This document shows, piece after piece, positions 1-64,000 of a stretch of DNA of 64,000 nucleotides (position 1 is its first letter; each line of letters opens with the position of its first letter). A program made the position numbers and the translations under genes. The notes under the pieces are model-generated. The model did no database searches and was not told where the DNA came from. It saw only the letters and a program-made list of their open reading frames with translations. The stretch is from the NCBI GenBank assembly GCA_031459385.1, contig JAVKIP010000014.1:1-64000 (forward strand). Direction: 5' to 3'. This stretch comes from Candidatus Fervidifonticultor secundus. GTDB taxonomy: Bacteria; Sysuimicrobiota; Sysuimicrobiia; Sysuimicrobiales; Humicultoraceae.

Positions 1-2
1 TC

Positions 3-113
3 GACGTCGAGCGCGCAGGCAAGACGATCGGCATGCTCAGCGTCAACGCGTACACGGGTCAGGTGTGGTACCACACCTGGCACGGGACCTTCATCAGGGA
101 GAAGCATCTCTAA
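3..113 (+). CDS. 3' end of a conserved hypothetical protein (PepSY-like C-terminus), truncated by the window edge
   Basis: Frame reads DVERAGKTIGMLSVNAYTGQVWYHTWHGTFIREKHL*; SVNxxTG resembles PepSY-type repeats. Confidence 0.5.
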   Translation, partial: DVERAGKTIGMLSVNAYTGQVWYHTWHGTFIREKHL

Positions 114-132
114 AGAGCCAGGCCCCTCGTGA

Positions 133-169
133 CGCCGGGCCGGATCGGGGCACCCGATCCGGCCCGGCG
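133..169. terminator. Perfect 17-bp GC-rich hairpin, probable terminator or stability element
   Basis: CGCCGGGCCGGATCGGG-gca-CCCGATCCGGCCCGGCG just after the stop at 113; no clear U-tract. Confidence 0.5.
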
Positions 170-224
170 CGTTGGTCCCGGGCCGGCTTGTGGGCGCGCA
201 GCAGACCGAGCATAGTTGAGGGGT

Positions 225-989
225 ATGGACCCGGTAACGTCCTCGCCTGGTGCGCTCGCCCTGCTCACCTTTGTGGCTGCCCTGGCCACAGCCATCGCCA
301 CGGGGTTGGGCGGAGTGCCGTTCCTGTTCGTGTCGCGGCTGCCCGGGCGTGTGCTGGGCCTGGCCTGGGGGGTCAGCGGCGGCATGATGCTGTCGGCCTC
401 GGTGTTCAACCTGGTCTTCGCGGGCATCGCGCGGGCGGGCTACAACCCCGTGGCGGCCGGCGCGGCGCTGGGTGCGCTCTTCTTCTGGGCCGCCGAACGG
501 CGCATGCACCACGCCCCGCTCACCTTCTACCACCTCCGCGGCGCGCCGGCCCGCCGGGCGCTGCTGGTCATCGGGGCCATGTTCGTCCACAGCATCTCGG
601 AAGGCGTGGCCATCGGCGTGGGGTTCGGGTCGGGCGAGATGGCGCTGGCGGTGCTGCTGACCATCGCGCTGGCGATCCACAATGTGCCCGAGGGGCTGAC
701 GGTCTCGCTCCCGCTGCGGGCCGAGGGGTTCTCGGGCTGGGCCTGCATCTGGTGGTCGATCTTCACCAGCCTGCCCCAGCCGCTGCTGGCCGTGCCGGCG
801 GCGCTGGCCGTGGCGCTGTTTCAGCCGCTGGTGCCCGTGGGCTTCGGTGTCGCCGCCGGCGCCATGGGCTTTCTGGTGTTCAGCGAGATGCTCCCCGAAG
901 CCCTGGAGCACAGCGACCGCCACAACGCCGCGGCGGCGGTGGTGATCGGGTTCCTGGCCATGATGCTGCTCCAGAACGTCCTGCAATAG
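225..989 (+). CDS. ZIP family divalent metal transporter (ZupT/GufA-like)
   Basis: Multi-TM protein with HSISEGVAIG and HNVPEG motifs; GAGGGG RBS before ATG 225. Confidence 0.9.
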   Translation: MDPVTSSPGALALLTFVAALATAIATGLGGVPFLFVSRLPGRVLGLAWGVSGGMMLSASVFNLVFAGIARAGYNPVAAGAALGALFFWAAERRMHHAPLTFYHLRGAPARRALLVIGAMFVHSISEGVAIGVGFGSGEMALAVLLTIALAIHNVPEGLTVSLPLRAEGFSGWACIWWSIFTSLPQPLLAVPAALAVALFQPLVPVGFGVAAGAMGFLVFSEMLPEALEHSDRHNAAAAVVIGFLAMMLLQNVLQ

Positions 990-1110
990 CGCCGCGCCGT
1001 CCCGGGGCGTAGAATCGAATAGGAGATCTTGCCGCCGGTGCACGCGCGGTCGGGGCGTGCCACTTCGTTATGGCGTGCACGCAGCCATATGCTCCCGTGG
1101 AGTGAGGGCG

Positions 1111-2550
1111 ATGCCGCAGGACGAGATTCGCTTGGGCCTGACGTTCGACGACGTGCTGCTGGTACCGAAGCGCTCCGGTGTCGAGACCCGCGCACAGGCC
1201 TCGACCCGGACGCAGTTCACCCGGCAGATCGCCATGGCCATTCCCATCGTGAGCGCCAACATGGACGCGGTGACTGAGAGCGAGATGGCCATCGCCATCG
1301 CCCGCGAAGGCGGGGTGGGTATCATCCACCGGTTCCTGCCGATCGAGCGGCAGGTGGCCGAGGTGCGGCGCGTCAAGCGCGCCGAGAGCGTGGTGATCGA
1401 AGAGCCGTACGCGATCGAGCCCACCCGGCCGATCCGCGAGGCCATGGTCTTCATGGACGAGCACGGCGCCGCCGGCCTGCTGGTGGTGGAGCACGGGCGC
1501 CTGCTGGGCATGGTCACGGCCCGGGACCTGCTCTTCGAGGACGACCTGGACAAGCCTGTGGGCGCGGTGATGACCCCGCGGGAGCGCCTGGTGACCGCCA
1601 GGCCGGGCATCGGCCTGGAGGAGGCGCGCCGTATCCTGCACGAGCACCGGATCGAGAAGCTCCCCCTGGTGGACGGCAACGGCACGCTGGCGGGCCTCAT
1701 CACCAGCCGGGACATCCGCAGCCGCCTGAAGCACCCTGACGCTACCAAGGACGAGCGCGGCCGCCTGCGGGTGGGCGCGGCCGTGGGGATCCGCGGCGAC
1801 TACCTGGAGCGCGCGGCGGCGCTGGTGGCCGAGGGCGCAGACGCGCTGGTGCTGGACGTCGCCCACGGGCACACGGAGACGGCGCTGGCCGGGCTCGAGC
1901 GCCTGCGCCAGCGCTTCCCGGACGTGCCCCTGATCGCCGGCAACGTGGCCACCGCCGAGGGCACCCGTGACCTCATCGCGCGGGGCGCCGACGCCGTCAA
2001 GGTCGGGGTCGGCCCCGGCTCCACGTGTACGACCCGCATCGTCACTGGCGCCGGCGTGCCGCAGCTCACGGCGATCATGGACTGCGCCCGCGCCGCGGCC
2101 GGCAGTGGGGTGCCCATCATCGCCGACGGCGGCATCCGGGGGTCGGGCGACATCACCAAGGCCCTGGCCGCCGGTGCGAGCAGCGTGATGCTGGGCAACC
2201 TGCTGGCCGGGACGGAGGAGAGCCCGGGTGCCACCGTGGTGCGCAACGGCCGGCAGTACAAGACCTACCGCGGCATGGCCAGCCTGTGGGCCACCGCCCG
2301 CCGCAAGGCCCTGGACTCCCCGGTCGAAGAGGAAGACCTCAGCCAGATCGTCGCCGAGGGTGTCGAGGCCATGGTGCCTTACCGGGGCAAGGTGGCCGAC
2401 GTGCTCCAGCAGCTGGTAGGCGGCCTGCGCTCCGGGATGAGCTACTGCGGGGCGCGGACGATTCCTGACCTGTGGGCGAACGCCGAGTTCATCCGCATCA
2501 CGCCCGCGGGGCTGCGCGAGAGCCTGCCCCACGACGTGGAGCCGCTGTAG
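1111..2550 (+). CDS. guaB: IMP dehydrogenase with CBS pair
   Basis: [24 protein letters not shown] catalytic Cys, IIADGGI, YRGM. Confidence 0.97.
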
Positions 2551-2560
2551 CCACGGCCGG

Positions 2561-4000
2561 TCAGGCCGCCCCCGCGGCGTCGGCCGCCGCGGCGGGTACC
2601 GCCGCAGGCGCCGCCTGCCGGAGAAACCGGTCGATCGCCTCCGCCGCCCGGAGCCCGTCGCGCAGCGCCGTCACCACCAGGTCTGGGCCCCGGATCGCGT
2701 CGCCGCCCGCGAAGACGCCGGGCGTGGTGGTGGCCAGGTCGTCACCCACCTGGTACGTCCGCCAGCGGGTGAGCGCGGGGCCGTTGTCAGCGGGTACCGG
2801 TGAGCCGTCGAAGCCGAAGGCCATGATGGCCAGGTCGGCCTCGATGACGAACGCGCTGCCCGGCACCGGCTCGGGCTTCCGGCGGCCGTCCCTGTCCGGA
2901 TCGCCCAGCCGCATCTCGACGCACTCGATGCCGCAGAGCCTGCCGGCGCCGTCGGCCAGGAACCGCACCGGGGCGGTCAGCCACCGAAACGTCACGCCCT
3001 CGTCCTTCGCCGCCTGCACCTCGCGGCGGCTGCCCGGCATGTTAATCTCGTCGCGCCGGTAGACGCACGCGACGCTGGCCGCGCCCAGCCGCCGCGCCGT
3101 GCGCACGCAGTCCATGGCGGTGTCGCCGCCCCCCAGCACGACCACACGCCGGCCGCGCAGGTCATCCGGCGCCGACGGACGCGGGCTCTCGATGGCGTTG
3201 CGCACCAGGAACGGGAGGGCGTCGATGACGCCGGGCAGCTCCTCGCCGGGCAGGTCGGCGCGCCTGGGCGTCGTGGCGCCGGATGCCAGGAACACCGCGT
3301 GGTGGGCGGCGCGCAGCGCCTCCAGCGGAATCTCGTCGCCCACGCGCACTGCGCAGATGAACTCCACGCCCAGGGCCTCCAGAAAGCGCACGCGCCGGTC
3401 GACGGTGGCCTTCTCCAGCTTGAACGCCGGGATGCCGTAGCGCAGTAGCCCGCCGGGCCGGGGGTGCGCGTCGTAGACCGTGACCCGGTGCCCCTGGGCG
3501 ACCAGCGCGCCGGCGCACGCCAGTCCTGCCGGCCCGGCTCCCACGACCGCCACCCGGTACCCCGTGGGCGCAGGGCGCGGCGGCGCCGGCAGGCCCTCCT
3601 GGGCGATGGCGTACTCGTTGACGAACCGCTCGATGGCGCCGATCGCCACCGGCTCGTGCTTGACCCCGACGATGCACGCGTCCTCGCACAGCCGGTCCTG
3701 GGGGCAGATGCGCCCGCAGATCTCGGGCATGGGGTTGGTGGTGCGCGAGAGGCGCGCGGCTTCGAGGAAGCGCCCCTCGGCGGTCAGCGTCAGCCACTCG
3801 CGGATCGGGTTGTGCAGCGGGCAGGCCTGGACACACGGCGCCTTCACGCACTCGACGCACCGCGCCGCCTCGGCGGTGGCCTGCTCGGGGGTGTAAGCCA
3901 GCGTGACCTCGCAGAAGTCGGCGACGCGCTCGGCAGGCGGGCGCTTGGGCACGGGCTGGTGGGGCAGCTGGAGCCGGGCACGCTTGTCGGGGCGAGCCAT
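2561..4000 (-). CDS. GltD/SudA/NfnB-like FAD and Fe-S NAD(P)-dependent oxidoreductase
   Basis: RCVEC..CVQACP, CGRICPQDRLCE, GAGPAG, GGGDTAMDC, YRR, GGD motifs. Confidence 0.9.
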   Translation of the reverse strand: MARPDKRARLQLPHQPVPKRPPAERVADFCEVTLAYTPEQATAEAARCVECVKAPCVQACPLHNPIREWLTLTAEGRFLEAARLSRTTNPMPEICGRICPQDRLCEDACIVGVKHEPVAIGAIERFVNEYAIAQEGLPAPPRPAPTGYRVAVVGAGPAGLACAGALVAQGHRVTVYDAHPRPGGLLRYGIPAFKLEKATVDRRVRFLEALGVEFICAVRVGDEIPLEALRAAHHAVFLASGATTPRRADLPGEELPGVIDALPFLVRNAIESPRPSAPDDLRGRRVVVLGGGDTAMDCVRTARRLGAASVACVYRRDEINMPGSRREVQAAKDEGVTFRWLTAPVRFLADGAGRLCGIECVEMRLGDPDRDGRRKPEPVPGSAFVIEADLAIMAFGFDGSPVPADNGPALTRWRTYQVGDDLATTTPGVFAGGDAIRGPDLVVTALRDGLRAAEAIDRFLRQAAPAAVPAAAADAAGAA

Positions 4001-4039
4001 CGCGTTCCCCCGGGGTGCGGTGGTGAGATTCCGTGAGCA

Positions 4040-4190
4040 AGCATGCGGAAGTCAGACGCCGGGCAACAATCGGGCGGCGGCCCGATCTTCTCCCGGAGCG
4101 CCCCGATACGGCGACATGAGGAATCGGGTTGCGGACTGAAGAAGATCGAACGGAGGGCCGATGCGACCGGGTGGGGACCGTGGCTAGAAT
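4040..4190. promoter_or_regulatory. Divergent promoters with palindromic boxes
   Basis: Boxes 4069-4086 ATCGGGCGGCGGCCCGAT, 4123-4140 and 4145-4162 ATCGAACGGAGGGCCGAT; -10 CATGCT (minus, 4040-4045) and TAGAAT (plus, 4185-4190). Confidence 0.75.
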
Positions 4191-4196
4191 GCAACC

Positions 4197-5999
4197 ATGA
4201 GGGTCGAGCCGTCTCGCACCGCTGCGGGGCCGCTGGAGCCTCCGCAGGCGGTCGAGCGCATCCTGGCCGCCGTGCGCCGGGGCCCGGTGGAAGAGGTGCC
4301 GCTGGCGGAGGCGGCCGGCCGCGTGCTGGCCGCGCCAGTCGTCGCCGCCGAGGACCTGTGGCCATTCCCGCGCGCTGCCATGGACGGCATTGCGGTGCGC
4401 GTCGCCGACGTGGCCGGGGCGTCGCCGGAGCGGCCGGTGCGCCTGCGCCTGGTGGGGGCGGCCTACGCCGGGCAACCCGCAGACCGTCCGCTCGCCGCCG
4501 GCGAGGCTGCGCGCGTCGCCACCGGTGCGCCGGTGCCCGCGGGCGCCGACGCCGTCATTCCCCAGGAGGGCCTCCAGTGGGATGGTGCGGCGGTGCTCGT
4601 CGCCCGGCCCGCGCCGCCTGGCCAGCACATCTTTCCCCCGGGCGAGGATGTCCGCGCCGGCGAGCAGGTGCTGGCCCCGGGCATTGTGCTGCACGGCGGC
4701 CACCTGGGGCTGCTGGCCTCGGTCGGCTGGAGTCGCGTGCCGGTGGTGCGGCGCCCCGTGGTGGCCATCGTCACGTGCGGCGACGAGCTGGTCGCACCTG
4801 ACGAGCCGCTGCGGCCGGGGCTGGTACGCGATAGTAACTCCTACGCCCTCGCCGCGGAGGTACGGGCGCTGGGGGCGCTCCCGACGGTGCTGGGCCGCGC
4901 CCGCGACGACGAGGCCGAGCTCGACGCGCTGGTGCGCCGCGGCCTGGGCACCGCCGACGTCCTGATCACCTGCGGTGGCCTGTCGGTAGGCGAACGGGAT
5001 CTGATCCGGCCGGCGCTGCGCCGCGCCGGCGTCGTCTTCGCCTTCGAAGGCGTGGCGATGAAGCCGGGCGCGCCTGCAGCGTTCGGCACCGGGCCGGCGG
5101 CCAGCGCGGCGCCATCTCCCGAGGGACCGCGCCCGGTGTTCGCCCTGCCCGGCACGCCCAGCGCGTGCCGCGTGGCGTTCGAGGTGCTGGTGACCCCGGC
5201 GTTGGGGCTCATGCTCGGCCGCGCCGATCCTCTGCGGCCGCAGGTGACGGCGCGGCTGGAAGCGCCGCTGCGCGTGCGGCCTGGCCGCCACCGGTATCTC
5301 TGGGCCGCCGCGCGCCTCGGGCCCGACGGCGTGGTCGTGGCCCCGCTCTACGTGCAGAGCACGGCCGCGCTGCGCTCCTCAGCCGACGCCACCGCGCTCA
5401 TCGTGCTGGAGCCCGGGATCGGCGAGGTGCCCGCCGGCGCGCCGGTGCCGGCGCTGCTGCTGGGCCTGCCCCGCACGGACCCGCCGGCGCGTAGCGCGCG
5501 CTGGCCGGTAGCCGTGGGCATCGTGGGCGCGCGCGGCGCGGGCAAGACCGCGCTGATGGAGCGCCTGGTCCCCCTGCTGGCCGCGCGCGGCGCCCGGGTG
5601 GCGGTGGTGAAACACCACGCGCACCTGGCAGCCCTCGATGATGCCGGCACCGACACGGCGCGGGCGATGGCCGCGGGCGCGGCGCGCACGATCCTGGCGG
5701 GCCCAGCCGGCATCATCACCCGCGAGCCGGCCACGTCGCACCCGGCCGGGCCCGCGCTCGACGACGTCCTGCGGCGGGCTGCGCCCGGCGAGCTCGTGTT
5801 GGTGGAAGGGTACAGCGACGCGGCGCTGCCCAAGATCCTGGTGCGTCGGGCCGGCGTGTCCTCCGATCGGCCGGAGCCGCCCGGCCCGTTCCTGGCGGGC
5901 GTCGGCGACGCGCCCTCGATGGCCGCCATACCCTGGTTCTCATGGGACGACCTGGACCGCCTGGCCGCATATCTGCTCTCGCACCTCATGCTGCGCTGA
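4197..5999 (+). CDS. moeA: Molybdopterin molybdotransferase MoeA fused to a C-terminal MobB-like P-loop domain
   Basis: PFPRAAMDG, GDEL, RDSN, GGLSVGERD, MKPG, LPGTP in the N-terminal part; GARGAGKT, VAVVKHH, GTDT, LVEGY in the C-terminal part. Confidence 0.9.
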   Translation: MRVEPSRTAAGPLEPPQAVERILAAVRRGPVEEVPLAEAAGRVLAAPVVAAEDLWPFPRAAMDGIAVRVADVAGASPERPVRLRLVGAAYAGQPADRPLAAGEAARVATGAPVPAGADAVIPQEGLQWDGAAVLVARPAPPGQHIFPPGEDVRAGEQVLAPGIVLHGGHLGLLASVGWSRVPVVRRPVVAIVTCGDELVAPDEPLRPGLVRDSNSYALAAEVRALGALPTVLGRARDDEAELDALVRRGLGTADVLITCGGLSVGERDLIRPALRRAGVVFAFEGVAMKPGAPAAFGTGPAASAAPSPEGPRPVFALPGTPSACRVAFEVLVTPALGLMLGRADPLRPQVTARLEAPLRVRPGRHRYLWAAARLGPDGVVVAPLYVQSTAALRSSADATALIVLEPGIGEVPAGAPVPALLLGLPRTDPPARSARWPVAVGIVGARGAGKTALMERLVPLLAARGARVAVVKHHAHLAALDDAGTDTARAMAAGAARTILAGPAGIITREPATSHPAGPALDDVLRRAAPGELVLVEGYSDAALPKILVRRAGVSSDRPEPPGPFLAGVGDAPSMAAIPWFSWDDLDRLAAYLLSHLMLR

Positions 6000-6050
6000 C
6001 GGCCGGGTGAGGGGTCGGGGCACACCCGTACCAGCGGCGCGCGTCGCCGA

Positions 6051-6096
6051 ATCGTCTCCGCACCCGATGGTGTGCCGTGGGACACCGTGCGATGCT
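6051..6096 (+). promoter_or_regulatory. Box plus extended -10 of proline dehydrogenase
   Basis: ATCGTCTCCGCACCCGAT 6051-6068, 22-nt gap, -10 GATGCT preceded by TG. Confidence 0.6.
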
Positions 6097-6118
6097 GAGC
6101 TCGGGAGGTCGCCGGGTC

Positions 6119-7033
6119 ATGCTGCGCCCCGTTCTGGTGGCACTATCGCGCAGCGAGCCGGCGCGGCGCCTGGTGGCCCGGCCGTTCGTGTTCCGTCGGG
6201 TGGCCCGGCGGTTCGTCGCGGGCGAGACCGCCGATGCGGCACTGCAGGTGGTCGCCGAACTGAACGCCCGCGGCCTGGCGGCCACGCTGGACATCCTCGG
6301 CGAGGGGACCACGGCCGAAGCCGACGCGCAGCGCGCCGCAATCGCCTACCTGGACTTGCTGGATGCGATCGGCACGCGGCGCCTCCAGAGCCACGTCTCG
6401 GTGAAGCTGTCCCAGCTCGGGCTCGACCTGTCGGCAGAACTGGCGGTGCGCCTCCTGGCGCAGATCGTCCGGCGCGCGGCGGAGGTCGGGACATTTGTGC
6501 GCGTCGACATGGAGGACAGCCGGCGCCTGCCGGGCATCTTGCGGGTCTTCGACCGCGTCTGGGAGGCCGGCTGGCACACCGTGGGCGTGGCGCTCCAGGC
6601 GTACCTGTACCGGACGCCACAGGACGTGGAGCGGTACATCGCCCGGGGCGTGAGCATCCGCCTGTGCAAGGGCGCCTACGCCGAGCCGCCGCAGATCGCC
6701 TATCCGCGCAAGGCCGACGTGGACCGGGCCTTCGCGGCCCTGGCCGAGCGCCTGCTGATCGCCGGCAGGTCGCCGGCGCTTGCCACGCACGACGAGCGCC
6801 TGATCGCCGGCGCCCGGCAGTTCGCGGCGGCCCACGGCGTGCCGCTGCAGGCCTACGAGTTTCAGCTCCTCTACGGCATCCGCCGCGACCTCCAGGACGC
6901 TCTGGCGCGCGCCGGCCACCGCGTCCGCGTCTACGTGCCCTTCGGAACCCACTGGTACCCGTACGTCATGCGGCGTATGGCGGAGCGCCCTGCGAACCTG
7001 TGGTTTGTGGCGCGCAACCTCCTCCGTCCGTAA
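6119..7033 (+). CDS. Monofunctional proline dehydrogenase
   Basis: RRFVAGET, SVKLSQLG, VDME, RLCKGAY, ATHD, EFQLLYG, YVPFG, RRMAERP. Confidence 0.93.
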   Translation: MLRPVLVALSRSEPARRLVARPFVFRRVARRFVAGETADAALQVVAELNARGLAATLDILGEGTTAEADAQRAAIAYLDLLDAIGTRRLQSHVSVKLSQLGLDLSAELAVRLLAQIVRRAAEVGTFVRVDMEDSRRLPGILRVFDRVWEAGWHTVGVALQAYLYRTPQDVERYIARGVSIRLCKGAYAEPPQIAYPRKADVDRAFAALAERLLIAGRSPALATHDERLIAGARQFAAAHGVPLQAYEFQLLYGIRRDLQDALARAGHRVRVYVPFGTHWYPYVMRRMAERPANLWFVARNLLRP

Positions 7034-7118
7034 GCTGGGAAGCAGGGGATGCAGTTACCGACCCGCTCCGCGCCGCGGCAGGCACGCGGCCCCGACGGGG
7101 ACCGGAAGGAGGAGAGCG

Positions 7119-7601
7119 ATGGAGTTGTTGACCGTCACCATCGAGAAGCCCGCCGAGGTGAACGTCATCCTGGGGCAGGCGCACTTCATCAAGACCGTGG
7201 AGGACCTGCACGAGGCGCTGACCTCGTCGGTGCCCGGCGTGCAGTTCGGCCTGGCGTTCTGCGAGTCGTCCGGGCCAGCGCTGGTCCGCTGGAGCGGCAC
7301 CGATCCCGCCCTGGTGGAGCTGGCGCGGCAGACGGCTCTTCGCCTGGCGGCCGGCCACTGTTTTGTGATCTTCCTGGGGAACGCCTACCCGATCAACGTG
7401 CTCAACGCCGTCAAGCAGGTCCCCGAGGTCTGCGGCATCTACTGCGCCACGGCTAACCCTGTGGAGGTCGTGCTGGCGGAGACCGCGCAGGGGCGGGGCA
7501 TCCTGGGGGTGATCGACGGCCTGGCCTCCCGCGGCATCGAGGCCGAGGACGATGTGGCGCAGCGGAAGGCACTCCTCCGCAAGATCGGCTACAAGCTGTA
7601 G
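7119..7601 (+). CDS. DUF355 / adenosine-specific kinase family protein
   Basis: NVILGQAHFIKTVED, FCESSG, YPINVLN, CATANP, GRGILGVIDG, IGYKL; AGGAGG RBS. Confidence 0.85.
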   Translation: MELLTVTIEKPAEVNVILGQAHFIKTVEDLHEALTSSVPGVQFGLAFCESSGPALVRWSGTDPALVELARQTALRLAAGHCFVIFLGNAYPINVLNAVKQVPEVCGIYCATANPVEVVLAETAQGRGILGVIDGLASRGIEAEDDVAQRKALLRKIGYKL

Positions 7602-7613
7602 GCCGGAGCCAAG

Positions 7614-7660
7614 ATCCGCCCCATGCCCGATACCCGTCCCACAGCCAGGGGCGCTACCGT
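7614..7660 (+). promoter_or_regulatory. Box plus -10 of the V/A-ATPase operon
   Basis: ATCCGCCCCATGCCCGAT 7614-7631, 23-nt gap, TACCGT 7655-7660. Confidence 0.65.
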
Positions 7661-7668
7661 AGAGAAGG

Positions 7669-8016
7669 ATGCCTACGCCCGAGCATTCGTCCCTATCCCT
7701 GATCGCGGACCTGGAGCGCGAAGCTGACCTGCTGGTCGAGGCGGCCCGCGCGGAGGCGCGCCAGATGGTGGAGGCGGCGCGCCGGGAGGCTGACGTGGCG
7801 CTCCGCGGGGCTCGCGAGGAGGCCCCGGAGATCGAGCAGCGAGCGTTCGCCGACGAGGTGGCCCGCGGGCGCGAGGAGGCCGACGCGCTGCGCCGGGAGT
7901 GGTCGGCCGGGCGCGAGGCGAGGGACGCCCACATCGGCGCACGCCTGCCCCTAGCGGTGGCGGCCGTCGTGGAGGCCGTCCTGGGGGGCCAGAAGATCGA
8001 GGGGTCGGCACCGTGA
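7669..8016 (+). CDS. V/A-type ATPase peripheral stalk subunit G/H
   Basis: Short E/A/R-rich coiled coil immediately before, and overlapping, subunit I. Confidence 0.7.
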   Translation: MPTPEHSSLSLIADLEREADLLVEAARAEARQMVEAARREADVALRGAREEAPEIEQRAFADEVARGREEADALRREWSAGREARDAHIGARLPLAVAAVVEAVLGGQKIEGSAP

Positions 8017-9878
8017 TCGCCGCCATGGTGCGGGTGCAGATCGTGTGTCTGCGCGACCGCTTCCGCGATGTCCTGACGTTCCTGCACGGCCAGGGTGTGG
8101 TCCACCTGGTGCCCTGGCGTCCGCCACCGTCACCGGAGATCCAGCGCGTCGTCCCCCTGCGGCTCGACGAGACGGCGGAGCGCGAGCGCGCGCTGCTGGA
8201 AGAGATCGTGCGGGCGGTGGACGAGGCCGTGGGCCCAGGGCCCGCGGAGGAGACGGCTGCCCTCGAGGGGATGGCCACCGATGCCCTCCACGCCGCCGCG
8301 CGCGAGGGCCTCGAGGCGCTCCGGCAGGCCGAGGCGCGGGTGGCCCGCCTCCGCGACGAACTCCGGCTGCTGCCCCAGTATGCCCACCTGCTGGAAGCGT
8401 TCCTGGCGCAGACCTACGCCTTCGACTGGCGGCCCGACTGGGCGGCCACCGGGCTGGTCCTCGACCGCAGCCGGGAAGCCGACCTGCCGCGCCTGCGCGC
8501 GGCGCTGGAGCACGAGACGCGGGGCCGCATGCAGCTGGCTGTGGCCGTGCTGGACACGGAGCGGCTGGCCGCCGTGTTGCTCTACGACCGGCGCCACCGC
8601 CGGGCGGTGGAGGACCTGCTGTGGGGCCAGGGCGTGGAGCGGCTGAATCTGCCCCCGGAGTTCCTCGGCAAGCCCCTCGAGGACGTGCTGCGGGACATCG
8701 CCGCCCGCCGGGCCGTGCTCCCATCGCAGATCGCCGACGCGGAAGAGGCGGCCCGCCGCCTGCGCCAGGCGAGCGCCGGCTTCCTGCGGGCCGCGCGTGC
8801 CGTTGCGGCCGATCGGCTGGACGAACTGCGGGTCGCCACGCAGGGCCTGGCGTCGCGCCGCACTGTGGCGCTGGCGGGATGGGTGCCCGCGGCCCGGGCG
8901 CCGGCCCTGCGGGCGGCGCTGGAGAGCGCGTTCCCCGGGGAGGTCTTCGTATGGGTGCGCGCGCCGGCGCCGCACGAGCGCGCGGCGGTACCGGTCCTGC
9001 TCGACAACCCCCGCGCGCTCCGGCCGTTCGAAGTGCTGCTGCAGCCGCTGCGGCCCCCGGCCTATGGCACGCTGGACCCCACCTGGATGCTGGCACTGTT
9101 CTTCCCGCTCTTCTTCGGCCTGATGCTGGGTGATGCCGGCTACGGTGGCGTGCTGCTCCTGGGCGCCGCGCTCATGCGGCGGTGGCGCAGTCCCTGGGCG
9201 GGGATCGTGCGCAGCCTGCTGGTGCCCATGGGCAGTAGCGCCATCCTCTTCGGCGTGCTGTTCGGCGAGTACTTCGGCGACCTGGCGCGGCCCTATCTGC
9301 GCCCGCTGCTCTTCGACCGGAAGGAGGCGATGCTGGCCTTCCTCTCCCTGGCGCTCTCCATCGGTCTGGCGCACACGGCGCTGGGAGCCGTGCTCGGCAT
9401 CGTGCAGGCGCGGCGACTGCACGAGCCGCGCCGGGCTGCAGAGCGCGGGGCGCTGCTGGCCGTGCTCGTCACCCTGTTCGCCATCGCCGGCGCGCTGGCC
9501 GGGCTGCTGCCGCAGGCACTGCTGGTGCCCGGTGTGGCGCTGCTGGTCGCTGCGGTGCCGGTGTTGATGTACGCCGGCGGACTGCTGGGCGCCATCGAGG
9601 CGGTCTCGGTCGTGGGCAACGTCCTGTCCTACGCGCGCCTGATGGCGCTGGGGCTGGCCTCCCTGATGCTGGCCGAGGTGGCCAACCGGCTGGGCGGCGC
9701 CGCGGGGAACGTCGTGGTGGGGCTCATCGTGGGCGTGCTGCTGCACGCGCTGAACCTGGTCATGGGCACGTTCAGCCCGACGATCCAGGCGCTGCGGCTG
9801 CACTACGTCGAATGCTTCTCCAAGTTCTACGAGCCCGGAGGGCTCGTCTACCAGCCGTTCGCGCGGAAGGGAGGGTGA
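8013..9878 (+). CDS. atpI: V/A-type ATPase subunit I (a)
   Basis: PVLLDNP, YGTLDPT, FFGLMLGDAGYG, SYARLMAL (essential Arg), ALRLHYVECFSKFY. Confidence 0.95.
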   Translation: MIAAMVRVQIVCLRDRFRDVLTFLHGQGVVHLVPWRPPPSPEIQRVVPLRLDETAERERALLEEIVRAVDEAVGPGPAEETAALEGMATDALHAAAREGLEALRQAEARVARLRDELRLLPQYAHLLEAFLAQTYAFDWRPDWAATGLVLDRSREADLPRLRAALEHETRGRMQLAVAVLDTERLAAVLLYDRRHRRAVEDLLWGQGVERLNLPPEFLGKPLEDVLRDIAARRAVLPSQIADAEEAARRLRQASAGFLRAARAVAADRLDELRVATQGLASRRTVALAGWVPAARAPALRAALESAFPGEVFVWVRAPAPHERAAVPVLLDNPRALRPFEVLLQPLRPPAYGTLDPTWMLALFFPLFFGLMLGDAGYGGVLLLGAALMRRWRSPWAGIVRSLLVPMGSSAILFGVLFGEYFGDLARPYLRPLLFDRKEAMLAFLSLALSIGLAHTALGAVLGIVQARRLHEPRRAAERGALLAVLVTLFAIAGALAGLLPQALLVPGVALLVAAVPVLMYAGGLLGAIEAVSVVGNVLSYARLMALGLASLMLAEVANRLGGAAGNVVVGLIVGVLLHALNLVMGTFSPTIQALRLHYVECFSKFYEPGGLVYQPFARKGG

Positions 9879-9883
9879 CGGAT

Positions 9884-10102
9884 ATGGAGGTGTTCGGCAT
9901 CGCGATCGGGGCGGGGCTCGCCGTCGGGCTGTCGGCCCTGGGGACCGGCTACGCGCAGGCCCGCATCGGCGCGGCCGGGCTTGGCGCCATGGCCGAGCGT
10001 CCCGAGCTAATGGGGTCGAGCGTGATCCTCATGGCCATTCCCGAGACCGCGGTGATCCTCGGGTTCGTGGTGGCCACGATGATCCTGTTGCTGCTGCGGT
10101 GA
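9884..10102 (+). CDS. atpK: V/A-type ATPase proteolipid subunit K/L (single hairpin)
   Basis: GYAQARIGAAG...IPETAVILG with carrier Glu; GGAGGG RBS. Confidence 0.95.
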   Translation: MEVFGIAIGAGLAVGLSALGTGYAQARIGAAGLGAMAERPELMGSSVILMAIPETAVILGFVVATMILLLLR

Positions 10103-10142
10103 GACAGCGGACGGCTGGCCGGGCTGCCGGGAGATCGCGGCG

Positions 10143-10742
10143 GTGACGGACCGGGCACTGGCCGAGGCGATCATGCGCCGCGCGGAAGCGGAGCGCGCGC
10201 AGATTCTGGCAGAGGCCGCAGCCGAGGCCGCTGCACTGCGGGCCAGGGCGCAGGCCGATGCCGAGGCCGTGCGAGCCGCTGCGGCTGCCGCGGGCCGGAC
10301 GCGCGGCCGGCGCGAAGCAGCGCGCCTGCTGAGCCGCGCCCGCATGGACCTGCTGGCCGAGGAGACCCGGCTGCTGGATGCGGCAGTCCAGCGGGTCTTC
10401 GCCGGAGCTGCCGACGCTCTGGCCGCTGCGCGGCAGCGGCCCGACTATCCGGCGGTCTTCCGCCGCCTGCTCGATGAGGCCCTGGCGCAGGCGCCCCGCG
10501 ACGGCCCCATTGTCGTGCACGTCGACCCGCAGGATGCGGCGCTCGCGGCGGCCGGGGAGTTGCCGCAGGCCGCGCGTGTCGTACCCGACCTGCGCAGCGC
10601 AGGCGGCGCCATCGTCGAGGCATGGGCGGGGATGTGTGTCGTCGACAACACCCTGGAGACGCGCCTGCAGGCCCAGGCGCGCCGGCTGCGCCCGATGGTC
10701 GGGCGCCTGCTGGAGGCGGGATGGTCGGCTACGACTACCTGA
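10143..10742 (+). CDS. atpE: V/A-type ATPase subunit E
   Basis: N-terminal coiled coil; C-terminal GGAIV..VVDNTLETRL. Confidence 0.88.
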   Translation: MTDRALAEAIMRRAEAERAQILAEAAAEAAALRARAQADAEAVRAAAAAAGRTRGRREAARLLSRARMDLLAEETRLLDAAVQRVFAGAADALAAARQRPDYPAVFRRLLDEALAQAPRDGPIVVHVDPQDAALAAAGELPQAARVVPDLRSAGGAIVEAWAGMCVVDNTLETRLQAQARRLRPMVGRLLEAGWSATTT

Positions 10743-11725
10743 GCGCCCGGGCGCGGGGACTGCTGGGACGGCTGCTGCCGGCAGCGCGCGTGCGCGCGCT
10801 GTGCGCCCTCGACGGCGTCGAGGCCCTCCTGGCGGAGCTGTCGGTGACGCCCGGATACGCGGCAGACGTGGCCGCGGTCGCCGGCATCGCGCCGCCGCTG
10901 GAGGCCTGCGCGCAGGCCCTCGAGCGCCACCGGGTGCGCACGGCGCGGGTGCTGTGGGCGGCCGCCGGCGGCGAGGCGCGCGAGCTGATCGGCATCCTGC
11001 TCAGCCGCCACGACCTCGAGGCGGTCAAGATGATTTTACGGCGGTGGCACGCGCGCGAGGCCGGCGTCTGGCACGCGCCCGCGCCCGGTCTGCTCGACGG
11101 GCAGACGCTGCGGGCGCTCGATGCGGCCGGCAGCGTCCTGGCGCTGGCGGACCTGCTGGCGCTGACCGGTCCGGCCGGGGCGGCGCTGGCCCGCGCGCTC
11201 AGGGCCGCGCCCGCTGCCCGTCTTGCCGACCTCGAGGACCGGCTGGACGTCGCGTGGGCCGCGGATGCCCTGGCACGCTGCGGGTGCGGCCCGAACGGGC
11301 GCCTGGTCCGCGAGGTGCTGGGGTGGGAGATCGATACCCGCAACCTGCTGGCCGCGCTGCGGGGAGGGAGCGAGCACCTCGTCGTCCTGCCCGGCGGTCG
11401 CTATCTGCACGACGATCTGCTACAAGCCATCGCCGCAGAGGGGGACCGCGCGGCGGCGGCCGCCTGGCTCGCCCCCACCCCGTATGCCGGTGTGCTCGAC
11501 GGCGGCGCGCCGGTGCCCTGGCGCCGCATCGAGCGTGCCCTCGAGCGCCGCGTGCTGGCACTGCACCGGCGGATGCTGTTCGCCAGCGACCCGCTGGGCA
11601 TCGCGCCCGTCAGCTTTTTCCTCGCGGCCAAGCAGGCCGAGGTGCGCAACCTGCGCACGGTGGCCGCCGGCCTCGCCGCCGGGGTGCCGCCGTCGCTGAT
11701 GGAGGAAGAACTCGTCGATGCGTAA
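10721..11725 (+). CDS. atpC: V/A-type ATPase subunit C (d), divergent
   Basis: YDYLSARARG, EIDTRNL, KQAEVRNLR; operon position. Confidence 0.85.
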   Translation: MVGYDYLSARARGLLGRLLPAARVRALCALDGVEALLAELSVTPGYAADVAAVAGIAPPLEACAQALERHRVRTARVLWAAAGGEARELIGILLSRHDLEAVKMILRRWHAREAGVWHAPAPGLLDGQTLRALDAAGSVLALADLLALTGPAGAALARALRAAPAARLADLEDRLDVAWAADALARCGCGPNGRLVREVLGWEIDTRNLLAALRGGSEHLVVLPGGRYLHDDLLQAIAAEGDRAAAAAWLAPTPYAGVLDGGAPVPWRRIERALERRVLALHRRMLFASDPLGIAPVSFFLAAKQAEVRNLRTVAAGLAAGVPPSLMEEELVDA

Positions 11726-12035
11726 GGTCGTGGCCGTCTGTCCCGAGGCCGTGGCCGTGGGGTTCGCGCTGGCCGGGGTGGAGACGCGGGCCTACACCAC
11801 CGCGCGCCAGGGGCGGGCGCACCTCCTGGCCCTGGTGCGGTCGGCCGAGGCCGGCGTGGTGCTGGTGGACGACGCGATCGTCGACGCGCTGGAGGCACCG
11901 GCGCGCCGGATGGTGGAGGAGAGCGACGACCCGCTGGTCGTGCCGGTCCCCATGGCGCGCGGGGCCGCGCTGGAACGCGAGTACCTGGAACAGATGATCC
12001 GGCGCGTGATCGGCTACCAGGTCCGGCTGCGGTAG
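11718..12035 (+). CDS. atpF: V/A-type ATPase subunit F
   Basis: VGFALAGV, IRRVIG; 105 aa between C and A. Confidence 0.9.
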   Translation: MRKVVAVCPEAVAVGFALAGVETRAYTTARQGRAHLLALVRSAEAGVVLVDDAIVDALEAPARRMVEESDDPLVVPVPMARGAALEREYLEQMIRRVIGYQVRLR

Positions 12036-12053
12036 GGGACACGGAGAGGACCG

Positions 12054-13862
12054 ATGGGCACGGTGATCAGGATCATGGGGTCGCTGGTCCTGGCCGACGG
12101 GATGGATCGGTGCCGGCTCCACGATCTGGTCGCCGTTGGACAGCGGCGCCTCGCCGGCGAGGTGATCCGCGTGGACGAGGCCCGCGCCAGCATTCAGGTC
12201 TATGAGGACACCGCGGGCCTGGGATTGGGTGAACCCGTCGAGGACCTGCGCACCCCGCTGGCGGTGGAGTTGGGCCCCGGGCTGCTGGGGAGCATCTTCG
12301 ACGGCCTGCTGCGGCCGCTGCCGGCCGCCTTCGCCGAGACCGGCGCCTTCATGCAGCCGGGCGTGGCTGCAGCGTCGCTGGACCGCCAGCGCCTGTGGAC
12401 GTTCACCCCGCTGGTCGAGCCGGGAGCCGCGGTGGAGGCCGGCGACGCGGTGGGATGGGTGGAGGAAGGACCGCTGCGCCACCTGATCCTGGTCCCCCCG
12501 GGAACGAGGGGGATCGTGGCCACGGTCCGCCCAGGGCCGGCGCGCGTCGACGATACGGTGGTCATGCTGCACGACGGCGCCGTGCGGCTCGCGCACCGCT
12601 GGCCCATGCGACGGGCCAGGCCCCATCGGGGCCGGCTGCTATCGCGCCAGCCGGTGCTGACCGGGCAGCGGGTCTTCGACACTTTCTTCCCCATCGCGCG
12701 CGGCGGCGTGGCCGTGGTGCCGGGTGGGTTCGGCACCGGCAAGACGGTCGTGGAGCACCTGCTGGCCCGACACGCCGACGTCGACGTGATCGTCTACGTC
12801 GGGTGCGGGGAGCGCGGCAACGAAATGACGACCCTGCTGGCGGAGTTCCCCCGCCTGGCCGACCCGCGCACCGGCCGGCCGCTAGTGGAGCGCACGGTGC
12901 TCGTGGCCAACACTAGCAACATGCCGGTGGCGGCCCGGGAGGCGTCGATCTACGTGGGCATGACCGTGGCCGAGTACTACCGCGACATGGGTTACCACGT
13001 GGCGCTGATGGCCGACTCCACCAGCCGGTGGGCCGAGGCGCTGCGCGAGATCCACGGCCGCCTGGGCGAGATGCCGGGTGAGGAAGGCTACCCGCCGTAC
13101 CTGGCGGCGCGCCTGGCCGAGTTCTACGAGCGCGCGGGCCACGTCCGCTGCCTGGGGGCGCCTGCGCGCGAGGGATCGGTGAGCGTGGTGAGCGCCATCT
13201 CGCCGCCGGGCGGCGACTTCTCCGAGCCCGTGACCCAGGCGTCGCTGCGCGTGGCGGGGACGCTGTGGGCGCTGGACACGGACCTGGCCCACCGGCGACA
13301 CTTTCCCGCGGTCAGCTGGGTCGCCAGCTACTCGCAGGACGTGCCCGCGCTGGAAGCGTGGTTCGCAGACCACGCCTCGCCGGCCTGGTCGCGGCTGCGG
13401 GCCATGGCCATGCGCCTGCTACAGCAGGAGCAGGAACTGCAGCAGGTCGTCCAGGTCGTGGGCATGGACGCGCTTCCCGACGAGGAGCGCCTGCTGCTGG
13501 ACGCCGCACGCCTGCTGCGCGAGGGCTTCCTCCAGCAGGACGGGTTTCACCCCATCGACACTCCCTGCCCGCTGCCGCGCCAGGTGGCGATGCTGCGGCT
13601 CATCCTCGACTACCACCGGCACGCGGCGGAGGCCCTGCGCGCCGGGATGCCGCTCGAGTCCCTGCTGGCGCATCCGCTGCGTGAACGGCTCCTGCGGCTG
13701 CGCGAGGTCTCCCACGAGGAGTTCAATGCGGTCGTGGCCGCGCTCGACGGCGAGATCGCGGCGCTGCACGAGGCCGCCCCGGGCGCAGGCGAGCTGCCGC
13801 AGGAGGGTGCGCCGCGCCTGGCCACCGGCCCGGGGGAGCGTCGGCTGGAGGGCGGTCCGTGA
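12054..13862 (+). CDS. atpA: V/A-type ATPase catalytic subunit A
   Basis: GGFGTGKT P-loop, GCGERGNEM, ANTSNMPVAAREAS, DSTSRWAEALRE. Confidence 0.97.
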   Translation: MGTVIRIMGSLVLADGMDRCRLHDLVAVGQRRLAGEVIRVDEARASIQVYEDTAGLGLGEPVEDLRTPLAVELGPGLLGSIFDGLLRPLPAAFAETGAFMQPGVAAASLDRQRLWTFTPLVEPGAAVEAGDAVGWVEEGPLRHLILVPPGTRGIVATVRPGPARVDDTVVMLHDGAVRLAHRWPMRRARPHRGRLLSRQPVLTGQRVFDTFFPIARGGVAVVPGGFGTGKTVVEHLLARHADVDVIVYVGCGERGNEMTTLLAEFPRLADPRTGRPLVERTVLVANTSNMPVAAREASIYVGMTVAEYYRDMGYHVALMADSTSRWAEALREIHGRLGEMPGEEGYPPYLAARLAEFYERAGHVRCLGAPAREGSVSVVSAISPPGGDFSEPVTQASLRVAGTLWALDTDLAHRRHFPAVSWVASYSQDVPALEAWFADHASPAWSRLRAMAMRLLQQEQELQQVVQVVGMDALPDEERLLLDAARLLREGFLQQDGFHPIDTPCPLPRQVAMLRLILDYHRHAAEALRAGMPLESLLAHPLRERLLRLREVSHEEFNAVVAALDGEIAALHEAAPGAGELPQEGAPRLATGPGERRLEGGP

Positions 13863-15250
13863 CCGGCCCGGTGCTGACCTACCGCACGGTCTCTCGGCTG
13901 TCGGGTCCGCTGGTCTTCGTCCGCGGGGTGCGCCAGGCCACCTACGGCGCGGTGGTGGAGCTGATCCTCGACGATGGCACGCGTCGGCGCGGCCAGATCA
14001 TCGACGCCTCGGGCGAGCTGTCGTGCGTGCAGGTCTTCGAGACCACCGAGGGGCTCGATGTGCGCACCACGGCCGTGCAGCTCGGCGAGGCGCAGGTGCT
14101 GGTGGAGGTGACGCGCCGCTGCCTGGGGCGGGCCTTCACCGGTATCGGTCTGCCGCTGGACGGCCTGCCGCCCGTGGTGCCCGACCGCCTGGTGCCTGCG
14201 GCCGGGGCGCCGCTCAACCCTTACGCACGGGAGGAGCCGGCAGAGTGCATCCAGACCGGCCTGTCGGTCATCGACGGCATGAACACGCTGGTGCGGGGGC
14301 AGAAGCTGCCCATCTTCTCGGGGGCCGGGCTGCCGGCGCACGAGGTGGCGGCCCAGATCATCGAGCACGCGCAGTTGCCCGGCGGCGAGCCCTTTGCCGT
14401 CATCTTCGCCGGCATCGGCATCACCGGCCGCGAGGCGGAGTTCTTCCTGGAGACCTTCGAGCAGTCCGGTGCCCGCGAGCGCACGGCGCTCTACCTGAAC
14501 CGTGCCGACGATCCCGCGGTGGAGCGGTTGCTGGTGCCGCGATTCGCGCTGGCGCTGGCGGAGCACCTTGCGTTCGACCTGGAGATGCACGTGCTGGTGG
14601 TACTGGCGGATATGACGGCCTACTGCGAGGCGCTGCGGCAGGTGGCGCTGGCACGGCGCGAGGTGCCAGGCCGGCGCGGCTTTCCCGGGTTCATGTACAC
14701 CGACCTGGCCACGATCTACGAGCGGGCCGGCCGCATCAAGGGACGGGGCGGTTCCCTCACCCAGGTGCCAATCCTCACCATGCCCGATGACGACATCACC
14801 CACCCCATTCCCGACCTCACCGGGTATGTCACCGAGGGCCAGATCGTGCTGAGCCGCGATCTGCACCGCCGCGAGATCTTCCCCCCGGTGGACGTGCTGC
14901 CATGCCTGTCGCGGCTGATGCACCTGGGCATCGGGCCCGGCAAGACCCGCGAGGACCACAAGGCCCTCTCCAATCAGCTGTATGCCGCCTATGCCCGTGG
15001 GGTCGACGCGCGCCGGTTGCGCGACATCGTGGGTGCCGATGCCTTGAGCGAGCTCGACCGCACCTACCTGGCCTTCGCCGAGGAGTTCGAGGAGCGCTTC
15101 ATCGGGCAGGGGCGCCAGCCACGCACGCTCGTCGAGACCCTGGACCTGGGCTGGGAGCTGCTGCGCCGGCTGCCGCGCGCCGAATTGAGCCGCATCGACC
15201 AGCGGCTGCTCCAGCGCTATCTCGGCTCCGCCGGGCCCGCGGCGCCGTGA
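13859..15250 (+). CDS. atpB: V/A-type ATPase subunit B
   Basis: GQKLPIFSG, DMTAYCEALR, MYTDLATIYERAG, DDITHPIPDLTGY. Confidence 0.97.
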   Translation: MTGPVLTYRTVSRLSGPLVFVRGVRQATYGAVVELILDDGTRRRGQIIDASGELSCVQVFETTEGLDVRTTAVQLGEAQVLVEVTRRCLGRAFTGIGLPLDGLPPVVPDRLVPAAGAPLNPYAREEPAECIQTGLSVIDGMNTLVRGQKLPIFSGAGLPAHEVAAQIIEHAQLPGGEPFAVIFAGIGITGREAEFFLETFEQSGARERTALYLNRADDPAVERLLVPRFALALAEHLAFDLEMHVLVVLADMTAYCEALRQVALARREVPGRRGFPGFMYTDLATIYERAGRIKGRGGSLTQVPILTMPDDDITHPIPDLTGYVTEGQIVLSRDLHRREIFPPVDVLPCLSRLMHLGIGPGKTREDHKALSNQLYAAYARGVDARRLRDIVGADALSELDRTYLAFAEEFEERFIGQGRQPRTLVETLDLGWELLRRLPRAELSRIDQRLLQRYLGSAGPAAP

Positions 15251-15873
15251 AGCGGACCCGCACGGCCCTGCTGGCGGCGCGGGCGGCGCACGCGCTGGCT
15301 GCCCGCGGCCAGGAGGTCCTCGCCCGCAAGCGTGACGCGTTGCTGCAGGAGATGCTGCGCAGCGCCCGCGAGGTGCTGGCGGCGCGCCAGGATCTCGCGG
15401 CCCTGGCCGCCGAGGCAGTGACGGCGCTGGCGGCGGCCCGCGGGCACGAGGGTCCGGACGGCCTGCGGTCCGCCGCGGCCGCAGCGACGCGCGAGGTGCT
15501 GGTCGATGTGGAGGTGCGCAACGTCTGGGGCGTCCGGGTGCCGACGGTGCACACGGCGCCCGTGGTCCGGCGGCCGGCCGACCGGGGCTATGGCCTGCTG
15601 GGCACGTCGGCCAGCGTCGACGACGCCGCCGAGGCCTTCGAGCGCCTGGTGGGGGTGGCGCTCGAGCACGCGCCGCGCGAGGTACGGCTGCGCCGTCTGG
15701 CTGCCGAGATCCGCAGGACGGGCCGGAAGGTGAACACGCTGCAATACGTGCTGATCCCCCGCCTGGCGCGGGAGGAACGCACCATCGCAGGCGCGCTGGA
15801 CGAACAGGAGCGCGAAGACCTCTTCCGGCTACAGCTCTTAGGGCAGGAGGGCCTGGACCCATCGACGCGGTGA
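15247..15873 (+). CDS. atpD: V/A-type ATPase subunit D
   Basis: LARKRDALL, NVWGVRVP, RKVNTLQYVLIP, LDEQEREDLFRL. Confidence 0.92.
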   Translation: MKRTRTALLAARAAHALAARGQEVLARKRDALLQEMLRSAREVLAARQDLAALAAEAVTALAAARGHEGPDGLRSAAAAATREVLVDVEVRNVWGVRVPTVHTAPVVRRPADRGYGLLGTSASVDDAAEAFERLVGVALEHAPREVRLRRLAAEIRRTGRKVNTLQYVLIPRLAREERTIAGALDEQEREDLFRLQLLGQEGLDPSTR

Positions 15874-17228
15874 CCCGGTTCCCCGACGATGCCGCGGGCG
15901 TCCGCTGGCTGATCCGCGTACGGTGGCTGGCGGCGGCGGCCGTAGCTCTGGCGGCGGCGGCGCTGCCTGCGGCCGCCGCGCGGGCCGGTGTCCCGCTGGC
16001 TGGCAGGACGGGCCCGATAGCCGCCCTGGCCGTCGCCATCGCCGCCTACAACGCGGTCTTCTGGCTGCGGTGGCGGCGCCGGCGGGCGGTGACCCGCGCC
16101 GACACGCACCCCACCGTCGTGGCGCAGATCGCCCTGGACCTGGTGGCGCTGTCGGCACTGCTCCACGCCAGCGGCACGGTCGAGAACCCGCTGATCGTCG
16201 CCTACGTCTTCCACGTGGTCATCGCGGCCACGCTGCTCTCGCCGCGCGCCGCGTTCCTGACCGCGGGCGCGGGCCTGCTCCTGGCCGGGAGCCTGAGCCT
16301 GGCGGAGATGACCGACCTCCTCCCGCACCGGCCGCTGGTGCGCCTGCTCCCCTCCGACCTGTACCGTCGCCCCGCGTACGTGGGCAACATACTGCTGTCG
16401 CTGCTGGTGCTGCTGGCCACCACAGCGTACATCACCGCCACCATCGCGCGGCGGCTGGCCGACCGCGAGCGGGCGCTGGCTGCGGCCACCGACCTGCTGG
16501 CCGCGTCCGAGCGGCGCAAGTCGCAGTACGTGCTCATGCTCGCCCACACCGTCGACACCGCGCTGGGCGATGCGCGCCAGGCGCTGGCGGTGGTCGATGG
16601 CCAGATGCGGGGAGAGGTCTCCGAGCGTGCGCGGGCCATGCTGGCACGCGTGCAGACCTGGCTGGCGGGGCTGGAGACGTTCGTGCGCGACGTGCTGGAT
16701 CTCTCGAGCCTCAGGGCGGCCGGCGACCTGCCCCGGTCGCACGTCTACGTGCCGCGGGTGCTGTACGAGGCCGTCAGCGATCTGCGCGACGTCGCGGCGG
16801 AGCGCGGGTGCGTTCTCGATGTGCAGGTCCCCGCCCGCGTGCCCCCGGTCTTCGCCAACGGGCCGGCGCTACTGCAGGCGCTGCGCAACCTGCTGCGCAA
16901 CGCCGTGGTCTTCGGCCGCCCCGGCGGGCGGGTGGTGGCCCGCATCGAGGTCGATGCCGACCGCCTGCGCGTGGTCGTGGCCGACGACGGGCCGGGCATC
17001 GCGCCCGAGGATCTGCCCTTCATCTTCGACGAGTTCTACCGCGCCGAGCGCACGCGCCACCTGGTGCCGGGCCGCGGCCTGGGCCTGGCCATCGTGAAGT
17101 ACGTGGCCGAGATCCACGGGGGCGACGTGACGGTCTCCACGCGCGTCGGGGAAGGGAGCACGTTCACCCTGACCCTGCCCGTGGCCCCAGCCGAGGCCGC
17201 CGGGAGCGCTGCGGCCGCGTCCCCGTAG
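15870..17228 (+). CDS. Membrane sensor histidine kinase (orphan, atypical H-box)
   Basis: About 5-6 TM segments; N box NLLRNA, G1 DDGPGI, F box FDEFYR, G2 GRGLGLAI; GTGA overlap with atpD. Confidence 0.88.
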   Translation: MTRFPDDAAGVRWLIRVRWLAAAAVALAAAALPAAAARAGVPLAGRTGPIAALAVAIAAYNAVFWLRWRRRRAVTRADTHPTVVAQIALDLVALSALLHASGTVENPLIVAYVFHVVIAATLLSPRAAFLTAGAGLLLAGSLSLAEMTDLLPHRPLVRLLPSDLYRRPAYVGNILLSLLVLLATTAYITATIARRLADRERALAAATDLLAASERRKSQYVLMLAHTVDTALGDARQALAVVDGQMRGEVSERARAMLARVQTWLAGLETFVRDVLDLSSLRAAGDLPRSHVYVPRVLYEAVSDLRDVAAERGCVLDVQVPARVPPVFANGPALLQALRNLLRNAVVFGRPGGRVVARIEVDADRLRVVVADDGPGIAPEDLPFIFDEFYRAERTRHLVPGRGLGLAIVKYVAEIHGGDVTVSTRVGEGSTFTLTLPVAPAEAAGSAAAASP

Positions 17229-17269
17229 GCGGCACCGCCGGGAGGGCCGCGGCCGCGTCCCCGCAGGCG
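17197..17269. repeat. 35-bp tandem direct repeat (3 mismatches)
   Basis: 17197-17231 CCGCCGGGAGCGCTGCGGCCGCGTCCCCGTAGGCG vs 17235-17269 CCGCCGGGAGGGCCGCGGCCGCGTCCCCGCAGGCG. Confidence 0.7.
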
Positions 17270-17755
17270 TCACCGCTTCCTGCTCAGCAGGTTCTCCAGG
17301 AACTCCTCGTGCCGCACCTCGTCGGCGAGCAGCTCCGTGGCCAGCTGGTAGGTGACGGGATCCTTGCCGAAGGTCATGGTGGCCAGGCGCTGGTAGGCCT
17401 GGATCGCCGCGGCCTCGGCCTTGAGCTGGTCGGCGACCATGCCGTCGGCGTCGGCCCGGTCCTGGCGCGGCGCGGTCCACGGGCCGTTGGCGCCCTGCTC
17501 CCAGGCGGCCGGGGGCACGACGGGATCGCCGCCCAGCTCAAGGATGCGGTTGGCCAGCTTCTCCGCGTGGCCCAGTTCGTCGCGGGCTTCGTCCTTGAAG
17601 TGCTCGGTCAGCTCCTCGCCGTGCCACCCTTCGGCCACCAGCGCAGTGATCCAGTAGGAGTAGAACGCCAGCAGCTCATCCAGGTAGGCTTTCCGCAGCT
17701 CGGCGATCAGGTCGTCGACGTCCAGCTCGACGATCGCACGTCCGGTCTGTCCCAT
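17270..17755 (-). CDS. Ferritin-like (DPSL/bacterioferritin-related) protein
   Basis: AYLDE..YSYW, DELGH, AEAAAI..Y, KDPVTY, DEVRHEE diiron pattern; AGGAGG RBS. Confidence 0.88.
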   Translation of the reverse strand: MGQTGRAIVELDVDDLIAELRKAYLDELLAFYSYWITALVAEGWHGEELTEHFKDEARDELGHAEKLANRILELGGDPVVPPAAWEQGANGPWTAPRQDRADADGMVADQLKAEAAAIQAYQRLATMTFGKDPVTYQLATELLADEVRHEEFLENLLSRKR

Positions 17756-17828
17756 CGTTTCCTCCTCCTTGCGGTGGCATTGGACACGCGCGGCGCAGCC
17801 TGTATGCCCTGCCCCACGCGCGCGATGG

Positions 17829-18182
17829 CTACGCGCCCACGAACCCCTCGACGGGCACCAGGCGCTTCGCGACAGGATCGACTGCCAGGAACAGGCTCTC
17901 CAGGGCCACGGCACCCAGCAGCGGAGGACCACCGGGCGCCACGAAGCAGGGCGTGGTGACTTCCTGCCCGTTCAGTGCCAGCCGGACCTCCGCCACCGGC
18001 CACACCTCCCGCCGCCCGCCGGCCACGACCACCGGCTGCTGCCGGGTGGGGCGCAGGCCCAGTCGGTCTGCCAGGTCGCGTGGGACGACCAGCAGGGTGG
18101 CGCCGGTATCCACCAGCAGGTCCGCGTCTTCGGCGACGCCCGTCGGCCCGGTGAGGCGCGCGGTGACGCGAAAGAGTCCCAT
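17829..18182 (-). CDS. Clan AA retropepsin-like aspartyl protease
   Basis: LVDTGAT and LLGAVALE motifs; 117 aa; appears leaderless. Confidence 0.85.
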   Translation of the reverse strand: MGLFRVTARLTGPTGVAEDADLLVDTGATLLVVPRDLADRLGLRPTRQQPVVVAGGRREVWPVAEVRLALNGQEVTTPCFVAPGGPPLLGAVALESLFLAVDPVAKRLVPVEGFVGA

Positions 18183-18254
18183 ATTTTTATAATAGCATCC
18201 CGCAACGGCCGCTGAGCGAGGGCGCTACCAGGGCCTCCAGGATCGCCTCGGGGG

Positions 18255-19229
18255 TCACGCCCGACCTGCGGCCGCAGGCAGCAGGCGTCGGAGCATGATG
18301 ACCAGGACCAGGATCACGCCCCACAGGGCATTGGCCAGGTGGGCGCTGAACCCCATGAGGTTGAAGCCGGTGGCGACCACCTGCAGAATCGCCACCGCCA
18401 CCACCAGCCCGGTCACCGTGCCCGCACCGCCCGAGGGGTCCACGCCGCCGAGCACGGCGATGAGGACCGTCAGCAGCAGGAACGACGATCCGTAGTCGGC
18501 CTGAGCGGCGTTGAATCGGGCGATGAGCAGCAGACCGGCCACGCCGGCCAGGAAGCCCGAGGCGAGGTACGTGCGGAAGAGCATCGCCGCCACGTCGATG
18601 CCGGAGAAACGGGTGGCCGTGGGATTGGACCCCAGCAGGTACGCCACCACGCCGAACGGGGTGCGGGTCAGCGTCACTGCCAGAACCGCCGCCCCGGTGG
18701 CGAAGAGCAGGAAGGGTACCGGGATCCCCAGCAACGAGCCGCCGCCAAGGAAGAGGAAGGGTTCGGGGAAACCGGCTAGCACCGCCCCGCGCGTGACGGC
18801 CAGAGCGAAGCCTTTGACGAAGATCATAGACGCCAGCGTGGTGATGATGGGGGGGACCTCCAGGTACGCCACGATGCCGCCGTTGACGGCCCCCACGGCG
18901 AGCGCGGCGGCCAGCCCCAGGACCACGGCCACGGGCGTCGCATGCCAGAAGGCCCCCTGCTTGAGCACGTAGGCGGCCGCGATGCCGGCGAGGTTGGCGG
19001 TGGAGATGATGGAGAGGTCGATGCCGCCGGTGAGCATGGGCAGCAGCTGCGCCAGCGTCAGCATGCCCAGCAGCGGCATCTGGACCGCCATGGATGCCAG
19101 GCTGTCCAGCGTCAGGAGCCGCCCGTCGGTGACGGCTGCCAGGAACACGGTCACCACCGCCAGCACCAGGCCCAGGATGGCCAGCTCGCCGTAGCGGGCC
19201 GTCCAGGATGCCGGCGGGCTACGCCACAT
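18255..19229 (-). CDS. Sugar (CUT2) ABC transporter permease
   Basis: GGIDLS, PPIITTL, GSNPTATRFSGI, AVLGG. Confidence 0.92.
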   Translation of the reverse strand: MWRSPPASWTARYGELAILGLVLAVVTVFLAAVTDGRLLTLDSLASMAVQMPLLGMLTLAQLLPMLTGGIDLSIISTANLAGIAAAYVLKQGAFWHATPVAVVLGLAAALAVGAVNGGIVAYLEVPPIITTLASMIFVKGFALAVTRGAVLAGFPEPFLFLGGGSLLGIPVPFLLFATGAAVLAVTLTRTPFGVVAYLLGSNPTATRFSGIDVAAMLFRTYLASGFLAGVAGLLLIARFNAAQADYGSSFLLLTVLIAVLGGVDPSGGAGTVTGLVVAVAILQVVATGFNLMGFSAHLANALWGVILVLVIMLRRLLPAAAGRA

Positions 19230-20229
19230 GGATCCGTACCGCGCGCTCGCGCCGCCGGCGCTCCTGGGCGGCGGTGATCGCCGCCGCGGCGGCGATCAGG
19301 AGCCCGATGACCGCATCGTGCCAGTAAGAGGAGATCCGCAGCAGAATGAGCCCGTTGCGAATCACGGCGATGAGCAGCACGCCCAGGATCGTGCCGGCCA
19401 CGGTCCCTGAGCCCCCGAAGACGCTGGCACCGCCCAGCACCGCGGCGGCTAAGACGTCCAGCTCGCGCCCCACGATGGCGTTGGGCTGGATGATCTGTGC
19501 CAGCTGGGCCTGGACGAAACCGCCCAGCCCCGCCAGCAGGCCCATGTACGCGTAGACGAAGAGCCGCAGGCGGAAGATCGGAAACCCGGCCCGGCGCGCG
19601 GCTTCCGCGTTGCCCCCCAGGGCGTAGATGCGGCGGCCCACGACCAGGAAGTTCAGGACGAGCCAGGTGAGGAGTGCGGCCGCGGCCCAGAAGATGATGG
19701 GCGTCGAGAGGCCGTACACGGCGCCGTCGGGATTCATGAACCGGACGAGCTTGTACTGCGCGAACTCCTGAAAGGCCATGGGCAGGTCGGTGATCCAGGT
19801 GCCGCCGGTGAAGAAGATCAGCAGGCCGTAGAAGGTGCTCAGGGTGGCGATGGTGATGATCACGGGATGCACGCGCGCGTAGTGGATCAGCACGCCGTTG
19901 GCGGCCCCCAGCGCCAGCCCGATGGGGAGCGGGATGAGCAGCGCCACCAGCACGGGCTCCGTCGCCCGCGTGGTGATCAACAGCCCCATGAGGTACTGCG
20001 CCACCGTCGCCGTGGCTGTGAACGACACGTCGATCCCGCCGGAGATGAGGACGACCAGCTGGCCCAGCGCCACGATCCCCAGGAACGCGTTGTTCCGCAG
20101 CACGTCGAAGGCGTTCTCGGCCGTGAGGAACTCGGGCCGGCCGGCGGTGACGATCGCCGAGAGCACGACCAGGACGGCCAGCAGGTAAGTCTCGGGACGC
20201 CGCCCCAGCCGCCGGAGCGCGTCGCGCAT
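19219..20229 (-). CDS. Sugar (CUT2) ABC transporter permease
   Basis: SGGIDVSF, GGNAEAARRAG, ELDVLAAAVLGG. Confidence 0.92.
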   Translation of the reverse strand: MRDALRRLGRRPETYLLAVLVVLSAIVTAGRPEFLTAENAFDVLRNNAFLGIVALGQLVVLISGGIDVSFTATATVAQYLMGLLITTRATEPVLVALLIPLPIGLALGAANGVLIHYARVHPVIITIATLSTFYGLLIFFTGGTWITDLPMAFQEFAQYKLVRFMNPDGAVYGLSTPIIFWAAAALLTWLVLNFLVVGRRIYALGGNAEAARRAGFPIFRLRLFVYAYMGLLAGLGGFVQAQLAQIIQPNAIVGRELDVLAAAVLGGASVFGGSGTVAGTILGVLLIAVIRNGLILLRISSYWHDAVIGLLIAAAAAITAAQERRRRERAVRIHVA

Positions 20230-20234
20230 CGCCG

Positions 20235-21725
20235 TCAGGCGGTCAGCTGCCGGTGGAGGTCGGCCTCGCTGGCGGCCTCTCTGCCGACCTCGGCGACGAT
20301 CCGGCCGTGCTTCATGACCAGGATGCGATCACAGACCGCGAGGGCTTCGGCGACTTCCTCCGTGATGAGCAAGATGCCCACGCCGTCTTCGGCCAGCCGG
20401 TCGATGATGTCGTAGACCACGGCCCTGGCGCCGACATCGATCCCTACCGTCGGGCCGTCGAGGACCAGGATGCGGGGCCGTGTGGACAGCCACTTGGCGA
20501 TCACCACCTTCTGCTGGTTGCCGCCGGACAGGGCGCTGACCGGCTGCTCGATGGACGTCGTCCGGATGTCGAAGGCGCGCACGGCGGTGTCGCAGAAGGC
20601 GGCGGTCCGGCGCGGTGCGAGCAGCCGGCCGGGTCCGGTGAGGGCATCCAGGGCGGTGACGATGAGGTTGCTGCGTACCGGCTGCCGGGCCACGACGCCC
20701 TGTGCCAGACGGTCCTCGGGCACGTACGCGATACCCGCCCGGATCGCGTCGGCGTTGGTGCGCAGACGCACCGACCGTCCCTCGACGGCGATCTCTCCCG
20801 CGTCCGGCGGATTCATGCCGAACAGCGCCAGCGCCAGCTCCGTCTTGCCGGACCCCAAAGGCCCGATCAGGCCCAGCACCTCGCCGCGGTGCAGGGTGAA
20901 GGTGACGTCCCTGAAGTGCCCGCGTCGGCCGAGCCCGCGCACGTCGAGCACGGCGGCGCCGATCGGGTGCCGCCCGGGACGCCGGCGAGCGGCGATCGTG
21001 CGTCCGGTCATGTACTGGACCAGGCGATCCCGGTCCACCTCGGACCGCGCGAAGGTGCCCACCCTGCGGCCGTCACGCAGGACGGTGATCCGTTGCGCGA
21101 TCTCCAGCACCTCGTGCAGTTTGTGGCTGACGAACAGCGTGGCGATGCCGTGGGCCTGCAGATCCCGGAGGATGCCGACCAGACGGTCGACCTCTCGCTG
21201 CGTGAGGGACGCCGTGGGTTCGTCGGTGATCACCAGCCGGGCGTCGCTGGCCAGGGCCCGGCAGATCGCCACCAGCTGCTGGTCCGCGATCGGCAGCGTG
21301 CCCACCGGCGTCTCCAGCGGCAACGTGACCCCGACCCGCTCCAGGGCCGCCTGCGCGACGGCCGTGATCGCCCGCCAGTCGACGAGCCGGCGCCCGCCGG
21401 CGGCGACCCGGAGCATGGCGATGTTCTCGGCGACGGACAGGTTGGGGAACAGCGCGAGGTCCTGGTGCACGACCTGGATCCCGCGGCGCAGCGCGTCGGC
21501 CGGGGTGAGCCCGCGCACGCGCTCCCCGCCGATCTCCAGTTCGGCGCCCGGATCGGGAGACACCACACCCGTAATGATCTTGATCAGCGTGCTCTTGCCC
21601 GACCCGTTTTCCCCCACCAGGCAGTGGATCTCCCCGGTGCGGATCTCCAGGTCCACGTCTTGAAGCGCCACGACCCCGCCGTAGCGCTTGCTGATGTGGC
21701 GCGCGTGGAGGAAGACGTCCGTCAT
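20235..21725 (-). CDS. Sugar ABC transporter ATP-binding protein (two NBDs)
   Basis: GENGSGKST, DEPT, SHKL, LSGGNQQK, DGPTVGIDVG. Confidence 0.95.
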   Translation of the reverse strand: MTDVFLHARHISKRYGGVVALQDVDLEIRTGEIHCLVGENGSGKSTLIKIITGVVSPDPGAELEIGGERVRGLTPADALRRGIQVVHQDLALFPNLSVAENIAMLRVAAGGRRLVDWRAITAVAQAALERVGVTLPLETPVGTLPIADQQLVAICRALASDARLVITDEPTASLTQREVDRLVGILRDLQAHGIATLFVSHKLHEVLEIAQRITVLRDGRRVGTFARSEVDRDRLVQYMTGRTIAARRRPGRHPIGAAVLDVRGLGRRGHFRDVTFTLHRGEVLGLIGPLGSGKTELALALFGMNPPDAGEIAVEGRSVRLRTNADAIRAGIAYVPEDRLAQGVVARQPVRSNLIVTALDALTGPGRLLAPRRTAAFCDTAVRAFDIRTTSIEQPVSALSGGNQQKVVIAKWLSTRPRILVLDGPTVGIDVGARAVVYDIIDRLAEDGVGILLITEEVAEALAVCDRILVMKHGRIVAEVGREAASEADLHRQLTA

Positions 21726-21814
21726 CGAGAACGGAGGGGATGGGACCCGGGCCCATCCCCTCGTCCATGCGCGATCGACACCGGCCGCGGTGCGGCGGAC
21801 CCGGACCGACGGGC

Positions 21815-22849
21815 TCAGAAGCCCATCTTCCGTGCGTCGTCGGCGCTGCGCATCAGCAGGATCTTGTTGAAGCTGATGACCTTGCCCTTGATCGCCAGCT
21901 TGCCGAGGCCCGACAGCTCCAGGCCCGTGGCGAGCTTCGTCCCCTTGAGCATCTCGCTGGCCACCGCCACCATGCCGTAGCCGGCGTCCCGCGGGTCCCA
22001 CAGCTGCGCCCACTTCATGGACCCGTCGGCCAGGTACGCGACCGCCGACGAGGGAATGGCGCTGCCGCCCACGACCACCTTGTTCCTGAGTCCCTTCTCG
22101 CGGACCGCGGCCGCGGCGCCCAGCGGGCCCAGGCTGCCCCAGCCGATGACGGCGTGGAGCCTGTCACCGTAGGTCTTGGTCAGGTCCAGCACGGCCTTGC
22201 GCGAGTCGTCCACGCTCTCGGCGGTGGGGAGTCGCGAGGTCAGCTCCTTGAGGTACGGGTACTTTTCCCGGGCGTACTTCAACGCGACGTCGGCCCAGTA
22301 GTTGTGCAGGGGTACCGTCAGGCCGCCGACGAGCATGACGAACCCGCAGGGCGATGCCGTGGTGCACCGCACGCCAAGCTGCTTGAGACTGCGGTCCACC
22401 TCGTCGATGGCCAGCCGCCCATAGGCATCGCTGTCGATCATCTCGATATCGTAGTCGATGGCGGCCGTCTCGAAGGGTGACTCGTGGGTGAGGACCACGA
22501 TCTTCTTCTCGCGAGCCCGGGTGAAGACCGGCGTCAGGGCCTTGGCGTCGGTGGGCACGACGGCGACGGCCCCGACGCCGCGGTTGACCATGTCTTCTAC
22601 CATGGAGACCTGCGCCGCCGCGTCCGCGGTCGACGGCCCGACCTGCGACGCCTTCACGTTGAACTTGGGACCGGCTTCCTCGACCCCCTTGGCCATGCGA
22701 TTGAACCAGGGGATGCCAGTGATCTTCACGACCACGACCACCTCTTTCTGAGGCTGGCCGACGGCCCGATAGACGGCAGTGGGGAGCACCAGTGCTGCGG
22801 TGAGGAGTACCGGCAGGACGACCGTGACGAGCGCCATCCGCACCTTCAT
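21815..22849 (-). CDS. Substrate-binding protein, LsrB/rhamnose/polyol-like
   Basis: Signal peptide; VKITGIPWFNRM, LWDP motifs. Confidence 0.85.
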   Translation of the reverse strand: MKVRMALVTVVLPVLLTAALVLPTAVYRAVGQPQKEVVVVVKITGIPWFNRMAKGVEEAGPKFNVKASQVGPSTADAAAQVSMVEDMVNRGVGAVAVVPTDAKALTPVFTRAREKKIVVLTHESPFETAAIDYDIEMIDSDAYGRLAIDEVDRSLKQLGVRCTTASPCGFVMLVGGLTVPLHNYWADVALKYAREKYPYLKELTSRLPTAESVDDSRKAVLDLTKTYGDRLHAVIGWGSLGPLGAAAAVREKGLRNKVVVGGSAIPSSAVAYLADGSMKWAQLWDPRDAGYGMVAVASEMLKGTKLATGLELSGLGKLAIKGKVISFNKILLMRSADDARKMGF

Positions 22850-22931
22850 CTGCCCTTCCTCCTTTCCCGGCGGTGTCCGCACCCCGGGGGTTCGATGACG
22901 GCGACGAGAAACTCCTCCCCGTCACGTCCTC

Positions 22932-22977
22932 AGCGTAGGCGCCGCCGCGCGGCCGGACCATCCGGCGCGGGCCCGAT
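22932..22977 (-). promoter_or_regulatory. Box plus -10 of the sugar ABC operon
   Basis: ATCCGGCGCGGGCCCGAT 22960-22977, 22-nt gap, TACGCT (minus, 22932-22937). Confidence 0.7.
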
Positions 22978-23141
22978 TCGGGGGCGTCCGCCGCGCGGCC
23001 GGCCACGGGACGGCGCCAACGCCAGCGGCGCCTGGTGACTGCCGGATGTCCAAAGCGCGGCGGGGGGCGCCGGGCCCGGGTCCCACCTTGGGGGCCGGCC
23101 CGGTCGGCGGGAGCGCCGCAGCCCGGCGCCCAGCGTCGGGC

Positions 23142-23591
23142 CTACTTGACCACGGGCAGGTTCGCCGCTTTCCAGCCGCCCAGGCCGCCGCGCAGGTTGC
23201 GCACGTTGGTGTAGCCCCACATGCGCAGGACCGTGGTCGCCATCGCCCCCCGCACGCCGACGGCGCAGTAGACGACGATGGGCGCGCCGCGGCTATCGGG
23301 CAGCTTGTCCAGCGCCTTGGGCAGCTCGCGGATCGGCACGTGCACGGCGCCGGCGATGCGTTCGGCGTCCCACTCGGCCTTCTCGCGCACGTCGAGCACC
23401 AGCGGCCTGGCCGTTTCCATCAGGCGTTCGGCCGCCAGAGGGTCGATCTGGTAGAAGTCCGCCGGCATGGTGGTCAGCACCCGCTCGGCAGCCGCCAGCA
23501 GCGGCTTCTCGATCCACTCCTTGGTGACGACCGGCCCGACGAGCGTCAGGGCCAGAGCCACGGTCAGGACTGCGATCAAAGGTTTCCTCAT
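23142..23591 (-). CDS. Exported single-domain rhodanese (Sud-like sulfurtransferase)
   Basis: Signal/anchor MRKPLIAVLTVALAL; LDVRE, YCAVGVRG active loop, LRGGLGGW; AAGGAGG RBS. Confidence 0.9.
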   Translation of the reverse strand: MRKPLIAVLTVALALTLVGPVVTKEWIEKPLLAAAERVLTTMPADFYQIDPLAAERLMETARPLVLDVREKAEWDAERIAGAVHVPIRELPKALDKLPDSRGAPIVVYCAVGVRGAMATTVLRMWGYTNVRNLRGGLGGWKAANLPVVK

Positions 23592-23717
23592 CGATGTGTC
23601 CTCCTTTCGTGTGTTGGTGGGGTCCGTCACCTGCGACGGAACCCGCCGTTTGATGCCTCTGGCCGCGGCGCGCCGCTTCCGCCCCGCGGCGGTGCACCGC
23701 GGCCACGCCGTGCACTC

Positions 23718-24728
23718 CTACAACCCGCGCTGGCCGGCATACACCAACACCACCCGCAGCGCCAGGCCGCCGGCCAGCGTCAGCGCGCACGAGGCGACGG
23801 CCAGCGGCCGCGGGCAGCGATGGACGACAACCTCCCGCAGCGCCGCGCCCAGGGGCACCAGCATGCCTGCCCCGACCACCAGCGTCCAGAACGGCACCGC
23901 CCACGATCCCCGGACGAGCATGGCAGCCGCCGCCTGCGGCCCGGTGCCGGCGGTAGCCAGACCCGCGAGGTAGAGGCCGACCAGCGCCAGCTTGCTCACG
24001 TGCAGCCCTGCTTCCGCCCGCACCAGCAGGGGCACCCACGGGCCCCGCGGGACCAGCAGCATCAGCACCGCCCCCGCCGCCGACAACCCCGAGGCCAGGA
24101 ACAGTGGTCCGAGGACCGGGCTGTTCCACACCGGCCGTGCCACCATGGTGCCCAGCAGGATGCCGGTGTACAGGCCCAAGCCGATCCCCAGGGCGAGGTT
24201 GGTCCATGCCAGCGCGCGCCCGCGGCGGCCGGCCCACCGGCCGGTCTGTTCCGGCATGCGGTGCAGCCACGGCCAGCGCCGGCACAGCCCGCTGCGGACG
24301 CCGGTGGCGAGGAGGGCAGGGACCGCTGCCAGGGAGGAGGTGAGCAGAACCGCCAGCAGGATCCATGCCCCCCACGACATCGGGCTGGTCGGCCGCAGCG
24401 TGACGTAGAGCCAGAACGGCGTCCACCTGCTGCCCAGGTCGAGCCACAGCAGCACCAGGCCCGCCACGATCAGCGGCGGGACCAGCAGCGACGCCACCCG
24501 CACTGCCGGCAGGAACTGGCGTCGCCGCCCGGCCAAGTGGGCCCACGACGCGAAGATCAGCAGCCCTGCCGCCACACCGCCCAGGAACAGGTAGGTCGCG
24601 ACCTCCCACCCCCACAGGTGCAGGCGCGGGTTGAGCACCGCGTCGACCCGCTCCACCACCGGCGTGGGTACCGCGGCGACGCTACCAGCGGTGAAGGCTG
24701 TCACTGCGACCACCGCCGGGCCGATCAT
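23718..24728 (-). CDS. psrC: NrfD/PsrC membrane anchor
   Basis: WGWEVATYLFLGG, LDLG, SPMSWGAW, YTGILL, RPVW. Confidence 0.88.
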   Translation of the reverse strand: MIGPAVVAVTAFTAGSVAAVPTPVVERVDAVLNPRLHLWGWEVATYLFLGGVAAGLLIFASWAHLAGRRRQFLPAVRVASLLVPPLIVAGLVLLWLDLGSRWTPFWLYVTLRPTSPMSWGAWILLAVLLTSSLAAVPALLATGVRSGLCRRWPWLHRMPEQTGRWAGRRGRALAWTNLALGIGLGLYTGILLGTMVARPVWNSPVLGPLFLASGLSAAGAVLMLLVPRGPWVPLLVRAEAGLHVSKLALVGLYLAGLATAGTGPQAAAAMLVRGSWAVPFWTLVVGAGMLVPLGAALREVVVHRCPRPLAVASCALTLAGGLALRVVLVYAGQRGL

Positions 24729-25351
24729 CGACGCACCGCCGTCGCGCGGTCGCGGCCGGCCGCCGGCGTGGGGATGACCTCGCCGCGGGCCTCGGGTAGG
24801 CTCACCGCGCTGTTGAGGAAGAAGAACTTGGGCCGCGTGCCCGCTTCCGGCCGGTCGACCTCCACTCGCCGCGCGGCGGCCAGGGCGCGGCTGATGGTGC
24901 TTTGCGGATCGTCCAGGTCGCCGAAGACCAGCGCCTGTGTGGGGCACGTCTCGACGCAGGCCGGCTCGCGCCCCGCGGCGATGCGGTGATCGCACAGGGT
25001 GCACTTGTCGACGAAACCCCGCGGGTGCGGGTAGCGCATCCCGTACGGGCAGGCCGCCACGCACGCCCGACACCCGATGCAGGTATCGTAGTTGACCAGA
25101 CACAGGCCGTCCTGCGTCACGTACGTGGCGCCGGTGGGGCAAACGGGAACGCACGGCGGGCGTTCGCAGTGGTAGCACTGCATGTGAAGGAACGCCAGGC
25201 GCAGCGTAAGTGGGTCGTCGCCCAGGGCGACCTCGCCGATCCGGCGCCGGAAGAAGCCCTCGGGCACCTCGTGCTCCACCGCGCACGCCACGGCGCACGC
25301 CTGACAGCCCAGGCACCGGTCGAGGTCGACGGCCATGCCGTAGCGGGCCAC
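24725..25351 (-). CDS. psrB: 4x[4Fe-4S] electron transfer subunit
   Basis: CLGCQAC, CYHCERPPC..CP, CIGCRAC..CP, KCTLC..CVETCP. Confidence 0.9.
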   Translation of the reverse strand: MARYGMAVDLDRCLGCQACAVACAVEHEVPEGFFRRRIGEVALGDDPLTLRLAFLHMQCYHCERPPCVPVCPTGATYVTQDGLCLVNYDTCIGCRACVAACPYGMRYPHPRGFVDKCTLCDHRIAAGREPACVETCPTQALVFGDLDDPQSTISRALAAARRVEVDRPEAGTRPKFFFLNSAVSLPEARGEVIPTPAAGRDRATAVRR

Positions 25352-25353
25352 CG

Positions 25354-27603
25354 TCAGACCCTCTCCAGCCGCACGAAGTTCACCCGCAGCCCCGCGCCGC
25401 CGCTGACGGGGTCCAGGGCGTAGCGCGTCTGCAGGGCGGCGTCGCTGGCGCCCCTGGTGTGGGCGCGGCGCAGGCCCGGGGCGCGGTGGCCGAACCCGTG
25501 TACGATGTAGACGCAGTCGGGGCGGATGCGGGCCGTGGCGCGCACGGTCACCGGGCCGCTGCGGGCGCCGTCCTGGTTGACCAGCATCACCCGGTCACCG
25601 GTGCGCAGGCCCAGCGCCGCCGCGGCGCGCCGGTTCACCCATACGTCGTTGGTGGCCATGAAGCGTGTCAGGACCGGGTTGTTCTGCGTGCGGGCGAAGG
25701 TGTGCACCGGCGCTCGACCGTAGAGCAACCGGAAGAAGCCCTGGGGAGGGTCCGCCGTGGGCTCGTAGCGCGGCAGCGGGTCCAGCCCCGCCTCGGCCAG
25801 ATCATCACAGTAGAGCCGGATCTTCCCGCTGGGGGTAGGGAAGGGGGAGCGCGTCTTCCACTCCTCCAGGTAGGGCCTCCCCTTCTGGATGCTCACGCCG
25901 GTCTTCTTCATCTCCTCCAGCGTCAGGCCAGCCGAGTTGAGCCGCTGCTCCAGGTACTCCTCGATGGTGGTCCAGGGGAAGTACTGCGCCAGGCCCAGGC
26001 GCAGGCCCAGTTCGCGGGCGATCCACCAGCCGGGTTTCGTCTCATAGAGGGGCGCAACCACCGGCTGACGCAGCGCGATGAACGGCCGCTTGTGCGCCAC
26101 CGCGATCAGGTCGTCGTAGCGCTCCAGGTAGGTGCACTCGGGCAGGACGACGTCGGCCCACGCCACGTGGTCCTGGGGCAGGATGTCGATGACGACGTGG
26201 AAGTCCAGGGCCGCCAGCGCCCGCCGCGTACGCTCGGGGTCGGGCAGCGAGTGGAACAGGTTGACCGCGTAGGTCACCAGCCCCTTGATCGGATACGGCT
26301 CGCCGGTGATCATCGGTTTCAGCAGTTCCTGGATCGCGACGCCGCCCCGCAGGAACCTGTGCCGTACGCCATCGGCCCGGGGTCTGCGGCCATGGGTGGG
26401 CTCCGGCGCGGGGCCGCCGGGTCCCGCACAGCCGCCTGCCTCGGACCCGATGGGGAAGGGCGGCAGCGGGTACTCCTCGATATACGGCGCCTCGGCGATG
26501 TAGAAGCCGCCCGGCCGCCCCCAGTTTCCCAACAGCACGTTGACCAGGTACAGCGCCCGCAGCCGCTGGGTGTCGTTGCCGTACCAGACCACGTGCCGGC
26601 TGGGCACCACCACGGCCTGCGGGCGGTAGCGGGCTAGGTCGCGCGCGACCTCGACGATGCTCTCGGCCGGGAGCTCGGTGATGGCCGCCGCCCACTGCGG
26701 CGTGAACGCCCGCACGTGGGCCGCGAGCTGGTCGAACCCCTCGGTCCAGCGCTCGACGTAGGCGCGGTCGTAGAGGCCCTCGGTGACCAGCACGTGCATC
26801 CACGCCAGCAGCAGCGCCGTGTCGGTGCCGGGCTTGATGGGCAGGTACCGGTCGGCCTTGCTGGCGGCGGTCGAGAAGCGGGGGTCCACGACCACGACCT
26901 GCGCGCCCCGGGCGCGGGCAGCGGCGAACTCCTGCATCGGGGTGTTGTGGGCGTTCTCGCCGATGTGCGTTCCAAGCAGCACGATGTAGCGCGTCTGCTC
27001 CCAGTCCACCGGCTCGTGGCCACCCAGCGGCCGGCCGAAGGTCAGCATCGCCGCCACCTCGCGAGGCGCGGTGCACATGCTGACCGAGGGCCTAGCGGCG
27101 TTGGGCGACCCCCATGCGGGCGCCAGGTAGTCCACGAACCACTTGTCGCCGGCGTAGTGCCCGAAGAACGCCACGGCCTCGGGTCCATACTGCTCCTTGA
27201 TCCGCAGCAGCGCCTTCGCCGTGACGTCGAGGGCTTCGTCCCAGGTCGCCTCGCGGAACTTCCCCTCGCCGCGGGCGCCCGTGCGAATCAGGGGCCGCCG
27301 CAGCCGGTCGGGGTCGTACAGTTCGCCGATACCGCCCAGGCCCCGGGCGCACAGCCGGCCGTTCGACTTCGGGTTGTCGGGGTGCCCGTCCAGTTTCCAG
27401 ACCCGGCCGCCGGCCACGTGGGCCACGGCGCCGCAGCGCCACAGGCACATCTCGCACACGGTAGGGATCTGCGTCGTCGCCTGCTGGTACCAGACCCGCC
27501 GCGGGGACAGCAGCAGGCGCCGCAGCGCCGGGGCCGAGGCGGCTGTCGCCACCAGAGCGGTGCTGCCGCCGACGATCAGGAACTCACGCCGCGACAGCTT
27601 CAC
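25354..27603 (-). CDS. psrA: Tat-exported molybdopterin oxidoreductase, polysulfide/thiosulfate reductase family
   Basis: SRREFL Tat motif; CEMCLWRC..C cluster; SMCTAP likely Mo-ligand Cys; B and C subunits and rhodanese downstream. Confidence 0.85.
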   Translation of the reverse strand: MKLSRREFLIVGGSTALVATAASAPALRRLLLSPRRVWYQQATTQIPTVCEMCLWRCGAVAHVAGGRVWKLDGHPDNPKSNGRLCARGLGGIGELYDPDRLRRPLIRTGARGEGKFREATWDEALDVTAKALLRIKEQYGPEAVAFFGHYAGDKWFVDYLAPAWGSPNAARPSVSMCTAPREVAAMLTFGRPLGGHEPVDWEQTRYIVLLGTHIGENAHNTPMQEFAAARARGAQVVVVDPRFSTAASKADRYLPIKPGTDTALLLAWMHVLVTEGLYDRAYVERWTEGFDQLAAHVRAFTPQWAAAITELPAESIVEVARDLARYRPQAVVVPSRHVVWYGNDTQRLRALYLVNVLLGNWGRPGGFYIAEAPYIEEYPLPPFPIGSEAGGCAGPGGPAPEPTHGRRPRADGVRHRFLRGGVAIQELLKPMITGEPYPIKGLVTYAVNLFHSLPDPERTRRALAALDFHVVIDILPQDHVAWADVVLPECTYLERYDDLIAVAHKRPFIALRQPVVAPLYETKPGWWIARELGLRLGLAQYFPWTTIEEYLEQRLNSAGLTLEEMKKTGVSIQKGRPYLEEWKTRSPFPTPSGKIRLYCDDLAEAGLDPLPRYEPTADPPQGFFRLLYGRAPVHTFARTQNNPVLTRFMATNDVWVNRRAAAALGLRTGDRVMLVNQDGARSGPVTVRATARIRPDCVYIVHGFGHRAPGLRRAHTRGASDAALQTRYALDPVSGGAGLRVNFVRLERV

Positions 27604-28079
27604 CGCATGGCCACCTCCGGGTCGGTGCCCGCGTGCGCCTCGTGCAGCACGGGGCACCGCGCGACAGCGCGCTGCCACAGGTGTGCCTCGCGCTCCATCG
27701 CCCGCCGCACGAGGCAGACCGCCGTGGCCAGCCACTCGCCATCCAGACGGTCGCGCGGGATGCCGGCGCACGCCCCTGCGGTCCAGACCGCCGCGCGGTA
27801 CTGCGGGGCGCCGCCTGGGAGCATCACCAGCACGCGGAGGCCCGGGGTGTCGTGCTGCAGCGCATTCAGGAGCAGCGGCGTGGCATCGGCGGCGATGTCC
27901 CAGTCCAGCAGCAAGGCATGGGGCCGCCAGCCGGCCAAGCGGGCGTGGGTGTCCGCCAGCGTGGCGGCCTCGGCCACCTCCAGGTCGACCGGGAGCAGCG
28001 GGCGCGTGGCCTCCACGACCTCGCGGACGGTCTGTCGGAACTCGACGTGGGGTTCGGCGATCAAGAGACGGAAGGCCAC
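27600..28079 (-). CDS. Atypical stand-alone receiver-like protein
   Basis: RLLIAE, ALLLDW, LRVLVM, AGACAGI follow the REC fold pattern; stop overlaps psrA GTG. Confidence 0.7.
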   Translation of the reverse strand: MAFRLLIAEPHVEFRQTVREVVEATRPLLPVDLEVAEAATLADTHARLAGWRPHALLLDWDIAADATPLLLNALQHDTPGLRVLVMLPGGAPQYRAAVWTAGACAGIPRDRLDGEWLATAVCLVRRAMEREAHLWQRAVARCPVLHEAHAGTDPEVAMR

Positions 28080-28097
28080 GGTCGCATCACCATCCCC

Positions 28098-28222
28098 ATG
28101 GTGCGGCGGCGGCGCGGGAGGGAGAATCGGGGTTTCCCGGAGAGTTCGAAGGGAGTTTTCCCGACAGGGGGTCGAATCGGGCAGAGACCTGATGGCCGGC
28201 TGTCGCGCGGGCGTTCTAGACT
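28098..28222. promoter_or_regulatory. Divergent psr/gltA promoters with boxes
   Basis: ATCGGGG half-site at 28126 is 22 nt from CACCAT (minus); ATCGGGCAGAGACCTGAT 28176-28193 is 23 nt from TAGACT 28217-28222. Confidence 0.7.
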
Positions 28223-28284
28223 GACCTCGGACGTCGGCCTGAGCAGCCAGCAGCAAACCGTGGGCCGAGGGGGTGCGCGCAGTC

Positions 28285-29610
28285 ATGGGCAAGGACACGT
28301 TGACCATCATCGACAACCGCACCGGGAGGACGTACGAGCTTCCCATCCTCTACGGGACCTATCCCCGGTACGGTGCGGCCATCCGGGCCATCGACCTGCG
28401 CCAGATCAAGGTGGACGACCAGGACTTCGGGCTCATGAGCTACGATCCGGCGTTTCTCAACACGGCGTCGACCCGCAGCACCATCACGTTCATCGACGGC
28501 GAGCGAGGCATCCTGCGGTATCGCGGGTACCCGATCGAGGTGCTGGCGGAACGGGCGTCGTACCTGGAGGTCGCCTACCTCCTGCTGCACGGCGAGCTGC
28601 CTACCCGGGCGGAGCTGGACGCCTGGGTGCACGAGATTACCCACCACACGTTCATCCACGAGTCCATCAAGAAGTTCCTGGACGGGTTCCACTACGACGC
28701 GCACCCGATGGGCATGCTCATTGGCACCGTCGCCGCGCTGTCCACCTTCTACCCCGAGGCCAAGCAGATCCACGACCCGACGGTGCGGCGGCGGCAGATC
28801 GTACGCCTGCTGGCCAAGATGCCGACCATCGCGGCGTTTGCGTACCGGCACAGCCGTGGGCTGCCCTACGCGTATCCCGACAACGACCTCTCGTACACCG
28901 GCAACTTCCTCAACATGCTCTTCAAGACCACCGAGGTGAAGTACGCGCCGCACCCGGTGCTGGAGCGGGCGCTGGATCGCCTCTTCATCCTGCACGCCGA
29001 CCATGAGCAGAACTGCAGCACGAACGCCATGCGCGGCATCGGGAGCAGCCACGCCGACCCCTACTCGGCCCTGGCCGGCGCCGCCGCCGCCCTCTACGGG
29101 CCCCTGCACGGGGGCGCCAACGAGCAGGTGCTGCGCATGCTGCGGGAGATCGGCAGCAAGGACCGGGTGGGCAGCTACATCAAGCGGGTCAAGGCCGGCG
29201 AGGTCCTGCTCATGGGCTTCGGCCACCGCGTCTACAAGCACTACGACCCGCGGGCCCGGATTATCAAGCGGGTCGCAGACGAGGTGTTCACGGTGACCGG
29301 GGTCAACCCGCTGCTGGAGATTGCCCTGGAGCTGGAGCGCATCGCGCTGGAGGATGACTACTTCGTCACGCGCCGGCTCTACCCCAACGTCGACTTCTAC
29401 TCAGGGATCATCTACCAGGCCATGGGGTTCCCGGTAGAGATGTTCCCGGTCCTGTTCGCCATTCCGCGCACCGCGGGCTGGCTGGCCCAGTGGGAGGAGC
29501 TGCTGGGGGATCCTGAGCAGAAGATCAGCCGGCCGCGCCAGCTCTACGTCGGGGCCGACCTACGCGACTACGTGTCCCTCGAGGCGCGGGGGGCGGGGCG
29601 GGCGGCTTAG
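28285..29610 (+). CDS. gltA: Citrate synthase
   Basis: GILRYRGYPI, HADHEQNCST, GPLHGGANE, GFGHRVYK, YPNVDFYSG. Confidence 0.97.
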   Translation: MGKDTLTIIDNRTGRTYELPILYGTYPRYGAAIRAIDLRQIKVDDQDFGLMSYDPAFLNTASTRSTITFIDGERGILRYRGYPIEVLAERASYLEVAYLLLHGELPTRAELDAWVHEITHHTFIHESIKKFLDGFHYDAHPMGMLIGTVAALSTFYPEAKQIHDPTVRRRQIVRLLAKMPTIAAFAYRHSRGLPYAYPDNDLSYTGNFLNMLFKTTEVKYAPHPVLERALDRLFILHADHEQNCSTNAMRGIGSSHADPYSALAGAAAALYGPLHGGANEQVLRMLREIGSKDRVGSYIKRVKAGEVLLMGFGHRVYKHYDPRARIIKRVADEVFTVTGVNPLLEIALELERIALEDDYFVTRRLYPNVDFYSGIIYQAMGFPVEMFPVLFAIPRTAGWLAQWEELLGDPEQKISRPRQLYVGADLRDYVSLEARGAGRAA

Positions 29611-29627
29611 CTGGGGGCGATGCCGGG

Positions 29628-30059
29628 CTATGGCCACGTCCCGCGCAGGCCCCGGAGGAAGATGCGCGCGGTGACCGGGCCGACGCCTTTGAACTGTTGC
29701 AGGCGGCGCGCCAGGTCGCGCTCGCTGGTGGCCTGCGCCAGCAGGCCGGTCACGCTCCCGTACTGGGCTTCGAGCGCCGCGCACACCTCCAGCAGCTTGG
29801 TGGCGGTGGAGAAGTCGTAGCGCACGTAGTGCCCGCGGTCCAGCGCCGCCACCAGCCTGTCCCAGCCAGCGGCGAGGATCGCCTCGGGACTGGTCAGTCC
29901 CTCCCGCACGAACTCCTCATACGCGCGTCGGGCGACGGTCTGCTGAATGGGCTTGCCGAAGAGCAGGCAGGCCAGGAACCACTTGAACCGTTCTTCTTCC
30001 CGCCGGGACGCCAGATCGATACCCAAGTCGGTGGCCGAGATGCGCCGGCGGCCGGCCAT
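29628..30059 (-). CDS. Small helix-hairpin-helix (HhH-GPD-like) DNA-binding or repair protein
   Basis: FKWFLACLLFGKPI, YVRYD, FKGVGPVTARIFLR HhH motif. Confidence 0.7.
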   Translation of the reverse strand: MAGRRRISATDLGIDLASRREEERFKWFLACLLFGKPIQQTVARRAYEEFVREGLTSPEAILAAGWDRLVAALDRGHYVRYDFSTATKLLEVCAALEAQYGSVTGLLAQATSERDLARRLQQFKGVGPVTARIFLRGLRGTWP

Positions 30060-30068
30060 GGGAGGGGG

Positions 30069-30284
30069 TCAGGTGGGTTGCGGTGGCGTTGGCGGGACCC
30101 CGGAGATCTCCATGCGGGTCAGCGCCGGAACGCGTCGTTCACCGTCAGGACGGGGACAGAGGTGATAGACTGCGACGATCTCGCCGACAGCGGGCGTCAC
30201 CAGGGCCTCGGCACCGCAGGCGGGACACCTGGCAACCACTGGTGCCGGCCGGGTCTTCGTCGTCTCCTGGGTCGTGACCACCAC
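30069..30284 (-). CDS. Small hypothetical protein, possible Zn-ribbon
   Basis: CPAC...HLC; GGGAGG RBS; TATAAT at 30323-30328 (minus). Confidence 0.55.
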   Translation of the reverse strand: MVVTTQETTKTRPAPVVARCPACGAEALVTPAVGEIVAVYHLCPRPDGERRVPALTRMEISGVPPTPPQPT

Positions 30285-30363
30285 GTGCCTCCCTGGCGTC
30301 CACCGGCCCGCCTCTTGAAACCATTATACCTCCACCGTCATCTCGTCCGGTGTGCGACCGCCC

Positions 30364-30843
30364 TCAGTGCCGGGGCCCTGTCTCGGCTGCGGGCTCGCGC
30401 ATCGCCCGCAGCACCGCCATCAGCAGCTGCAGCAGGCCGGCGACCTCGGGGCTACGCATCAGGGCCAGCACCTCCCGCAGGCGTAGCGGCTCGCGACGGG
30501 CGACGGCCTGCGGGTAGGCGGCGTTGACGGCCGCGGGTACCTTCATCGCCGCCGTGAAGAACGGCCCGTAGGCGATCTGCCCTACCGCTCCCAGCAGCAT
30601 CATCAGGTTGGCCACCATGGTCATCAGTTCGGGGCGCGTCGAAGCGCTGAACGCCTCGTCGAACTCCTCCAGCACCGCCTCACCCGCCGCCAGCAGACCT
30701 GAGTCCGCCAGCCGCCCGACCACCCGCACGGCCTGCTCGATGGCGCCGGCGCGGCGGGCCACCTCGCGCAGCACGCGCTCCAGCGCCTGGCGGTCCTCCG
30801 CACTGAGACCGGTCAGTACAGGGAGAGCCTGTGCGTCGGACAT
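30364..30843 (-). CDS. DUF1641-like helical protein
   Basis: LADSGLL..., LRLREVLALMRSPEV C-terminal signature; follows the SQR-like gene; GAGGG RBS. Confidence 0.7.
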   Translation of the reverse strand: MSDAQALPVLTGLSAEDRQALERVLREVARRAGAIEQAVRVVGRLADSGLLAAGEAVLEEFDEAFSASTRPELMTMVANLMMLLGAVGQIAYGPFFTAAMKVPAAVNAAYPQAVARREPLRLREVLALMRSPEVAGLLQLLMAVLRAMREPAAETGPRH

Positions 30844-30857
30844 CTGGGGTTCCCTCC

Positions 30858-32012
30858 TCACGCGCCGAAGAGATGCGCAAACCAGAAGCGCTCGAACCCG
30901 GTCTTGACGGCCCGGAACAGGCGCATCCCGCCCAGCAGGCGACAGTCCGGGTACGGTGCCCGACCGTAGAGCTTCTCGGTGAAGTCGCACCACACGGCCG
31001 CGCCCATGTAGCCCGTATCCATGACGCAGACACCGACCATGTTGTAGAGCTCGCCGACGAAGACGCCGCGGATGCGGTCAAGGATCTGCGTGACGACGTG
31101 GTCGGCCTGCAGGTGCGCGAACACCCCGGCCATGCCCAGGCCGATGGTCGGGGCCACCACGTCGCCGACCCCATAGACCTCCGGGTAGCGGGGGGAGACC
31201 ATCGACGGCAGGCTGACGTCCATGTACCCGTCGGCGGTGGCCAGCGGCGAGGTGCGCACCGGGGGCGGGGCGTCATGGGGCGGGACGATGATCGCCAGAT
31301 CATACTCCAGCGTACGGCCGTCGGCGGCCCGCAGCACCCGGCGGTCGCGGTCATGTGCCGCCAGGACGAACCCGCCTTCGAACCCCACGCGGAACTGTCG
31401 CATGAACTGCGTGAAGCCGTCCACCATGAGCAGGCCGAACGTCTCCATGGGCCGCTGCCAGGGGTGGAAGACGGTGATCTCCGTCCGGTCGGACAAGTGG
31501 CGCTGGTCGGCCAGGTACCGGAGCATGAACGCCATCTCGAACGGCGCGGGGGGACAGCGGTACGGCCAGGCCACCGGCCCCACCACCACCCGCCCGCCGG
31601 CAAACGCCCCCAGGCGCCGATGCAGGGCGACCGCGTGGCCCAGCTCCCACGGCGCCTCCAGGCCCTGCAGCGTCGGGTCGTCCCGCAACACCGCGCCCAG
31701 GGCCACGATGAGGAAGTCGTAGTCGATCGGCCCCTGATCGGTCCGGACCCGACGGGCCTCGGGCTCGATGGCGTCCACCGTGGCCTGGAGGACCCGGGTC
31801 CCGTAGCGGTCGGCGAGCAGACGCAGCGGCCGGCGCACCTCGTCGGGCTGACGTCGGCCGGTCATCACCCAGAGGTAGCTGGGACGGTATTCGTGCCAGG
31901 AGCTGCGGTCGATCAGCGCCACCTCGACCTCCCCTGGCCGGGCCCACTGTGCGAAGCGGCGAGCGGCGATGACCCCACCGCTCCCCCCGCCGAGGATCAC
32001 GACACGGTGCAT
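30858..32012 (-). CDS. Sulfide:quinone oxidoreductase / FCSD-family flavoprotein
   Basis: GGGSGG, YRCPPAPFE, IVPPH, GVGD, VCVMDTG. Confidence 0.82.
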   Translation of the reverse strand: MHRVVILGGGSGGVIAARRFAQWARPGEVEVALIDRSSWHEYRPSYLWVMTGRRQPDEVRRPLRLLADRYGTRVLQATVDAIEPEARRVRTDQGPIDYDFLIVALGAVLRDDPTLQGLEAPWELGHAVALHRRLGAFAGGRVVVGPVAWPYRCPPAPFEMAFMLRYLADQRHLSDRTEITVFHPWQRPMETFGLLMVDGFTQFMRQFRVGFEGGFVLAAHDRDRRVLRAADGRTLEYDLAIIVPPHDAPPPVRTSPLATADGYMDVSLPSMVSPRYPEVYGVGDVVAPTIGLGMAGVFAHLQADHVVTQILDRIRGVFVGELYNMVGVCVMDTGYMGAAVWCDFTEKLYGRAPYPDCRLLGGMRLFRAVKTGFERFWFAHLFGA

Positions 32013-32087
32013 GGCAGCCTCCTCTCCGCGGACCTGGCCGCAGGCGATCCCGTGTCACACGCTGCCGGCGTCCGCGCTCACGGCGTC

Positions 32088-32291
32088 CTACGCGTCTTTG
32101 CGCGTGGAGATCCCGAACGGGACATATAGCGGACACCGGCCCGCCAGGCTCGTGGCAAGGAAGACGACGGCCACCGCGCCCAGCACGGCGGCGGCTGTGC
32201 CGCTGATCCGGCCGGTGGCGTACAGGTACGCGATCACCACCGCTACGAGGACACGGACCACACGGTCGGCGGTTCCCATATTCGGCTTCAC
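32088..32291 (-). CDS. DUF2892 (YgaP-like) membrane protein
   Basis: NMGTADRVVR, 2 TM, GRCPLY..FGIST. Confidence 0.9.
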   Translation of the reverse strand: MKPNMGTADRVVRVLVAVVIAYLYATGRISGTAAAVLGAVAVVFLATSLAGRCPLYVPFGISTRKDA

Positions 32292-32463
32292 CGTCGCTCA
32301 CCTCTCCTGCTGACGGTTACCACACATCGCTCGCATCACCCGAATCGGCACGACGTCCTTACCGGATCCCTTGTGCTACCCCGCTGGCGTGCATATGCAC
32401 CTCGGAGCACCCGTTCCTCCTGCCCCGTTGCCGCTCCGCGCCGCCCTGCCCCCCCCGGGGTGG

Positions 32464-33126
32464 TCAGACGTCGGCGCCCAGCAGTCCCCGCCGCAGCGCG
32501 TAGCGCACCAGCTCGGCGCGCGTGCGCAGCTCCAGCTTCTCGAGGATGCGCGCGCGGTAGGTCTCGACGCTCTTGGGGCTCAGGTAGAGCCGTTTGGCGA
32601 TCTCGCGCGCCGTGTAGCCTGCGGCGACCAGCTTCAGGACCTCGCGTTCCCGCTCGGAGAGCCGGTCGTAGCCGTCCTGTTCCTCCCCGACCTGCACACG
32701 CGCCACGAAGTCCTCCAGCAGGGCGCGCGTGGCAGTGGGGTGGAGGTAGGCGCCCCCTGCCGCCACGGTGCGGATGGCGGCGATGAGCTCAACGTCGGCC
32801 GCGGTCTTGTTGACGTATCCCGCGGCACCGGCCTTCAGCACGGGGAACAGGTAGCGCTCCTGGGCGTGCACGGTGAGGATCAGGACGTGGGTGTTGACGC
32901 CGAGGTCGCGGATCTGTCGCGTCGCCTCCAGGCCGTCCATCTCCGGCATGCCGATGTCCATCACCACCACGTCCGGGCGCACCTGGGCGGCCATCGCCAC
33001 GGCCTCGCGGCCCGTGGAGGCTTCGCCGACTACCGCCATGTCGGGTTCGTGCTCGAGCAGTGCCCGCAGTCCGGCGCGCAGCACCGGGTGGTCGTCGGCC
33101 AGCAGCACCCGAATCCGGTCAGTCAC
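32464..33126 (-). CDS. NarL/NreC-family response regulator
   Basis: LADDH, VMDIGMP, GYVNK, LSEREREVL..SPKSVETYRARILEKL LuxR HTH. Confidence 0.95.
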   Translation of the reverse strand: MTDRIRVLLADDHPVLRAGLRALLEHEPDMAVVGEASTGREAVAMAAQVRPDVVVMDIGMPEMDGLEATRQIRDLGVNTHVLILTVHAQERYLFPVLKAGAAGYVNKTAADVELIAAIRTVAAGGAYLHPTATRALLEDFVARVQVGEEQDGYDRLSEREREVLKLVAAGYTAREIAKRLYLSPKSVETYRARILEKLELRTRAELVRYALRRGLLGADV

Positions 33127-34216
33127 GGCCGGTGCCTCCTGCGCCACCGTCGTGCACCGGGGCCCAGGCCGTGATGGTGGTGCCGGTGCCCGGCGCCGAG
33201 CGCACCTCGAGGCGTCCCCCGACCAGCGCGATGCGCTCGGCCATCCCGGCCAGCCCCAGCCCGCCGGCGTTCCCGTTGCCCGCGGCTGGCGTCGCGGGCA
33301 GCCCCCGCGTGGGCCCGGCGCGGGCTGGATCGAAGCCGATGCCGTCGTCGGAGACTTCCAGGGACACGCCGTCCGGCCCGCGGCGCAGACATACGTCGGC
33401 CCGCGTCGCCTGGCCGTGGCGGCGTGCGTTGGTCAGGGCCTCCTGGGCGATGCGGTAGAGCGCCAGCTCGATCTCTGCCGGCAGCCGCCGGTCGAGGCCC
33501 GTCGCCGCCACCGTGACGCGCATGCCGCCGGCAGCGTTGATCTCGTCCGCGTGAGCCGCCAGCGCCGCGGCCAGCCCCAGGTCGTCTAGCACCGACGGGC
33601 GCAGCTCCACCGCGATGCGGCGCACGTCGTCCAGCGCGCGGGCGGTCAGCGCGCGCAGCTCGCGCACCCGCGCCCGGACCTGCGCTGGCTCACTCGCCTG
33701 GTCCAGCAGCCGCAGCCGCACCAGGAGCGAGGTGAGCGCCTGCGCCGCCTCGTCGTGCAGCTCGCGTGCGATGCGCCGTCGCTCCTCTTCCTGCGCGCGG
33801 AGGATCTGCCCCGGCAGGCGGCGGAGCTGCTCGGTGTGCTCGTCCAATGCGGCCACCATGTGGTCGAAGGTATCGGCCAGGTGTTCCAGGCGCTCGTCCC
33901 ACAGGCCGTCGCGCGCGACGCGCACCCCGGTGGCGCCGGCGCGCACCGCGTCCACCGCGCGCTGCAGGTGCTCGAGCGGGCGCAACACCGCCCGCAGCAC
34001 CAGGAAGTTGGCCAGGACGCTGGCCGCCACGCCGGCCAAGAGGAAGCCAGCGATCAGCTCGTAGTGCGGCGACGACGGGTGGGTGGCGCCGTGCCGCACC
34101 GCAACCAGGGTGCCGCCGACGGCGCCGATCACGATGATGGCGGCATTGGCGCCCAGGATCCTGTGCAGAATGGGCACGCGCCGCCACAGCCCGGGCCACC
34201 AGCCCGTCCGCCTCAC
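33119..34216 (-). CDS. HisKA_3 sensor kinase (2 TM + HAMP)
   Basis: EERRRIARELHDE, QEALTNARRH, DDGIGF, GLGLAGMAER; start approximate. Confidence 0.93.
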   Translation of the reverse strand: MRRTGWWPGLWRRVPILHRILGANAAIIVIGAVGGTLVAVRHGATHPSSPHYELIAGFLLAGVAASVLANFLVLRAVLRPLEHLQRAVDAVRAGATGVRVARDGLWDERLEHLADTFDHMVAALDEHTEQLRRLPGQILRAQEEERRRIARELHDEAAQALTSLLVRLRLLDQASEPAQVRARVRELRALTARALDDVRRIAVELRPSVLDDLGLAAALAAHADEINAAGGMRVTVAATGLDRRLPAEIELALYRIAQEALTNARRHGQATRADVCLRRGPDGVSLEVSDDGIGFDPARAGPTRGLPATPAAGNGNAGGLGLAGMAERIALVGGRLEVRSAPGTGTTITAWAPVHDGGAGGTGRD

Positions 34217-34249
34217 GCGCGCGTCCCCCTGCAGGCCCACTGCCCGCGT

Positions 34250-35554
34250 CTACCCCGTGGCGGCCAGGCCGCCCGGTGCGATGCGCCGGTGCGCCTGCGC
34301 CACGAGCTGTTGCCGATAGGCCTGCAGGTCGATGGGATACCGGGCGACGCCGTCGGCGATGGCCGCCTCGGCCACGGCCGGCGCCACCCAGACCAGGACC
34401 CGCGGGTCCAGGGGCTTGGGGAGGAAGTAGTCGGGGCCGAACGTCAGGCTCGCGAGCCCGTAGGCCTCGAGCACCGACAGCGGCACGTCCTCCTTCGCCA
34501 GCGCGGCCAGCGCCCGGGCCGCGGCGATCTTCATGCGCTCGGTGATGGCTCGCGCCCGCACGTCCAGGGCGCCGCGGAAGACGAAGGGAAACGCCAGCAC
34601 GTTGTTCACCTGGTTGGGATCGTCGGACCGCCCTGTGGCCATGAGGACGTCGGGGCGCGCGGCCCGGGCCTCGGCGTACGAGATCTCCGGGTCCGGGTTG
34701 GCCATGGCGAAGATGATGGGGCGGGCCGCCATGCGCTGCACCATCTCGGGCGAGACGATTCCGCCCACCGACAGGCCGACGAAGACGTCGGCGCCGTCCA
34801 GGGCCTCGGCCAGGGTGCGCGCGCGCGTCTCCACCGCGAATCGTTGCTTGTACGGGTTCATGTTGGTGGCGCGCCCGGCGTAGACCACGCCGGTGGTGTC
34901 CACCAGCATGGTGTGCTCGCGCGGCATGCCCAGCTCGACGAAGAACGCCGCCGTGGCGATGGCGGAGGCGCCGGCGCCGCTGATGACCGCGCGGACGCCG
35001 TGGAGGGGCTTGTCGGCCAGCTCCAGGGCGTTGAGCAGCGCGGCGCCGGTGACGATGGCGGTGCCGTGCTGGTCATCGTGGAACACGGGGATGTCCAGCA
35101 GGGCGCGCAGCCGTTCCTCGATGATGAAGCAGTCGGGGGCCTTGATGTCCTCCAGGTTGATGCCGCCGAACGTGGGGGTCAGCGCCCGCACGGTGCGGAC
35201 CACGTCGTCGGGATCGGCGGCGTCGAGCTCCAGATCGAACACGTCGATGTCGGCGAAGGTCTTGAACAGCAGGGCCTTGCCTTCCATGACGGGCTTGGCT
35301 GCCAGGGGGCCGACGTTCCCTAGCCCGAGCACGGCCGTGCCGTTGCTGACCACGGCCACCAGGTTGCCCCGGGCCGTGTACCGGTACGCGGCGGCGGGGT
35401 CCAGATGGATCTCGCGGACCGCCTCGGCCACCCCGGGTGTGTACGCCAGGCTCAGGTCTCGCTGCCCGGCACAGGGCTTGGTGATGGAGATGGCCAACTT
35501 CCCCGGTCGTCCCCGGGCGTGATACTCCAGGGCTTCCTCACGGGTGATCTGCAC
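34250..35554 (-). CDS. Malic enzyme (MaeB N-terminal type, no PTA domain)
   Basis: [46 protein letters not shown]. Confidence 0.93.
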
Positions 35555-35590
35555 GGATGCGCCTCCAGGGCAACAGATTGCTCCTGTTTC

Positions 35591-35720
35591 AGCGTAGCGA
35601 GGGCGCGCCCGCGCTCCATCGGGCAGGAGCCCGATTTTCCCCGGCGCCGGGACCACGGCGCGCGCCCGGCGTGGATCGGCTCGGCACCCGATGGCCGACC
35701 GCGCCCGTCCAGCCTATCGT
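35591..35720. promoter_or_regulatory. Divergent mae/usp promoters with boxes
   Basis: Perfect box ATCGGGCAGGAGCCCGAT 35618-35635 is 21 nt from TACGCT (minus); ATCGGCTCGGCACCCGAT 35675-35692 is 22 nt from TATCGT. Confidence 0.8.
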
Positions 35721-35757
35721 CAAGATGGGTGGATGCACAAAGGATGGGGTGAGACCC

Positions 35758-36270
35758 ATGATGAAGCTGCAGCGCATTCTCGTGGGCACGGATATGTCAG
35801 AGGTCTCGCCGGCGCTGTATACGCTGGCGCAGACGCTGGCCCGCCAGTCCGGTGCGCATCTCGTCGTGGCGTATATCGCCGACCCCGAGGAGTACGACGA
35901 GATCCGCCGGGAACGGCCCATGGGCATCGACGAATTCGTTGATCGCTTCCGCACCAGCATCCTGGCGGACTTCGAGGACGCCACCGGCGGCCGCAAGCAG
36001 CCCGTCCAGGTCGAGGTGCGCATGCGGCAGCGGGGCGTGGCCGAGGATCTGCTGCAGGTCGCAGCCGACGTGCAGGCCGATCTGATCGTCGTCGGCACGC
36101 ACGGCCGCACCGGCCTGCGGCGCGTCCTGCTGGGCAGCGTTGCCGAAGCGGTGGTGCGCCACGCCACCATGCCGGTGCTGGTGGTGCCGCAGGCGGCGGC
36201 GGTGCAGGCCGCGGTGCCCGCGGCGACGACCGCCGTGCCGGCGGGGACGGCGGGGAACCAGGGAGGCTAG
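35758..36270 (+). CDS. Universal stress protein
   Basis: RILVGTD, ADLIVVGTHGRTG..LLGSVAE. Confidence 0.93.
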   Translation: MMKLQRILVGTDMSEVSPALYTLAQTLARQSGAHLVVAYIADPEEYDEIRRERPMGIDEFVDRFRTSILADFEDATGGRKQPVQVEVRMRQRGVAEDLLQVAADVQADLIVVGTHGRTGLRRVLLGSVAEAVVRHATMPVLVVPQAAAVQAAVPAATTAVPAGTAGNQGG

Positions 36271-37916
36271 TCAAGCCCCCGGACGGTTCCGTCCCCGTCC
36301 AGGTCGATCTCCCATGCTCGCGGCCGTGCCGGGAGGGCGGGCATGGTCATGACGTCGCCCACCAGCACCAGGACGAACCCGGCGCCGCCTCGCACAGCGA
36401 CCTCCCGTACCGGTAGCGTGAAGCCTTCGGGCACGCCGCGGATGTGGGGCCGGTCGGTGAGGGAGTACTGTGTCTTGGCAATGCACACCGGCAGGCGGCC
36501 GAATCCTCGGCGCTCGGCGTCCTCCAGCTGTCGCGCGGCTGTCTCCGCGAAGGCCACGCCTGCGGCACCGTAGATCTGCCGGGCCACGGCCTCGACCTTC
36601 GCGCGCAGCGGGGTGTCGGGACCGTAGAGCCGGCCGCCCTCCGGCAGCGGGCCGCGCGCCGCCGCCTCCTGCACCAGGCGCGCCAGGTCTTCGGCCCCGG
36701 CCCCGCCGGTGTGGTACGCGTCACAGACGGCCGCCGGGACACCCTGCGCCCTGGCGGCGGCCAGGATGGCGTCGATCTCCCCGGCGGTGTCGGAGGCAAA
36801 CCGGTTGACGCACACGACCGGGCGCATCCCGAGCCGCTGCACGATCTGCACGTGGTGGCGCAGCTGCGGCAGGCCGGCCGTCACCGCCTCGAGGTCGGGA
36901 ACGCTCAGGCGATCCGCCGCGGCGCCGCCGTGGTGTCGCAGCGCCCGGACGGTGACCACTACCACCGCAGCTGCGGGCTGCGGGCCGCCACAGGCGCCGA
37001 CGACGTTTGCGAACTTCTCCGCCCCCAGATCGGCGCCGAAGCCCGCCTCGACCACGGCGAACTCCGCGAGGGCACGCGCCAGGCGCAGCGAGAGGAGCGA
37101 GCTCGTGCCGTGGGCGATGTTCCCGAAGGGGCCGGCGTGGACCAGGGCGGGCCCGCCCTCCTGCGTTTGCACCAGGTTGGGCTGCAGCGCATCGCGCAGC
37201 AGGACGGCCATGGCGCCGGCGGCGCGCAGATCGTCGGCGGTGACTGGCGTTCCGTCCCGGGTCGTCCCCACGATGATGCGGCCCAGCCGCCGGCGCAGGT
37301 CGGCGTAGTCAGCGGCCAGCGCCAGCACGGCCATTACCTCGGAGGCGGCCGTAATGTCGAAGTGCTCCTCCCGCACTACGCCGCCCAGCCCGACCACGGC
37401 GTGGCGCAGGGCCCGGTCGTTCACGTCGAGCACGCGGCGGTGCGTCACCTGCCGGGGGTCCAGCAGCGGGTCGCGCCTGCGGTGGAGGTGATCGTCGAGC
37501 ATGGCGGCCAGCAGGTTGTTGGCCGCGGTGACGGCGTGGAAGTCGCCGGTGAAGTGCAGGTTGATCGCGACGGCCGGCTCCACCGTGCATCGGCCGCCCC
37601 CGGTGGCGCCGCCCTTCATGCCGAAGACCGGACCCAGGGAGGGCTGCCGGAGACACAGCACGGTGCGCGCGCCCAGACGCCGCAGGCCCTGGGCCAGCCC
37701 GATGGCCGTCACGGTCTTGCCCTCGCCCGGCGGGGTCGGGGTGATCGCCGTGACCAGCACGACGTGGCCCCCGGGGCGGCTTGTGCGCCGCGCCAGGGCC
37801 TCCAGACGCACCTTGGCCGCGTGGAGGCCGTACGGGACGATCTCCGCCGGCTCGAGGCCAGCCTCGGCCGCGACTTCTGCGATCGGGCGCAGGACCCGCG
37901 GTAGTGTGGTGGACAC
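36267..37916 (-). CDS. fhs: Formate--tetrahydrofolate ligase
   Basis: TPTPPGEGKT, PSLGPVFGMKGGATGGG, INLHFTGDFHA, EAGFGADLGAEKF, AKTQYS. Confidence 0.97.
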   Translation of the reverse strand: MSTTLPRVLRPIAEVAAEAGLEPAEIVPYGLHAAKVRLEALARRTSRPGGHVVLVTAITPTPPGEGKTVTAIGLAQGLRRLGARTVLCLRQPSLGPVFGMKGGATGGGRCTVEPAVAINLHFTGDFHAVTAANNLLAAMLDDHLHRRRDPLLDPRQVTHRRVLDVNDRALRHAVVGLGGVVREEHFDITAASEVMAVLALAADYADLRRRLGRIIVGTTRDGTPVTADDLRAAGAMAVLLRDALQPNLVQTQEGGPALVHAGPFGNIAHGTSSLLSLRLARALAEFAVVEAGFGADLGAEKFANVVGACGGPQPAAAVVVVTVRALRHHGGAAADRLSVPDLEAVTAGLPQLRHHVQIVQRLGMRPVVCVNRFASDTAGEIDAILAAARAQGVPAAVCDAYHTGGAGAEDLARLVQEAAARGPLPEGGRLYGPDTPLRAKVEAVARQIYGAAGVAFAETAARQLEDAERRGFGRLPVCIAKTQYSLTDRPHIRGVPEGFTLPVREVAVRGGAGFVLVLVGDVMTMPALPARPRAWEIDLDGDGTVRGLD

Positions 37917-38048
37917 CAGAGGCCCTCCTTCCGGTCGGCGCGCGTACCGGCGCCCTGTCGTGCGTGCGACGACTGCCCTCCGCCGCGCTCCGACGTCGGC
38001 TGGCCGGGCCCGCGCCGACTGGTGCGCCGTCAGGACCGCGTCGCGTTC

Positions 38049-38122
38049 AGGGTACGGAGCGCCCGCCCGTGGCGCCATCGGGCGCGAGCCCGATTGGACA
38101 CCGTCGGGGCCCGTGGCATGCT
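38049..38122. promoter_or_regulatory. Single perfect box centred between two divergent -10 elements
   Basis: ATCGGGCGCGAGCCCGAT 38077-38094, 22 nt from TACCCT (minus, 38049-38054) and 22 nt from CATGCT (plus, 38117-38122). Confidence 0.8.
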
Positions 38123-38160
38123 GGAGCCGACGAGCTCATCGTCCGGGAGGAGGGACGGGC

Positions 38161-38655
38161 ATGCAGTGCCGGGAGCGTCTCGAACGGATGCTCGTCGAAG
38201 CGGGAGTGCCGTTCCGGGTGCAGCCGCACCCCCTGGCCTACACGGCGCAAGAGGTGGCCGCCGCCACAGGCATGAGCGGGTACGACGTCGCCAAGGTGGT
38301 CATGGCCAGGGTTGACGAGCGCCTGATCATGCTGGTCCTGCCGGCGGTCTACCGGGTGGATCTCGTGCGGCTCAAAGAGCAACTCCGCGCCGCCTCCGTC
38401 CGGTTGGCGGAGGAGAGCGAGTTCGCCTACATCTTTCCTGACTGCGAGGTGGGGGCGATGCCGCCCTTCGGGCAGCTGTATGGCGTTCCCGTCTATGTGG
38501 ACTCGACGCTGACCGTGGACCGGGAGATCATGTTCAACGCGGGCACGCACCGCGAGACCATAATCATCGCCTACCAGGACTACGCGCGCCTGGTCCAGCC
38601 GCAGGTGCTGGACTTCATCGTGCAGCCGGCGCGGACCGGGGGCCGGGCGGCCTGA
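38161..38655 (+). CDS. YbaK/EbsC-family aminoacyl-tRNA deacylase-like protein (copy 1)
   Basis: VAKVV, FPDCEVGAMPPFG, FNAGTH. Confidence 0.9.
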   Translation: MQCRERLERMLVEAGVPFRVQPHPLAYTAQEVAAATGMSGYDVAKVVMARVDERLIMLVLPAVYRVDLVRLKEQLRAASVRLAEESEFAYIFPDCEVGAMPPFGQLYGVPVYVDSTLTVDREIMFNAGTHRETIIIAYQDYARLVQPQVLDFIVQPARTGGRAA

Positions 38656-38730
38656 CCACCGAGCGGTGGTCGGTCGGCCGAGCGGGTCGCCGATCCGTCC
38701 CTCACCCTGGGCGTCGGCCTACCTTCCGCC

Positions 38731-39705
38731 ATGCATCTCGCGCTGCTCGGCGACGTGATGCTCGGGCGGCTCGTCAACGAGGCGCTGGCCAGGGTGCCGC
38801 CCGACTACCCGTGGGGCGATGTGCTGCCTGTGCTGCGGGCGGCCGATGCCGTCATCGTCAATCTCGAGTGCGTGCTGGCTGACCGGGGCCGGCCGCAGCC
38901 CGGGAAGACGTTCACCTTCCGCTCCGATGCCAGGAACGTCGCCGTGCTGGCTGCGGCCGGCGTGCGAGCGGTGTCGCTGGCGAACAACCACACGCTCGAC
39001 TACGGCGAGGCGGCGCTGCTGGAGTGCCTGACGGTACTGGACCGTGCGGGCATCGCCCATGCCGGTGCCGGCCGCACCCTGGAGGAAGCCCAGGCGCCGG
39101 CCACCATCCAGGTCGGCGGCGCGACGCTGGCACTGGTGGCCTGTACCGACAACGAGCCCGGCTGGGCGGCTGCGGCCGACCGGCCCGGCGTCTTCCACGT
39201 GCCCGTCGACGATCCCGACGGCCCCGCGTTTCGCGGGCTCCTGGCGCTGGTGGCGCAGGCGCGCGCCGCGGCCGACCTCGTCGTGGTGTCTGTGCACTGG
39301 GGGCCCAACTGGGGCGTGGCCCCGCCACCCGCGCACACAGAGGCCGGCAGGCGATTGATCGAGGCCGGCGCCGGCGTCGTCTACGGGCACTCGGCTCACA
39401 TCGTGCGCGGTGCCGCGTGGTGGGGCGGCGGCCTCATCCTGTACAGCTGCGGCGACTTCATCGACGACTACGCCGTGGACCCGGTGGAGCGCAACGACTG
39501 GTCGTTCGTCTTCCTCCTGGACGCGGCCGGCGGCCGCGTACGCCGCGCGCGGCTCGTGCCGACCGTGATCCGTGACTTCCAGGCGCGTATGGCTCGCCCG
39601 CCGGAGCGAGAGGCGATCCTGGCGCGGATGCACCGGCTGTGCGCCGACCTGGGCACCGAGACGCGCCGCAGCCGGGAGGGTCTCGAGCTCCCCGCGCCAG
39701 CATGA
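38731..39705 (+). CDS. CapA/PgsA-family metallophosphatase
   Basis: GDVMLGR, NLE, LANNH, SVHWG, GHSAH, YSCGDF. Confidence 0.92.
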   Translation: MHLALLGDVMLGRLVNEALARVPPDYPWGDVLPVLRAADAVIVNLECVLADRGRPQPGKTFTFRSDARNVAVLAAAGVRAVSLANNHTLDYGEAALLECLTVLDRAGIAHAGAGRTLEEAQAPATIQVGGATLALVACTDNEPGWAAAADRPGVFHVPVDDPDGPAFRGLLALVAQARAAADLVVVSVHWGPNWGVAPPPAHTEAGRRLIEAGAGVVYGHSAHIVRGAAWWGGGLILYSCGDFIDDYAVDPVERNDWSFVFLLDAAGGRVRRARLVPTVIRDFQARMARPPEREAILARMHRLCADLGTETRRSREGLELPAPA

Positions 39706-39722
39706 CGGCGAATACATTCCCC

Positions 39723-39756
39723 GCCCGATGGCGTGCTCCGGCGGATGCGCTATAGT
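39723..39756 (+). promoter_or_regulatory. Half-box plus -10 driving the structured RNA
   Basis: GCCCGAT 39723-39729, 21-nt gap, TATAGT 39751-39756. Confidence 0.7.
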
Positions 39757-39763
39757 ATCATCT

Positions 39764-39932
39764 AGAGGAGCGCAGATCCGGCGGCGAAGTAGCCGAGTCA
39801 AACGCTCCGTACGTGGACGCCGAGAGTCTGCGAAGTGTTCTTCGGGGGTAACTCCGGAGAACGGCTGGCGGACGGTAGGCGCCGGCGGCGGGGGCCGAAG
39901 ACGGTGAAAAGTCACCGGACGAGCGCTCCTCT
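39764..39932 (+). ncRNA. Unassigned multibranched structured RNA (sRNA or riboswitch-like leader)
   Basis: 10-bp closing helix AGAGGAGCGC/GCGCTCCTCT plus at least four internal helices, including an 11-bp stem with a GTAA tetraloop; starts 8 nt after TATAGT. Confidence 0.7.
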
Positions 39933-40015
39933 TCCGTCTCGTCCGCGTCTGTCAGCGTGTGCCCTCGGATGTCGAGCTCTCGTCGGGCGCCGGGTAGAGG
40001 GGGGAGGGCAGGGCC

Positions 40016-40684
40016 ATGGCCCAGGAGCAGATGGTCAGTATCCCGGCCGACGGTGAGGTCCTGGAGGGTGGGCTGGCCCTACCCGTGCGGAGGGCGGGTC
40101 TGGTGCTCTTCGCCCACGGCAGCGGCAGTAGCCGGCACAGCCCCCGCAATCGGCACGTCGCTCGCGCCCTGCAGCAGGCCGGGCTGGGGACGCTGCTCTT
40201 CGACCTGCTGACCGCTGCCGAGGAGGTCGAGGACGCCCGCACTGCGCGCCTGCGCTTCGACATTCCGTTGCTGGCGCAGCGGCTGATCGCGGCCACGGCG
40301 TGGGCGCAGACCGACCCGCGGACCCGCCACCTGCCCATCGGCTATTTCGGGGCCAGCACGGGCGCGGCGGCCGCGCTGGTCGCCGCTGCCGAACGGCCCG
40401 AGGGCGTCGGCGCCATCGTCTCCCGGGGCGGCCGGCCCGATCTGGCAGGGGCGGCGCTGGGCCGCGTCCGCGCGCCGACGTTGCTGGTGGTCGGCGGACG
40501 CGACCTGGTGGTGCTGGACCTGAACCGGCAGGCCCTGGCGGCGTTGCAGGCGCCAGCCGAGCTGGCCATCGTGCCGGGTGCCGGACACCTGTTCGAGGAA
40601 CCAGGCACCCTCGATGAGGTAGCGCGACTGGCGGCCGCGTGGTTCCGCCGTCACCTGGAAGGCCTACCCCGTCAGGTCGCGTAG
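40016..40684 (+). CDS. Dienelactone-hydrolase-like alpha/beta hydrolase
   Basis: FAHGSGSSRHSPRN, GYFGASTG, VSRGGRPDL, PGAGHLFEEPG. Confidence 0.9.
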   Translation: MAQEQMVSIPADGEVLEGGLALPVRRAGLVLFAHGSGSSRHSPRNRHVARALQQAGLGTLLFDLLTAAEEVEDARTARLRFDIPLLAQRLIAATAWAQTDPRTRHLPIGYFGASTGAAAALVAAAERPEGVGAIVSRGGRPDLAGAALGRVRAPTLLVVGGRDLVVLDLNRQALAALQAPAELAIVPGAGHLFEEPGTLDEVARLAAAWFRRHLEGLPRQVA

Positions 40685-41985
40685 GACCTCCAGCCGGTTG
40701 GGCCGCCGCAGCTGATGGGCGCGAGCGGCATCTCCTGCATCGGGATGCGCTCCGCCTCGTGGAAGGCCTTCATCCGCGCCGCCTGGTCGGCCGTCTTCGT
40801 CGTAGCCTCGATCAGCCGGTCATAGGCCGGATTGGACCACCGCCCTTCGTTGAAGGACGATCCGGTGAAGAACATGTCCAGGAAGGTCTTGGGGTCGCGG
40901 TAGTCGCCGATCCACCCCGCCCGTGCGATGTCGAAGTTGCTTTGCTGGCGGCTCTGCAGGTAGACCTTCCACTCCTGGTTGGTCAGGTTGACCTGGATGC
41001 CCAGCGTCTGGCGCCACATCTCCTGGATCGCCTCGGCGATGGTCTTGTGACGCTGGGAGGTGTTGTAGAGGATCGTCAGGGTGGGGAAGCCGCGGCCAGC
41101 CGGGAACCCGGCCTCGGCCAGCAGCTTCCTGGCCGTCGCCGGATCGTAGACCGGCGCCAGGGCCCCGCCCGCCTGGCGGAAGTCCGTCCCGGCCACGACG
41201 ATGCCCGGCGGCACGAACGCCGTCGCTGGCTTCTCACCCGCTCGGGTGATGCGCGCGGTGATCAGCGTGCGGTTGATGGCGTAGGCCAGCGCCTTGCGGA
41301 CCCGCACGTCGTCCAGCGGCTTCCGCGTCGTGTTGAAGAGGTAGTAGTAGGTACCGATGTAGGGCATGGCTTTGAAGTCGCCGGTCTTCTGCGGCCGCGG
41401 GATGTCCGCCACGGGCACGTTGGACGAGCCGTCGAGCTGCCCGGCCTCGTACTGGGCCAGCGCCGTGCTCTCGGCCTCGATCATCGCGAACTCGATGCGC
41501 TGCAGCTTGATCCTGGCCGCGTCCCAGTAGCGGGGGTTCTTCTCCACCACGATCCGGTTCTGGCGCGTCCACTCCTTGAGGACGAACGGCCCGTTGCCTA
41601 CGAAGGTGTCGGCCCGGCTGGCCCAGGTGGGCGTGGCGGCGACTACGGCCCGCGGGACCGGCATGAGCGTGTGGAAGGAGAGCAGGTCGCCGAAGAATGG
41701 CGTGGGGCTCTCCAGAGTGACGACCAGGGTTCGCGCATCGCGGGCCTTCACGCCGACCTGGGCGGGGTCGGCGATCTTGCCGGTGTTGTAGGCCTTGCCG
41801 TTCTTGATGTAGTAGAGCTGGTACGCGTACTCCGACGCCAGCTTGGGATCCAGTACGCGCTTCCAGGCGTACTCGAAGTCCGCGGCGGTGACCGGCTGTC
41901 CGTTCGACCACCGGGCCGCCCGCAGGAAGAAGGTCCACGTCAGGCCGTCCCGCGAGACCTCCCACCGCTCCGCCATGCCGGGCAC
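40672..41985 (-). pseudogene. Truncated OppA-like peptide-binding protein
   Basis: Family-5 motifs (PGMAERW, WSNGQPVTAADF, GNGPF, GWIGDY) but no signal peptide or N-terminus, abrupt C-terminus, no permease genes. Confidence 0.7.
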
Positions 41986-42039
41986 CAGCCGTCCGCGGGC
42001 ATTGCGCTGCGTGATAGGGAGCCGGGCACAGGGGATGAC

Positions 42040-42057
42040 ATCGGGCGCCGACCCGAT
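42040..42057. promoter_or_regulatory. Palindromic box upstream of the oppA fragment
   Basis: ATCGGGCGCCGACCCGAT. Confidence 0.65.
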
Positions 42058-42099
42058 TCGGCCCGGGGCTCATCGGGCGGGACCGCGCCGGTCGGGGGG

Positions 42100-42465
42100 C
42101 TACGCCGCGAACCGGCGGAGGGTCCGCACCAGGTCGAAGGCCAGGCGCCCCTTCGGCAGCCAGGCGTCGGCGCGCAGGCGCAGCGCCGCCTCCCCGTAGT
42201 GGGGTTCGGCCTCGCTGGTGGTGACGACCACGCGGGGCCGGTGCTGGTCCCGCAGGCGCTCCAGCAGGCCCCGCTCTGCGCCCAGGCAGGTCTTCAGGTC
42301 GATGACCAGGACATCGGCGGGCTCCTCCGCTGACGCCGCGTACTCCCGGAGGGACCGGGCGTGCCCGACGACGCGGACGCCCGCGACGTCCCCCAGGAGC
42401 TCGGCGACCGCGGCGTGGATCTCCGGCAGGGGGTCGATGATAGCCACGCGCAGCGCATCCCTCAT
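42100..42465 (-). CDS. Stand-alone receiver domain protein (NarL-like REC)
   Basis: RVAIID, VRVVGHA, DVLVIDL, ADAWLPK; no output domain. Confidence 0.8.
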   Translation of the reverse strand: MRDALRVAIIDPLPEIHAAVAELLGDVAGVRVVGHARSLREYAASAEEPADVLVIDLKTCLGAERGLLERLRDQHRPRVVVTTSEAEPHYGEAALRLRADAWLPKGRLAFDLVRTLRRFAA

Positions 42466-42478
42466 GACCGTTGGCTTC

Positions 42479-42640
42479 ACCATACGCGCAGGGCGTGCCC
42501 ACGTGAATCGGGCTGTCGCCTGATGGGCGACCGCGGTGTGCCCCGCCTCGGCCTCGTGGCCGAGCGGGAAATCGGGCCGCCGCCTGATGCGGATTCGGCG
42601 GCGCGGCCGATGGCGACCGCGGGTGCTGCGGGACTACACT
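42479..42640. promoter_or_regulatory. Divergent promoters with three boxes
   Basis: 42507-42524 ATCGGGCTGTCGCCTGAT (22 nt from TATGGT, minus); 42571-42588 ATCGGGCCGCCGCCTGAT; 42594-42611 (23 nt from TACACT). Confidence 0.78.
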
Positions 42641-42672
42641 GCCCGCGTAGACCGAGCGAGGGGCGGTGCACC

Positions 42673-43347
42673 ATGCTGGTCCGCGACTCCATGATCCCTG
42701 ACCCCCGGACCATCGAACCCGAGGCGACGCTGGCAGACGCCATCGACCTCATGCGCGCGCTGCGCGTCCGCCACCTGCCCGTGATGAGCGGGCGCCGGCT
42801 GGCGGGGATCGTGACCTGGACCGACCTGATGCGGGCCGCGCCGCCCGTGGAGGCAAGCCTGGCCGGCCGGCGGCTGGCCGCGCTCTTCCAGCAGACCCAC
42901 GTGCGCGACGTGATGACGAAAGATCCGATCACGGTTGGTCCCGACGTGCCGGTGGAAGCCGCCGCGCGCCTGCTCCGGGATCGCAAGATCGGGTGTCTCC
43001 CCGTGGTCGAGCGGGGGATGCTGGTGGGCATCGTCACCGAGAGTGACCTCTTCGACGCGTTGATCCACATGCTGGGCGGAGACCTGGCGGGCCTGCGCGT
43101 CTCGGTCGAGCTCCCGGCGGGGCTCGCCGACCTGGCGGGCCTGGCGGCAGCGCTGCAGCAGCGGGTCGGTGCTGGCGAGCCGGTGGCGATCAACGCGCGC
43201 ATCGACGCCACCGGGCGCCGCGCGCATGTCCGCGTGGCGACCCAGGCGCCCCTCGTAGTCGCCGAGCATCTGGCCGCAGCCGGCTACGAGGTCTCTACGC
43301 TGCGCATCGATCGGCCGGTCAAGGCGGCGCGCGCCCACGTCGGCTGA
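42673..43347 (+). CDS. AcuB-like CBS-pair protein with degenerate C-terminal ACT-like domain
   Basis: VRHLPV..GIVTWTDL, IGCLPVV..GIVTESDLF. Confidence 0.85.
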   Translation: MLVRDSMIPDPRTIEPEATLADAIDLMRALRVRHLPVMSGRRLAGIVTWTDLMRAAPPVEASLAGRRLAALFQQTHVRDVMTKDPITVGPDVPVEAAARLLRDRKIGCLPVVERGMLVGIVTESDLFDALIHMLGGDLAGLRVSVELPAGLADLAGLAAALQQRVGAGEPVAINARIDATGRRAHVRVATQAPLVVAEHLAAAGYEVSTLRIDRPVKAARAHVG

Positions 43348-43475
43348 GGGCTCAGCCGGCACTGCCAGCTCCATGTTGCCCGGTTGCCACACGGGCGGCC
43401 GTAGGTCTCCTTGGGTTGACGCCTCCCCGCATTTGTGTCGACCATCTTGGTGAGCGTGAAGGGTATATGGTAGGA

Positions 43476-43523
43476 TTGCAGATTCATCGAATGGTGATAT
43501 ATTCATCTAAAGATATCAGAATC
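43476..43523 (+). promoter_or_regulatory. Sigma70-type promoter with AT-rich putative ArsR/SmtB operator
   Basis: TTGCAG 43476-43481 and extended -10 TATATT 43498-43503; ATTCATC repeated; TGATAT...ATATCA dyad. Confidence 0.65.
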
Positions 43524-43527
43524 GAGG

Positions 43528-43887
43528 ATGGTGCGCTCCATGCTCCTCGTAGCCGAACCCGAGGCCGTTGCCCTGAAGGCCAAGCTGTTCCGCGGCTTTG
43601 CGGACCCCTCCCGACTGTCGATCCTGGAGACGCTCCGGCCGGGACCTCGCACCGTGGGCGAGATCGTGGCGGCCACCGGCCTGGGGCAGTCCAACGTCTC
43701 GAACCATCTCGCCTGCCTGCGCGATTGCGGTCTCGTCGTCGCCGAAACCCGCGGCCGCCACGTCCACTACCGGCTCAGTGACCCGCGCGTCGAGATGTTC
43801 CTGCGTCTCGCCGGGGAACTGCTAGCCGATGTCGCGCGGGGCGTCTACGAGTGCATGCGGTACGCGGCGCCCCGCGCCGGGCAGTGA
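43528..43887 (+). CDS. ArsR/SmtB metalloregulator, CmtR-like
   Basis: FRGFADPSRL, SNHLACLRDCGLV (CxxxC) plus a C-terminal Cys. Confidence 0.9.
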   Translation: MVRSMLLVAEPEAVALKAKLFRGFADPSRLSILETLRPGPRTVGEIVAATGLGQSNVSNHLACLRDCGLVVAETRGRHVHYRLSDPRVEMFLRLAGELLADVARGVYECMRYAAPRAGQ

Positions 43888-46022
43888 TGGCTCCGTGCAC
43901 GCTCGAAGTCCCCGTGCAGAGCATGGACTGCGCCGCGTGCGCCGCGCACGTCCGGCAGGCGGTTGCCCGGGTGCCGGGCGTGGTCAGCGTCCACGTCCCG
44001 CTGGGCGCCGGGCAGGTCGTCGTACAGCTGGATCCCACGCGGGCCGACCGCGAGGCGGTCGTGAAGGCCGTGGAGGCCGCGGGATACCAGGTGCCGGCCG
44101 GGCAGCCGGGCGCGCGGCAGCGCGCTGCCGGCGGGGACCGGGCGGGGGTGACAGTCACCGCCGTCGCAGGCGCGCGCCGCGTGCTCGGCCTGCTCGGCGC
44201 CCTGGTCGGTGCCGTCCTGTTCGCCGTCATCGTAGGCGAGTGGCTGGGGGTCTTCGAGGCCGTCTCGCGACGGCTGCCATGGCCGCTGGGCCTCGCGGCG
44301 GTCGCAGTCGGCGGCTTCCCGGTCTTCCGCACCGTGGTGCGCGCCGCTTGGCGGGGGCGGGTGACCGCGCATGCGCTGATGACCCTGGGCGTGCTGGCGG
44401 CGATGGCCCTGGGCGAGTGGGCTACGGCGGCGGTCGTCGTGTTCTTCATGCGGGTGGGCGACTACGCCGAGCGGTTCACCGTCGGGCGCGCCCGCCACGC
44501 TGTGCGGGACCTGCTGGCACTGGCCCCGCGCATCGCCCGGGTCGAGCGCGGGGACTTCCAGATCGAGACACCGGTCGAGGACGTCCGCCCGGGTGACGTC
44601 GTCGTCGTGCGGCCGGGCGAGGCGGTGCCCGTGGACGGTGAGGTGGTCGCGGGCCGGGCGACCGTGGATCAGGCCGCGATCACCGGCGAGGCGATGCCCG
44701 TGGAGGTGGGCCCCGGTGCGCGCGTCTTCGCCGCGGCCCTGGTGCGGATGGGCAGCCTGCGCGTCCGCACGACGCACGTGGGTCCCGACAGCACCTTCGG
44801 CCGCGTGATCCGGCTGGTGCAGGACGCCGAGACGCATCGGGCCGACCTGCAGCGTGCGGCCGACCGTTTCGCGGCCTTCTACCTCCCGGTGGTCGCAGCC
44901 ATCGCGGGCCTGACGCTGCTGGTCCGCCGAGATCCGCTAGCCGCAGCCGCGGTGCTGGTCGTGGCGTGCTCGTGTGGGTTCGCCTTGGCGACGCCCATCG
45001 CCGTGCTGGCGTCGATCGGCGCGGCCGCCCGGCGCGGCATCCTGGTGAAGGGCGGGCGCGTGCTGGAAGCGCTGGCCCGCGCCGACGTCCTGCTCATCGA
45101 CAAGACCGGCACACTCACCCTGGGCAGGCCGCAGATCACTGCCGTCGTGCCGCTCAACGGCGCGACGGCCGAGGAGGTCCTGGCCCTGGCCGCGGCCGCC
45201 GAGCGCGACTCCGAGCACCCGCTGGCCGAGGCGGTGCGCGCGGCGGCGCGCGCCCGTGGGCTGGTCGCGCGCGCGCCGGATCACGTCGAGATGATCCCGG
45301 GCGTGGGCGTGCGGGCGGTGCTCGACGGCGCGCTGGTAACCGTCGGCCGCTGTGATGCGGCAGACGCGGGCATGCTGCCCGGCGAGGTCGACGCGTTGCA
45401 GGCCGACGGGCGTACCCTGATGGTCGTGCGTCGCGATGATGCGCCTGTGGGCGTGCTGGCGGCCGCCGACGCCACCCGCGCAGAGGTGCCGGCCGCGCTG
45501 GCCGACCTGCGGGCCCTGGGCTTCCGTCACATCGAGATCCTGACCGGCGACCACGAGGGTGCTGCCGCGGCGGTGGCCGGCGAGCTGGGCGTCGCGTACC
45601 GTGCCCGGCTGCTCCCCGAGGAGAAAATCGCCGTCGTCCGCGACTACCAGGCGCGCGGGCATACGGTCGTCATGGTGGGCGATGGGGTGAACGACGCGCC
45701 TGCGCTGGCCCAGGCGGATGTGGGGATCGCCATGGGTGCCGCCGGCAGCGCCATCGCGCTGGAGGCCGGGCACGCCGGCCTCATGCGCGACGACTGGCGG
45801 CTGCTCCCTGACATGGTGCGCATCGCCCGCCGGACCCTGCGCGTCGTCTGGAGCAACCTGAGCGTCACGGCCGCGTACAACGTAGGGGGGTTGGTGCTGG
45901 CGGCCCTGGGCTACCTGCCGCTGGCCCTGGCCGCGGCCGCGCAGGCCCTGCCCGACCTGGGGATCCTGGCCAACTCGACGCGCCTGTTACGGTGGCAGAC
46001 GCCGCGCCGCTCGAGACCGTAA
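43887..46022 (+). CDS. Heavy-metal P1B-type ATPase
   Basis: MDCAAC metal-binding domain, TGEA, ACSC, DKTGT, SEHPL, GDGVNDAP. Confidence 0.95.
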   Translation: MAPCTLEVPVQSMDCAACAAHVRQAVARVPGVVSVHVPLGAGQVVVQLDPTRADREAVVKAVEAAGYQVPAGQPGARQRAAGGDRAGVTVTAVAGARRVLGLLGALVGAVLFAVIVGEWLGVFEAVSRRLPWPLGLAAVAVGGFPVFRTVVRAAWRGRVTAHALMTLGVLAAMALGEWATAAVVVFFMRVGDYAERFTVGRARHAVRDLLALAPRIARVERGDFQIETPVEDVRPGDVVVVRPGEAVPVDGEVVAGRATVDQAAITGEAMPVEVGPGARVFAAALVRMGSLRVRTTHVGPDSTFGRVIRLVQDAETHRADLQRAADRFAAFYLPVVAAIAGLTLLVRRDPLAAAAVLVVACSCGFALATPIAVLASIGAAARRGILVKGGRVLEALARADVLLIDKTGTLTLGRPQITAVVPLNGATAEEVLALAAAAERDSEHPLAEAVRAAARARGLVARAPDHVEMIPGVGVRAVLDGALVTVGRCDAADAGMLPGEVDALQADGRTLMVVRRDDAPVGVLAAADATRAEVPAALADLRALGFRHIEILTGDHEGAAAAVAGELGVAYRARLLPEEKIAVVRDYQARGHTVVMVGDGVNDAPALAQADVGIAMGAAGSAIALEAGHAGLMRDDWRLLPDMVRIARRTLRVVWSNLSVTAAYNVGGLVLAALGYLPLALAAAAQALPDLGILANSTRLLRWQTPRRSRP

Positions 46023-46065
46023 GGAGCGCGCGGCGTCTCTGGCTGCGGGCCTCCCGGGTCGCGGC

Positions 46066-46734
46066 TCAGGCAGCCCTGGCCTCGGCCTCGCGCAGGATCG
46101 CGTCGGTGTGACTGGTGCCCACGAGGTCGGCGCCGGCCTCGAGCAGCGCCACCGCCTCGGCGTGGGTGCGGATTCCCCCGGCGGCCTTGATGCCCAGCCG
46201 CCGGCCGACGACGCGGCGCATCAACGCCACATCGGCCACCGTCGCCCCCTTCGGCCCGAAGCCCGTGCTGGTCTTCACGTACGCCGCGCCGGCTCGAGCG
46301 GCCAGCCGGCAGGCCAGGCGCTTCTCGACGTCGGTGAGGTAGGCGGTCTCGAGGATCACCTTCACCGGCCGGCCGCGCACGGCGTCGACGACGCTGCGGA
46401 TCTCGTAGAAGACATCGGCCAAGTTGCGGTCGCGCAGCGGGCCGATGTTGAGGACCAGGTCCACCTCGTCGGCGCCGTGGGCGATCGCCTCGCGAGCCTC
46501 CGCCACCTTGGTGGCGACCGTCTGCCCGCCGTGCGGAAACCCGATCACGGTCACGACCTTCACGGAGGTCTCGGCGAGCTCGCGCGCCGCCAGCGCGACG
46601 TGGCACGGCTTCACCACCAGGGCCCGCACGCCCCAGCGTACCGCCGTCTGGACGCCGATCAGCACGTCCTGTGCGGTGGCCTGGGGCTGCAGCACCGCGT
46701 GCTCGATGCGCTTCGCCAGCGCGATGGCCTCCAT
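46066..46734 (-). CDS. deoC: Deoxyribose-phosphate aldolase
   Basis: VIGFPHG, GADEVDLV, VKVILET, YVKTSTGF, IKAAGGIR. Confidence 0.95.
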   Translation of the reverse strand: MEAIALAKRIEHAVLQPQATAQDVLIGVQTAVRWGVRALVVKPCHVALAARELAETSVKVVTVIGFPHGGQTVATKVAEAREAIAHGADEVDLVLNIGPLRDRNLADVFYEIRSVVDAVRGRPVKVILETAYLTDVEKRLACRLAARAGAAYVKTSTGFGPKGATVADVALMRRVVGRRLGIKAAGGIRTHAEAVALLEAGADLVGTSHTDAILREAEARAA

Positions 46735-46743
46735 GGCGCCTCC

Positions 46744-47223
46744 TCACCGCCGCGCGCGTCGCCCGGGCCGCCCACGCCGGGCTGGCGCGGCCTGCGCCCG
46801 TGCCGGGCCTGTCGCAGTGGCCGCCGCTGCCGGCGCCGCAGTGGCCGCCGCGGCTGGCGCCGCCTCGTGCAGGTTGAGGAACACGCGGATCAGGTCGCTG
46901 GCGCTCACAATGCCCACCACGCGGTTCCCCTCCACGATGGGAATCCTGCGCACCATCTGCTCGAGCATCATGCCCGCGATCTCGTCCACCGGCGTGTCCT
47001 CCGTGGCGGTGACCGGCTCCGGGGACATGACGTCGCGCGCCGTCTCGCCCACGCGCCCGACCAGGTCCACCAGGCTGATCATCCCCACGAGCTGGCCGTC
47101 CTTGTCGACGACCGGGGCCCCATGGATGCGGTAGCGCGTCAGCAGGTCGCCCACTTCCTCGACCAGCATGTCGGGCGTAACGACTACCAGGTCGCGGGTC
47201 ATGATGTCGCCGGCGGTAATCAT
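46744..47223 (-). CDS. CBS-pair protein with Ala/Arg-rich tail
   Basis: IHGAPVVD..GMIS, VRRIPIV..GIVSASDL. Confidence 0.88.
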   Translation of the reverse strand: MITAGDIMTRDLVVVTPDMLVEEVGDLLTRYRIHGAPVVDKDGQLVGMISLVDLVGRVGETARDVMSPEPVTATEDTPVDEIAGMMLEQMVRRIPIVEGNRVVGIVSASDLIRVFLNLHEAAPAAAATAAPAAAATATGPARAQAAPARRGRPGRRARR

Positions 47224-47279
47224 GTCCCTTCCCTCCATGTTCCCCCACGCGGACGGTCCTGCGCCACCCTGTCGAGTCC

Positions 47280-47377
47280 AGCGTATCCCCCGCGCGCGGC
47301 TTGCGGCATCGGGCGCCTGCCCGATTCGGCCGCTCGGGCGCGCGCCGGAGGACAGCGGGGGGACGATGTGCAATCAT
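47280..47377. promoter_or_regulatory. Divergent CBS/usp promoters with two boxes
   Basis: Perfect ATCGGGCGCCTGCCCGAT 47308-47325 is 22 nt from TACGCT (minus); CTCGGGCGCGCGCCGGAG 47333-47350 is 21 nt from AATCAT. Confidence 0.75.
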
Positions 47378-47412
47378 GGGGCGAAGTCATCTGAGGCTCA
47401 CGAGGTGACGCG

Positions 47413-47892
47413 ATGACGTCCAGCCCGCCAGGTGGGACGCCGCTGCGCGTCCAGCGCATCCTGGCACCCACCGACTTTTCGCCCGGCGCGGAGCCGGCCC
47501 TGCAGTGGGCGATGGGGCTCGCCGACCGCTTCGGCGCCCGCGTTACGCTGCTCCACGTCCTCGATCTGAGCCTGGGGGCGCTGGCGGGCCTGTCGCCCGA
47601 CGTGGCGGCCATGCCGGCCACCATCGAGCTCGCCGAACGGGTGCGCGCCGACGCTCAGGAACAGATGCGCCGGCTGGCCGCGCGCTTCCCCGACGCCACG
47701 CCCGTGCTGCGGGAGGGCACCGCCCGGGCGGCGATCATCGACGTCGCGAAGGAGATCGGGGCGGACCTGATCGTGATGGGCACCCACGGCCGCACCGGGC
47801 TGGCCAAGGTGTTCTTCGGCAGCGTGGCCGAGCACGTCGTGCGACACAGCCCGGTGCCGGTGCTGACCGTCCGGCAGACCAGCGCCTCGTAG
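47413..47892 (+). CDS. Universal stress protein
   Basis: RILAPTDFS, ADLIVMGTHGRTG..FGSVAE. Confidence 0.95.
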   Translation: MTSSPPGGTPLRVQRILAPTDFSPGAEPALQWAMGLADRFGARVTLLHVLDLSLGALAGLSPDVAAMPATIELAERVRADAQEQMRRLAARFPDATPVLREGTARAAIIDVAKEIGADLIVMGTHGRTGLAKVFFGSVAEHVVRHSPVPVLTVRQTSAS

Positions 47893-47934
47893 CGCATCGG
47901 CCAGGCGGTGCAGCGTCCGCGCAGGGCCGCTCGA

Positions 47935-48696
47935 TCAGGGCTTGCTCCCGCGCTCGCCCGGGAGCCTGGGTGCCTCCGGCGGGACCTTCCGGTCGTCCAG
48001 GTCGTAGAGCAGCCGGTTCTCGACGCGCACCACGCCGTCCGCCAGCGCCGCCCACTTCCCGGCCAGCTCCTTCTCCGACCACCGCTCCACGCGGCCGTCC
48101 AGCGCCACCACGCCCTGGTGCGCGGTGACCTGGATCCGGGAGATGTCGATCCACAGGTCGTGGAGCAGCGCTTCCCGGATGGCCGCGGCGAGTTCCTCGT
48201 CGGAGCGGGTGAACGCCTTGAGGACGTCGTTGCGACTCACAATCCCCACCACCCGGCCGTCCCGCACCACGGGGACCCGGTTGATGCCGTGGCGGGTCAT
48301 CAGGGCGGCGATCTCGTGGACCGGGGCGTCCTCGGCTACGGTGACGACAGGCGACGTCATCAACTCCGAGGCGCGTACGGCCTCGGCCTTGCGCGCGCGG
48401 TCGGCCGCGGCGGCGATGCCGGGGAAGGGGAGCAGGCGCTGGACGAGCCCGGGCGGCTCCTCGGGGCGCGGCGCGAGCTCCTTGTAGAGCAGATCGCCTT
48501 CGGTGACGATGCCGAGCAGCTCGCCGGCGGCCGAGACGATGGGCACGCCGCTGATGCGCCGCGCCGTCATCAGTTCCACCAGCTCGCGAATCGTCGCATC
48601 GGGCGGGGCGGTGATCACGGGAGCCGTCATGATGTCCCGGGCCCGCAGCTGCATCAGGCGGCGGCCCGTGCGGGGTGGTTCTGCCGATGTGCTCAT
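47935..48696 (-). CDS. CBS-pair + BON domain protein
   Basis: ISGVPIV..GIVTEGDLL, INRVPVV; GVVALDGRV..GVVRVENRL BON. Confidence 0.92.
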   Translation of the reverse strand: MSTSAEPPRTGRRLMQLRARDIMTAPVITAPPDATIRELVELMTARRISGVPIVSAAGELLGIVTEGDLLYKELAPRPEEPPGLVQRLLPFPGIAAAADRARKAEAVRASELMTSPVVTVAEDAPVHEIAALMTRHGINRVPVVRDGRVVGIVSRNDVLKAFTRSDEELAAAIREALLHDLWIDISRIQVTAHQGVVALDGRVERWSEKELAGKWAALADGVVRVENRLLYDLDDRKVPPEAPRLPGERGSKP

Positions 48697-48711
48697 GGGG
48701 TGCCTCCTCCC

Positions 48712-49464
48712 TCAGTCGTGCAGTCCGGCGCGCCGCATCAGGCGCGCGAACTGGCGCCGCCGGCGCCAGCGGCGAATGCGTTCCAAGGGGTTCCACCCGG
48801 CCGGGCGGTCCTCCAGACGCCGCCCTGCCGTGCGCCGGACGCGACGCGGGGGCACGAGGCGGAAGAGCCGAAAGCGACCGCCCGTCGCGTACCACCACGC
48901 GGCACCGCACCCGGCCAGCGCGAAGACTCCCAGCGGGAACGGCACCGAGAAGAACGCCAGCACGGCGGCCAGCGCGCCGAGCCACCGCGCCTGCACCGGG
49001 ACGACGAAGTAGACCAGGAGCCGCTCGGAAGGGTTGACGGCGGCCCACGCCACGACCGCGGCAGCCAGCACCAGCCACGGCCCCGCGAGCGTGGCCGTCC
49101 GCCCGGTCGCGAGACTGCCCGTCCACAGAGCCGCTGCCGGCACCGCGGTCACCACGACCAGGAAGACGAGGAAGTCGCGTCGCCCCCACGCGCGCTCGAG
49201 GCTGCCGCCGAACGCCCAGAGCATGTACCCCCCGAGCAGCAGCCAGATGACCCCGCCGGTGCCCAGCAGGGGATAGGTGAGGAATGTCCACGGCGCCTGG
49301 AGCGCCCGGGGCGCGAAGAAGGCCAGCGGGGGCAGCACGGCCAGGCCGCCGACAAATTCCAGCAGGAACGTTGCCGCGTTAGCCCCGATCAGCGTCCAGG
49401 TCACCGGGCAGTCACCGGGCAGCGCCGGTGGCCGCCGGGGCAGGGCGAATCCAGCCCGCGCCAT
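48712..49464 (-). CDS. Rhomboid-like membrane protein (no clear catalytic motif)
   Basis: VTWTLIGAN, PWTFLTYPL, FGGSLERAWG, VPVQARWL. Confidence 0.7.
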   Translation of the reverse strand: MARAGFALPRRPPALPGDCPVTWTLIGANAATFLLEFVGGLAVLPPLAFFAPRALQAPWTFLTYPLLGTGGVIWLLLGGYMLWAFGGSLERAWGRRDFLVFLVVVTAVPAAALWTGSLATGRTATLAGPWLVLAAAVVAWAAVNPSERLLVYFVVPVQARWLGALAAVLAFFSVPFPLGVFALAGCGAAWWYATGGRFRLFRLVPPRRVRRTAGRRLEDRPAGWNPLERIRRWRRRRQFARLMRRAGLHD

Positions 49465-49472
49465 GCCGTCGG

Positions 49473-52199
49473 CTAGCGCCGCCGGGCGCCCAGCGGCACG
49501 GCTGGCTCCGGGCGCGCGATCCGCACGCGCACATCCACGATGGTGGCGCCCCGCTCGTGCACGATGACGGGGTTGCAGTCGAGCTCCGCCACGGCAGGCA
49601 GGTCCTCCGCCAGCGCACCGAGCCGGAGGAGCACATCCTCCAGCGCGGCGACATCCGCCGGCGGCTGTCCCCGGAACCCGGTGAGCAGCCGGTAGGTCTT
49701 GAGGCCCTCGAGCATCTCGCGGGTGTCCTCGCGGCTGAGCGGTGCCAGGCGGATGGCGACGTCGCCCATCAGTTCCACCAGCACGCCGCCCGCGCCGCAG
49801 GCGACCACCGGGCCGAACTGCGGGTCGTGCACCACCCCGGCGATCATCTCGACGCCGGGGGCGGCCATCTTCTGGACGACGAACCCGGTGGGCGCCGCGC
49901 CGGCCGCCTGCAGCCGGGCCGTGATCTCGACCGCGGCGCGGGCCACCGCCTCCCGGCCCTCCAGGTTCAGGCGGACCGCGCCCACCTCGGTGCGGTGCAC
50001 GACGCCTGGCACGATGGCCTTCAGGGCCACGGACCCGCCGAACTCCTCGGCCGCCAGCGCCGCGGCGTCTGCGGTGGGCACGATGCGCTGCTCGACCATG
50101 CGCAGGCCGTAGCATTCCAGCAGCGCCTGCACGTCACCGGGCTCCAGCCACCCCTCGCCGCGCGCCAGCGCCGCGTCCACGAGCGTGGCGGCGTCGTCGC
50201 GGCGCAGGCCCTCGAAGCGCACCGGCGCCGGCAACGGCCGGGCCCGCCACTGGCCGTAGCGGGCGACCCGCGCCAGGGCGATCGCGGCCGCCTCGGGGAA
50301 CAGGTACGAGGGCACGCGCACGTCCGAGGCCCGGAGCACCTCGGGGGTGCCCCGGGAGGACATGAAGACCGACAGCACGGGCTTGGTCCCACCTAGCTCC
50401 CGGACGGCGTCGACGATGGCTGCGGCCACCTCGTCGGCGCGGGTCACCAGCGGCGGGATGAAGATAACCACCAGCGCGTCGATGCCGGGATCCCGGCCCA
50501 CCACGCGGATCGCCTGGCGGTAGTGTTCCGCTGTCGCCGAGGCGATCATGTCCACGGGGTTGCTCACCGCCGCCTCGCCGGGCAGGAAGGCGCGCAGCGC
50601 CCGCCGGGTCTCTTCCGACAGCACCGGCACCTCCAGCCCCTCGGCCTCGCACGTGTCGGCGCACAGGATGCCCGGACCGCCCGAGTTGGTGATGATGCCC
50701 ACGCGGGGACCCGCCGGCACCGGCTGGTGCGCCAGCAGCGCGGCCACGTCGAACATCTCCTCGAGGGTGTCGGTGCGGATGACGCCCGCCTGTCGGAACA
50801 GGGCGTCCACGGTGATGTCGGAGGCCGCCAGCAGCGCGCCGGTGTGCGACGAAGTGGCGCGGACCCCGGCACGGGTGCGGCCGCTCTTGACCGCCACGAT
50901 CGGCTTGCGCCGCCCCACGCGCCGCGCGATGCGCGAGAACTTCCGGGGGTTGCCGAACGACTCCAGGTAGAGCAGGATCACGTCGGTGCGCGGGTCCTGC
51001 TCCCAGTAGGCCAGCAGGTCGTTGCCGGAGATATCGGCCTTGTTGCCCACCGAGACGAACGTGGAGACGCCCAGTCCCAGCATCCGCGCGTAGTCCAGGA
51101 TCGCCAGGCCCAGGGCGCCGCTCTGGGACATGAAGCCGATGCGGCCTTCCGGCGGTTCGACCGGCGCGAACGTGGCGTTGAGCCGCACCGTGGGGTCGGT
51201 GTTGATGATGCCCATGCAGTTGGGACCGATGAGGCGCATCCCGGCCGCGCGGCAGACGCGGAGCAGGTCGGCCTGGCGCGCGCGGCCCGCCTCGCCCACC
51301 TCGGCGAAGCCGGCCGAGATCACCACCAGCGCGCGCACGCCCTTGCGGGCGCAGGCCTGCGCGGTCTCGACCACGTGTTCGGCGGGCACCACGACGACCG
51401 CCAGGTCCACCGGACCCGGGATGGCTTCGACGGTGGGGTAGGCCACCACCGACTGCACCACGTCGGCGCGGGGGTTCACGGGGTAGACGGGGCCGGCGAA
51501 CCCGTACGCCAGCAGGTTGTGGAACAACTCCCCGCCGATACTCCCCCGCTGCCGGGAAGCACCGACCACTGCGACCGCCCGAGGGGAGAAGAACGTTCGC
51601 AGCGCGCTGGCCGCGGCGATCATCTCGCGCTCGTCGAACCGGGCCAGCGCTTCCGGGGTGAGCGCCGTGGGGAACCGCTCGTGCACCTCGCCGGCCTGGA
51701 CCTGCACTTCGGTGGGGAACCCCGCGTTGCGGAAGACTTCCAGCATCCTGAGGTTGGTGGGCAGGACCTCCGCCTCGAAGAGGCGGATGCCGCACTCGGC
51801 GGCGTGCTCGGCCAGGTGGCCGAGCATCAGCGTACCCAGGCCCCGCCCCTGGTAGTCGTCGGCGACCGCGAAGGCTACCTCCGCGCGGTCACCGTCCAGC
51901 GTGGCGTACATGGCGTGTCCGATGATGCGTTCGGGCGTGCCCACCGTGGCCACGATGCCGTAGCGCCGCCGGTAGTCCACGGCGACCATCTTGTTGACCA
52001 GCGGCCCCAGCGCCTCGTCGCTGGTCCGGGTGAAGAATCGCAGGGCCCGGGCCTGCTCGGAGAGCGCACGGAAGAAGGTCAGCAACGCCGCTTCGTCTGT
52101 GCGCCGGACCGGGCGGAGGTGTACGGTGGAGCCGTCGCGGAGGACGACATCGCCCTCACGGTGCCCGGGGTACTGGCCCTCGTCGACCTGCCGTGCCAT
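49473..52199 (-). CDS. GNAT + ADP-forming acyl-CoA synthetase fusion (Pat-like)
   Basis: YQGRGLG GNAT motif A; GPNCMG, SQSGALG, GNKAD, SSHTGAL, NPVD; C-terminal ATP-grasp DPQFGP, ELDCNP. Confidence 0.92.
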   Translation of the reverse strand: MARQVDEGQYPGHREGDVVLRDGSTVHLRPVRRTDEAALLTFFRALSEQARALRFFTRTSDEALGPLVNKMVAVDYRRRYGIVATVGTPERIIGHAMYATLDGDRAEVAFAVADDYQGRGLGTLMLGHLAEHAAECGIRLFEAEVLPTNLRMLEVFRNAGFPTEVQVQAGEVHERFPTALTPEALARFDEREMIAAASALRTFFSPRAVAVVGASRQRGSIGGELFHNLLAYGFAGPVYPVNPRADVVQSVVAYPTVEAIPGPVDLAVVVVPAEHVVETAQACARKGVRALVVISAGFAEVGEAGRARQADLLRVCRAAGMRLIGPNCMGIINTDPTVRLNATFAPVEPPEGRIGFMSQSGALGLAILDYARMLGLGVSTFVSVGNKADISGNDLLAYWEQDPRTDVILLYLESFGNPRKFSRIARRVGRRKPIVAVKSGRTRAGVRATSSHTGALLAASDITVDALFRQAGVIRTDTLEEMFDVAALLAHQPVPAGPRVGIITNSGGPGILCADTCEAEGLEVPVLSEETRRALRAFLPGEAAVSNPVDMIASATAEHYRQAIRVVGRDPGIDALVVIFIPPLVTRADEVAAAIVDAVRELGGTKPVLSVFMSSRGTPEVLRASDVRVPSYLFPEAAAIALARVARYGQWRARPLPAPVRFEGLRRDDAATLVDAALARGEGWLEPGDVQALLECYGLRMVEQRIVPTADAAALAAEEFGGSVALKAIVPGVVHRTEVGAVRLNLEGREAVARAAVEITARLQAAGAAPTGFVVQKMAAPGVEMIAGVVHDPQFGPVVACGAGGVLVELMGDVAIRLAPLSREDTREMLEGLKTYRLLTGFRGQPPADVAALEDVLLRLGALAEDLPAVAELDCNPVIVHERGATIVDVRVRIARPEPAVPLGARRR

Positions 52200-52233
52200 G
52201 GAGCGCCTCCGGGACCTGCGCCGTCTGCGCCCT

Positions 52234-52332
52234 ATTGTGCCCGATGTGCGCGTCCGACGCCATCCGCCCCGGGGTGGAGGAGACGGGTCCGGCGGTGGCC
52301 CGATGCCGGCCGCCTCACCCGCGGGCTAGAAT
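52234..52332. promoter_or_regulatory. Divergent promoters with two boxes
   Basis: Degenerate box 52262-52279 is 22 nt from CACAAT (minus); GTCCGGCGGTGGCCCGAT 52287-52304 is 22 nt from TAGAAT. Confidence 0.7.
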
Positions 52333-52389
52333 CAAGGTAGACCGGATTGAACGCATGGGACTCACGGTGGCGCACGGAGGAGGGGTGCC

Positions 52390-53496
52390 ATGGTGGTAGA
52401 GGCGGCGCAGGTGATGCGGCCCACGGACCTCGACGACCTGCTGGCCATGGATCGGGACGACGTCCTGTCCGTGGCGCTGAACACCGATCCCGCTCGGCCG
52501 GAGAATCAGGCCGCGCATCCTGCCTACCAGATCTGGCTGACCAACGCCCTGCGCGACCTGCTGGCGGAGCTGCCGGCCCGCCGGCGCAGACAGGCCCGCC
52601 CGACGGTGGAGCGCGTGACGCACTACGTGGCGACATGGAAGCCCGCAGGCCGCGGGATAGCGCTCTTCGCCGCCCGGGGCCTGTGGCGCACGCTGACGCT
52701 CCAGGTTCCGCTGCCCCATCGCGTGCGGTACGGGCAGCCCGACGTGACCGCGGTCCTGGAGGCGCTCGACGAGCACCGGCCGTACGCGATCCTGGCGGTC
52801 GACCACCGGCGGGCCCGGCTGGCGCTGGGCTATCTCGGGAACGCGACCCTGCTGGCGGAGGAGAAGTTGGACCTGCACACCGAGTACTGGCGCCGGACCA
52901 CCGGCCGGCGTCCCACCGCCGCACGCCGGCTCGGCGAGGGCGCCGGGCGTGGCAACCAGCACGACGAGTTCGACGCGCGGCTGGAGGCGCACTACCGTGC
53001 CTTCTGGGAGCACGTCGCGCATGAGGCTGAGCGCGCCATGGCCGCGCGCGGCCTCGACCGCCTGGTGATCGGCGGGCCGGCGGAGGCTGCCAGCGCCGTG
53101 GCGCGCCTGCTGCCCCCGGATCGCCGGCGCACCGTGGTCGCCACCGTGCCGCTGCCGCTGTACCGCGGGCTGCCGGAGATGCTGCGCCGCACCCTGCAGG
53201 TGGCGGTGGAGGCCGAGCGGCGCCGGGACCGCGCGCTGGTGGCCGACGCGCTGGAGGCCGCGGGTAGCCAGCGCGCCGTGCTGGGGTGGCCCGCCGTGCA
53301 CGAGGCACTGCGGGTAGGGCAGGTGCACGCGCTGGTGGTGGACCGCACCGTGCTGGCCCGCCACCCGGAGCTCCCCCGGAGCGCGCGCGCGGCCGGCGCG
53401 CGCCTGGAGCTGGTAGACGCCGACGCTGCGGCGCCACTGCACGCCCACGGCGGGATCGCCGCCCTGCTCAGGCATCCGACGTCGCGGGGCGGGTGA
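52390..53496 (+). CDS. Bacterial aeRF1/eRF1-like (baeRF/VLRF1) protein
   Basis: VLSVALNTDP, GIALFA, LAVDHRRARL, RLVIGGP, GQVHALVV, GGIAALLR. Confidence 0.78.
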   Translation: MVVEAAQVMRPTDLDDLLAMDRDDVLSVALNTDPARPENQAAHPAYQIWLTNALRDLLAELPARRRRQARPTVERVTHYVATWKPAGRGIALFAARGLWRTLTLQVPLPHRVRYGQPDVTAVLEALDEHRPYAILAVDHRRARLALGYLGNATLLAEEKLDLHTEYWRRTTGRRPTAARRLGEGAGRGNQHDEFDARLEAHYRAFWEHVAHEAERAMAARGLDRLVIGGPAEAASAVARLLPPDRRRTVVATVPLPLYRGLPEMLRRTLQVAVEAERRRDRALVADALEAAGSQRAVLGWPAVHEALRVGQVHALVVDRTVLARHPELPRSARAAGARLELVDADAAAPLHAHGGIAALLRHPTSRGG

Positions 53497-54835
53497 GCGG
53501 CGGCCATTGCACCGCCCACGCGGCCAGCAGGTCGGCCAGCGCACGGGTGGTCGCGTCGTCCAGGTCGTAGGTAACGCGCACGGCGGGCTTGTCCAGCACG
53601 AGCACGCGCCGCAGGTCCACCGGCGTGCCGATCACGACGGCGTCGGCGGGCACCCGCCGCAGCGTCTCCTCCAGGTCGCGGCGCTGGGCGTCGCCGTACC
53701 CCAGGGCCGGCACGACGCGCGCCAGGTGCGGGTAGGCAGCATATGCCGCCTGCAGGCTCCCCACCGCGTAGGGCCGGGGGTCCACCACCCGGGCGCCCAG
53801 ACGCTCGGCCGCGATGAGACCCGCGCCGTAGGCCATCTCGCCGTGAGTTGTGGTCGGGCCGTCTTCCACCACCACGACGTTCCGTCCGGCCACCAGGTCG
53901 GGGCGGTCCACGGCGATGGGTGAGGCGGCTTCCATCACCACCGCCCGCGGGTTGGCGGCCGCCACGGCACGCCGGAGTGTGGCCACGGCGCCCGGGGGGG
54001 CCGAGTCCACCTTATTGATGACCACCACGTCCGCCATGCGCAGATTGGTCTCGCCCGGGTGGTAGCGCAGCTCGTGGCCGGCGCGGTGGGGGTCGGCGAC
54101 CACGATGTGACGGTCGGGCCAGAAAAAGGGGAAGTCGTTGTTGCCGCCGTCCCACACCAGGACGTCGGCTTCTGCCTGGGCGCGCTGCAGGACCTCGGCG
54201 TAGTCCACCCCGGCGTAGACCACGATGCCGCGGGCTATGTGCGGCTCGTACTCCTCGCGCTCCTCGACGGTGAGTCCCGCGGCGTCCAGGTCGTCGGGTG
54301 TGGCGAACCGCTGTACGGCCTGTGCCGCCAGGTCCCCGTAGGCCATGGGGTGCCGCACCACGACCACGCGCCGGCCCTGCGCCTGCAGCAGGCGCGCCAC
54401 CACCCGTGCGGTCTGGCTCTTGCCGCTGCCCGTGCGGACCGCGCCCACCGACACGACCGGCACGCGGGCTCGTAGCATGGTTTCCTTCGGGCCCAGCAGG
54501 CGGAACCCCGCACCGGCCGCCAGCGCCCGTGACGCCAGATGCATCACGTGCTCGTGGGAGACGTCGCTGTAGGCGAAGACCACCTGGTCCACCTGCGCGT
54601 CGCGCACGAGGTCGTCGAGGGCCTCTTCCGACACGATGGGGATGCCCTCGGGATACTCCTCCCCCGCCAGGACGGGTGGGTAGCGGCGGTCTGCGATGTT
54701 GGGGATCTGGGCTGCCGTGAACGCCACCACGCGGTAGCCGGGCCGCCCGCGGAAGTACACGTTGAAGTTGTGGAAGTCGCGCCCGCCCGCGCCCAGGATG
54801 ACCACGCGGATCGGGAGCGACGACGTCTGCGCCAC
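53468..54835 (-). CDS. COG2403 P-loop enzyme (cDPGS-annotated; arginine synthetase ArcE-like)
   Basis: GAGGRDFHNFN, RTGSGKSQ, RHPM.YG, EEREEYEPH, WDGGNND, EDGPT.THG; start approximate. Confidence 0.8.
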   Translation of the reverse strand: MAQTSSLPIRVVILGAGGRDFHNFNVYFRGRPGYRVVAFTAAQIPNIADRRYPPVLAGEEYPEGIPIVSEEALDDLVRDAQVDQVVFAYSDVSHEHVMHLASRALAAGAGFRLLGPKETMLRARVPVVSVGAVRTGSGKSQTARVVARLLQAQGRRVVVVRHPMAYGDLAAQAVQRFATPDDLDAAGLTVEEREEYEPHIARGIVVYAGVDYAEVLQRAQAEADVLVWDGGNNDFPFFWPDRHIVVADPHRAGHELRYHPGETNLRMADVVVINKVDSAPPGAVATLRRAVAAANPRAVVMEAASPIAVDRPDLVAGRNVVVVEDGPTTTHGEMAYGAGLIAAERLGARVVDPRPYAVGSLQAAYAAYPHLARVVPALGYGDAQRRDLEETLRRVPADAVVIGTPVDLRRVLVLDKPAVRVTYDLDDATTRALADLLAAWAVQWPPLTRPATSDA

Positions 54836-55028
54836 CTGCTCGCCGGACGGCACGCCCCTCACCCCCGTTGCCCGCAGAGTTCGGGGTGCCAGGGACGGCC
54901 TCCTGGAACGCTGCCGCGGCGGCCGATGTCGCCTGCGCCCGGCCGGCTCGTGGCTGCCATCCGGAGCAGGTGCTACCATGGCGGTACCGGCGTATTGCCC
55001 GCAGGGCGGGCACTCCAGGGGGAGGCAG

Positions 55029-56099
55029 ATGCTCACCGCTGCTGACGTGATGACGACGCGGCCGGTGGTCGTTGCCGTGTCGACGACCGTGGCCGAGGCC
55101 ATCCGGCTCATGCACGAGCGGGGGATCTCCAGCGTGCTGGTCGCGCCCGCGGTTGGGGCCGCTGACCACGGCATCGTGACCATGCGGGACGTGGTCACGA
55201 AGATCGTCACGGAAGGGTTCGACCCGGATACCCTGACCGTCGGCGATATCATGACGTGGCGCCTGGTCACGGCCCGGCCCGCATGGCCGCTCCGCCGGAT
55301 CGCGGAGGTCATGGCGCAGGCCCGGGTCCGCCGCCTGCCGGTGGTGGACGGGGGCGCATTGGTCGGCGTGGTGAGCGACACCGACCTGTTCACCGCACTG
55401 GTGCCGCGCCACGACTGGGAGCACGTGCGGCGGGTGCGCAAGGAACGGGCCCGCCACCGGACCCGCCGCTCCGACCCCGCCAGGACGGTAGGCGACATCA
55501 TGTCGGCGCCGGTGCTCACCATCGACCGCGAGGCCACCGTGGCGGCCGCCGTGCGCAAGATGGTGGCGGCCGGCATCAGCAGCCTGCTGGTGACTGACGT
55601 GCCCGGCGGCGGCATTCTCACCAAGCGCGACGTCGTCCTCAAGGTGGTGGCCGCCGGCGGCGACCCGGAGCGGATCACCGTGGGTACCCTGATGTCCGCG
55701 CCGGTCCGCGCTGTGGAGGTCGAGACCACCATCGAGGAATGCTCGCGGCGGATGGGCGACCTGCGCGTGCGCCGTTTCCCCGTCACCCGGGCCGGGGAGA
55801 CCGCGGGCATCGTCAGCGACTCCGACATCCTGGCAGCCGTCGCCGGCGCCCGGTGGATGGGCCGCCGGCGGGGGCCCACGGCCGCCATCGCCGCCGACGT
55901 GATGCGCCCGTCGGCGGCCGTCCCGCTCTCCGCTGGCGCGGAGGCGCTGAGCCCGGAGCTCTCGATCTGGGAGTGTGCGGCGCGGCTGGCCCGCGCCGGC
56001 GCCCGCGAACTGCCCGTGGTCCAGCAGGGACGGGTCATCGGTGTCGTCGGCGAAGCCGACATCGTCCGGGCTCTGGCGGAGCGTGGCGGACCTGACTGA
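55029..56099 (+). CDS. Multi-CBS domain protein (about 5 CBS motifs)
   Basis: Repeated ISSxLV..GIxT.RD and VRRxPV..GxVSD.D units; GGAGG RBS. Confidence 0.9.
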   Translation: MLTAADVMTTRPVVVAVSTTVAEAIRLMHERGISSVLVAPAVGAADHGIVTMRDVVTKIVTEGFDPDTLTVGDIMTWRLVTARPAWPLRRIAEVMAQARVRRLPVVDGGALVGVVSDTDLFTALVPRHDWEHVRRVRKERARHRTRRSDPARTVGDIMSAPVLTIDREATVAAAVRKMVAAGISSLLVTDVPGGGILTKRDVVLKVVAAGGDPERITVGTLMSAPVRAVEVETTIEECSRRMGDLRVRRFPVTRAGETAGIVSDSDILAAVAGARWMGRRRGPTAAIAADVMRPSAAVPLSAGAEALSPELSIWECAARLARAGARELPVVQQGRVIGVVGEADIVRALAERGGPD

Positions 56100-56235
56100 C
56101 GGGGCAAGATCGTCGACGCGCCCTACGCCTCTTGCCGGGAGATGATCCGCCGAAGCGGTCCCGGGGTCCGTTCAAGGGCCCACACCGGCGCGCGCGGCGG
56201 GCGGGCGTCCGTCGGCGTGCGTCCGCCGCCCGCAG

Positions 56236-59133
56236 CTACACGTCCCTGCCCACCTGGGTCGTCTCCCGCAGCGCCACCTGCGCGGCCGCCAGCCGCGCCA
56301 CGGGCACGCGGAACGGGGAGCAGCTGACGTAGTTCAGCCCCAGCTCGTGGCAGAAGGCGATCGACGCCGGGTCGCCGCCGTGCTCGCCGCAGATGCCCAC
56401 CTCGAGGTCGGGGCGGACGGCGCGGCCTCGCTCCACGGCGATCCGCATCGCCTCGCCCACGCCGGCGCGGTCCAGCGTCTGGAACGGGTTCTCCGGCAGG
56501 ATGCCGCGCTCGACGTAGCGCAGCAGGAACTTCCCCTCGGCGTCGTCGCGGGAGATGCCGAAGATCGTCTGGGTCAGGTCGTTGGTGCCAAAGGAGAAGA
56601 ACTCCGCGATCTGGGCGATCTCGCCGGCCACCAGGCACGCCCGCGGGATCTCGATCATCGTGCCGAACTTGTACGGCACGGTGACGCCCTGCCGCTCCAT
56701 CACCGCCCGGGCGGCCGCTTCCAGCTCGCGGTGCGTCTCACGCAGTTCGTTCACGTGGCTGGTCAGCGGGATCATGATCTCGGGCAGGGCCGTGATCCCT
56801 CGCTTGGTCGCCCGGCACGCCGCCTCGATGATGGCCCGCACCTGCATGACGGTGATCGCCGGGTAGGTCAGTCCCAGCCGGATGCCCCGGAGGCCCAGCA
56901 TGGGGTTGGCCTCGCGCATGGCGCGGACCAGGCGCAGCTCGGCTTCCTTCTCTGCCAGCCGCGCCCGCAGGGCCGCCAGCGACAGCTGGCCCTTCCGCGG
57001 CCGCCCGCGGCGGCGCAGGACCTGCAGCGTCTCGACGCGGGCCCGCAGGCCCGCCACCTCCTCCAGCAGCTCGTCGTGGGACGGCAGGAACTCGTGCAGC
57101 GGCGGGTCGATGAGCCTGATGATCACCGGCAGGCCATCCATGGCCTCGAACAGACCCTCGAAGTCGCGCCGCTGCAGCCGCTCCAGCTTCCGCAGTGCAC
57201 CCTCGTAGGCGCGTACCGCCGGCGAGGCGCGCACGGCCCGGCGTGCCTCGGCCAGCGCGGTCCGCGCCCGCGGGTCATCGGGCTGCTGGACCAGGGCCTG
57301 CTCGGCGGCTCGCACGCGGTCGTAGGCGGCCTGGGCCTCGGCCGCGTGGAGGATCATCTGGCGCACGATCGGCAGGCGATCGGTCTCGAAGAACATGTGC
57401 TCGGTCCGGGTCAGCCCGATGCCCTCGGCGCCGAACGCCCGGGCCCGACGGGCGTCGCGAGGGTAGTCGGCGTTGGCCCACACGCCCAGGCGCCGGAACC
57501 CGTCCGCCCACCCCAGCAGTATCATCAGCTCGCGCTGCTCCTCCAGGGTGGGCTCGGTCACCGCCACCTGCCCGGCGAACACCTCGCCCGTGGTGCCGTC
57601 GATGGACAGGTACTCACCTTCCCGGACCGTGATGCCGTTCACCGACAGCCGCCGGCGCTCGGGATCCACGTCGATCGCCTCGCATCCGGCCACGCACGGC
57701 ACGCCCAGGCCCCGCGCCACCACCGCCGCGTGGCTGGTGGCGCCGCCGCGGCTAGTGAGGATGCCCCGGGCCCGCAGCATGCCGTGCACGTCGTCGGGGT
57801 TGGTCTCCGGCCGCACCAGGATCACCGGCTTGCCTGCCCGGCCCCACGCTTCGGCGAGGGCGGCGTCGAACGCGGCCAGCCCTACCGCGGCGCCGGGCGA
57901 GGCGTTGAGCCCGCGGGCCAGGAACCGGCCGTCCCGCTGCGCGGCCTCCTTGGCCTTGGGGTCGAACCGCGGGTGCAGCAGCTGGTCGATTTGCCCGGGC
58001 TCCACGCGCAGCACCGCCTCCTCCCGCGAGATGAGCCCTTCGTCGGCCATGTCCACGGCGATCTTCACCGCTGCCTGCGCCGTGCGCTTGCCGGTGCGTG
58101 TCTGCAGCATCCACAGCCGCCCGCGCTCGATGGTGAACTCCACGTCCTGCACGTCGCGGTAGTGCCGTTCCAGCAGCTGGCAGATCCGCAGGAACTCCTG
58201 GTAGACGTCGGGGAGGTCGTGGGCCAGCTCGCTGATGGGCTTGGGCGTGCGGATGCCGGCCACGACGTCCTCGCCCTGGGCGTTGACCAGGTACTCGCCG
58301 TAGACCTGTTTCTCGCCCGTGGCCGGATTGCGCGTGAACGCCACGCCGGTGGCCGAGTCCGGGCCCATGTTGCCGAAGACCATGGTCTGGACGTTGGCGG
58401 CGGTCCCCAGGTCGTGGGCGATGCCGTGGAAGGTCCGGTAGTCGACGGCGCGCTTGCCCCACCATGAGTCGAAGACGGCCTGGATCGCCATGCGCAGCTG
58501 CTCATGGGGGTCCTGCGGGAACTCCACGCCGCGCTCCTTCTTGATGAGCGCTCGGAAGGCGGCCACCAGCGCTTTGAGGTCGTCGGCGTCCAGGGCGGTG
58601 TCCTCAGTCACGCCCTTGCGCCGCTTCGCCTGTCGGATCAGGTGTTCGAACCGGTCGCCCGGGATGTCGAGGACGATCTTCCCGAACATCTGCACGAGCC
58701 GGCGGTAGGCGTCCCAGCCGAAGCGCGGATTGCCGGTGAGCCGGATCAGGCCTTCCAGCGTCCGATCGTTCAGCCCCAGGTTCAGCACGGTGTCCATCAT
58801 CCCCGGCATGCTGAACTTGGCGCCCGAGCGTACCGACAGGAGCAGCGGGTTGGCCGGGTCGCCGAAGCGCTTGCCGGTCTTGGTTTCCACAGCCCGCAGC
58901 CGCTCGCCGACCTCGTCCATCAGGCCGTCGGGGAACCGACGGCCGGCGCGCATGTACTCGACGCAGGCCCGGGTCGTGATGGTGAAGCCCGGCGGCACCG
59001 GCAGGCCGATGCGGCTCATCTCCGCCAGGCCGGCGCCCTTGCCGCCCAGCAGGTCTCGCATCGAGGCGTCGCCTTCTTCGAAGAGCAGGGTCCAGCGGAA
59101 CTGCGTACGGGGTGCTTCTGCGGTAGTCGTCAT
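56236..59133 (-). CDS. ppdK: Pyruvate, phosphate dikinase
   Basis: LGGKG, SVRSGA..SMPGMMDT, TSHAAVVAR, NPMLG.RG.R, GTNDLTQ, CGEHGG; TATAAT at 59172-59177 (minus). Confidence 0.98.
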   Translation of the reverse strand: MTTTAEAPRTQFRWTLLFEEGDASMRDLLGGKGAGLAEMSRIGLPVPPGFTITTRACVEYMRAGRRFPDGLMDEVGERLRAVETKTGKRFGDPANPLLLSVRSGAKFSMPGMMDTVLNLGLNDRTLEGLIRLTGNPRFGWDAYRRLVQMFGKIVLDIPGDRFEHLIRQAKRRKGVTEDTALDADDLKALVAAFRALIKKERGVEFPQDPHEQLRMAIQAVFDSWWGKRAVDYRTFHGIAHDLGTAANVQTMVFGNMGPDSATGVAFTRNPATGEKQVYGEYLVNAQGEDVVAGIRTPKPISELAHDLPDVYQEFLRICQLLERHYRDVQDVEFTIERGRLWMLQTRTGKRTAQAAVKIAVDMADEGLISREEAVLRVEPGQIDQLLHPRFDPKAKEAAQRDGRFLARGLNASPGAAVGLAAFDAALAEAWGRAGKPVILVRPETNPDDVHGMLRARGILTSRGGATSHAAVVARGLGVPCVAGCEAIDVDPERRRLSVNGITVREGEYLSIDGTTGEVFAGQVAVTEPTLEEQRELMILLGWADGFRRLGVWANADYPRDARRARAFGAEGIGLTRTEHMFFETDRLPIVRQMILHAAEAQAAYDRVRAAEQALVQQPDDPRARTALAEARRAVRASPAVRAYEGALRKLERLQRRDFEGLFEAMDGLPVIIRLIDPPLHEFLPSHDELLEEVAGLRARVETLQVLRRRGRPRKGQLSLAALRARLAEKEAELRLVRAMREANPMLGLRGIRLGLTYPAITVMQVRAIIEAACRATKRGITALPEIMIPLTSHVNELRETHRELEAAARAVMERQGVTVPYKFGTMIEIPRACLVAGEIAQIAEFFSFGTNDLTQTIFGISRDDAEGKFLLRYVERGILPENPFQTLDRAGVGEAMRIAVERGRAVRPDLEVGICGEHGGDPASIAFCHELGLNYVSCSPFRVPVARLAAAQVALRETTQVGRDV

Positions 59134-59273
59134 GCGTCTGCCTCCAGCCAGCCCGTGGCATACACGATGGCATTATACGACACGGGGCGGCGGCCGCCGG
59201 ACGACGGCCGCCACCCCGGAGAGCATCTGCGTCGCTGTCCGTCCCTGCGCCCGCCTCCCTGGGCGCGGACGCC

Positions 59274-59861
59274 TCAGGCCTGCTGGCGTGCCGGCGCCGC
59301 GGTCCTCTTGAAGACCCGCCCGGGCCGCCACGGCGTGCCCAGTAGCGGCAGCAGGTAGTAGTCCAGACCGATGTACCCGGCGACCTTCCAGGCCAGGATC
59401 AGCAGGATCGCCAGGAGGAACATGACCGGATTGGTGCTGGCGGTGCCTGCCATCATGAAGTTCCAGTTCATGAACGCGCCGAAGAAGGCCGCGATCCCGG
59501 TGAAGATCCCCAGCACCAGCGCGATCCCGACCAGCAGCTCGCCCCAGGCCACCAGCTTGGCGAACCAGGTATGCGTCTCGGTGGCCAGCAGGTAGTTGAT
59601 GAAGTCGCGATACCAGTCGAACGCGATGGGCGGACGGCCCCGCGCCGGAATCTGGACGGCGCGCTCCCAGAAGCCCTTGACCGCGGCACCGGTGACCACC
59701 CAGTCGGGGTCGTTCACCTTGTGCAGCGCCGCATCGATCCACTGCCAGCCCACCCAGACGCGCACGATCAGCCACAGCCAGACCACCCTGGTGCTGCTGA
59801 AGAGGAACGTGGCCAGCGGGGGATCCTGGATCTCCGTCCGGCCGACGTTGACTTTCGCCAT
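59274..59861 (-). CDS. DoxX/DoxD-family membrane protein
   Basis: RVWVGWQW, WGELLVG, FMNWNFMMAG..STNP, AGYIGLD. Confidence 0.88.
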   Translation of the reverse strand: MAKVNVGRTEIQDPPLATFLFSSTRVVWLWLIVRVWVGWQWIDAALHKVNDPDWVVTGAAVKGFWERAVQIPARGRPPIAFDWYRDFINYLLATETHTWFAKLVAWGELLVGIALVLGIFTGIAAFFGAFMNWNFMMAGTASTNPVMFLLAILLILAWKVAGYIGLDYYLLPLLGTPWRPGRVFKRTAAPARQQA

Positions 59862-59883
59862 CGTTCCTCACCTCCCGTCTTGC

Positions 59884-59991
59884 AGGCTACGGGCAGACCG
59901 ATAGCGTCGGTATCGGGCGCAAGTTCGATTTTTGGCCCGGGCCCCCCTCCGGCGGGGGCCCGATGTCCGCCCCGGGGCGAGACGGTATCCT
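59884..59991. promoter_or_regulatory. Divergent promoters with two boxes
   Basis: ATCGGGCGCAAGTTCGAT 59912-59929 is 22 nt from TAGCCT (minus); CTCCGGCGGGGGCCCGAT 59947-59964 is 21 nt from TATCCT. Confidence 0.72.
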
Positions 59992-60032
59992 GGAGCCGGG
60001 ATCGGTTGTCGGCTCCCGAGGAGGCGAGGGGC

Positions 60033-60413
60033 ATGCTGGAGGATCTGATCGGGCGCATCGCGCGCATCGACGAACAGGCCACGGTCAAGACGGTCTTTGG
60101 CGATCCCATCCGGGCCGATGGCCGCACCCTTGTGCCGGTCGCCAGAGTAGCCTACGGGTTCGGCTTCGGCCTGGGCCGCAATCAGGAGAAGGAGCAGGGG
60201 ACCGAGGAGACCGGCGAGGGTGGCGGGGGCGGGGGCGGCGCCTGGGTGCGGCCGATGGCGGTCCTGGAGATCACCGACGCCGGCACCAGGGTCCGGCCGA
60301 TCGTGGACGTGACGCGGCTCGTGCTGGCCGGCCTGGCGCTGGTAGCGTGGAACGTCTTCTGGGTCGCCTACACCGTGCGGGCGGTCGAGCGCGCCCGCGC
60401 GCGGCGGGCGTAG
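60033..60413 (+). CDS. YtfJ/GerW-family protein with C-terminal TM
   Basis: TVFGDPI, LVPVARVAYGFGFG, GGGGGGG..RPMAVLEI. Confidence 0.88.
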   Translation: MLEDLIGRIARIDEQATVKTVFGDPIRADGRTLVPVARVAYGFGFGLGRNQEKEQGTEETGEGGGGGGGAWVRPMAVLEITDAGTRVRPIVDVTRLVLAGLALVAWNVFWVAYTVRAVERARARRA

Positions 60414-60441
60414 CGCCCGGGGTGCTGGGGTGTGGCTTCAT

Positions 60442-61716
60442 TCAAAGCAGCAGGGCCGCCAGTGCCACCGTCCCGGCCACCACGGCCGCGCCCTGCACGA
60501 CCACGAGCGTGCGACGGAACGGGGCGCTGCCCAGCCAGAGGGCATACGCGGCCTTGGCTGCAGTGTTGGCGAGAACGGCCAGCGCAATTGCGCTCGCCGC
60601 CACCTCTGGGCGGAGATGGCGGCCAGCTGCGCTGGCCAGCGCCAGCGTGATCGCGTCCACGTCGGTCAGGCCGGCGAGCACTGCGGCAGCTACCACGCCC
60701 CACGCGCCCGTGTAGCGCGACGCCGCTTCTACGGCCAGCAGCACCAGCGCGTAGAGCGCGGTGAAGCGGATGGCCTGCGACAGCCGGAACGGGCTGGCCA
60801 CACCCGGCGCTGCCTCGCGCGCTGGTGCGCCCCGCCGGGCCAGCACCGCCACGGTTGCCACACCACCGGCCAGCGCGGCGCCGAGGAACGGCGCGAGTCC
60901 GGGCAGTACCGCCGGCCCCGCGATAGCCGTCAGCGTGCCGACGCGCACCAGCATGACCAGCGACGCCAGACCCGCAGCGACGGCCAGCGGGGTGGCCCGC
61001 GCCGGTTCCTCCCGGGAGCGCGTCGCGAACGACACGGTGACCGCCGTGCTGGAGACCAGGCCGCCCAGCAGCCCGCTGACGTACAGCCCGCGCGCTTCCC
61101 CCCAGATTCGCATCCCGATGAACGCCAGGAACGAGAAACCGCAGACCAGCACGACTATGCCCCAGAGGTGGCGCGGGTTCCACACGCCCCAGGGACCGTA
61201 GCGCGCGTCGGGGAGGAGGGGGAGCACGACCGCCGCGATCACCGCCAGCACCAGCGCTGCCCGGACCTCGTCGCGGCTCAGCCCGCGCGGGAACGCCTCC
61301 AGGCGCTCTTTGGACGCCAGCAGCACCGTCATGCCGATGCCCAGGACGGCCGCCGGCAGCAGTGCGCCGGCGCCAGCCAGCACCCCGACCCAGTACGTAG
61401 CCAGCGCCGCGGTCTCGGTGGTCGTGCCGATGTCGCTGCGGCTGCTGCGGAAATACGAGACGGTGACCAGTGCGGCCACGGCCACGAACCCGGTGATCAC
61501 GGCCACACCGATCTGCCCCGATGCCAGGACCAGGACCGCTCCGAGGACGCAGAACAGGGGAAACGTCCTGACGCCTGCGAACTGGGGCGTGCCCGCACCC
61601 TCGGCGCGCTCCCGCTCGATGCCGATCAGGCCGCCGAGCGCCGCCGCCACCATCAGCCGCAGGAGGATGGACTCGGTCGCCTCGGCAGGCTGGAAGAGGT
61701 CGAGCCCGCCAGTCAT
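60442..61716 (-). CDS. MgtC/SapB + DUF4010 membrane protein
   Basis: GLIGIERE, AGVRTF, GTTTE, GGLVSSTAVT, GLTDVDAIT. Confidence 0.92.
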   Translation of the reverse strand: MTGGLDLFQPAEATESILLRLMVAAALGGLIGIERERAEGAGTPQFAGVRTFPLFCVLGAVLVLASGQIGVAVITGFVAVAALVTVSYFRSSRSDIGTTTETAALATYWVGVLAGAGALLPAAVLGIGMTVLLASKERLEAFPRGLSRDEVRAALVLAVIAAVVLPLLPDARYGPWGVWNPRHLWGIVVLVCGFSFLAFIGMRIWGEARGLYVSGLLGGLVSSTAVTVSFATRSREEPARATPLAVAAGLASLVMLVRVGTLTAIAGPAVLPGLAPFLGAALAGGVATVAVLARRGAPAREAAPGVASPFRLSQAIRFTALYALVLLAVEAASRYTGAWGVVAAAVLAGLTDVDAITLALASAAGRHLRPEVAASAIALAVLANTAAKAAYALWLGSAPFRRTLVVVQGAAVVAGTVALAALLL

Positions 61717-61788
61717 GGCTCGTACTCCGCGGTCAGTGCCACGCGGCCCGCGAGGGTACGGGCGGACAGCGCCATGCCGGCCCGGCGT

Positions 61789-61920
61789 CTAGGCTTCCGC
61801 CGCCCGGTGCCAGCGCCAGGCGAAGTAGAGGATATACGTGGCCAGTGCGGCGAGCGCCAGGCCGGTCAGCAGGCCCGCGCCCAGCAGCGTCCAGCGCACC
61901 ACCCGCGCGGTCTCTGTCAT
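61789..61920 (-). CDS. 43-aa single-TM small protein
   Basis: MTETARVVRWTLLGAGLLTGLAALALATYILYFAWRWHRAAEA; box and weak -10 directly upstream. Confidence 0.55.
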   Translation of the reverse strand: MTETARVVRWTLLGAGLLTGLALAALATYILYFAWRWHRAAEA

Positions 61921-61926
61921 GTTCCC

Positions 61927-62100
61927 ATTACACCACAGCCCGGTCGCCCAATTCCCTCGGCCGGCCGCCCGATTTCTCCCCTCGGGCCGGCAGCCGACCG
62001 GCGGTGGGGGGTGCGCGGTACGACGGGAGCGCGGGCGCGGCCGGCCCCGGGCGGGCCGGGTGGGCACCCGATGGCGCGCTGCCGCCGGTCGTGCCATGCT
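61927..62100. promoter_or_regulatory. Divergent promoters with boxes
   Basis: Boxes 61956-61973, 61981-61998 and GCCGGGTGGGCACCCGAT 62055-62072 (22 nt from CATGCT 62095-62100). Confidence 0.68.
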
Positions 62101-62146
62101 GGAGGCAAACCCTCACTATATATAGGCGCAGAGAGGGGGATGCCCA

Positions 62147-62620
62147 GTGACCTGCCGCGAGCGCCTGGAGCAGATGTTCAGGAACGCACAGGTAGCCTAC
62201 CGCGTCACGCCCCACCCGCCCGCCTTCACCGCGCAGGAGATCGCCGCCGCCGAGCACGTAAGCGGCTACGAGGTCGCCAAGGTCGTAATGGCCCTGGCCG
62301 ACGACCGCTTGGTGATGCTCGTGCTGCCCGCCCCGTACCGCGTGGACCTGGTGCGGCTGAAGCAGCAGCTCGGCGCGGCGGCTGTGCGTCTGGCGCACGA
62401 GCGCGAGTTCGCCAACGTCTTCCCCGACTGCGAGGTCGGCGCCATGCCGCCGTTCGGCAACCTCTACAACATTCCCGTGTACGTCGACCGCGCGCTGACG
62501 GCCGACCGGGAGATTACGTTCAACGCCGGCTCGCACCGCGAGACCATGACCGTCGCCTACGCGGATTTCGAGCGGCTGGCGCAACCCACAGTGCTGGAGT
62601 TCGCCCGCGGCCCCCGGTGA
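62147..62620 (+). CDS. YbaK/EbsC-family protein (copy 2)
   Basis: VAKVV, FPDCEVGAMPPFG, FNAGSH; close paralog of 38161-38655. Confidence 0.9.
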   Translation: MTCRERLEQMFRNAQVAYRVTPHPPAFTAQEIAAAEHVSGYEVAKVVMALADDRLVMLVLPAPYRVDLVRLKQQLGAAAVRLAHEREFANVFPDCEVGAMPPFGNLYNIPVYVDRALTADREITFNAGSHRETMTVAYADFERLAQPTVLEFARGPR

Positions 62621-62656
62621 GCTGCGCGGCCCGCGCTGCGCCGTGGGCTTCGACCC

Positions 62657-64000
62657 TCAGCGGCGCGCCGCGCGATAGTACCGCCAGGCCAGCAAGCTCG
62701 TGGCGCCCTGCAGGCCCAGCCGGGTGTTGCCCAGCGTGTTGCGCACCACCGGCTGGGTCTTCGGATTGGTGAAGTACATGGTCGGGACCTGGTCGGCGAC
62801 GATCTCCTGCCACCGGAAGTAGAGCGCCCGGCGCTTCGCCTGGTCCACCTCGCGGGCCACCTGCTCGAAGATGCGGTCGATCTCGGCCTCCCAGTCGGTG
62901 GCAGGTGTGGGCTGGCGCGGGTTCCAGTCGTGCAGCGCGCCCGAGGACAGCCAGTAGGTGCGGGCCACGCCGGGCTCGATGTCGCCGGTGAGGCCGATGA
63001 TGATGGCGTCCCAGCGGAACGTGTTGTCGAGTTTCGTCACCAGGTTCGCAAAGGGCTCCGGGGCGAAGACGACCGCGATGCCCAGGCGCTCGAAGTCCTG
63101 CCGCACCAGGTTCCCGATGGCGACGCCGTCCGGGCTCTCCGCGCTCACCGAGAGCGTGAACGCCACCGGGTTGCCCCCGGCGTCGCGCAGCCGGCCGTCG
63201 GGCCCCGTGCGGAAGCCCGCCTCCTCCAGCAGCCGCCCGGCGCGGGGCAGGTCATACGGGTAGCGCCGGACGTTTGGGTTGTAGTAGAGGCGGTTGGCGA
63301 TGCTGACTGGGCTCCACGCCGGCGTGGCCCGACCCAGGTACACCTGCCGGACGATCGTGTCGCGGTCGATGGCGTGGTTGAGGGCGCGGCGGAAGCGCAC
63401 GTCCTGGAACCACGTGAGCTTCGGCGGGGCCAGGCCCCGCGGATTCTGGTTGAACACCAGGTACTGGGACGAGAACGTCTCCGGCCCGTCGTAAACCGTG
63501 TAGTTCCCCGCGCGCTCGCCCGCCTTCAACTCGGCGTACTCGCGCGGCCGGGCGTCGTAGAGGTCGATCTCGCCGGCGAGGAACTTGAGGCGCTCGGCGT
63601 CCTGGTTGCGTACGAACAGCAGCACGTACCGGTCGAGGTAGGGCAGCCGCGTCCCGGCGCGGTCCACCTGCCAGTAATAGGGGTTGCGCCGGTAGGTGGC
63701 GCGCTGGCCGAAGACGTAGGTCTGCATCACGAACGGCCCGCTGCCGACGAGTTCGCGCGGCGGGGTGTTGATGCCCCAGGTGGTGTTGAAGGCCGCGGCG
63801 CCCCGCGCCAGGGCGGCCTGCAGCCTGTGCTTCGGGATGATCGTGACGCTGCTCAGCAGCCGGAGGAAGAAGCCCACTGGCTCGGGCGTGGTCAGCGCGA
63901 CGCGTCGCGCATCCAGCACGCGCCAGCGCACCGGCTGCCCCTTGAAGGTGAGCAGGTCGGCCGCGGTGCTCTGCACGCCCTTCGTGAAGATCACCTGCAG
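62657..64000 (-). CDS. Family-5 ABC substrate-binding protein, 5' end outside the window
   Basis: GSGPF, RNPYYW..D..G.RLPYLD, FRRALNHAIDR, WEAEID. Confidence 0.88.
   Translation of the reverse strand: MQVIFTKGVQSTAADLLTFKGQPVRWRVLDARRVALTTPEPVGFFLRLLSSVTIIPKHRLQAALARGAAAFNTTWGINTPPRELVGSGPFVMQTYVFGQRATYRRNPYYWQVDRAGTRLPYLDRYVLLFVRNQDAERLKFLAGEIDLYDARPREYAELKAGERAGNYTVYDGPETFSSQYLVFNQNPRGLAPPKLTWFQDVRFRRALNHAIDRDTIVRQVYLGRATPAWSPVSIANRLYYNPNVRRYPYDLPRAGRLLEEAGFRTGPDGRLRDAGGNPVAFTLSVSAESPDGVAIGNLVRQDFERLGIAVVFAPEPFANLVTKLDNTFRWDAIIIGLTGDIEPGVARTYWLSSGALHDWNPRQPTPATDWEAEIDRIFEQVAREVDQAKRRALYFRWQEIVADQVPTMYFTNPKTQPVVRNTLGNTRLGLQGATSLLAWRYYRAARR

Follow-up and report, generated by a model that had tools for sequence, protein, structure and literature searches.

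DosR/DevR of Mycobacterium tuberculosis and OsdR of Streptomyces coelicolor each combine a NarL/LuxR-type regulator with a GAF-domain kinase and a GC-rich palindromic operator, and an autoregulatory site, reported for both, is shared by the system that we describe here (PMC5069765). The OsdR targets are reported to cluster around the regulator (SCO0167-SCO0219) and to include USPs, PPDK and nitrate reductase (PMC5069765), an arrangement that recurs in the present locus. NreBC of staphylococci and Limosilactobacillus fermentum is likewise described as an oxygen-responsive, NarL-type activator of nitrate respiration with a GC-rich palindrome (PMC5694512, PMC8139620), and AirSR (YhcSR) of Staphylococcus aureus has a soluble GAF-HisKA_3 kinase with a C-x-C-x17-C motif, as found here. 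At FNR/CRP class II promoters, a dimeric site abuts the -35 of anaerobic respiration genes, again as in our locus. Sysuimicrobiota (CSP1-3) are uncultured, widespread in soil and hot springs and described as likely facultative anaerobes; the term “two-component” was not found in the main texts of the phylum-level papers searched. In these bacteria a palindrome, hereafter the box, marks an island of ~160 kb with genes for survival at low oxygen and for anaerobic respiration.

We analyzed a 64,000-nt stretch (the window) of the genome G000, whose other contigs include C13, C14 and C30. Its share of the island spans 2561..62620, and the island continues on C30, C14 and C13. The boxes in the window, with the -10-like hexamers and the genes that they face, are as follows.

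4069..4086, minus: perfect box; CATGCT 4040-4045 at 23 nt, towards a GltD-like Fe-S flavoprotein (2561-4000)
4123..4162, plus: two degenerate boxes (4123, 4145); TAGAAT 4185-4190, MoeA-MobB fusion (4197-5999)
6051..6068, plus: 12.8-bit box; GATGCT 6091-6096, proline dehydrogenase (6119-7033)
7614..7631, plus: 13-bit box; TACCGT 7655-7660, second V-type ATPase operon (7669-15873), behind which the same box also has a kinase (15870-17228) downstream
22960..22977, minus: box with one mismatch; TACGCT 22932-22937, sugar-type ABC operon (18255-22849)
28126..28143, minus: weak, half-site only; CACCAT 28098-28103, receiver-like ORF without a Pfam match (27600-28079), then a Psr/Phs-type molybdoenzyme, Fe-S and NrfD subunits and a rhodanese (23142-27603)
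28176..28193, plus: box; TAGACT 28217-28222, citrate synthase (28285-29610)
35618..35635, minus: perfect box; TACGCT 35591-35596, malic enzyme (34250-35554), then a membrane kinase (33119-34240) and a NarL-type regulator (32464-33126)
35675..35692, plus: box; TATCGT 35715-35720, USP (35758-36270)
38077..38094, bidirectional: perfect box; minus side TACCCT 38049-38054, formate-THF ligase (36267-37916); plus side CATGCT 38117-38122, YbaK-like gene (38161-38655)
39712..39729, plus: box with degenerate distal half; TATAGT 39751-39756, alpha/beta hydrolase (40016-40684)
42040..42057, minus: box with one mismatch; weak -10 TATCAC 42011-42016, 5'-short ABC solute-binding ORF (40672-41985)
42507..42524, minus: box; TATGGT 42479-42484, single-domain receiver (about 42100-42465)
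42571..42611, plus: strong box 42571 and weak tandem 42594; TACACT 42635-42640, CBS protein (42673-43347)
47308..47350 region, minus: perfect box 47308; TACGCT 47280-47285, CBS protein (46744-47223) and DeoC-like gene (46066-46734)
47308..47350 region, plus: weak box 47333, towards a USP (47413-47892)
52262..52304 region, minus: half-site 52262; CACAAT 52234-52239, GNAT-fused acyl-CoA ligase (49473-52199)
52262..52304 region, plus: box 52287; TAGAAT 52327-52332, baeRF10 ribosome-hibernation-like protein (52390-53496)
59912..59964 divergent pair, minus: box 59912; TAGCCT 59884-59889, DoxX (59274-59861), with PPDK (56236-59133) probably co-transcribed
59912..59964 divergent pair, plus: box 59947; TATCCT 59986-59991, YtfJ-like gene (60033-60413)
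61956..62072 region: box 61956, with no -10 at 21-24 nt and the weak box 61981 alongside; MgtC/DUF4010 (60442-61716) on the minus side
61956..62072 region, plus: box 62055; CATGCT 62095-62100, YbaK-like gene (62147-62620)

The kinase and regulator behind the malic enzyme are probably a target of the system rather than its master regulator. The sequence-only reading had the boxes controlling most operons here, which overstated their reach: about half of the loosely defined unit heads (23 of 42) are covered, from 14 intergenic regions.

The operator consensus is ATCGGGY-N4-RCCCGAT, an 18-nt dyad often preceded by an A. Using a scoring matrix trained on 13 sites, all from outside the window, we found 16 intergenic boxes of at least 12 bits (5.2 kb) and none in coding sequence (58.8 kb), a clear intergenic excess given that 500 Markov-2 resamplings of the window's intergenic DNA yielded 0.11 on average and 2 at most. 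Throughout G000, sites with at most one mismatch number 17 in intergenic DNA (0.31 Mb) vs 2 in coding sequence (3.0 Mb). The 25 sites of the earlier reading are all intergenic by independent gene calls, as it had claimed; the four copies that it gave as perfect (4069, 35618, 38077 and 47308) are so, and those given as near-perfect carry one mismatch (22960, 42040, 42507, 42571) or two (28176, 59912). Its more degenerate copies held up in part, in that 20 of the 25 sites score 8.7-25 bits and five are half-sites or weak (28126, -13 bits; 52262, -4; 61981, 4; 42594, 5; 47333, 7), and its half-site at 39723 is present as the right half of the box beginning at 39712. A literature search with the motif half-sequences returned no title or abstract describing such an operator.

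The boxes keep a fixed phase to the promoter. A -10 hexamer 22±1 nt away occurs solely towards gene starts (29 of 58 such directions vs 0 of 20 others), and among 172 pooled boxes the distance to a [TC]AnnnT hexamer is 22 nt in 79 cases, 21 nt in 21 and 23 nt in 25, with any other distance accounting for at most nine cases. At 21 of the 25 listed sites we indeed find a loosely defined -10-like hexamer 21-23 nt towards the adjoining gene start, the exceptions being 4123, 42571, 61956 and 61981, and box 38077 is flanked by such hexamers both ways, each 22 nt off. Setting the -10 to start at -12 places the box at -52 to -35 with its centre at -43.5, a position that follows from the -10 sitting 22±1 nt off on the gene-start side only. 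The implied -35 is weak, since 112 of 125 hexamers agree with TTGACA at three of six positions or fewer. Activators require just this combination of a fixed phase to the -10 and a poor -35, and 22 nt exceeds the length allowed for a sigma spacer. The geometry, a dyad at fixed distance and no usable -35, thus supports a class II arrangement with predicted activation, and the box is very probably an activator site; RNA data came from one metatranscriptome, with a 0.07 share and as contigs only, which gave no start sites. The proposal of a class II site near -43 overlapping the -35 stands as to its centre, whereas the box abuts the -35 with a one-base overlap rather than covering it. Better conservation of the promoter-proximal half amounts to a trend (30 vs 18 of 79 promoters, p=0.11).

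The cluster had been put at ~58 kb; its true extent is larger, as boxes go on over further contigs and reach over ~160 kb in G002, a near-complete relative in 4 contigs. There, 32 boxes of at least 11 bits lie within 668.9-824.0 kb, and a mere 4% of the genome contains 16 of its 20 near-exact sites. A kinase-regulator operon lies just past the boxes (828.4-830.2 kb), and the 36 kb beyond it hold none; no box of at least 11 bits was found upstream of this operon in G002, and none was among those listed for G000. The island comprises USP and CBS proteins, PPDK, the second V-ATPase, nitrate, N2O and polysulfide reductases, hydrogenases and two Rrf2 genes, each box-led; the label “Nar-like” used below is based on Pfam domains and operon layout.

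The proposed master pair is encoded on C13.

G000:C13:20266-21465, minus: proposed master kinase, soluble, GAF-HisKA_3-HATPase (PF13185, PF07730, PF02518)
G000:C13:19634-20290, minus: proposed master regulator, receiver and GerE HTH (PF00072, PF00196)

The HisKA_3 kinase and the receiver-GerE regulator share one operon, the layout of a NarL/LuxR two-component system. Beyond the window, the motif excess recurs in the phylum, with 634 N4 sites vs 198 for an N6-spacer control in 80 genomes. An excess of at least 5 is found in 33 of 61 genomes with a C13-type regulator vs 1 of 19 without, a comparison in which p-values are overstated because the genomes are related to each other and incomplete; the one exception, an 86%-complete genome, still encodes the cognate kinase. 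The regulator is present with an excess below 5 in 28 of the 61. Among these are the 7 genomes of genus g4, every one of them, in which sites are few or apparently shifted to ATAGGGY (7/7 genomes, 1-3 each, near control). In 80 loci fetched by similarity to the regulator, boxes of at least 16 bits were detected at 16 of the 22 loci of Sysuimicrobiota type and, by a helix grouping defined after the data were seen, at 4 of 5 other loci sharing the recognition helix S[IV]KT[VIA]QTHRAH vs 3 of 53 with different helices. Ten of the 22 Sysuimicrobiota-type loci carry a box in the 350 nt that precede the regulator gene. The box is therefore in all likelihood the operator of this NarL/NreC-type regulator, binding being predicted.

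On the sensory side, 101 of the 108 homologues of the kinase keep the C-x-C-x17-C motif, and nearly all have His115. Cys79, Cys81 and Cys99 of the GAF domain, perhaps together with His115, probably bind an Fe-S cluster, through which the kinase would read oxygen or redox state; low oxygen or redox is the likely signal. An AlphaFold model of the kinase (pLDDT 86) gave top Foldseek matches to the kinase core only, and a look-up in the ESM Atlas led only to generic GAF clusters. At low oxygen, the kinase would phosphorylate the regulator, whose dimer on -52 to -35 would recruit sigma-70 polymerase where the -35 is poor. A DosR-like survival set (USP, CBS, hibernation factor, PPDK, acyl-CoA ligase, gap-pgk-tpi, second V-ATPase) would then be switched on, as would anaerobic respiration genes (Nar-like, NirK-like, NosZ, Psr/Ttr-like, hydrogenases, 2-oxoacid:ferredoxin oxidoreductases), most targets being gathered in a single island of ~160 kb, with the regulator operon at its end. 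Regulator, operator, Fe-S kinase and low-oxygen activation of the island together form the best explanation, one that we hold with fair confidence.

An unlikely alternative keeps regulator and activator site and has the kinase read sulfide/sulfane sulfur, NO or general redox, or act when oxidised. A three-Cys [2Fe-2S] kinase of Bacillus licheniformis is reported to respond to sulfide (PMC13478379), reports conflict on whether AirS is active when reduced or oxidised, one model having it fully active when oxidised (PMC8774646), and genes for a rhodanese, a Psr/Phs-type enzyme and an SQR/FCSD-like flavoprotein lie in the window. However, the targets range from the respiration of nitrate, nitrite and N2O through hydrogenases to USPs and glycolysis, the gap upstream of the SQR-like gene (30858-32012) contains no box, and a same-helix regulator elsewhere pairs with a DosT-like heme GAF.

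It is more doubtful still that the binder is a factor co-inherited with the regulator, such as an island Rrf2, CRP/FNR or Rex. Co-occurrence, which we tested for part of the transcription-factor families, cannot alone demonstrate binding; the island holds two Rrf2 genes, and the reported Rex site TTGTGAA-W4-TTCACAA is also 7-4-7 (PMC2883068). However, both Rrf2 genes are themselves box-led, and the recognition-helix link over two phyla indicates a NarL-type protein. Rex and CRP/FNR were rejected: G000 has no Rex domain, and a CRP-type HTH (E 1e-10) is missing from G000, G004, G014, G028, G056 and G075, all with clear excess, whereas motif-poor genomes do have one.

Binding by another NarL-type regulator of the island (in-window 32464-33126, C14 or the DosR-like C30) is very improbable. 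All three are encoded within the island or next to it, and the in-window gene sits amid boxes, but they were rejected on their distribution. Orthologues of the in-window protein (at least 75% identity) occur in 12 of 80 genomes, and their presence is not associated with motif excess (p=0.56), 29 of the 68 genomes without one having an excess of at least 5; G001 has a partial 77% match. The C30 regulator finds at most a 44% best match in 5 of 5 motif-rich genomes, and that of C14 no counterpart at E 1e-60 in G001 and G002 (20 sites each).

Just as improbable is that the palindrome serves as a repressor site, belongs to an alternative-sigma promoter or is a repeat of the REP or RNA-hairpin kind: the 7-bp arms and 4-nt loop could fold and four boxes lack a -10 at 21-23 nt, but in 125 oriented boxes the arms do not keep pairing (positions 7/12, 23 C-A vs 18 T-G; position 4/15 unpaired in 38), only 1 of 39 intergenic boxes lies between convergent genes and Rfam gives no match, on which grounds hairpin, REP and Rfam elements were rejected, and the -10 phase with its poor -35 and over-long spacing speaks against the others.

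With the C13-type regulator as binder, we tentatively propose, at somewhat less than even chance, that one regulator-operator pair constitutes a third, hitherto undescribed master hypoxia system beside DosR and NreC, with differing sensors, and that its self-switched 160-kb island grows by capturing genes that gain boxes. In this joint proposal, the sensor would be a 3Cys-His Fe-S GAF in Sysuimicrobiota and a DosT-like heme GAF in a Chloroflexota class, and nearly the whole anaerobic lifestyle of the genus would sit in one regulon. All five same-helix genomes outside the phylum belong to this class; two are motif-rich (sites vs control 49 vs 11 and 41 vs 7), with the 22-nt spacing recurring near the regulator, and three show little or no excess (10/6, 6/4, 3/5). 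Four genomes with another helix give 6/4, 4/4, 9/8 and 3/4. In L106, a Chloroflexota relative on the same-helix side, the kinase has a DosT/DevS-like GAF (E 6e-37).

The box provides a sequence tag for oxygen-controlled genes across dozens of genomes, and predicts a low-oxygen role for enzymes whose direction or function is uncertain (Nar/Nxr-like, hydrogenases, C58 aromatic-acid operons, YbaK, baeRF10, DUF4010). With regulator, operator and sensor all named, the system could be tested in a laboratory host even while the organism itself stays uncultured, and it may also guide enrichment.

Compared with known systems, the box differs from the Rex site TTGTGAA-N4-TTCACAA, G000 being without a Rex domain, and from the reported FNR consensus TTGAT-N4-ATCAA (PMC4601167). 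No clear CRP/FNR protein was found in G000. The C13 kinase shares 31% identity across 386 aa with an unannotated Bacillus GAF kinase that has the same Cys motif, which we take to be YhcY-like and whose partner regulator has a different recognition helix, EQTVKTHVSN. Compared by its published motif, C-x7-C-x-C-x17-C (PMC4601167), AirS shares its last three Cys with the C13 kinase, which has Ser for the first and the nearly invariant His115 instead. NreB senses through a PAS domain with a four-Cys [4Fe-4S] cluster, the C13 kinase through a GAF, and the regulon here is far broader than that of NreBC. The C13 regulator and that of the L. fermentum nar/nre locus are 56% identical in the HTH and 37% over full length, with recognition helices IKTVQTHRAH and TKTVEAHKAN, respectively; as we saw no convincing N4 palindrome at the L. 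fermentum nar locus, we do not claim identity with the NreC site. In the PDB, the C13 regulator is nearer VraR than DevR (E 6e-51 vs 2e-33), and its kinase has a single Cys-GAF and no DosS match, the DosS/DosT-type heme GAF being seen in the L106 relative only. The OsdR operator is given as the 16-nt AGGGCCGATCGGCCCT (PMC5069765), whereas the box has 18 nt, ATC/GAT ends and its GGG one base closer to the centre. Unlike the DosR and OsdR regulons, the island includes whole respiratory chains over ~160 kb. Taken together, the box system would resemble the DosR/OsdR regulon in its working and differ in operator and sensor; as DosR/OsdR already show the principle, what is gained is the architecture of a new member, not a new kind of regulation.

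The window has a GC content of 72% and holds four perfect copies of the palindrome ATCGGGC-N4-GCCCGAT (the box); four more copies carry a single mismatch, and another six carry two. When intergenic and coding DNA were separated with our own gene model, all 14 fell between genes, as the sequence-only reading had stated for its sites. To avoid circularity, we trained a weight matrix on 13 sites from other contigs. At a threshold of at least 12 bits, it matched 16 times in the 5.2 kb of intergenic window DNA and never in the 58.8 kb of coding DNA, against a chance expectation of 0.11 matches on average and 2 at most (500 resamplings); the motif is thus not equally dense in coding or shuffled DNA. 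Twenty of the 25 sites listed earlier score at least 8.7 bits, the other five being half-sites or weak. The operator is conserved and real.

The box had also been proposed to lie 21-23 nt from a -10-like hexamer on the side of the adjacent gene. Using the 39 intergenic matches of at least 11 bits in the genome, we found a [TC]AnnnT hexamer at this distance in 29 of the 58 directions facing a gene start (exactly 22 nt in 21 of them) and in 0 of the 20 facing a gene end. When 172 boxes from this genome and the fetched loci were pooled, the distances peaked as proposed, at 22 (79 boxes), 23 (25) and 21 (21). The consensus reads (A)ATCGGGY-N4-RCCCGAT, with the A enriched distally. Placing the -10 at -12 puts the box at -52 to -35; of 125 promoters, 112 then have a poor implied -35. 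Such a layout is the arrangement of a class II activator, and the geometry fits the earlier prediction of such a site. Better conservation of the promoter-proximal half survives as a trend only (30 vs 18, p=0.11). A structured RNA is unlikely, because the arms vary without preserving base pairs and the box has no Rfam match.

In a near-complete genome of the same genus (G002, 4 contigs), homologues of the window's contig C6, of two C30 genes, and of C14 and C13 are contiguous. This genome carries 32 boxes from 668.9 to 824.0 kb, a span preceded by 9 kb and followed by 36 kb without any box, and 16 of its 20 near-exact sites lie within 4% of the genome. The regulon is therefore about 160 kb, larger than the ~58 kb first reported; the window covers one arm. 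The claim that the box controls most operons here comes down to about half, 23 of 42 unit heads, with heads loosely defined. Box-led genes in the window encode a GltD-like flavoprotein, MoeA-MobB, proline dehydrogenase, citrate synthase, formate-THF ligase, malic enzyme with a downstream two-component pair, a second V-ATPase, a sugar-type ABC transporter, a GNAT-fused acyl-CoA ligase, two USPs, CBS proteins and DoxX; PPDK is probably box-led, and a Psr/Phs-type molybdoenzyme has a half-site only. Further features of the window are:

7669-15873, the box-led V-type ATPase operon, one of two (the other on C45 from 111637)
15870-17228, membrane histidine kinase ending this operon, with no adjoining regulator, kept in G002
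27600-28079 and 42100-42483, stand-alone receiver-like proteins, each directly behind a box; both may tune the phosphorelay
29628-30059, 30364-30843 and 53468-54853, ORFs within the island that are kept in G002 and match neither Pfam nor NCBIfam
38161-38655 and 62147-62620, YbaK-like paralogues, a box before each
39705-40016, an unusually long intergenic stretch (310 nt) with no Rfam match; the gene start lies ~260 nt past the box-linked -10
40672-42057, a box and an ABC solute-binding ORF that seems to be without its N-terminus; in the G002 counterpart (L010, G002:C1:707099-708329) the gene behind the box is a second RpoD-like sigma-70 gene (58% to the housekeeping RpoD of the source genome)
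43540-46022, ArsR and heavy-metal P-type ATPase pair that has no box and is missing at the matching G002 place; it looks like an insertion
52390-53496, box-led baeRF10 hibernation-like gene, possibly a translation-shutdown module with the YbaK-like pair

On C14, C13 and C30, boxes precede molybdoenzyme operons (one Nar-like), NosZ, a NirK-like copper protein, hemerythrin, 2-oxoacid:ferredoxin oxidoreductases, two Rrf2 genes, hydrogenases, and further CBS and USP genes. Elsewhere, isolated boxes precede gap-pgk-tpi on C45, two operons on C58, and two on C56 and C7. The C58 boxes are perfect (58552 and 63306; L003) and lead enoyl-CoA hydratase, LeuCD-like, acyl-CoA ligase and ABC operons; that at 58552 is kept in G002.

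Rex and CRP/FNR were set aside as binders, the genome having no Rex domain and no clear CRP/FNR. It has ten GerE-domain matches, one of which maps to the end of the island in G002 (828.4-830.2 kb), and the island-end candidate is a receiver-HTH regulator behind a soluble kinase:

C13:19634-20290 (-), NarL/LuxR-type regulator
C13:20266-21465 (-), GAF-HisKA_3 kinase

Across 80 genomes of the phylum, each at least 80% complete, N4 sites number 634, against 198 for an N6-spacer control. An excess of at least 5 sites occurs in 33 of the 61 genomes that have a C13-type regulator and in 1 of the 19 that lack it, counts that take in related, non-independent genomes; the sole regulator-less exception keeps the cognate kinase. 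The other island regulators fail to co-occur with the motif excess. We also fetched 80 loci on the basis of regulator similarity: 20 of the 27 loci whose regulator has the helix S[IV]KT[VIA]QTHRAH carry boxes, against 3 of the 53 with a different helix, a grouping made post hoc with the data already seen. In two same-helix genomes from a Chloroflexota class we counted 49 and 41 sites (controls, 11 and 7), scattered across many contigs; near the regulator, the 22-nt spacing recurs. Given this co-occurrence, the failure of the rivals, the helix-linked loci and the Chloroflexota genomes, the prediction that the C13 regulator reads the box is well supported. In 10 of the 22 Sysuimicrobiota-type loci a box stands upstream of the regulator gene at a distance of no more than 350 nt, suggesting autoactivation. 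Against the assignment of the box to the C13 regulator, the same-helix genomes outside the phylum number five and all belong to one class, with little or no excess in three of them; moreover, the excess is below 5 in 28 of the 61 regulator-bearing genomes, including all of another genus, g4, where a similar island has few, A-shifted boxes. This island (L132-L138, G015:C1:30001-170000) keeps the regulator, and the few boxes there have the form ATAGGGY or ATACGG, a possible sign of operator drift. Several phylum genomes have two regulator copies, and a further class of more distant GAF paralogues (~40% identity) is present also in genomes without the regulator.

The kinase GAF domain carries C79-x-C81-x17-C99 in 101 of 108 homologues, with H115 nearly invariant. 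S. aureus AirS is described as binding [2Fe-2S] via C-x7-C-x-C-x17-C (PMC4601167), whose first Cys is Ser in the C13 kinase. The latter is 31% identical to an unannotated Bacillus kinase that shares its Cys motif and whose partner regulator has a different helix. In the Chloroflexota locus L106, a same-helix regulator lies behind a kinase whose GAF matches DosT/DevS structures (E 6e-37); there (790-2585) and in L088 (6034-7700), a box-led cytochrome b-like gene pair directly precedes the DosT-like kinase and regulator. Because of these sensor features, the Cys-GAF and the DosT-like GAF of L106, together with the target list, low oxygen would be the likeliest signal. Sulfide or NO, or a reversed polarity, is possible (PMC13478379, PMC8774646). 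The nearest named relatives of the C13 regulator carry the labels Ca. Sysuimicrobiota, HR32 and Armatimonadota, placing the organism in Sysuimicrobiota (CSP1-3), which are described as likely facultatively anaerobic (PMC11604079; PMC11962464).

The DosR/OsdR regulon is reported to cluster around its own regulator and to include USPs, PPDK and nitrate reductase (PMC5069765). The present island would work along the same lines, with similar clustering and these genes, but its operator and its sensor both fall outside that system. The C13 regulator shows some resemblance to NreC in its DNA-binding domain (56%; 37% over the full length, with a different recognition helix), but the present system has no PAS sensor; its sensor is AirS-like in three of the four Cys, and its helix is not AirR-like in a single Bacillus comparison. 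In the literature covered, mostly open-access main texts, we found no account of this operator.

Follow-up and report, generated by a model that had tools for sequence, protein, structure and literature searches.

A new family of structured small RNAs of about 170 nucleotides in the phylum Sysuimicrobiota (CSP1-3)

The window, that is, the whole stretch of DNA analysed, comprises 64,000 nucleotides of the forward strand of contig JAVKIP010000014.1 from Candidatus Fervidifonticultor secundus, a member of the Sysuimicrobiota (CSP1-3), a phylum that PMC11604079 describes as abundant in soils and hot springs, present in a hot-spring enrichment and still lacking a pure culture. Between a CapA-like gene and an alpha/beta hydrolase gene lies a segment, 39764–39932 (+), that constitutes one paralogue within a new family of structured small RNAs, ∼170 nt long and specific to this phylum. 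The region contains the following features, where P denotes a paired helix and MFE the minimum free energy.

38731..39705, + strand: upstream gene, PGA_cap (CapA-like; Pfam PF09587, E 2.2e-75)
39710..39715, + strand: GAATAC element upstream of the putative promoter, common to type 2 copies of the RNA
39723..39731, + strand: half-box GCCCGATGG at the −35 position, equal to the right-hand half of ATCGG-N8-CCGAT
39751..39756, + strand: putative −10 hexamer TATAGT, a TAnnnT at the expected distance
39764..39773, + strand: 5′ strand of P1, AGAGGAGCGC, with the likely transcript start at or next to 39764
39777..39785, + strand: 5′ strands of P1b (UCCGG, in a window-specific register) and P2 (GGC), from the MFE fold
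39786..39791, + strand: 5′ side of internal loop 2, GAAGUA, nearly invariant in 67 sequences
39792..39799, + strand: 5′ strand of P3 (GCCG, a 2-nt bulge, UC), invariant in the main set
39800..39803, + strand: 5′ side of internal loop 3, AAAC, facing CGAA (39896–39899); without pairing in the consensus fold, its sequence conserved
39804..39810, + strand: 5′ strand of P4, GCUCCGU, with its partner at 39888–39895
39811..39818, + strand: invariant hinge ACGUGGAC, facing GCCGGCG (39881–39887); invariant in 67 sequences
39819..39825, + strand: P5 (GCC) and internal loop GAGA, facing GGC (39878–39880) and GGUA (39874–39877)
39826..39831, + strand: 5′ strand of P6, GUCUGC, with its partner GCGGAC at 39868–39873, from the MFE fold
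39837..39862, + strand: apical stem with a GUAA tetraloop (39848–39851), from covariation
39868..39922, + strand: 3′ strands, in order, of P6, loop E, P5, the hinge, P4, loop 3, P3, loop 2, P2 and P1b
39923..39932, + strand: 3′ strand of P1, GCGCTCCTCT, the perfect complement of 39764..39773
39933..39940, + strand: 3′ tail TCCGTCTC, weakly U-rich in the window copy
40016..40684, + strand: downstream gene, alpha/beta hydrolase (dienelactone-hydrolase-like; Pfam DLH/Hydrolase_4)

The RNA is real and conserved, as revealed by its folding energy, homologue searches and covariation. The MFE of 39764–39932 (+) was −93.8 kcal/mol compared with −69.1 ± 4.0 in 200 dinucleotide shuffles (z = −6.2), none of which folded as well as the native sequence; the reverse strand of the same region gave a z-score of −3.3. 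A BLAST search of 41 genomes, comprising that of the window and 40 relatives, gave matches in 33, and a covariance model, R1, identified the family in 74 of 94 Sysuimicrobiota genomes, including 43 of the 54 of high quality, at 1–8 copies per carrying genome and with tandem duplicates at loci L086 and L089. This genome carries two copies, the second at G000:C17:17358-17536 (185 bits). The window copy matched R1 over the full model length (39762–39940, 163.5 bits, E = 1.2e-36), a match that holds partly by construction as the window sequence is among the 67 seed sequences of R1, so that independent support for the family comes from matches outside the seed. Its R1 match, its predicted unbranched rod with the conserved loops, and the putative promoter at its closing helix are all features of the family. 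Two of the checks named in an earlier reading of the sequence without database searches (here the sequence-only reading), namely dinucleotide-shuffled controls and homologue collection with covariation, came out in favour of the RNA, the latter with 24 of 51 pairs changing on both sides.

When 185,579 species were scanned for the exact core motif, it turned up only in metagenome-assembled genomes (MAGs) whose titles read Armatimonadota, CSP1-3, ANGP1, Bacillota/Firmicutes or unclassified, and viral contigs gave one pattern match, attributable to chance, and no model match. Within the phylum, the RNA was found in none of the 12 genomes of family f5, five of which are 95–100% complete and gave nothing at E ≤ 1 in the R1 search, indicating that it is dispensable for a whole family. 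No family in Rfam 15 matches the window RNA, so the suggestion that it may be a new class holds; at permissive thresholds the window and main copies gave only mir-1224, a viral CITE, ssnA, sucC, mir-378 and a lncRNA, all far below their cut-offs and at chance level. The RNA is not coding: no conserved ORF was found in the family, and the sole start codon that recurs, a GUG, falls within the invariant ACGUGGAC, opening frames of 12, 21, 30 or 42 codons that differ by clade. A conserved short ORF with a ribosome-binding site, as in a type I toxin mRNA, was likewise not found. In one hot-spring metatranscriptome, of which assembled contigs were searched, a contig bearing a homologue stops 2–3 nt past the closing helix, which is a faint hint at a discrete transcript of that relative, and the window's own sequence had no contig there. 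In the searchable literature no non-coding RNA of CSP1-3 is described, and PMC11604079 nowhere uses the term "non-coding".

The consensus fold predicted from an alignment of 67 homologous sequences is one irregular hairpin that does not branch (0 branch points), with paired ends and a GNRA (GUAA) cap, in which seven covarying helices are separated by near-invariant, purine-rich internal loops, the largest of these being 6 × 5 and 4 × 4 nt, with no large central bubble. In this fold 94.4% of the alignment cells are paired, compared with 33–52% when the partners are slid, and 24 of the 51 pairs are changed on both sides, values that were reached by none of 500 shuffles. The loops are almost letter-identical across four of the major families in the phylum, with covarying helices, and 58 positions, many formally unpaired, are invariant in the 67 sequences. 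The strand is fixed by invariant G-U pairs (32-152 and 55-131). Divergent paralogues appear to retain the fold, with 87.1% of cells paired and double changes at 37 of 51 pairs in an alignment that was fitted to the model and in which 2 weak rows were kept.

The sequence-only reading had proposed a multibranched RNA, which the covariation does not bear out. Its outer and apical elements stood: AGAGGAGCGC (39764–39773) pairs perfectly with GCGCTCCTCT (39923–39932) over 10 bp, and the hairpin GTTCTTCGGGG-GTAA-CTCCGGAGAAC is present at 39837–39862. The five inner helices it had drawn (CGCAGAT/GTCTGCG, CGGCG/CGCCG, GGC/GCC, GCTGGCG/CGCCGGC and CGGTGA/TCACCG) were tested jointly and gave 61.4% pairing versus 61.1% in shuffles, 74 of 500 of which reached the observed value, and four of them are not conserved among the 67 homologues. 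The GGC/GCC hairpin is pairable but is broken by three GAC variants, which pair instead with a 3′ GUC (23-159). A supposed pseudoknot between CTCCGT (39805–39810) and GCGGGG (39888–39893) was correct as to complementarity; however, the two segments form a nested helix of the rod, P4, and no pseudoknot. The loops are A-rich as had been remarked, A making up 25 of 55 unpaired versus 10 of 114 paired bases in the MFE fold; the window contains 13.6% A and 72% G+C.

In P1, A-U/G-C swaps occur at pairs 5-180, 7-178 and 8-177 (alignment A3), and P2 varies at pairs 21-161 (CG 50, UA 10, GC 3) and 23-159 (GC 42, GU 22, AU 3). Loop 2, beside which lies the non-canonical pair 26-157 (GA/AA/AC), places GAAGUA opposite GAAAA (39906–39910), taken here, from its consensus words, to be an AGUA/GAA S-turn (bulged-G) module. 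Although invariant in the main set, P3 covaries in the divergent paralogues (32-198, GC 9, AU 4, GU 2; 34-196, CG 19, UA 2). All seven pairs of P4 (44-142 to 51-134) change on both sides, as at 45-141 (CG 44, UA 17, UG 6). The hinge is invariant in the 67 sequences, which are consequently uninformative on its pairing; the paralogues show changes at 56-171 (GC 9, CG 3, UA 1) and 57-170 (CG 7, GC 2, UG 2, UA 1). P5 varies at 60-126 (UA 32, GC 30) and is followed by the near-invariant GAGA/GGUA loop (loop 4), presumably a loop-E-like module, again judged by consensus words. P6 varies at 68-118 (CG 60, UA 6, GC 1) and the apical stem at 85-100 (CG 39, GC 25) and 89-95 (GC 58, AU 9). Apical loops of those paralogues for which they were read are GUAA, GCAA or GAGA, with one loop of 9 nt.

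Each copy of the RNA appears to possess its own promoter, ending ∼7 nt before the closing helix, which would place the start of transcription at the helix. TATAGT at 39751–39756 lies 7 nt 5′ of the closing helix, and the sequence-only prediction of a discrete structured RNA of ∼170 nt beginning at a promoter is supported at the level of sequence. Among 68 family loci, counted within positional windows set by the authors, 50 have a TAnnnT that precedes the closing helix by the expected distance, 63 a −35-like TTG, 59 a GAAC-N4-GTT dyad and 55 a T-rich tail (an 8-nt stretch with at least five T, starting no more than 12 nt past the helix). The window copy has no such tail and no clear U-tract, and a sigma-70 scan called no promoter there because a TTGACA-like −35 element is lacking.

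The promoters fall into two classes. The main copy, regarded as the ancestral and best-conserved one, has a near-consensus TTGAC/TGnTAnnnT promoter preceded by the GAAC-N4-GTT dyad, which is LexA-box-like; the genome's LexA is encoded on G000:C12 at about 140 kb. The dyad was not found upstream of the 6S, SRP and 57 tRNA/tmRNA genes, and it is therefore not a general promoter feature of stable RNAs. The window copy belongs to the second, more divergent class (type 2), whose promoters contain one half of a palindromic box and in which a GAATAC/GAAATAC element is kept in the window, L003, L004, L099 and most of 13 half-box paralogues (aligned upstream regions). The half-box noticed in the sequence-only reading is genuine, being the right half of a palindrome that precedes nearby stress and metabolism genes, and its distance to the TAnnnT hexamer, 21 nt, is the same as in the full-box promoters. 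The palindrome ATCGG-N8-CCGAT occurs 22 times in the genome, six of these in the window, compared with 3, 9, 2 and 4 occurrences for spacers of N6, N7, N9 and N10 and a single one for the everted form. Only the full palindrome is enriched; the loose right-half pattern alone gave 23 matches versus 22 for a reversed control. The box is also found at a universal stress protein gene, a CBS protein gene and a malic enzyme gene, as well as at a NarL/DevR-family two-component system, the last of which lies in a box-preceded operon. A NarL-family regulator is encoded in the window at 32464–33147 (−). As a different motif from the LexA box, it was rejected as a site of that type, and GAAC-N4-GTT[CG] does not occur in the window.

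The neighbours of the RNA vary by clade. In families f1 and f2 the main copy sits between acpS, with which it is convergent, and nnr, from which it diverges; in f4 it is flanked by DUF1844, a constant upstream neighbour, and a DUF255 thioredoxin gene. In 26 of 61 scanned loci nnr adjoins the RNA, on the opposite strand in all nine for which strands were read. Being antisense to both neighbours, and in contexts that differ between clades, the main copy is probably not cis-acting. The window copy lies 84 nt upstream of the same-strand hydrolase gene, whose product is 69% identical to that of the gene following the equivalent RNA copy, L126, in another genus; since the window copy lacks a clear U-tract and this gene order recurs in another genus, its co-transcription with the hydrolase is possible.

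Among known RNAs, the raiA motif RNA (RF03072) had been proposed as a rearranged or permuted relative. PMC10861870 and PMC12968392 describe it as a stand-alone, conserved RNA of ∼200 nt in Bacillota and Actinomycetota, single-copy and typically located between raiA and comFC (PMC10861870), with a compact core and a multi-junction architecture of P1a/b/c with GU and GGU bulges, P3a-P3b, P4, P5 and P6, plus the pseudoknots PK1 and PK2 (PMC12968392). Both are highly conserved, stand-alone structured RNAs of Gram-positive-type lineages with a closing helix that pairs the ends, an S-turn/E-loop-type module and A-rich linkers, and the new RNA has GAAGUA, GAGAG, AGACG and a G-rich followed by an A-rich run in common with the Rfam consensus, a resemblance of short, common words that is real but does not amount to homology. 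Covariance models gave no similarity in either direction: RF03072 had no match at E ≤ 10 in 39650–40050, none at gathering score in the window, and no match either when the search covered the whole genome and 10 others from the lineage (five, of which three carry the new RNA, and five of the RNA-less family), yet it scored six true raiA loci (6 of 61 genomes of another class) at 119–199 bits against a membership cut-off of 101.3 bits, and R1 had no match at E ≤ 1 in these six loci. raiA RNA is also missing from two Clostridia-labelled MAGs in which the DNA pattern had matched by chance. Moreover, raiA RNA has three- and four-way junctions and two pseudoknots, whereas the rod has no branch point and needs no pseudoknot; the raiA linker UUAGACGUAA (PK1-P6) is absent from the family consensus, with the pentamer AGACG, inside GAAGACGGUGAAAAG, the only part in common; and a single copy near raiA/comFC contrasts with two copies here and up to 8 elsewhere, in other contexts. 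A divergent or permuted raiA RNA is accordingly very improbable. A 6S-like rod, which as a mimic of open promoter DNA would sequester RNA polymerase and might be a second, stress-specific 6S, is somewhat less remote but still improbable. Like 6S, and like Ms1, the RNA is an end-closed rod of ∼170–190 nt with its own putative promoter and several differently regulated paralogues, some of the new family's being tied to a stress regulon. However, the large central bubble is missing, the loop sequences are phylum-wide invariant, far above the conservation known for 6S, and RF00013 had no match on the stretch at E ≤ 10 but a full-length match of 40.2 bits elsewhere in the genome (G000:C12:198426-198617, cut-off 46.4). 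Besides this 6S candidate the genome has SRP RNA (181.9 bits, G000:C9:4383-4648), RNase P RNA (263.9 bits) and tmRNA, and R1 found nothing in the raiA, 6S or SRP loci. SRP RNA (RF00169/RF01854) is likewise an elongated hairpin, whose conserved internal loops and GNRA tetraloop are protein-binding sites, but its loop sequences are unrelated to those of the new RNA. A Y RNA/YrlA would call for Ro60/TROVE (PF05731), which was not found in this 97.6%-complete genome while control genomes were positive, and Ro60 is thereby rejected as a partner.

With regard to action, the window copy could be a riboswitch-like 5′ leader, or a processed part of a capA–RNA–hydrolase transcript, that controls the hydrolase. 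The same-strand order PGA_cap–RNA–hydrolase in the window, L003, L004 and L126 (two genera) would fit, as would the lack of a good U-tract and the hydrolase ORF of L126, which as called starts 4 nt past the model match including its U-rich tail. This is nevertheless doubtful, as the best-conserved copies have no same-strand downstream gene and lie antisense between acpS and nnr, both classes have a putative promoter at the closing helix, an alternative expression-platform pairing is absent, and 20 divergent paralogues have unrelated neighbours; a constant same-strand position 5′ of one gene family, with an expression platform, is not seen family-wide. That antisense position, ∼30 nt from the acpS stop, could instead suggest that the RNA regulates by base pairing, as an sRNA or, in cis, as an antisense RNA to acpS or nnr, and sRNA families with several sibling copies are common. 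Such a role is about as improbable as the leader, given that almost all bases are paired or in invariant purine-rich loops, leaving no accessible variable seed, that the RNA overlaps neither coding region, and that the same RNA sits between unrelated genes in f4. The most remote suggestion is that the RNA belongs to a mobile element or is a retron-like RNA, a guide RNA or a type I toxin mRNA: multiple copies, tandem duplicates (L086, L089) and an upstream LexA-box-like dyad are what it would have in its favour, but the 116 + 40 flanking ORFs contained no transposase, reverse transcriptase, integrase or nuclease, the RNA keeps its place on the chromosome from family to family, no ORF is conserved, and the lone viral-contig match is due to chance. 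That the RNA works on its own as a machine, be it ligand-binding RNA, ribozyme or RNA-only assembly, with the rod folding back through tetraloop docking or dimerising through the invariant palindromic tetrads ACGU and CCGG, is unlikely, if less so than the foregoing. The 58 invariant positions in 67 sequences, many formally unpaired, the GNRA tetraloop class retained even in divergent paralogues, and a hinge that is invariant and without covariation in the main set are all compatible with it, and other large orphan RNAs of bacteria have been found to form homo-oligomers (PMC12286853). Against it, no receptor motif or ligand clue was found, and in the paralogues the hinge covaries as ordinary pairs, which disfavours its intermolecular use.

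The RNA is most likely a trans-acting, protein-binding one. The fuller reading, to which a probability of about one half is assigned, is of a family of stand-alone, promoter-driven, rod-shaped small RNAs that act in trans as a protein-binding scaffold or decoy, with the type 2 copies belonging to a regulon. The docking sites would be the conserved non-canonical loops, namely the AGUA/GAA S-turn and the GAGA/GGUA loop-E-like module, and the RNA would act neither by base pairing with mRNA nor as a cis-acting leader, while the type 2 copies and the half-box regulon would be induced jointly. DUF1844 was rejected as the protein partner: 82 of 94 genomes have it, 8 of the 12 in the RNA-less family f5 among them, and it is thus not co-distributed with the RNA. 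S-turn and loop E modules are known from ribosomal RNA, and in this regard loop 2 (GAAGUA/GAAAA) resembles the sarcin-ricin/S-turn (AGUA/GAA) and loop 4 (GAGA/GGUA) the bacterial 5S loop E, although these are motifs and not families, and the new RNA is not an rRNA fragment. Mycobacteria possess a DosR-controlled sRNA, a stress sRNA embedded in a regulon; the likeness here is the promoter box common to the stress-protein, CBS, malic enzyme and NarL/DevR two-component genes, the window copy differing in having a half-site only, with no sequence or structural relation between the RNAs. A bolder proposal, held only tentatively and well short of even odds, is that of a phylum-wide regulatory RNA class that would mimic rRNA modules (S-turn, loop E and GNRA hairpin) and capture a ribosomal or stress protein, with a strongly expressed housekeeping copy under the LexA-box-like dyad and diverged copies in a NarL/DevR-type stress or dormancy regulon.

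Were the rRNA-mimic proposal true, the RNA would be an independently evolved Sysuimicrobiota counterpart of the global RNA regulators 6S, Ms1 and raiA. The combination of invariant loops with covarying helices is the type of selection seen for RNAs with a defined three-dimensional job, and a compact (170 nt), unbranched, GC-rich RNA is a suitable target for structural work, for which comparison of its naturally diverged paralogues reveals the parts that tolerate variation. The two putative promoter classes link the RNA to testable regulators, and for the phylum the analysis yields, as by-products, the palindromic box of a regulon and a probable LexA box. Even if its function proves ordinary, the family would still be a well-supported addition to the catalogue of orphan bacterial RNAs.

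The rod RNA, a structured RNA of ~170 nt encoded at 39764–39932 (+) of the window, adopts a single unbranched hairpin according to RNAalifold on an alignment of 67 distinct sequences (A3), with a consensus of 51 pairs. The window copy is composed of the following elements.

Anatomy of the rod RNA, window copy (+ strand)
39764–39773 / 39923–39932: P1, closing helix (AGAGGAGCGC/GCGCTCCTCT)
39777–39781 / 39915–39919: P1b, window-specific (UCCGG/CCGGA)
39783–39785 / 39911–39913: P2
39786–39791 / 39906–39910: loop 2 (GAAGUA/GAAAA)
39792–39799 / 39900–39905: P3 (GCCG/CGGU, plus UC/GA)
39800–39803 / 39896–39899: loop 3 (AAAC/CGAA)
39804–39810 / 39888–39895: P4
39811–39818 / 39881–39887: invariant hinge (ACGUGGAC/GCCGGCG)
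39819–39821 / 39878–39880: P5
39822–39825 / 39874–39877: loop 4 (GAGA/GGUA)
39826–39831 / 39868–39873: P6
39837–39847 / 39852–39862: apical stem
39848–39851: GUAA loop

The two strands of the closing helix are fully complementary, as the sequence-only reading had claimed, and the TATAGT (39751–39756) and GTAA-capped hairpin (39837–39862) that it described are both present. The 169-nt window copy has a minimum free energy of −93.8 kcal/mol, compared with −69.1 ± 4.0 for 200 dinucleotide-preserving shuffles, none of which was as stable (z −6.2); the reverse complement gives a z of −3.3. The loops are indeed A-rich, with A at 25 of 55 unpaired and 10 of 114 paired bases in this fold, in a window that is 13.6% A and 72% G+C.

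Standard pairs fill 94.4% of the cells of the 51 pairs in A3, compared with 33–52% when the 3′ partners are slid by 1–3 columns, and 24 of the 51 pairs change on both sides. Double-change cells numbered 245, compared with 89 ± 10 in shuffles, and none of 500 shuffles reached any observed pairing measure; this test is inflated by relatedness, yet the slid controls retain the relatedness and score far lower. Covariation was observed in P1 (5–180, AU 44 and GC 22; 7–178, AU 35 and GC 31), P2 (21–161, CG 50, UA 10 and GC 3), P4 (45–141, CG 44 and UA 17), P5 (60–126, UA 32 and GC 30), P6 (68–118, CG 60 and UA 6) and the apical stem (85–100, CG 39 and GC 25). The invariant G-U pairs 32–152 and 55–131 become C-A mismatches on the other strand, which assigns the RNA to the + strand of the window. 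P3 and the hinge, both invariant in the main set, covary in 20 diverged paralogues (44–87 bits), which share the fold with 87.1% paired and double changes in 37 of the 51 pairs, in an alignment that was fitted to the model, so leans toward it, and includes two weak rows (12.2 and 9.6 bits).

As read from A3, P1 is extended by tandem G-A/A-G in most relatives and by Watson-Crick pairs instead in some. In sequence, loop 2 resembles the AGUA/GAA S-turn (bulged-G) motif, its flanking pair varying between GA, AA and AC as expected of a non-canonical purine pair, and loop 4 resembles half of a bacterial 5S rRNA loop E. The multibranched arrangement proposed earlier fared less well: its other helices, a set of 24 pairs, are 61.4% paired over the 67 sequences compared with 61.1% in shuffles, and CTCCGT/GCGGGG, its supposed pseudoknot, proves to be P4, one of the rod's own helices. 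The GGC-GAAGUA-GCC hairpin is still pairable but is broken in three GAC sequences, which retain A-U with the 3′ GUC.

A second copy on contig C17 of the window's genome (G000) is ~80% identical to the window copy (BLAST, 221-nt query), and BLAST matches occur in 33 of the 41 genomes searched (that of the window and 40 relatives; 31 of 39 without the unpublished G010 and G019), often 2–5 per genome. A 20-base degenerate pattern of the most conserved stretch, scanned over one genome per species for 185,579 species, gave 73 matches at 71 loci. Six (L034, L037, L044, L049, L054 and L074) lack further similarity, where roughly ten chance matches were estimated, and the remaining 67 are full members of the family, although contig ends truncate seven. 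The titles of the 67 metagenome-assembled genomes read Armatimonadota, CSP1-3, ANGP1, Bacillota/Firmicutes bacterium, plain "bacterium", or the Candidatus genera Fervidifonticultor, Geohabitans, Calidihabitans and Thermofontivivens. PMC11604079 places Fervidifonticultor, Geohabitans and Calidihabitans in Sysuimicrobiota (= CSP1-3), a phylum of one class and one order with Thermofontiviventaceae among its families; the genome taxonomy likewise puts the 94 genomes of this phylum in a single order. The Bacillota/Firmicutes titles are probably loose labels, because sequence type and gene neighbours in these genomes match family f4 of the phylum. One pattern match on a viral contig had no model match and was rejected.

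A covariance model built from the 67 sequences (R1; 180 positions, 51 pairs, 0 branch points) detects the rod RNA in 74 of 94 genomes (72 of 92 without G010 and G019), and in 43 of the 54 with completeness of 90% or more and contamination of 5% or less. G010 and G019 supply rows L021 and L025 of alignments A1–A3 and one match each to this count, to the BLAST counts of both small RNAs and to the DUF1844 count; no conclusion depends on them.

Genomes with the rod RNA in families f1–f7 of the phylum (R1)
f1: 31 of 33, plus the window's genome
f2: 17 of 22
f3: 0 of 1
f4: 23 of 23
f5: 0 of 12
f6: 1 of 1
f7: 1 of 1

Five f5 genomes, 95–100% complete, gave no R1 match at E ≤ 1 except one of 45 nt and 16.8 bits. 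The f4 genomes hold up to 8 matches each, including diverged copies and tandem pairs (L086 and L089). The tandem duplicates, at L086:2473–2960 and L089:2473–2988 (L090 is on the same contig), lie ~310–340 nt apart, each with its own promoter module.

Upstream regions were aligned for 68 distinct loci with full flanks and counted in author-set positional windows. A −35-like TTG[ACT][CGA], mostly ATTGAC, is found at 63 loci, TAnnnT at the expected distance before the closing helix at 50 (preceded by TGn in 34 of these), and a GAAC-N4-[GAT]TT dyad 4–5 nt upstream of the −35 at 59. A T-rich tail (at least 5 T per 8 nt, starting at most 12 nt from the closing helix) follows at 55 of the 68, the window copy not among them, and TTTT at 28. 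A single 1044-nt contig of a hot-spring metatranscriptome holds a relative's copy and ends 24 nt past the aligned part, 2–3 nt after the closing helix; this is a weak hint of the 3′ end, since contigs cannot show ends, this one extends upstream and DNA may be present. No conserved ORF was found in the rod RNA.

The Pfam scan covered 116 of 155 flanking ORFs at 61 loci, the other 39 belonging to loci judged repeats by eye; nnr (YjeF_N plus Carb_kinase) is a neighbour at 26 loci and acpS at 16. At nine nnr/acpS loci with strands read (including L002 and L005) the rod RNA is opposite both genes, convergent with acpS and divergent from nnr. The main copy of the window's genome sits between acpS and nnr, antisense to both, within a cdaA-glmM-glmS-acpS / nnr region (G000:C17:17358–17536 (−), locus L002/L135), and scores 185 bits compared with 163.5 for the window copy. 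At f4-type loci a DUF1844 gene precedes the rod RNA (8 loci) and a DUF255 thioredoxin-domain gene follows it (10 loci), all three on the same strand at L006, the one such locus with strands read. The DUF1844 small-protein gene lies ~90–130 nt before the RNA in f4 (e.g. L006, L010, L042 and L089); the family also occurs where the rod RNA is absent, in 8 of 12 f5 genomes, at lower scores (24–30 bits).

The window copy and two others of the same genus (L003 and L004) are flanked by a PGA_cap gene and an alpha/beta hydrolase gene; the PGA_cap-RNA-hydrolase order recurs around a diverged copy from another genus (L126), with a hydrolase 69% identical. The flanking ORFs of the remaining diverged copies are unrelated and include no mobile-element genes. 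Among the 20 diverged paralogues, five carry the GAAC dyad and ATTGYG module (four by script, L116 added by eye), 13 carry CYGATR ~20 nt upstream of TAnnnT with a GAATAC-like element before it, like the window copy (type 2), and two fall in neither class.

CCGAT forms the right half of the palindromic box ATCGG-N8-CCGAT, present 22 times in the genome, with 3, 9, 2 and 4 copies at spacings N6, N7, N9 and N10 and one everted. The 22 copies cluster on two contigs. The box, full or with one letter changed, stands ~21 nt upstream of TAnnnT, overlapping the −35 position, before several genes; elsewhere in the genome these include hemerythrin, a GAF-HisKA_3 kinase and others.

Boxes and associated genes in the window
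4069, 35618, 35675, 38077, 42040, 47308: ATCGG-N8-CCGAT palindromes (18 bp)
28189, 42607: one-letter-changed boxes (related sites near 28176 and 42594)
28273–29610 (+): box-preceded citrate synthase
32464–33147 (−): NarL/LuxR response regulator, after malic enzyme
33119–34240: HisKA_3 kinase, after malic enzyme
34250–35554 (−): box-preceded malic enzyme
35773–36200 (+): box-preceded universal stress protein
36267–38078 (−): box-preceded formate-tetrahydrofolate ligase
42361–43347 (+): box-preceded CBS-domain protein

The half-box noted earlier in the rod RNA promoter is the right half alone (GCCCGATGG, 39723–39731), at the same spacing as full boxes. A loose right-half pattern is not enriched (23 matches compared with 22 for the reversed control), and the argument for a half-site therefore draws its weight from the palindrome and from the half-site being conserved in type 2 paralogues of three families. 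The response regulator at 32464–33147, whose nearest solved relatives are VraR, NarL and DevR, is a candidate binder of the box. At L131:1–1373 (−), in an f4 genome, the gene immediately downstream of a diverged type 2 copy, on its own strand, encodes a malic enzyme; the malic enzyme gene of G000 belongs to the box regulon.

In the main copies, the GAAC-N4-GTT dyad is similar to the LexA (Cheo) box of Gram-positive bacteria. Genes preceded by a strict CGAAC-N4-GTTCG site include an imuA-imuB-like pair, a YebC-like gene and two helicases, one of them DnaB-like (names read from translated N-termini, lexA alone by Pfam), and CGAACACGTGTTTG lies upstream of lexA itself.

Probable LexA boxes in the window's genome
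C35 ~9100, C7 ~15130, C2 ~73919, C59 ~39403, C20 ~28524, C18 ~5610: CGAAC-N4-GTTCG type
C12:140014: upstream of lexA

The dyad of the rod RNA is a weaker match; LexA might bind it in the main copies, a suggestion from sequence likeness that we hold as possible but doubtful. The same module (GAAC-N4-GTTT, ATTGAC, TGATAGGGT) precedes a second candidate small RNA outside the window, at L133:845–1010 (−), i.e. G000:C23 ~41745–41910 (−), a ~90-nt hairpin whose closing helix is GUCAGCGG/CCGCUGAC, with AUUUUGUG after it (folding z −2.8; no Rfam match at E < 0.01). BLAST finds it in 29 of 41 genomes (again that of the window and 40 relatives), and it occurs in 3 of 4 f5 genomes, which are without the rod RNA. 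At L127 it (G014:C32:20014–20147 (+)) and a diverged rod RNA (20206–20369 (−)) are convergent, ~60 nt apart.

The 64-kb window gave no match to Rfam 15 at gathering scores, nor did 12 loci, six of them family members, and at E ≤ 10 the two rod RNA copies of G000 gave nothing relevant. The kinship with raiA RNA that had been suggested was not borne out: RF03072 had no match in G000, in five further genomes (three carrying the rod RNA) or in five f5 genomes. The RF03072 model works in this setting, because 6 of 61 positive-control genomes of a Clostridia-type class score 119–199 bits. R1 at E ≤ 1 had no match in six raiA loci, the 6S candidate locus or the SRP locus. Large SRP RNA (181.9 bits), RNase P RNA (263.9 bits) and tmRNA were found elsewhere in G000, and a full-length candidate at G000:C12:198426–198617 (−) (L103; 40.2 bits compared with a cut-off of 46.4, genome E 1.4e-6) probably represents the organism's own 6S RNA; these four universal small RNAs are all accounted for outside the rod RNA loci. 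Ro60/TROVE is absent from G000. No mention of an RNA from Sysuimicrobiota was found in the searchable literature; the supplements of PMC11604079 may contain transcript data.

The rod RNA is conserved, unbranched and end-closed, with invariant purine-rich loops and its own promoters of two classes; it holds stable chromosomal positions, is expanded in one family and lost in another. We put a probability of about 0.4–0.5 on its being a protein-binding scaffold or decoy acting in trans, because it has no free variable segment for base pairing and no constant downstream gene, and because its loops resemble known protein-binding rRNA modules. The main alternative, a self-folding or self-associating RNA, appears unlikely; the window copy may be co-transcribed with the hydrolase gene. 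By sequence, fold, context and copy number the rod RNA is unrelated to any described family, which upholds the earlier suggestion of a new class, and we rate it as new among the orphan structured RNAs of bacteria, a broad category already known. As a scaffold or decoy, the rod RNA would act in trans with its invariant non-canonical loops as recognition surfaces, and its type 2 copies would be induced together with the genes of the box regulon.
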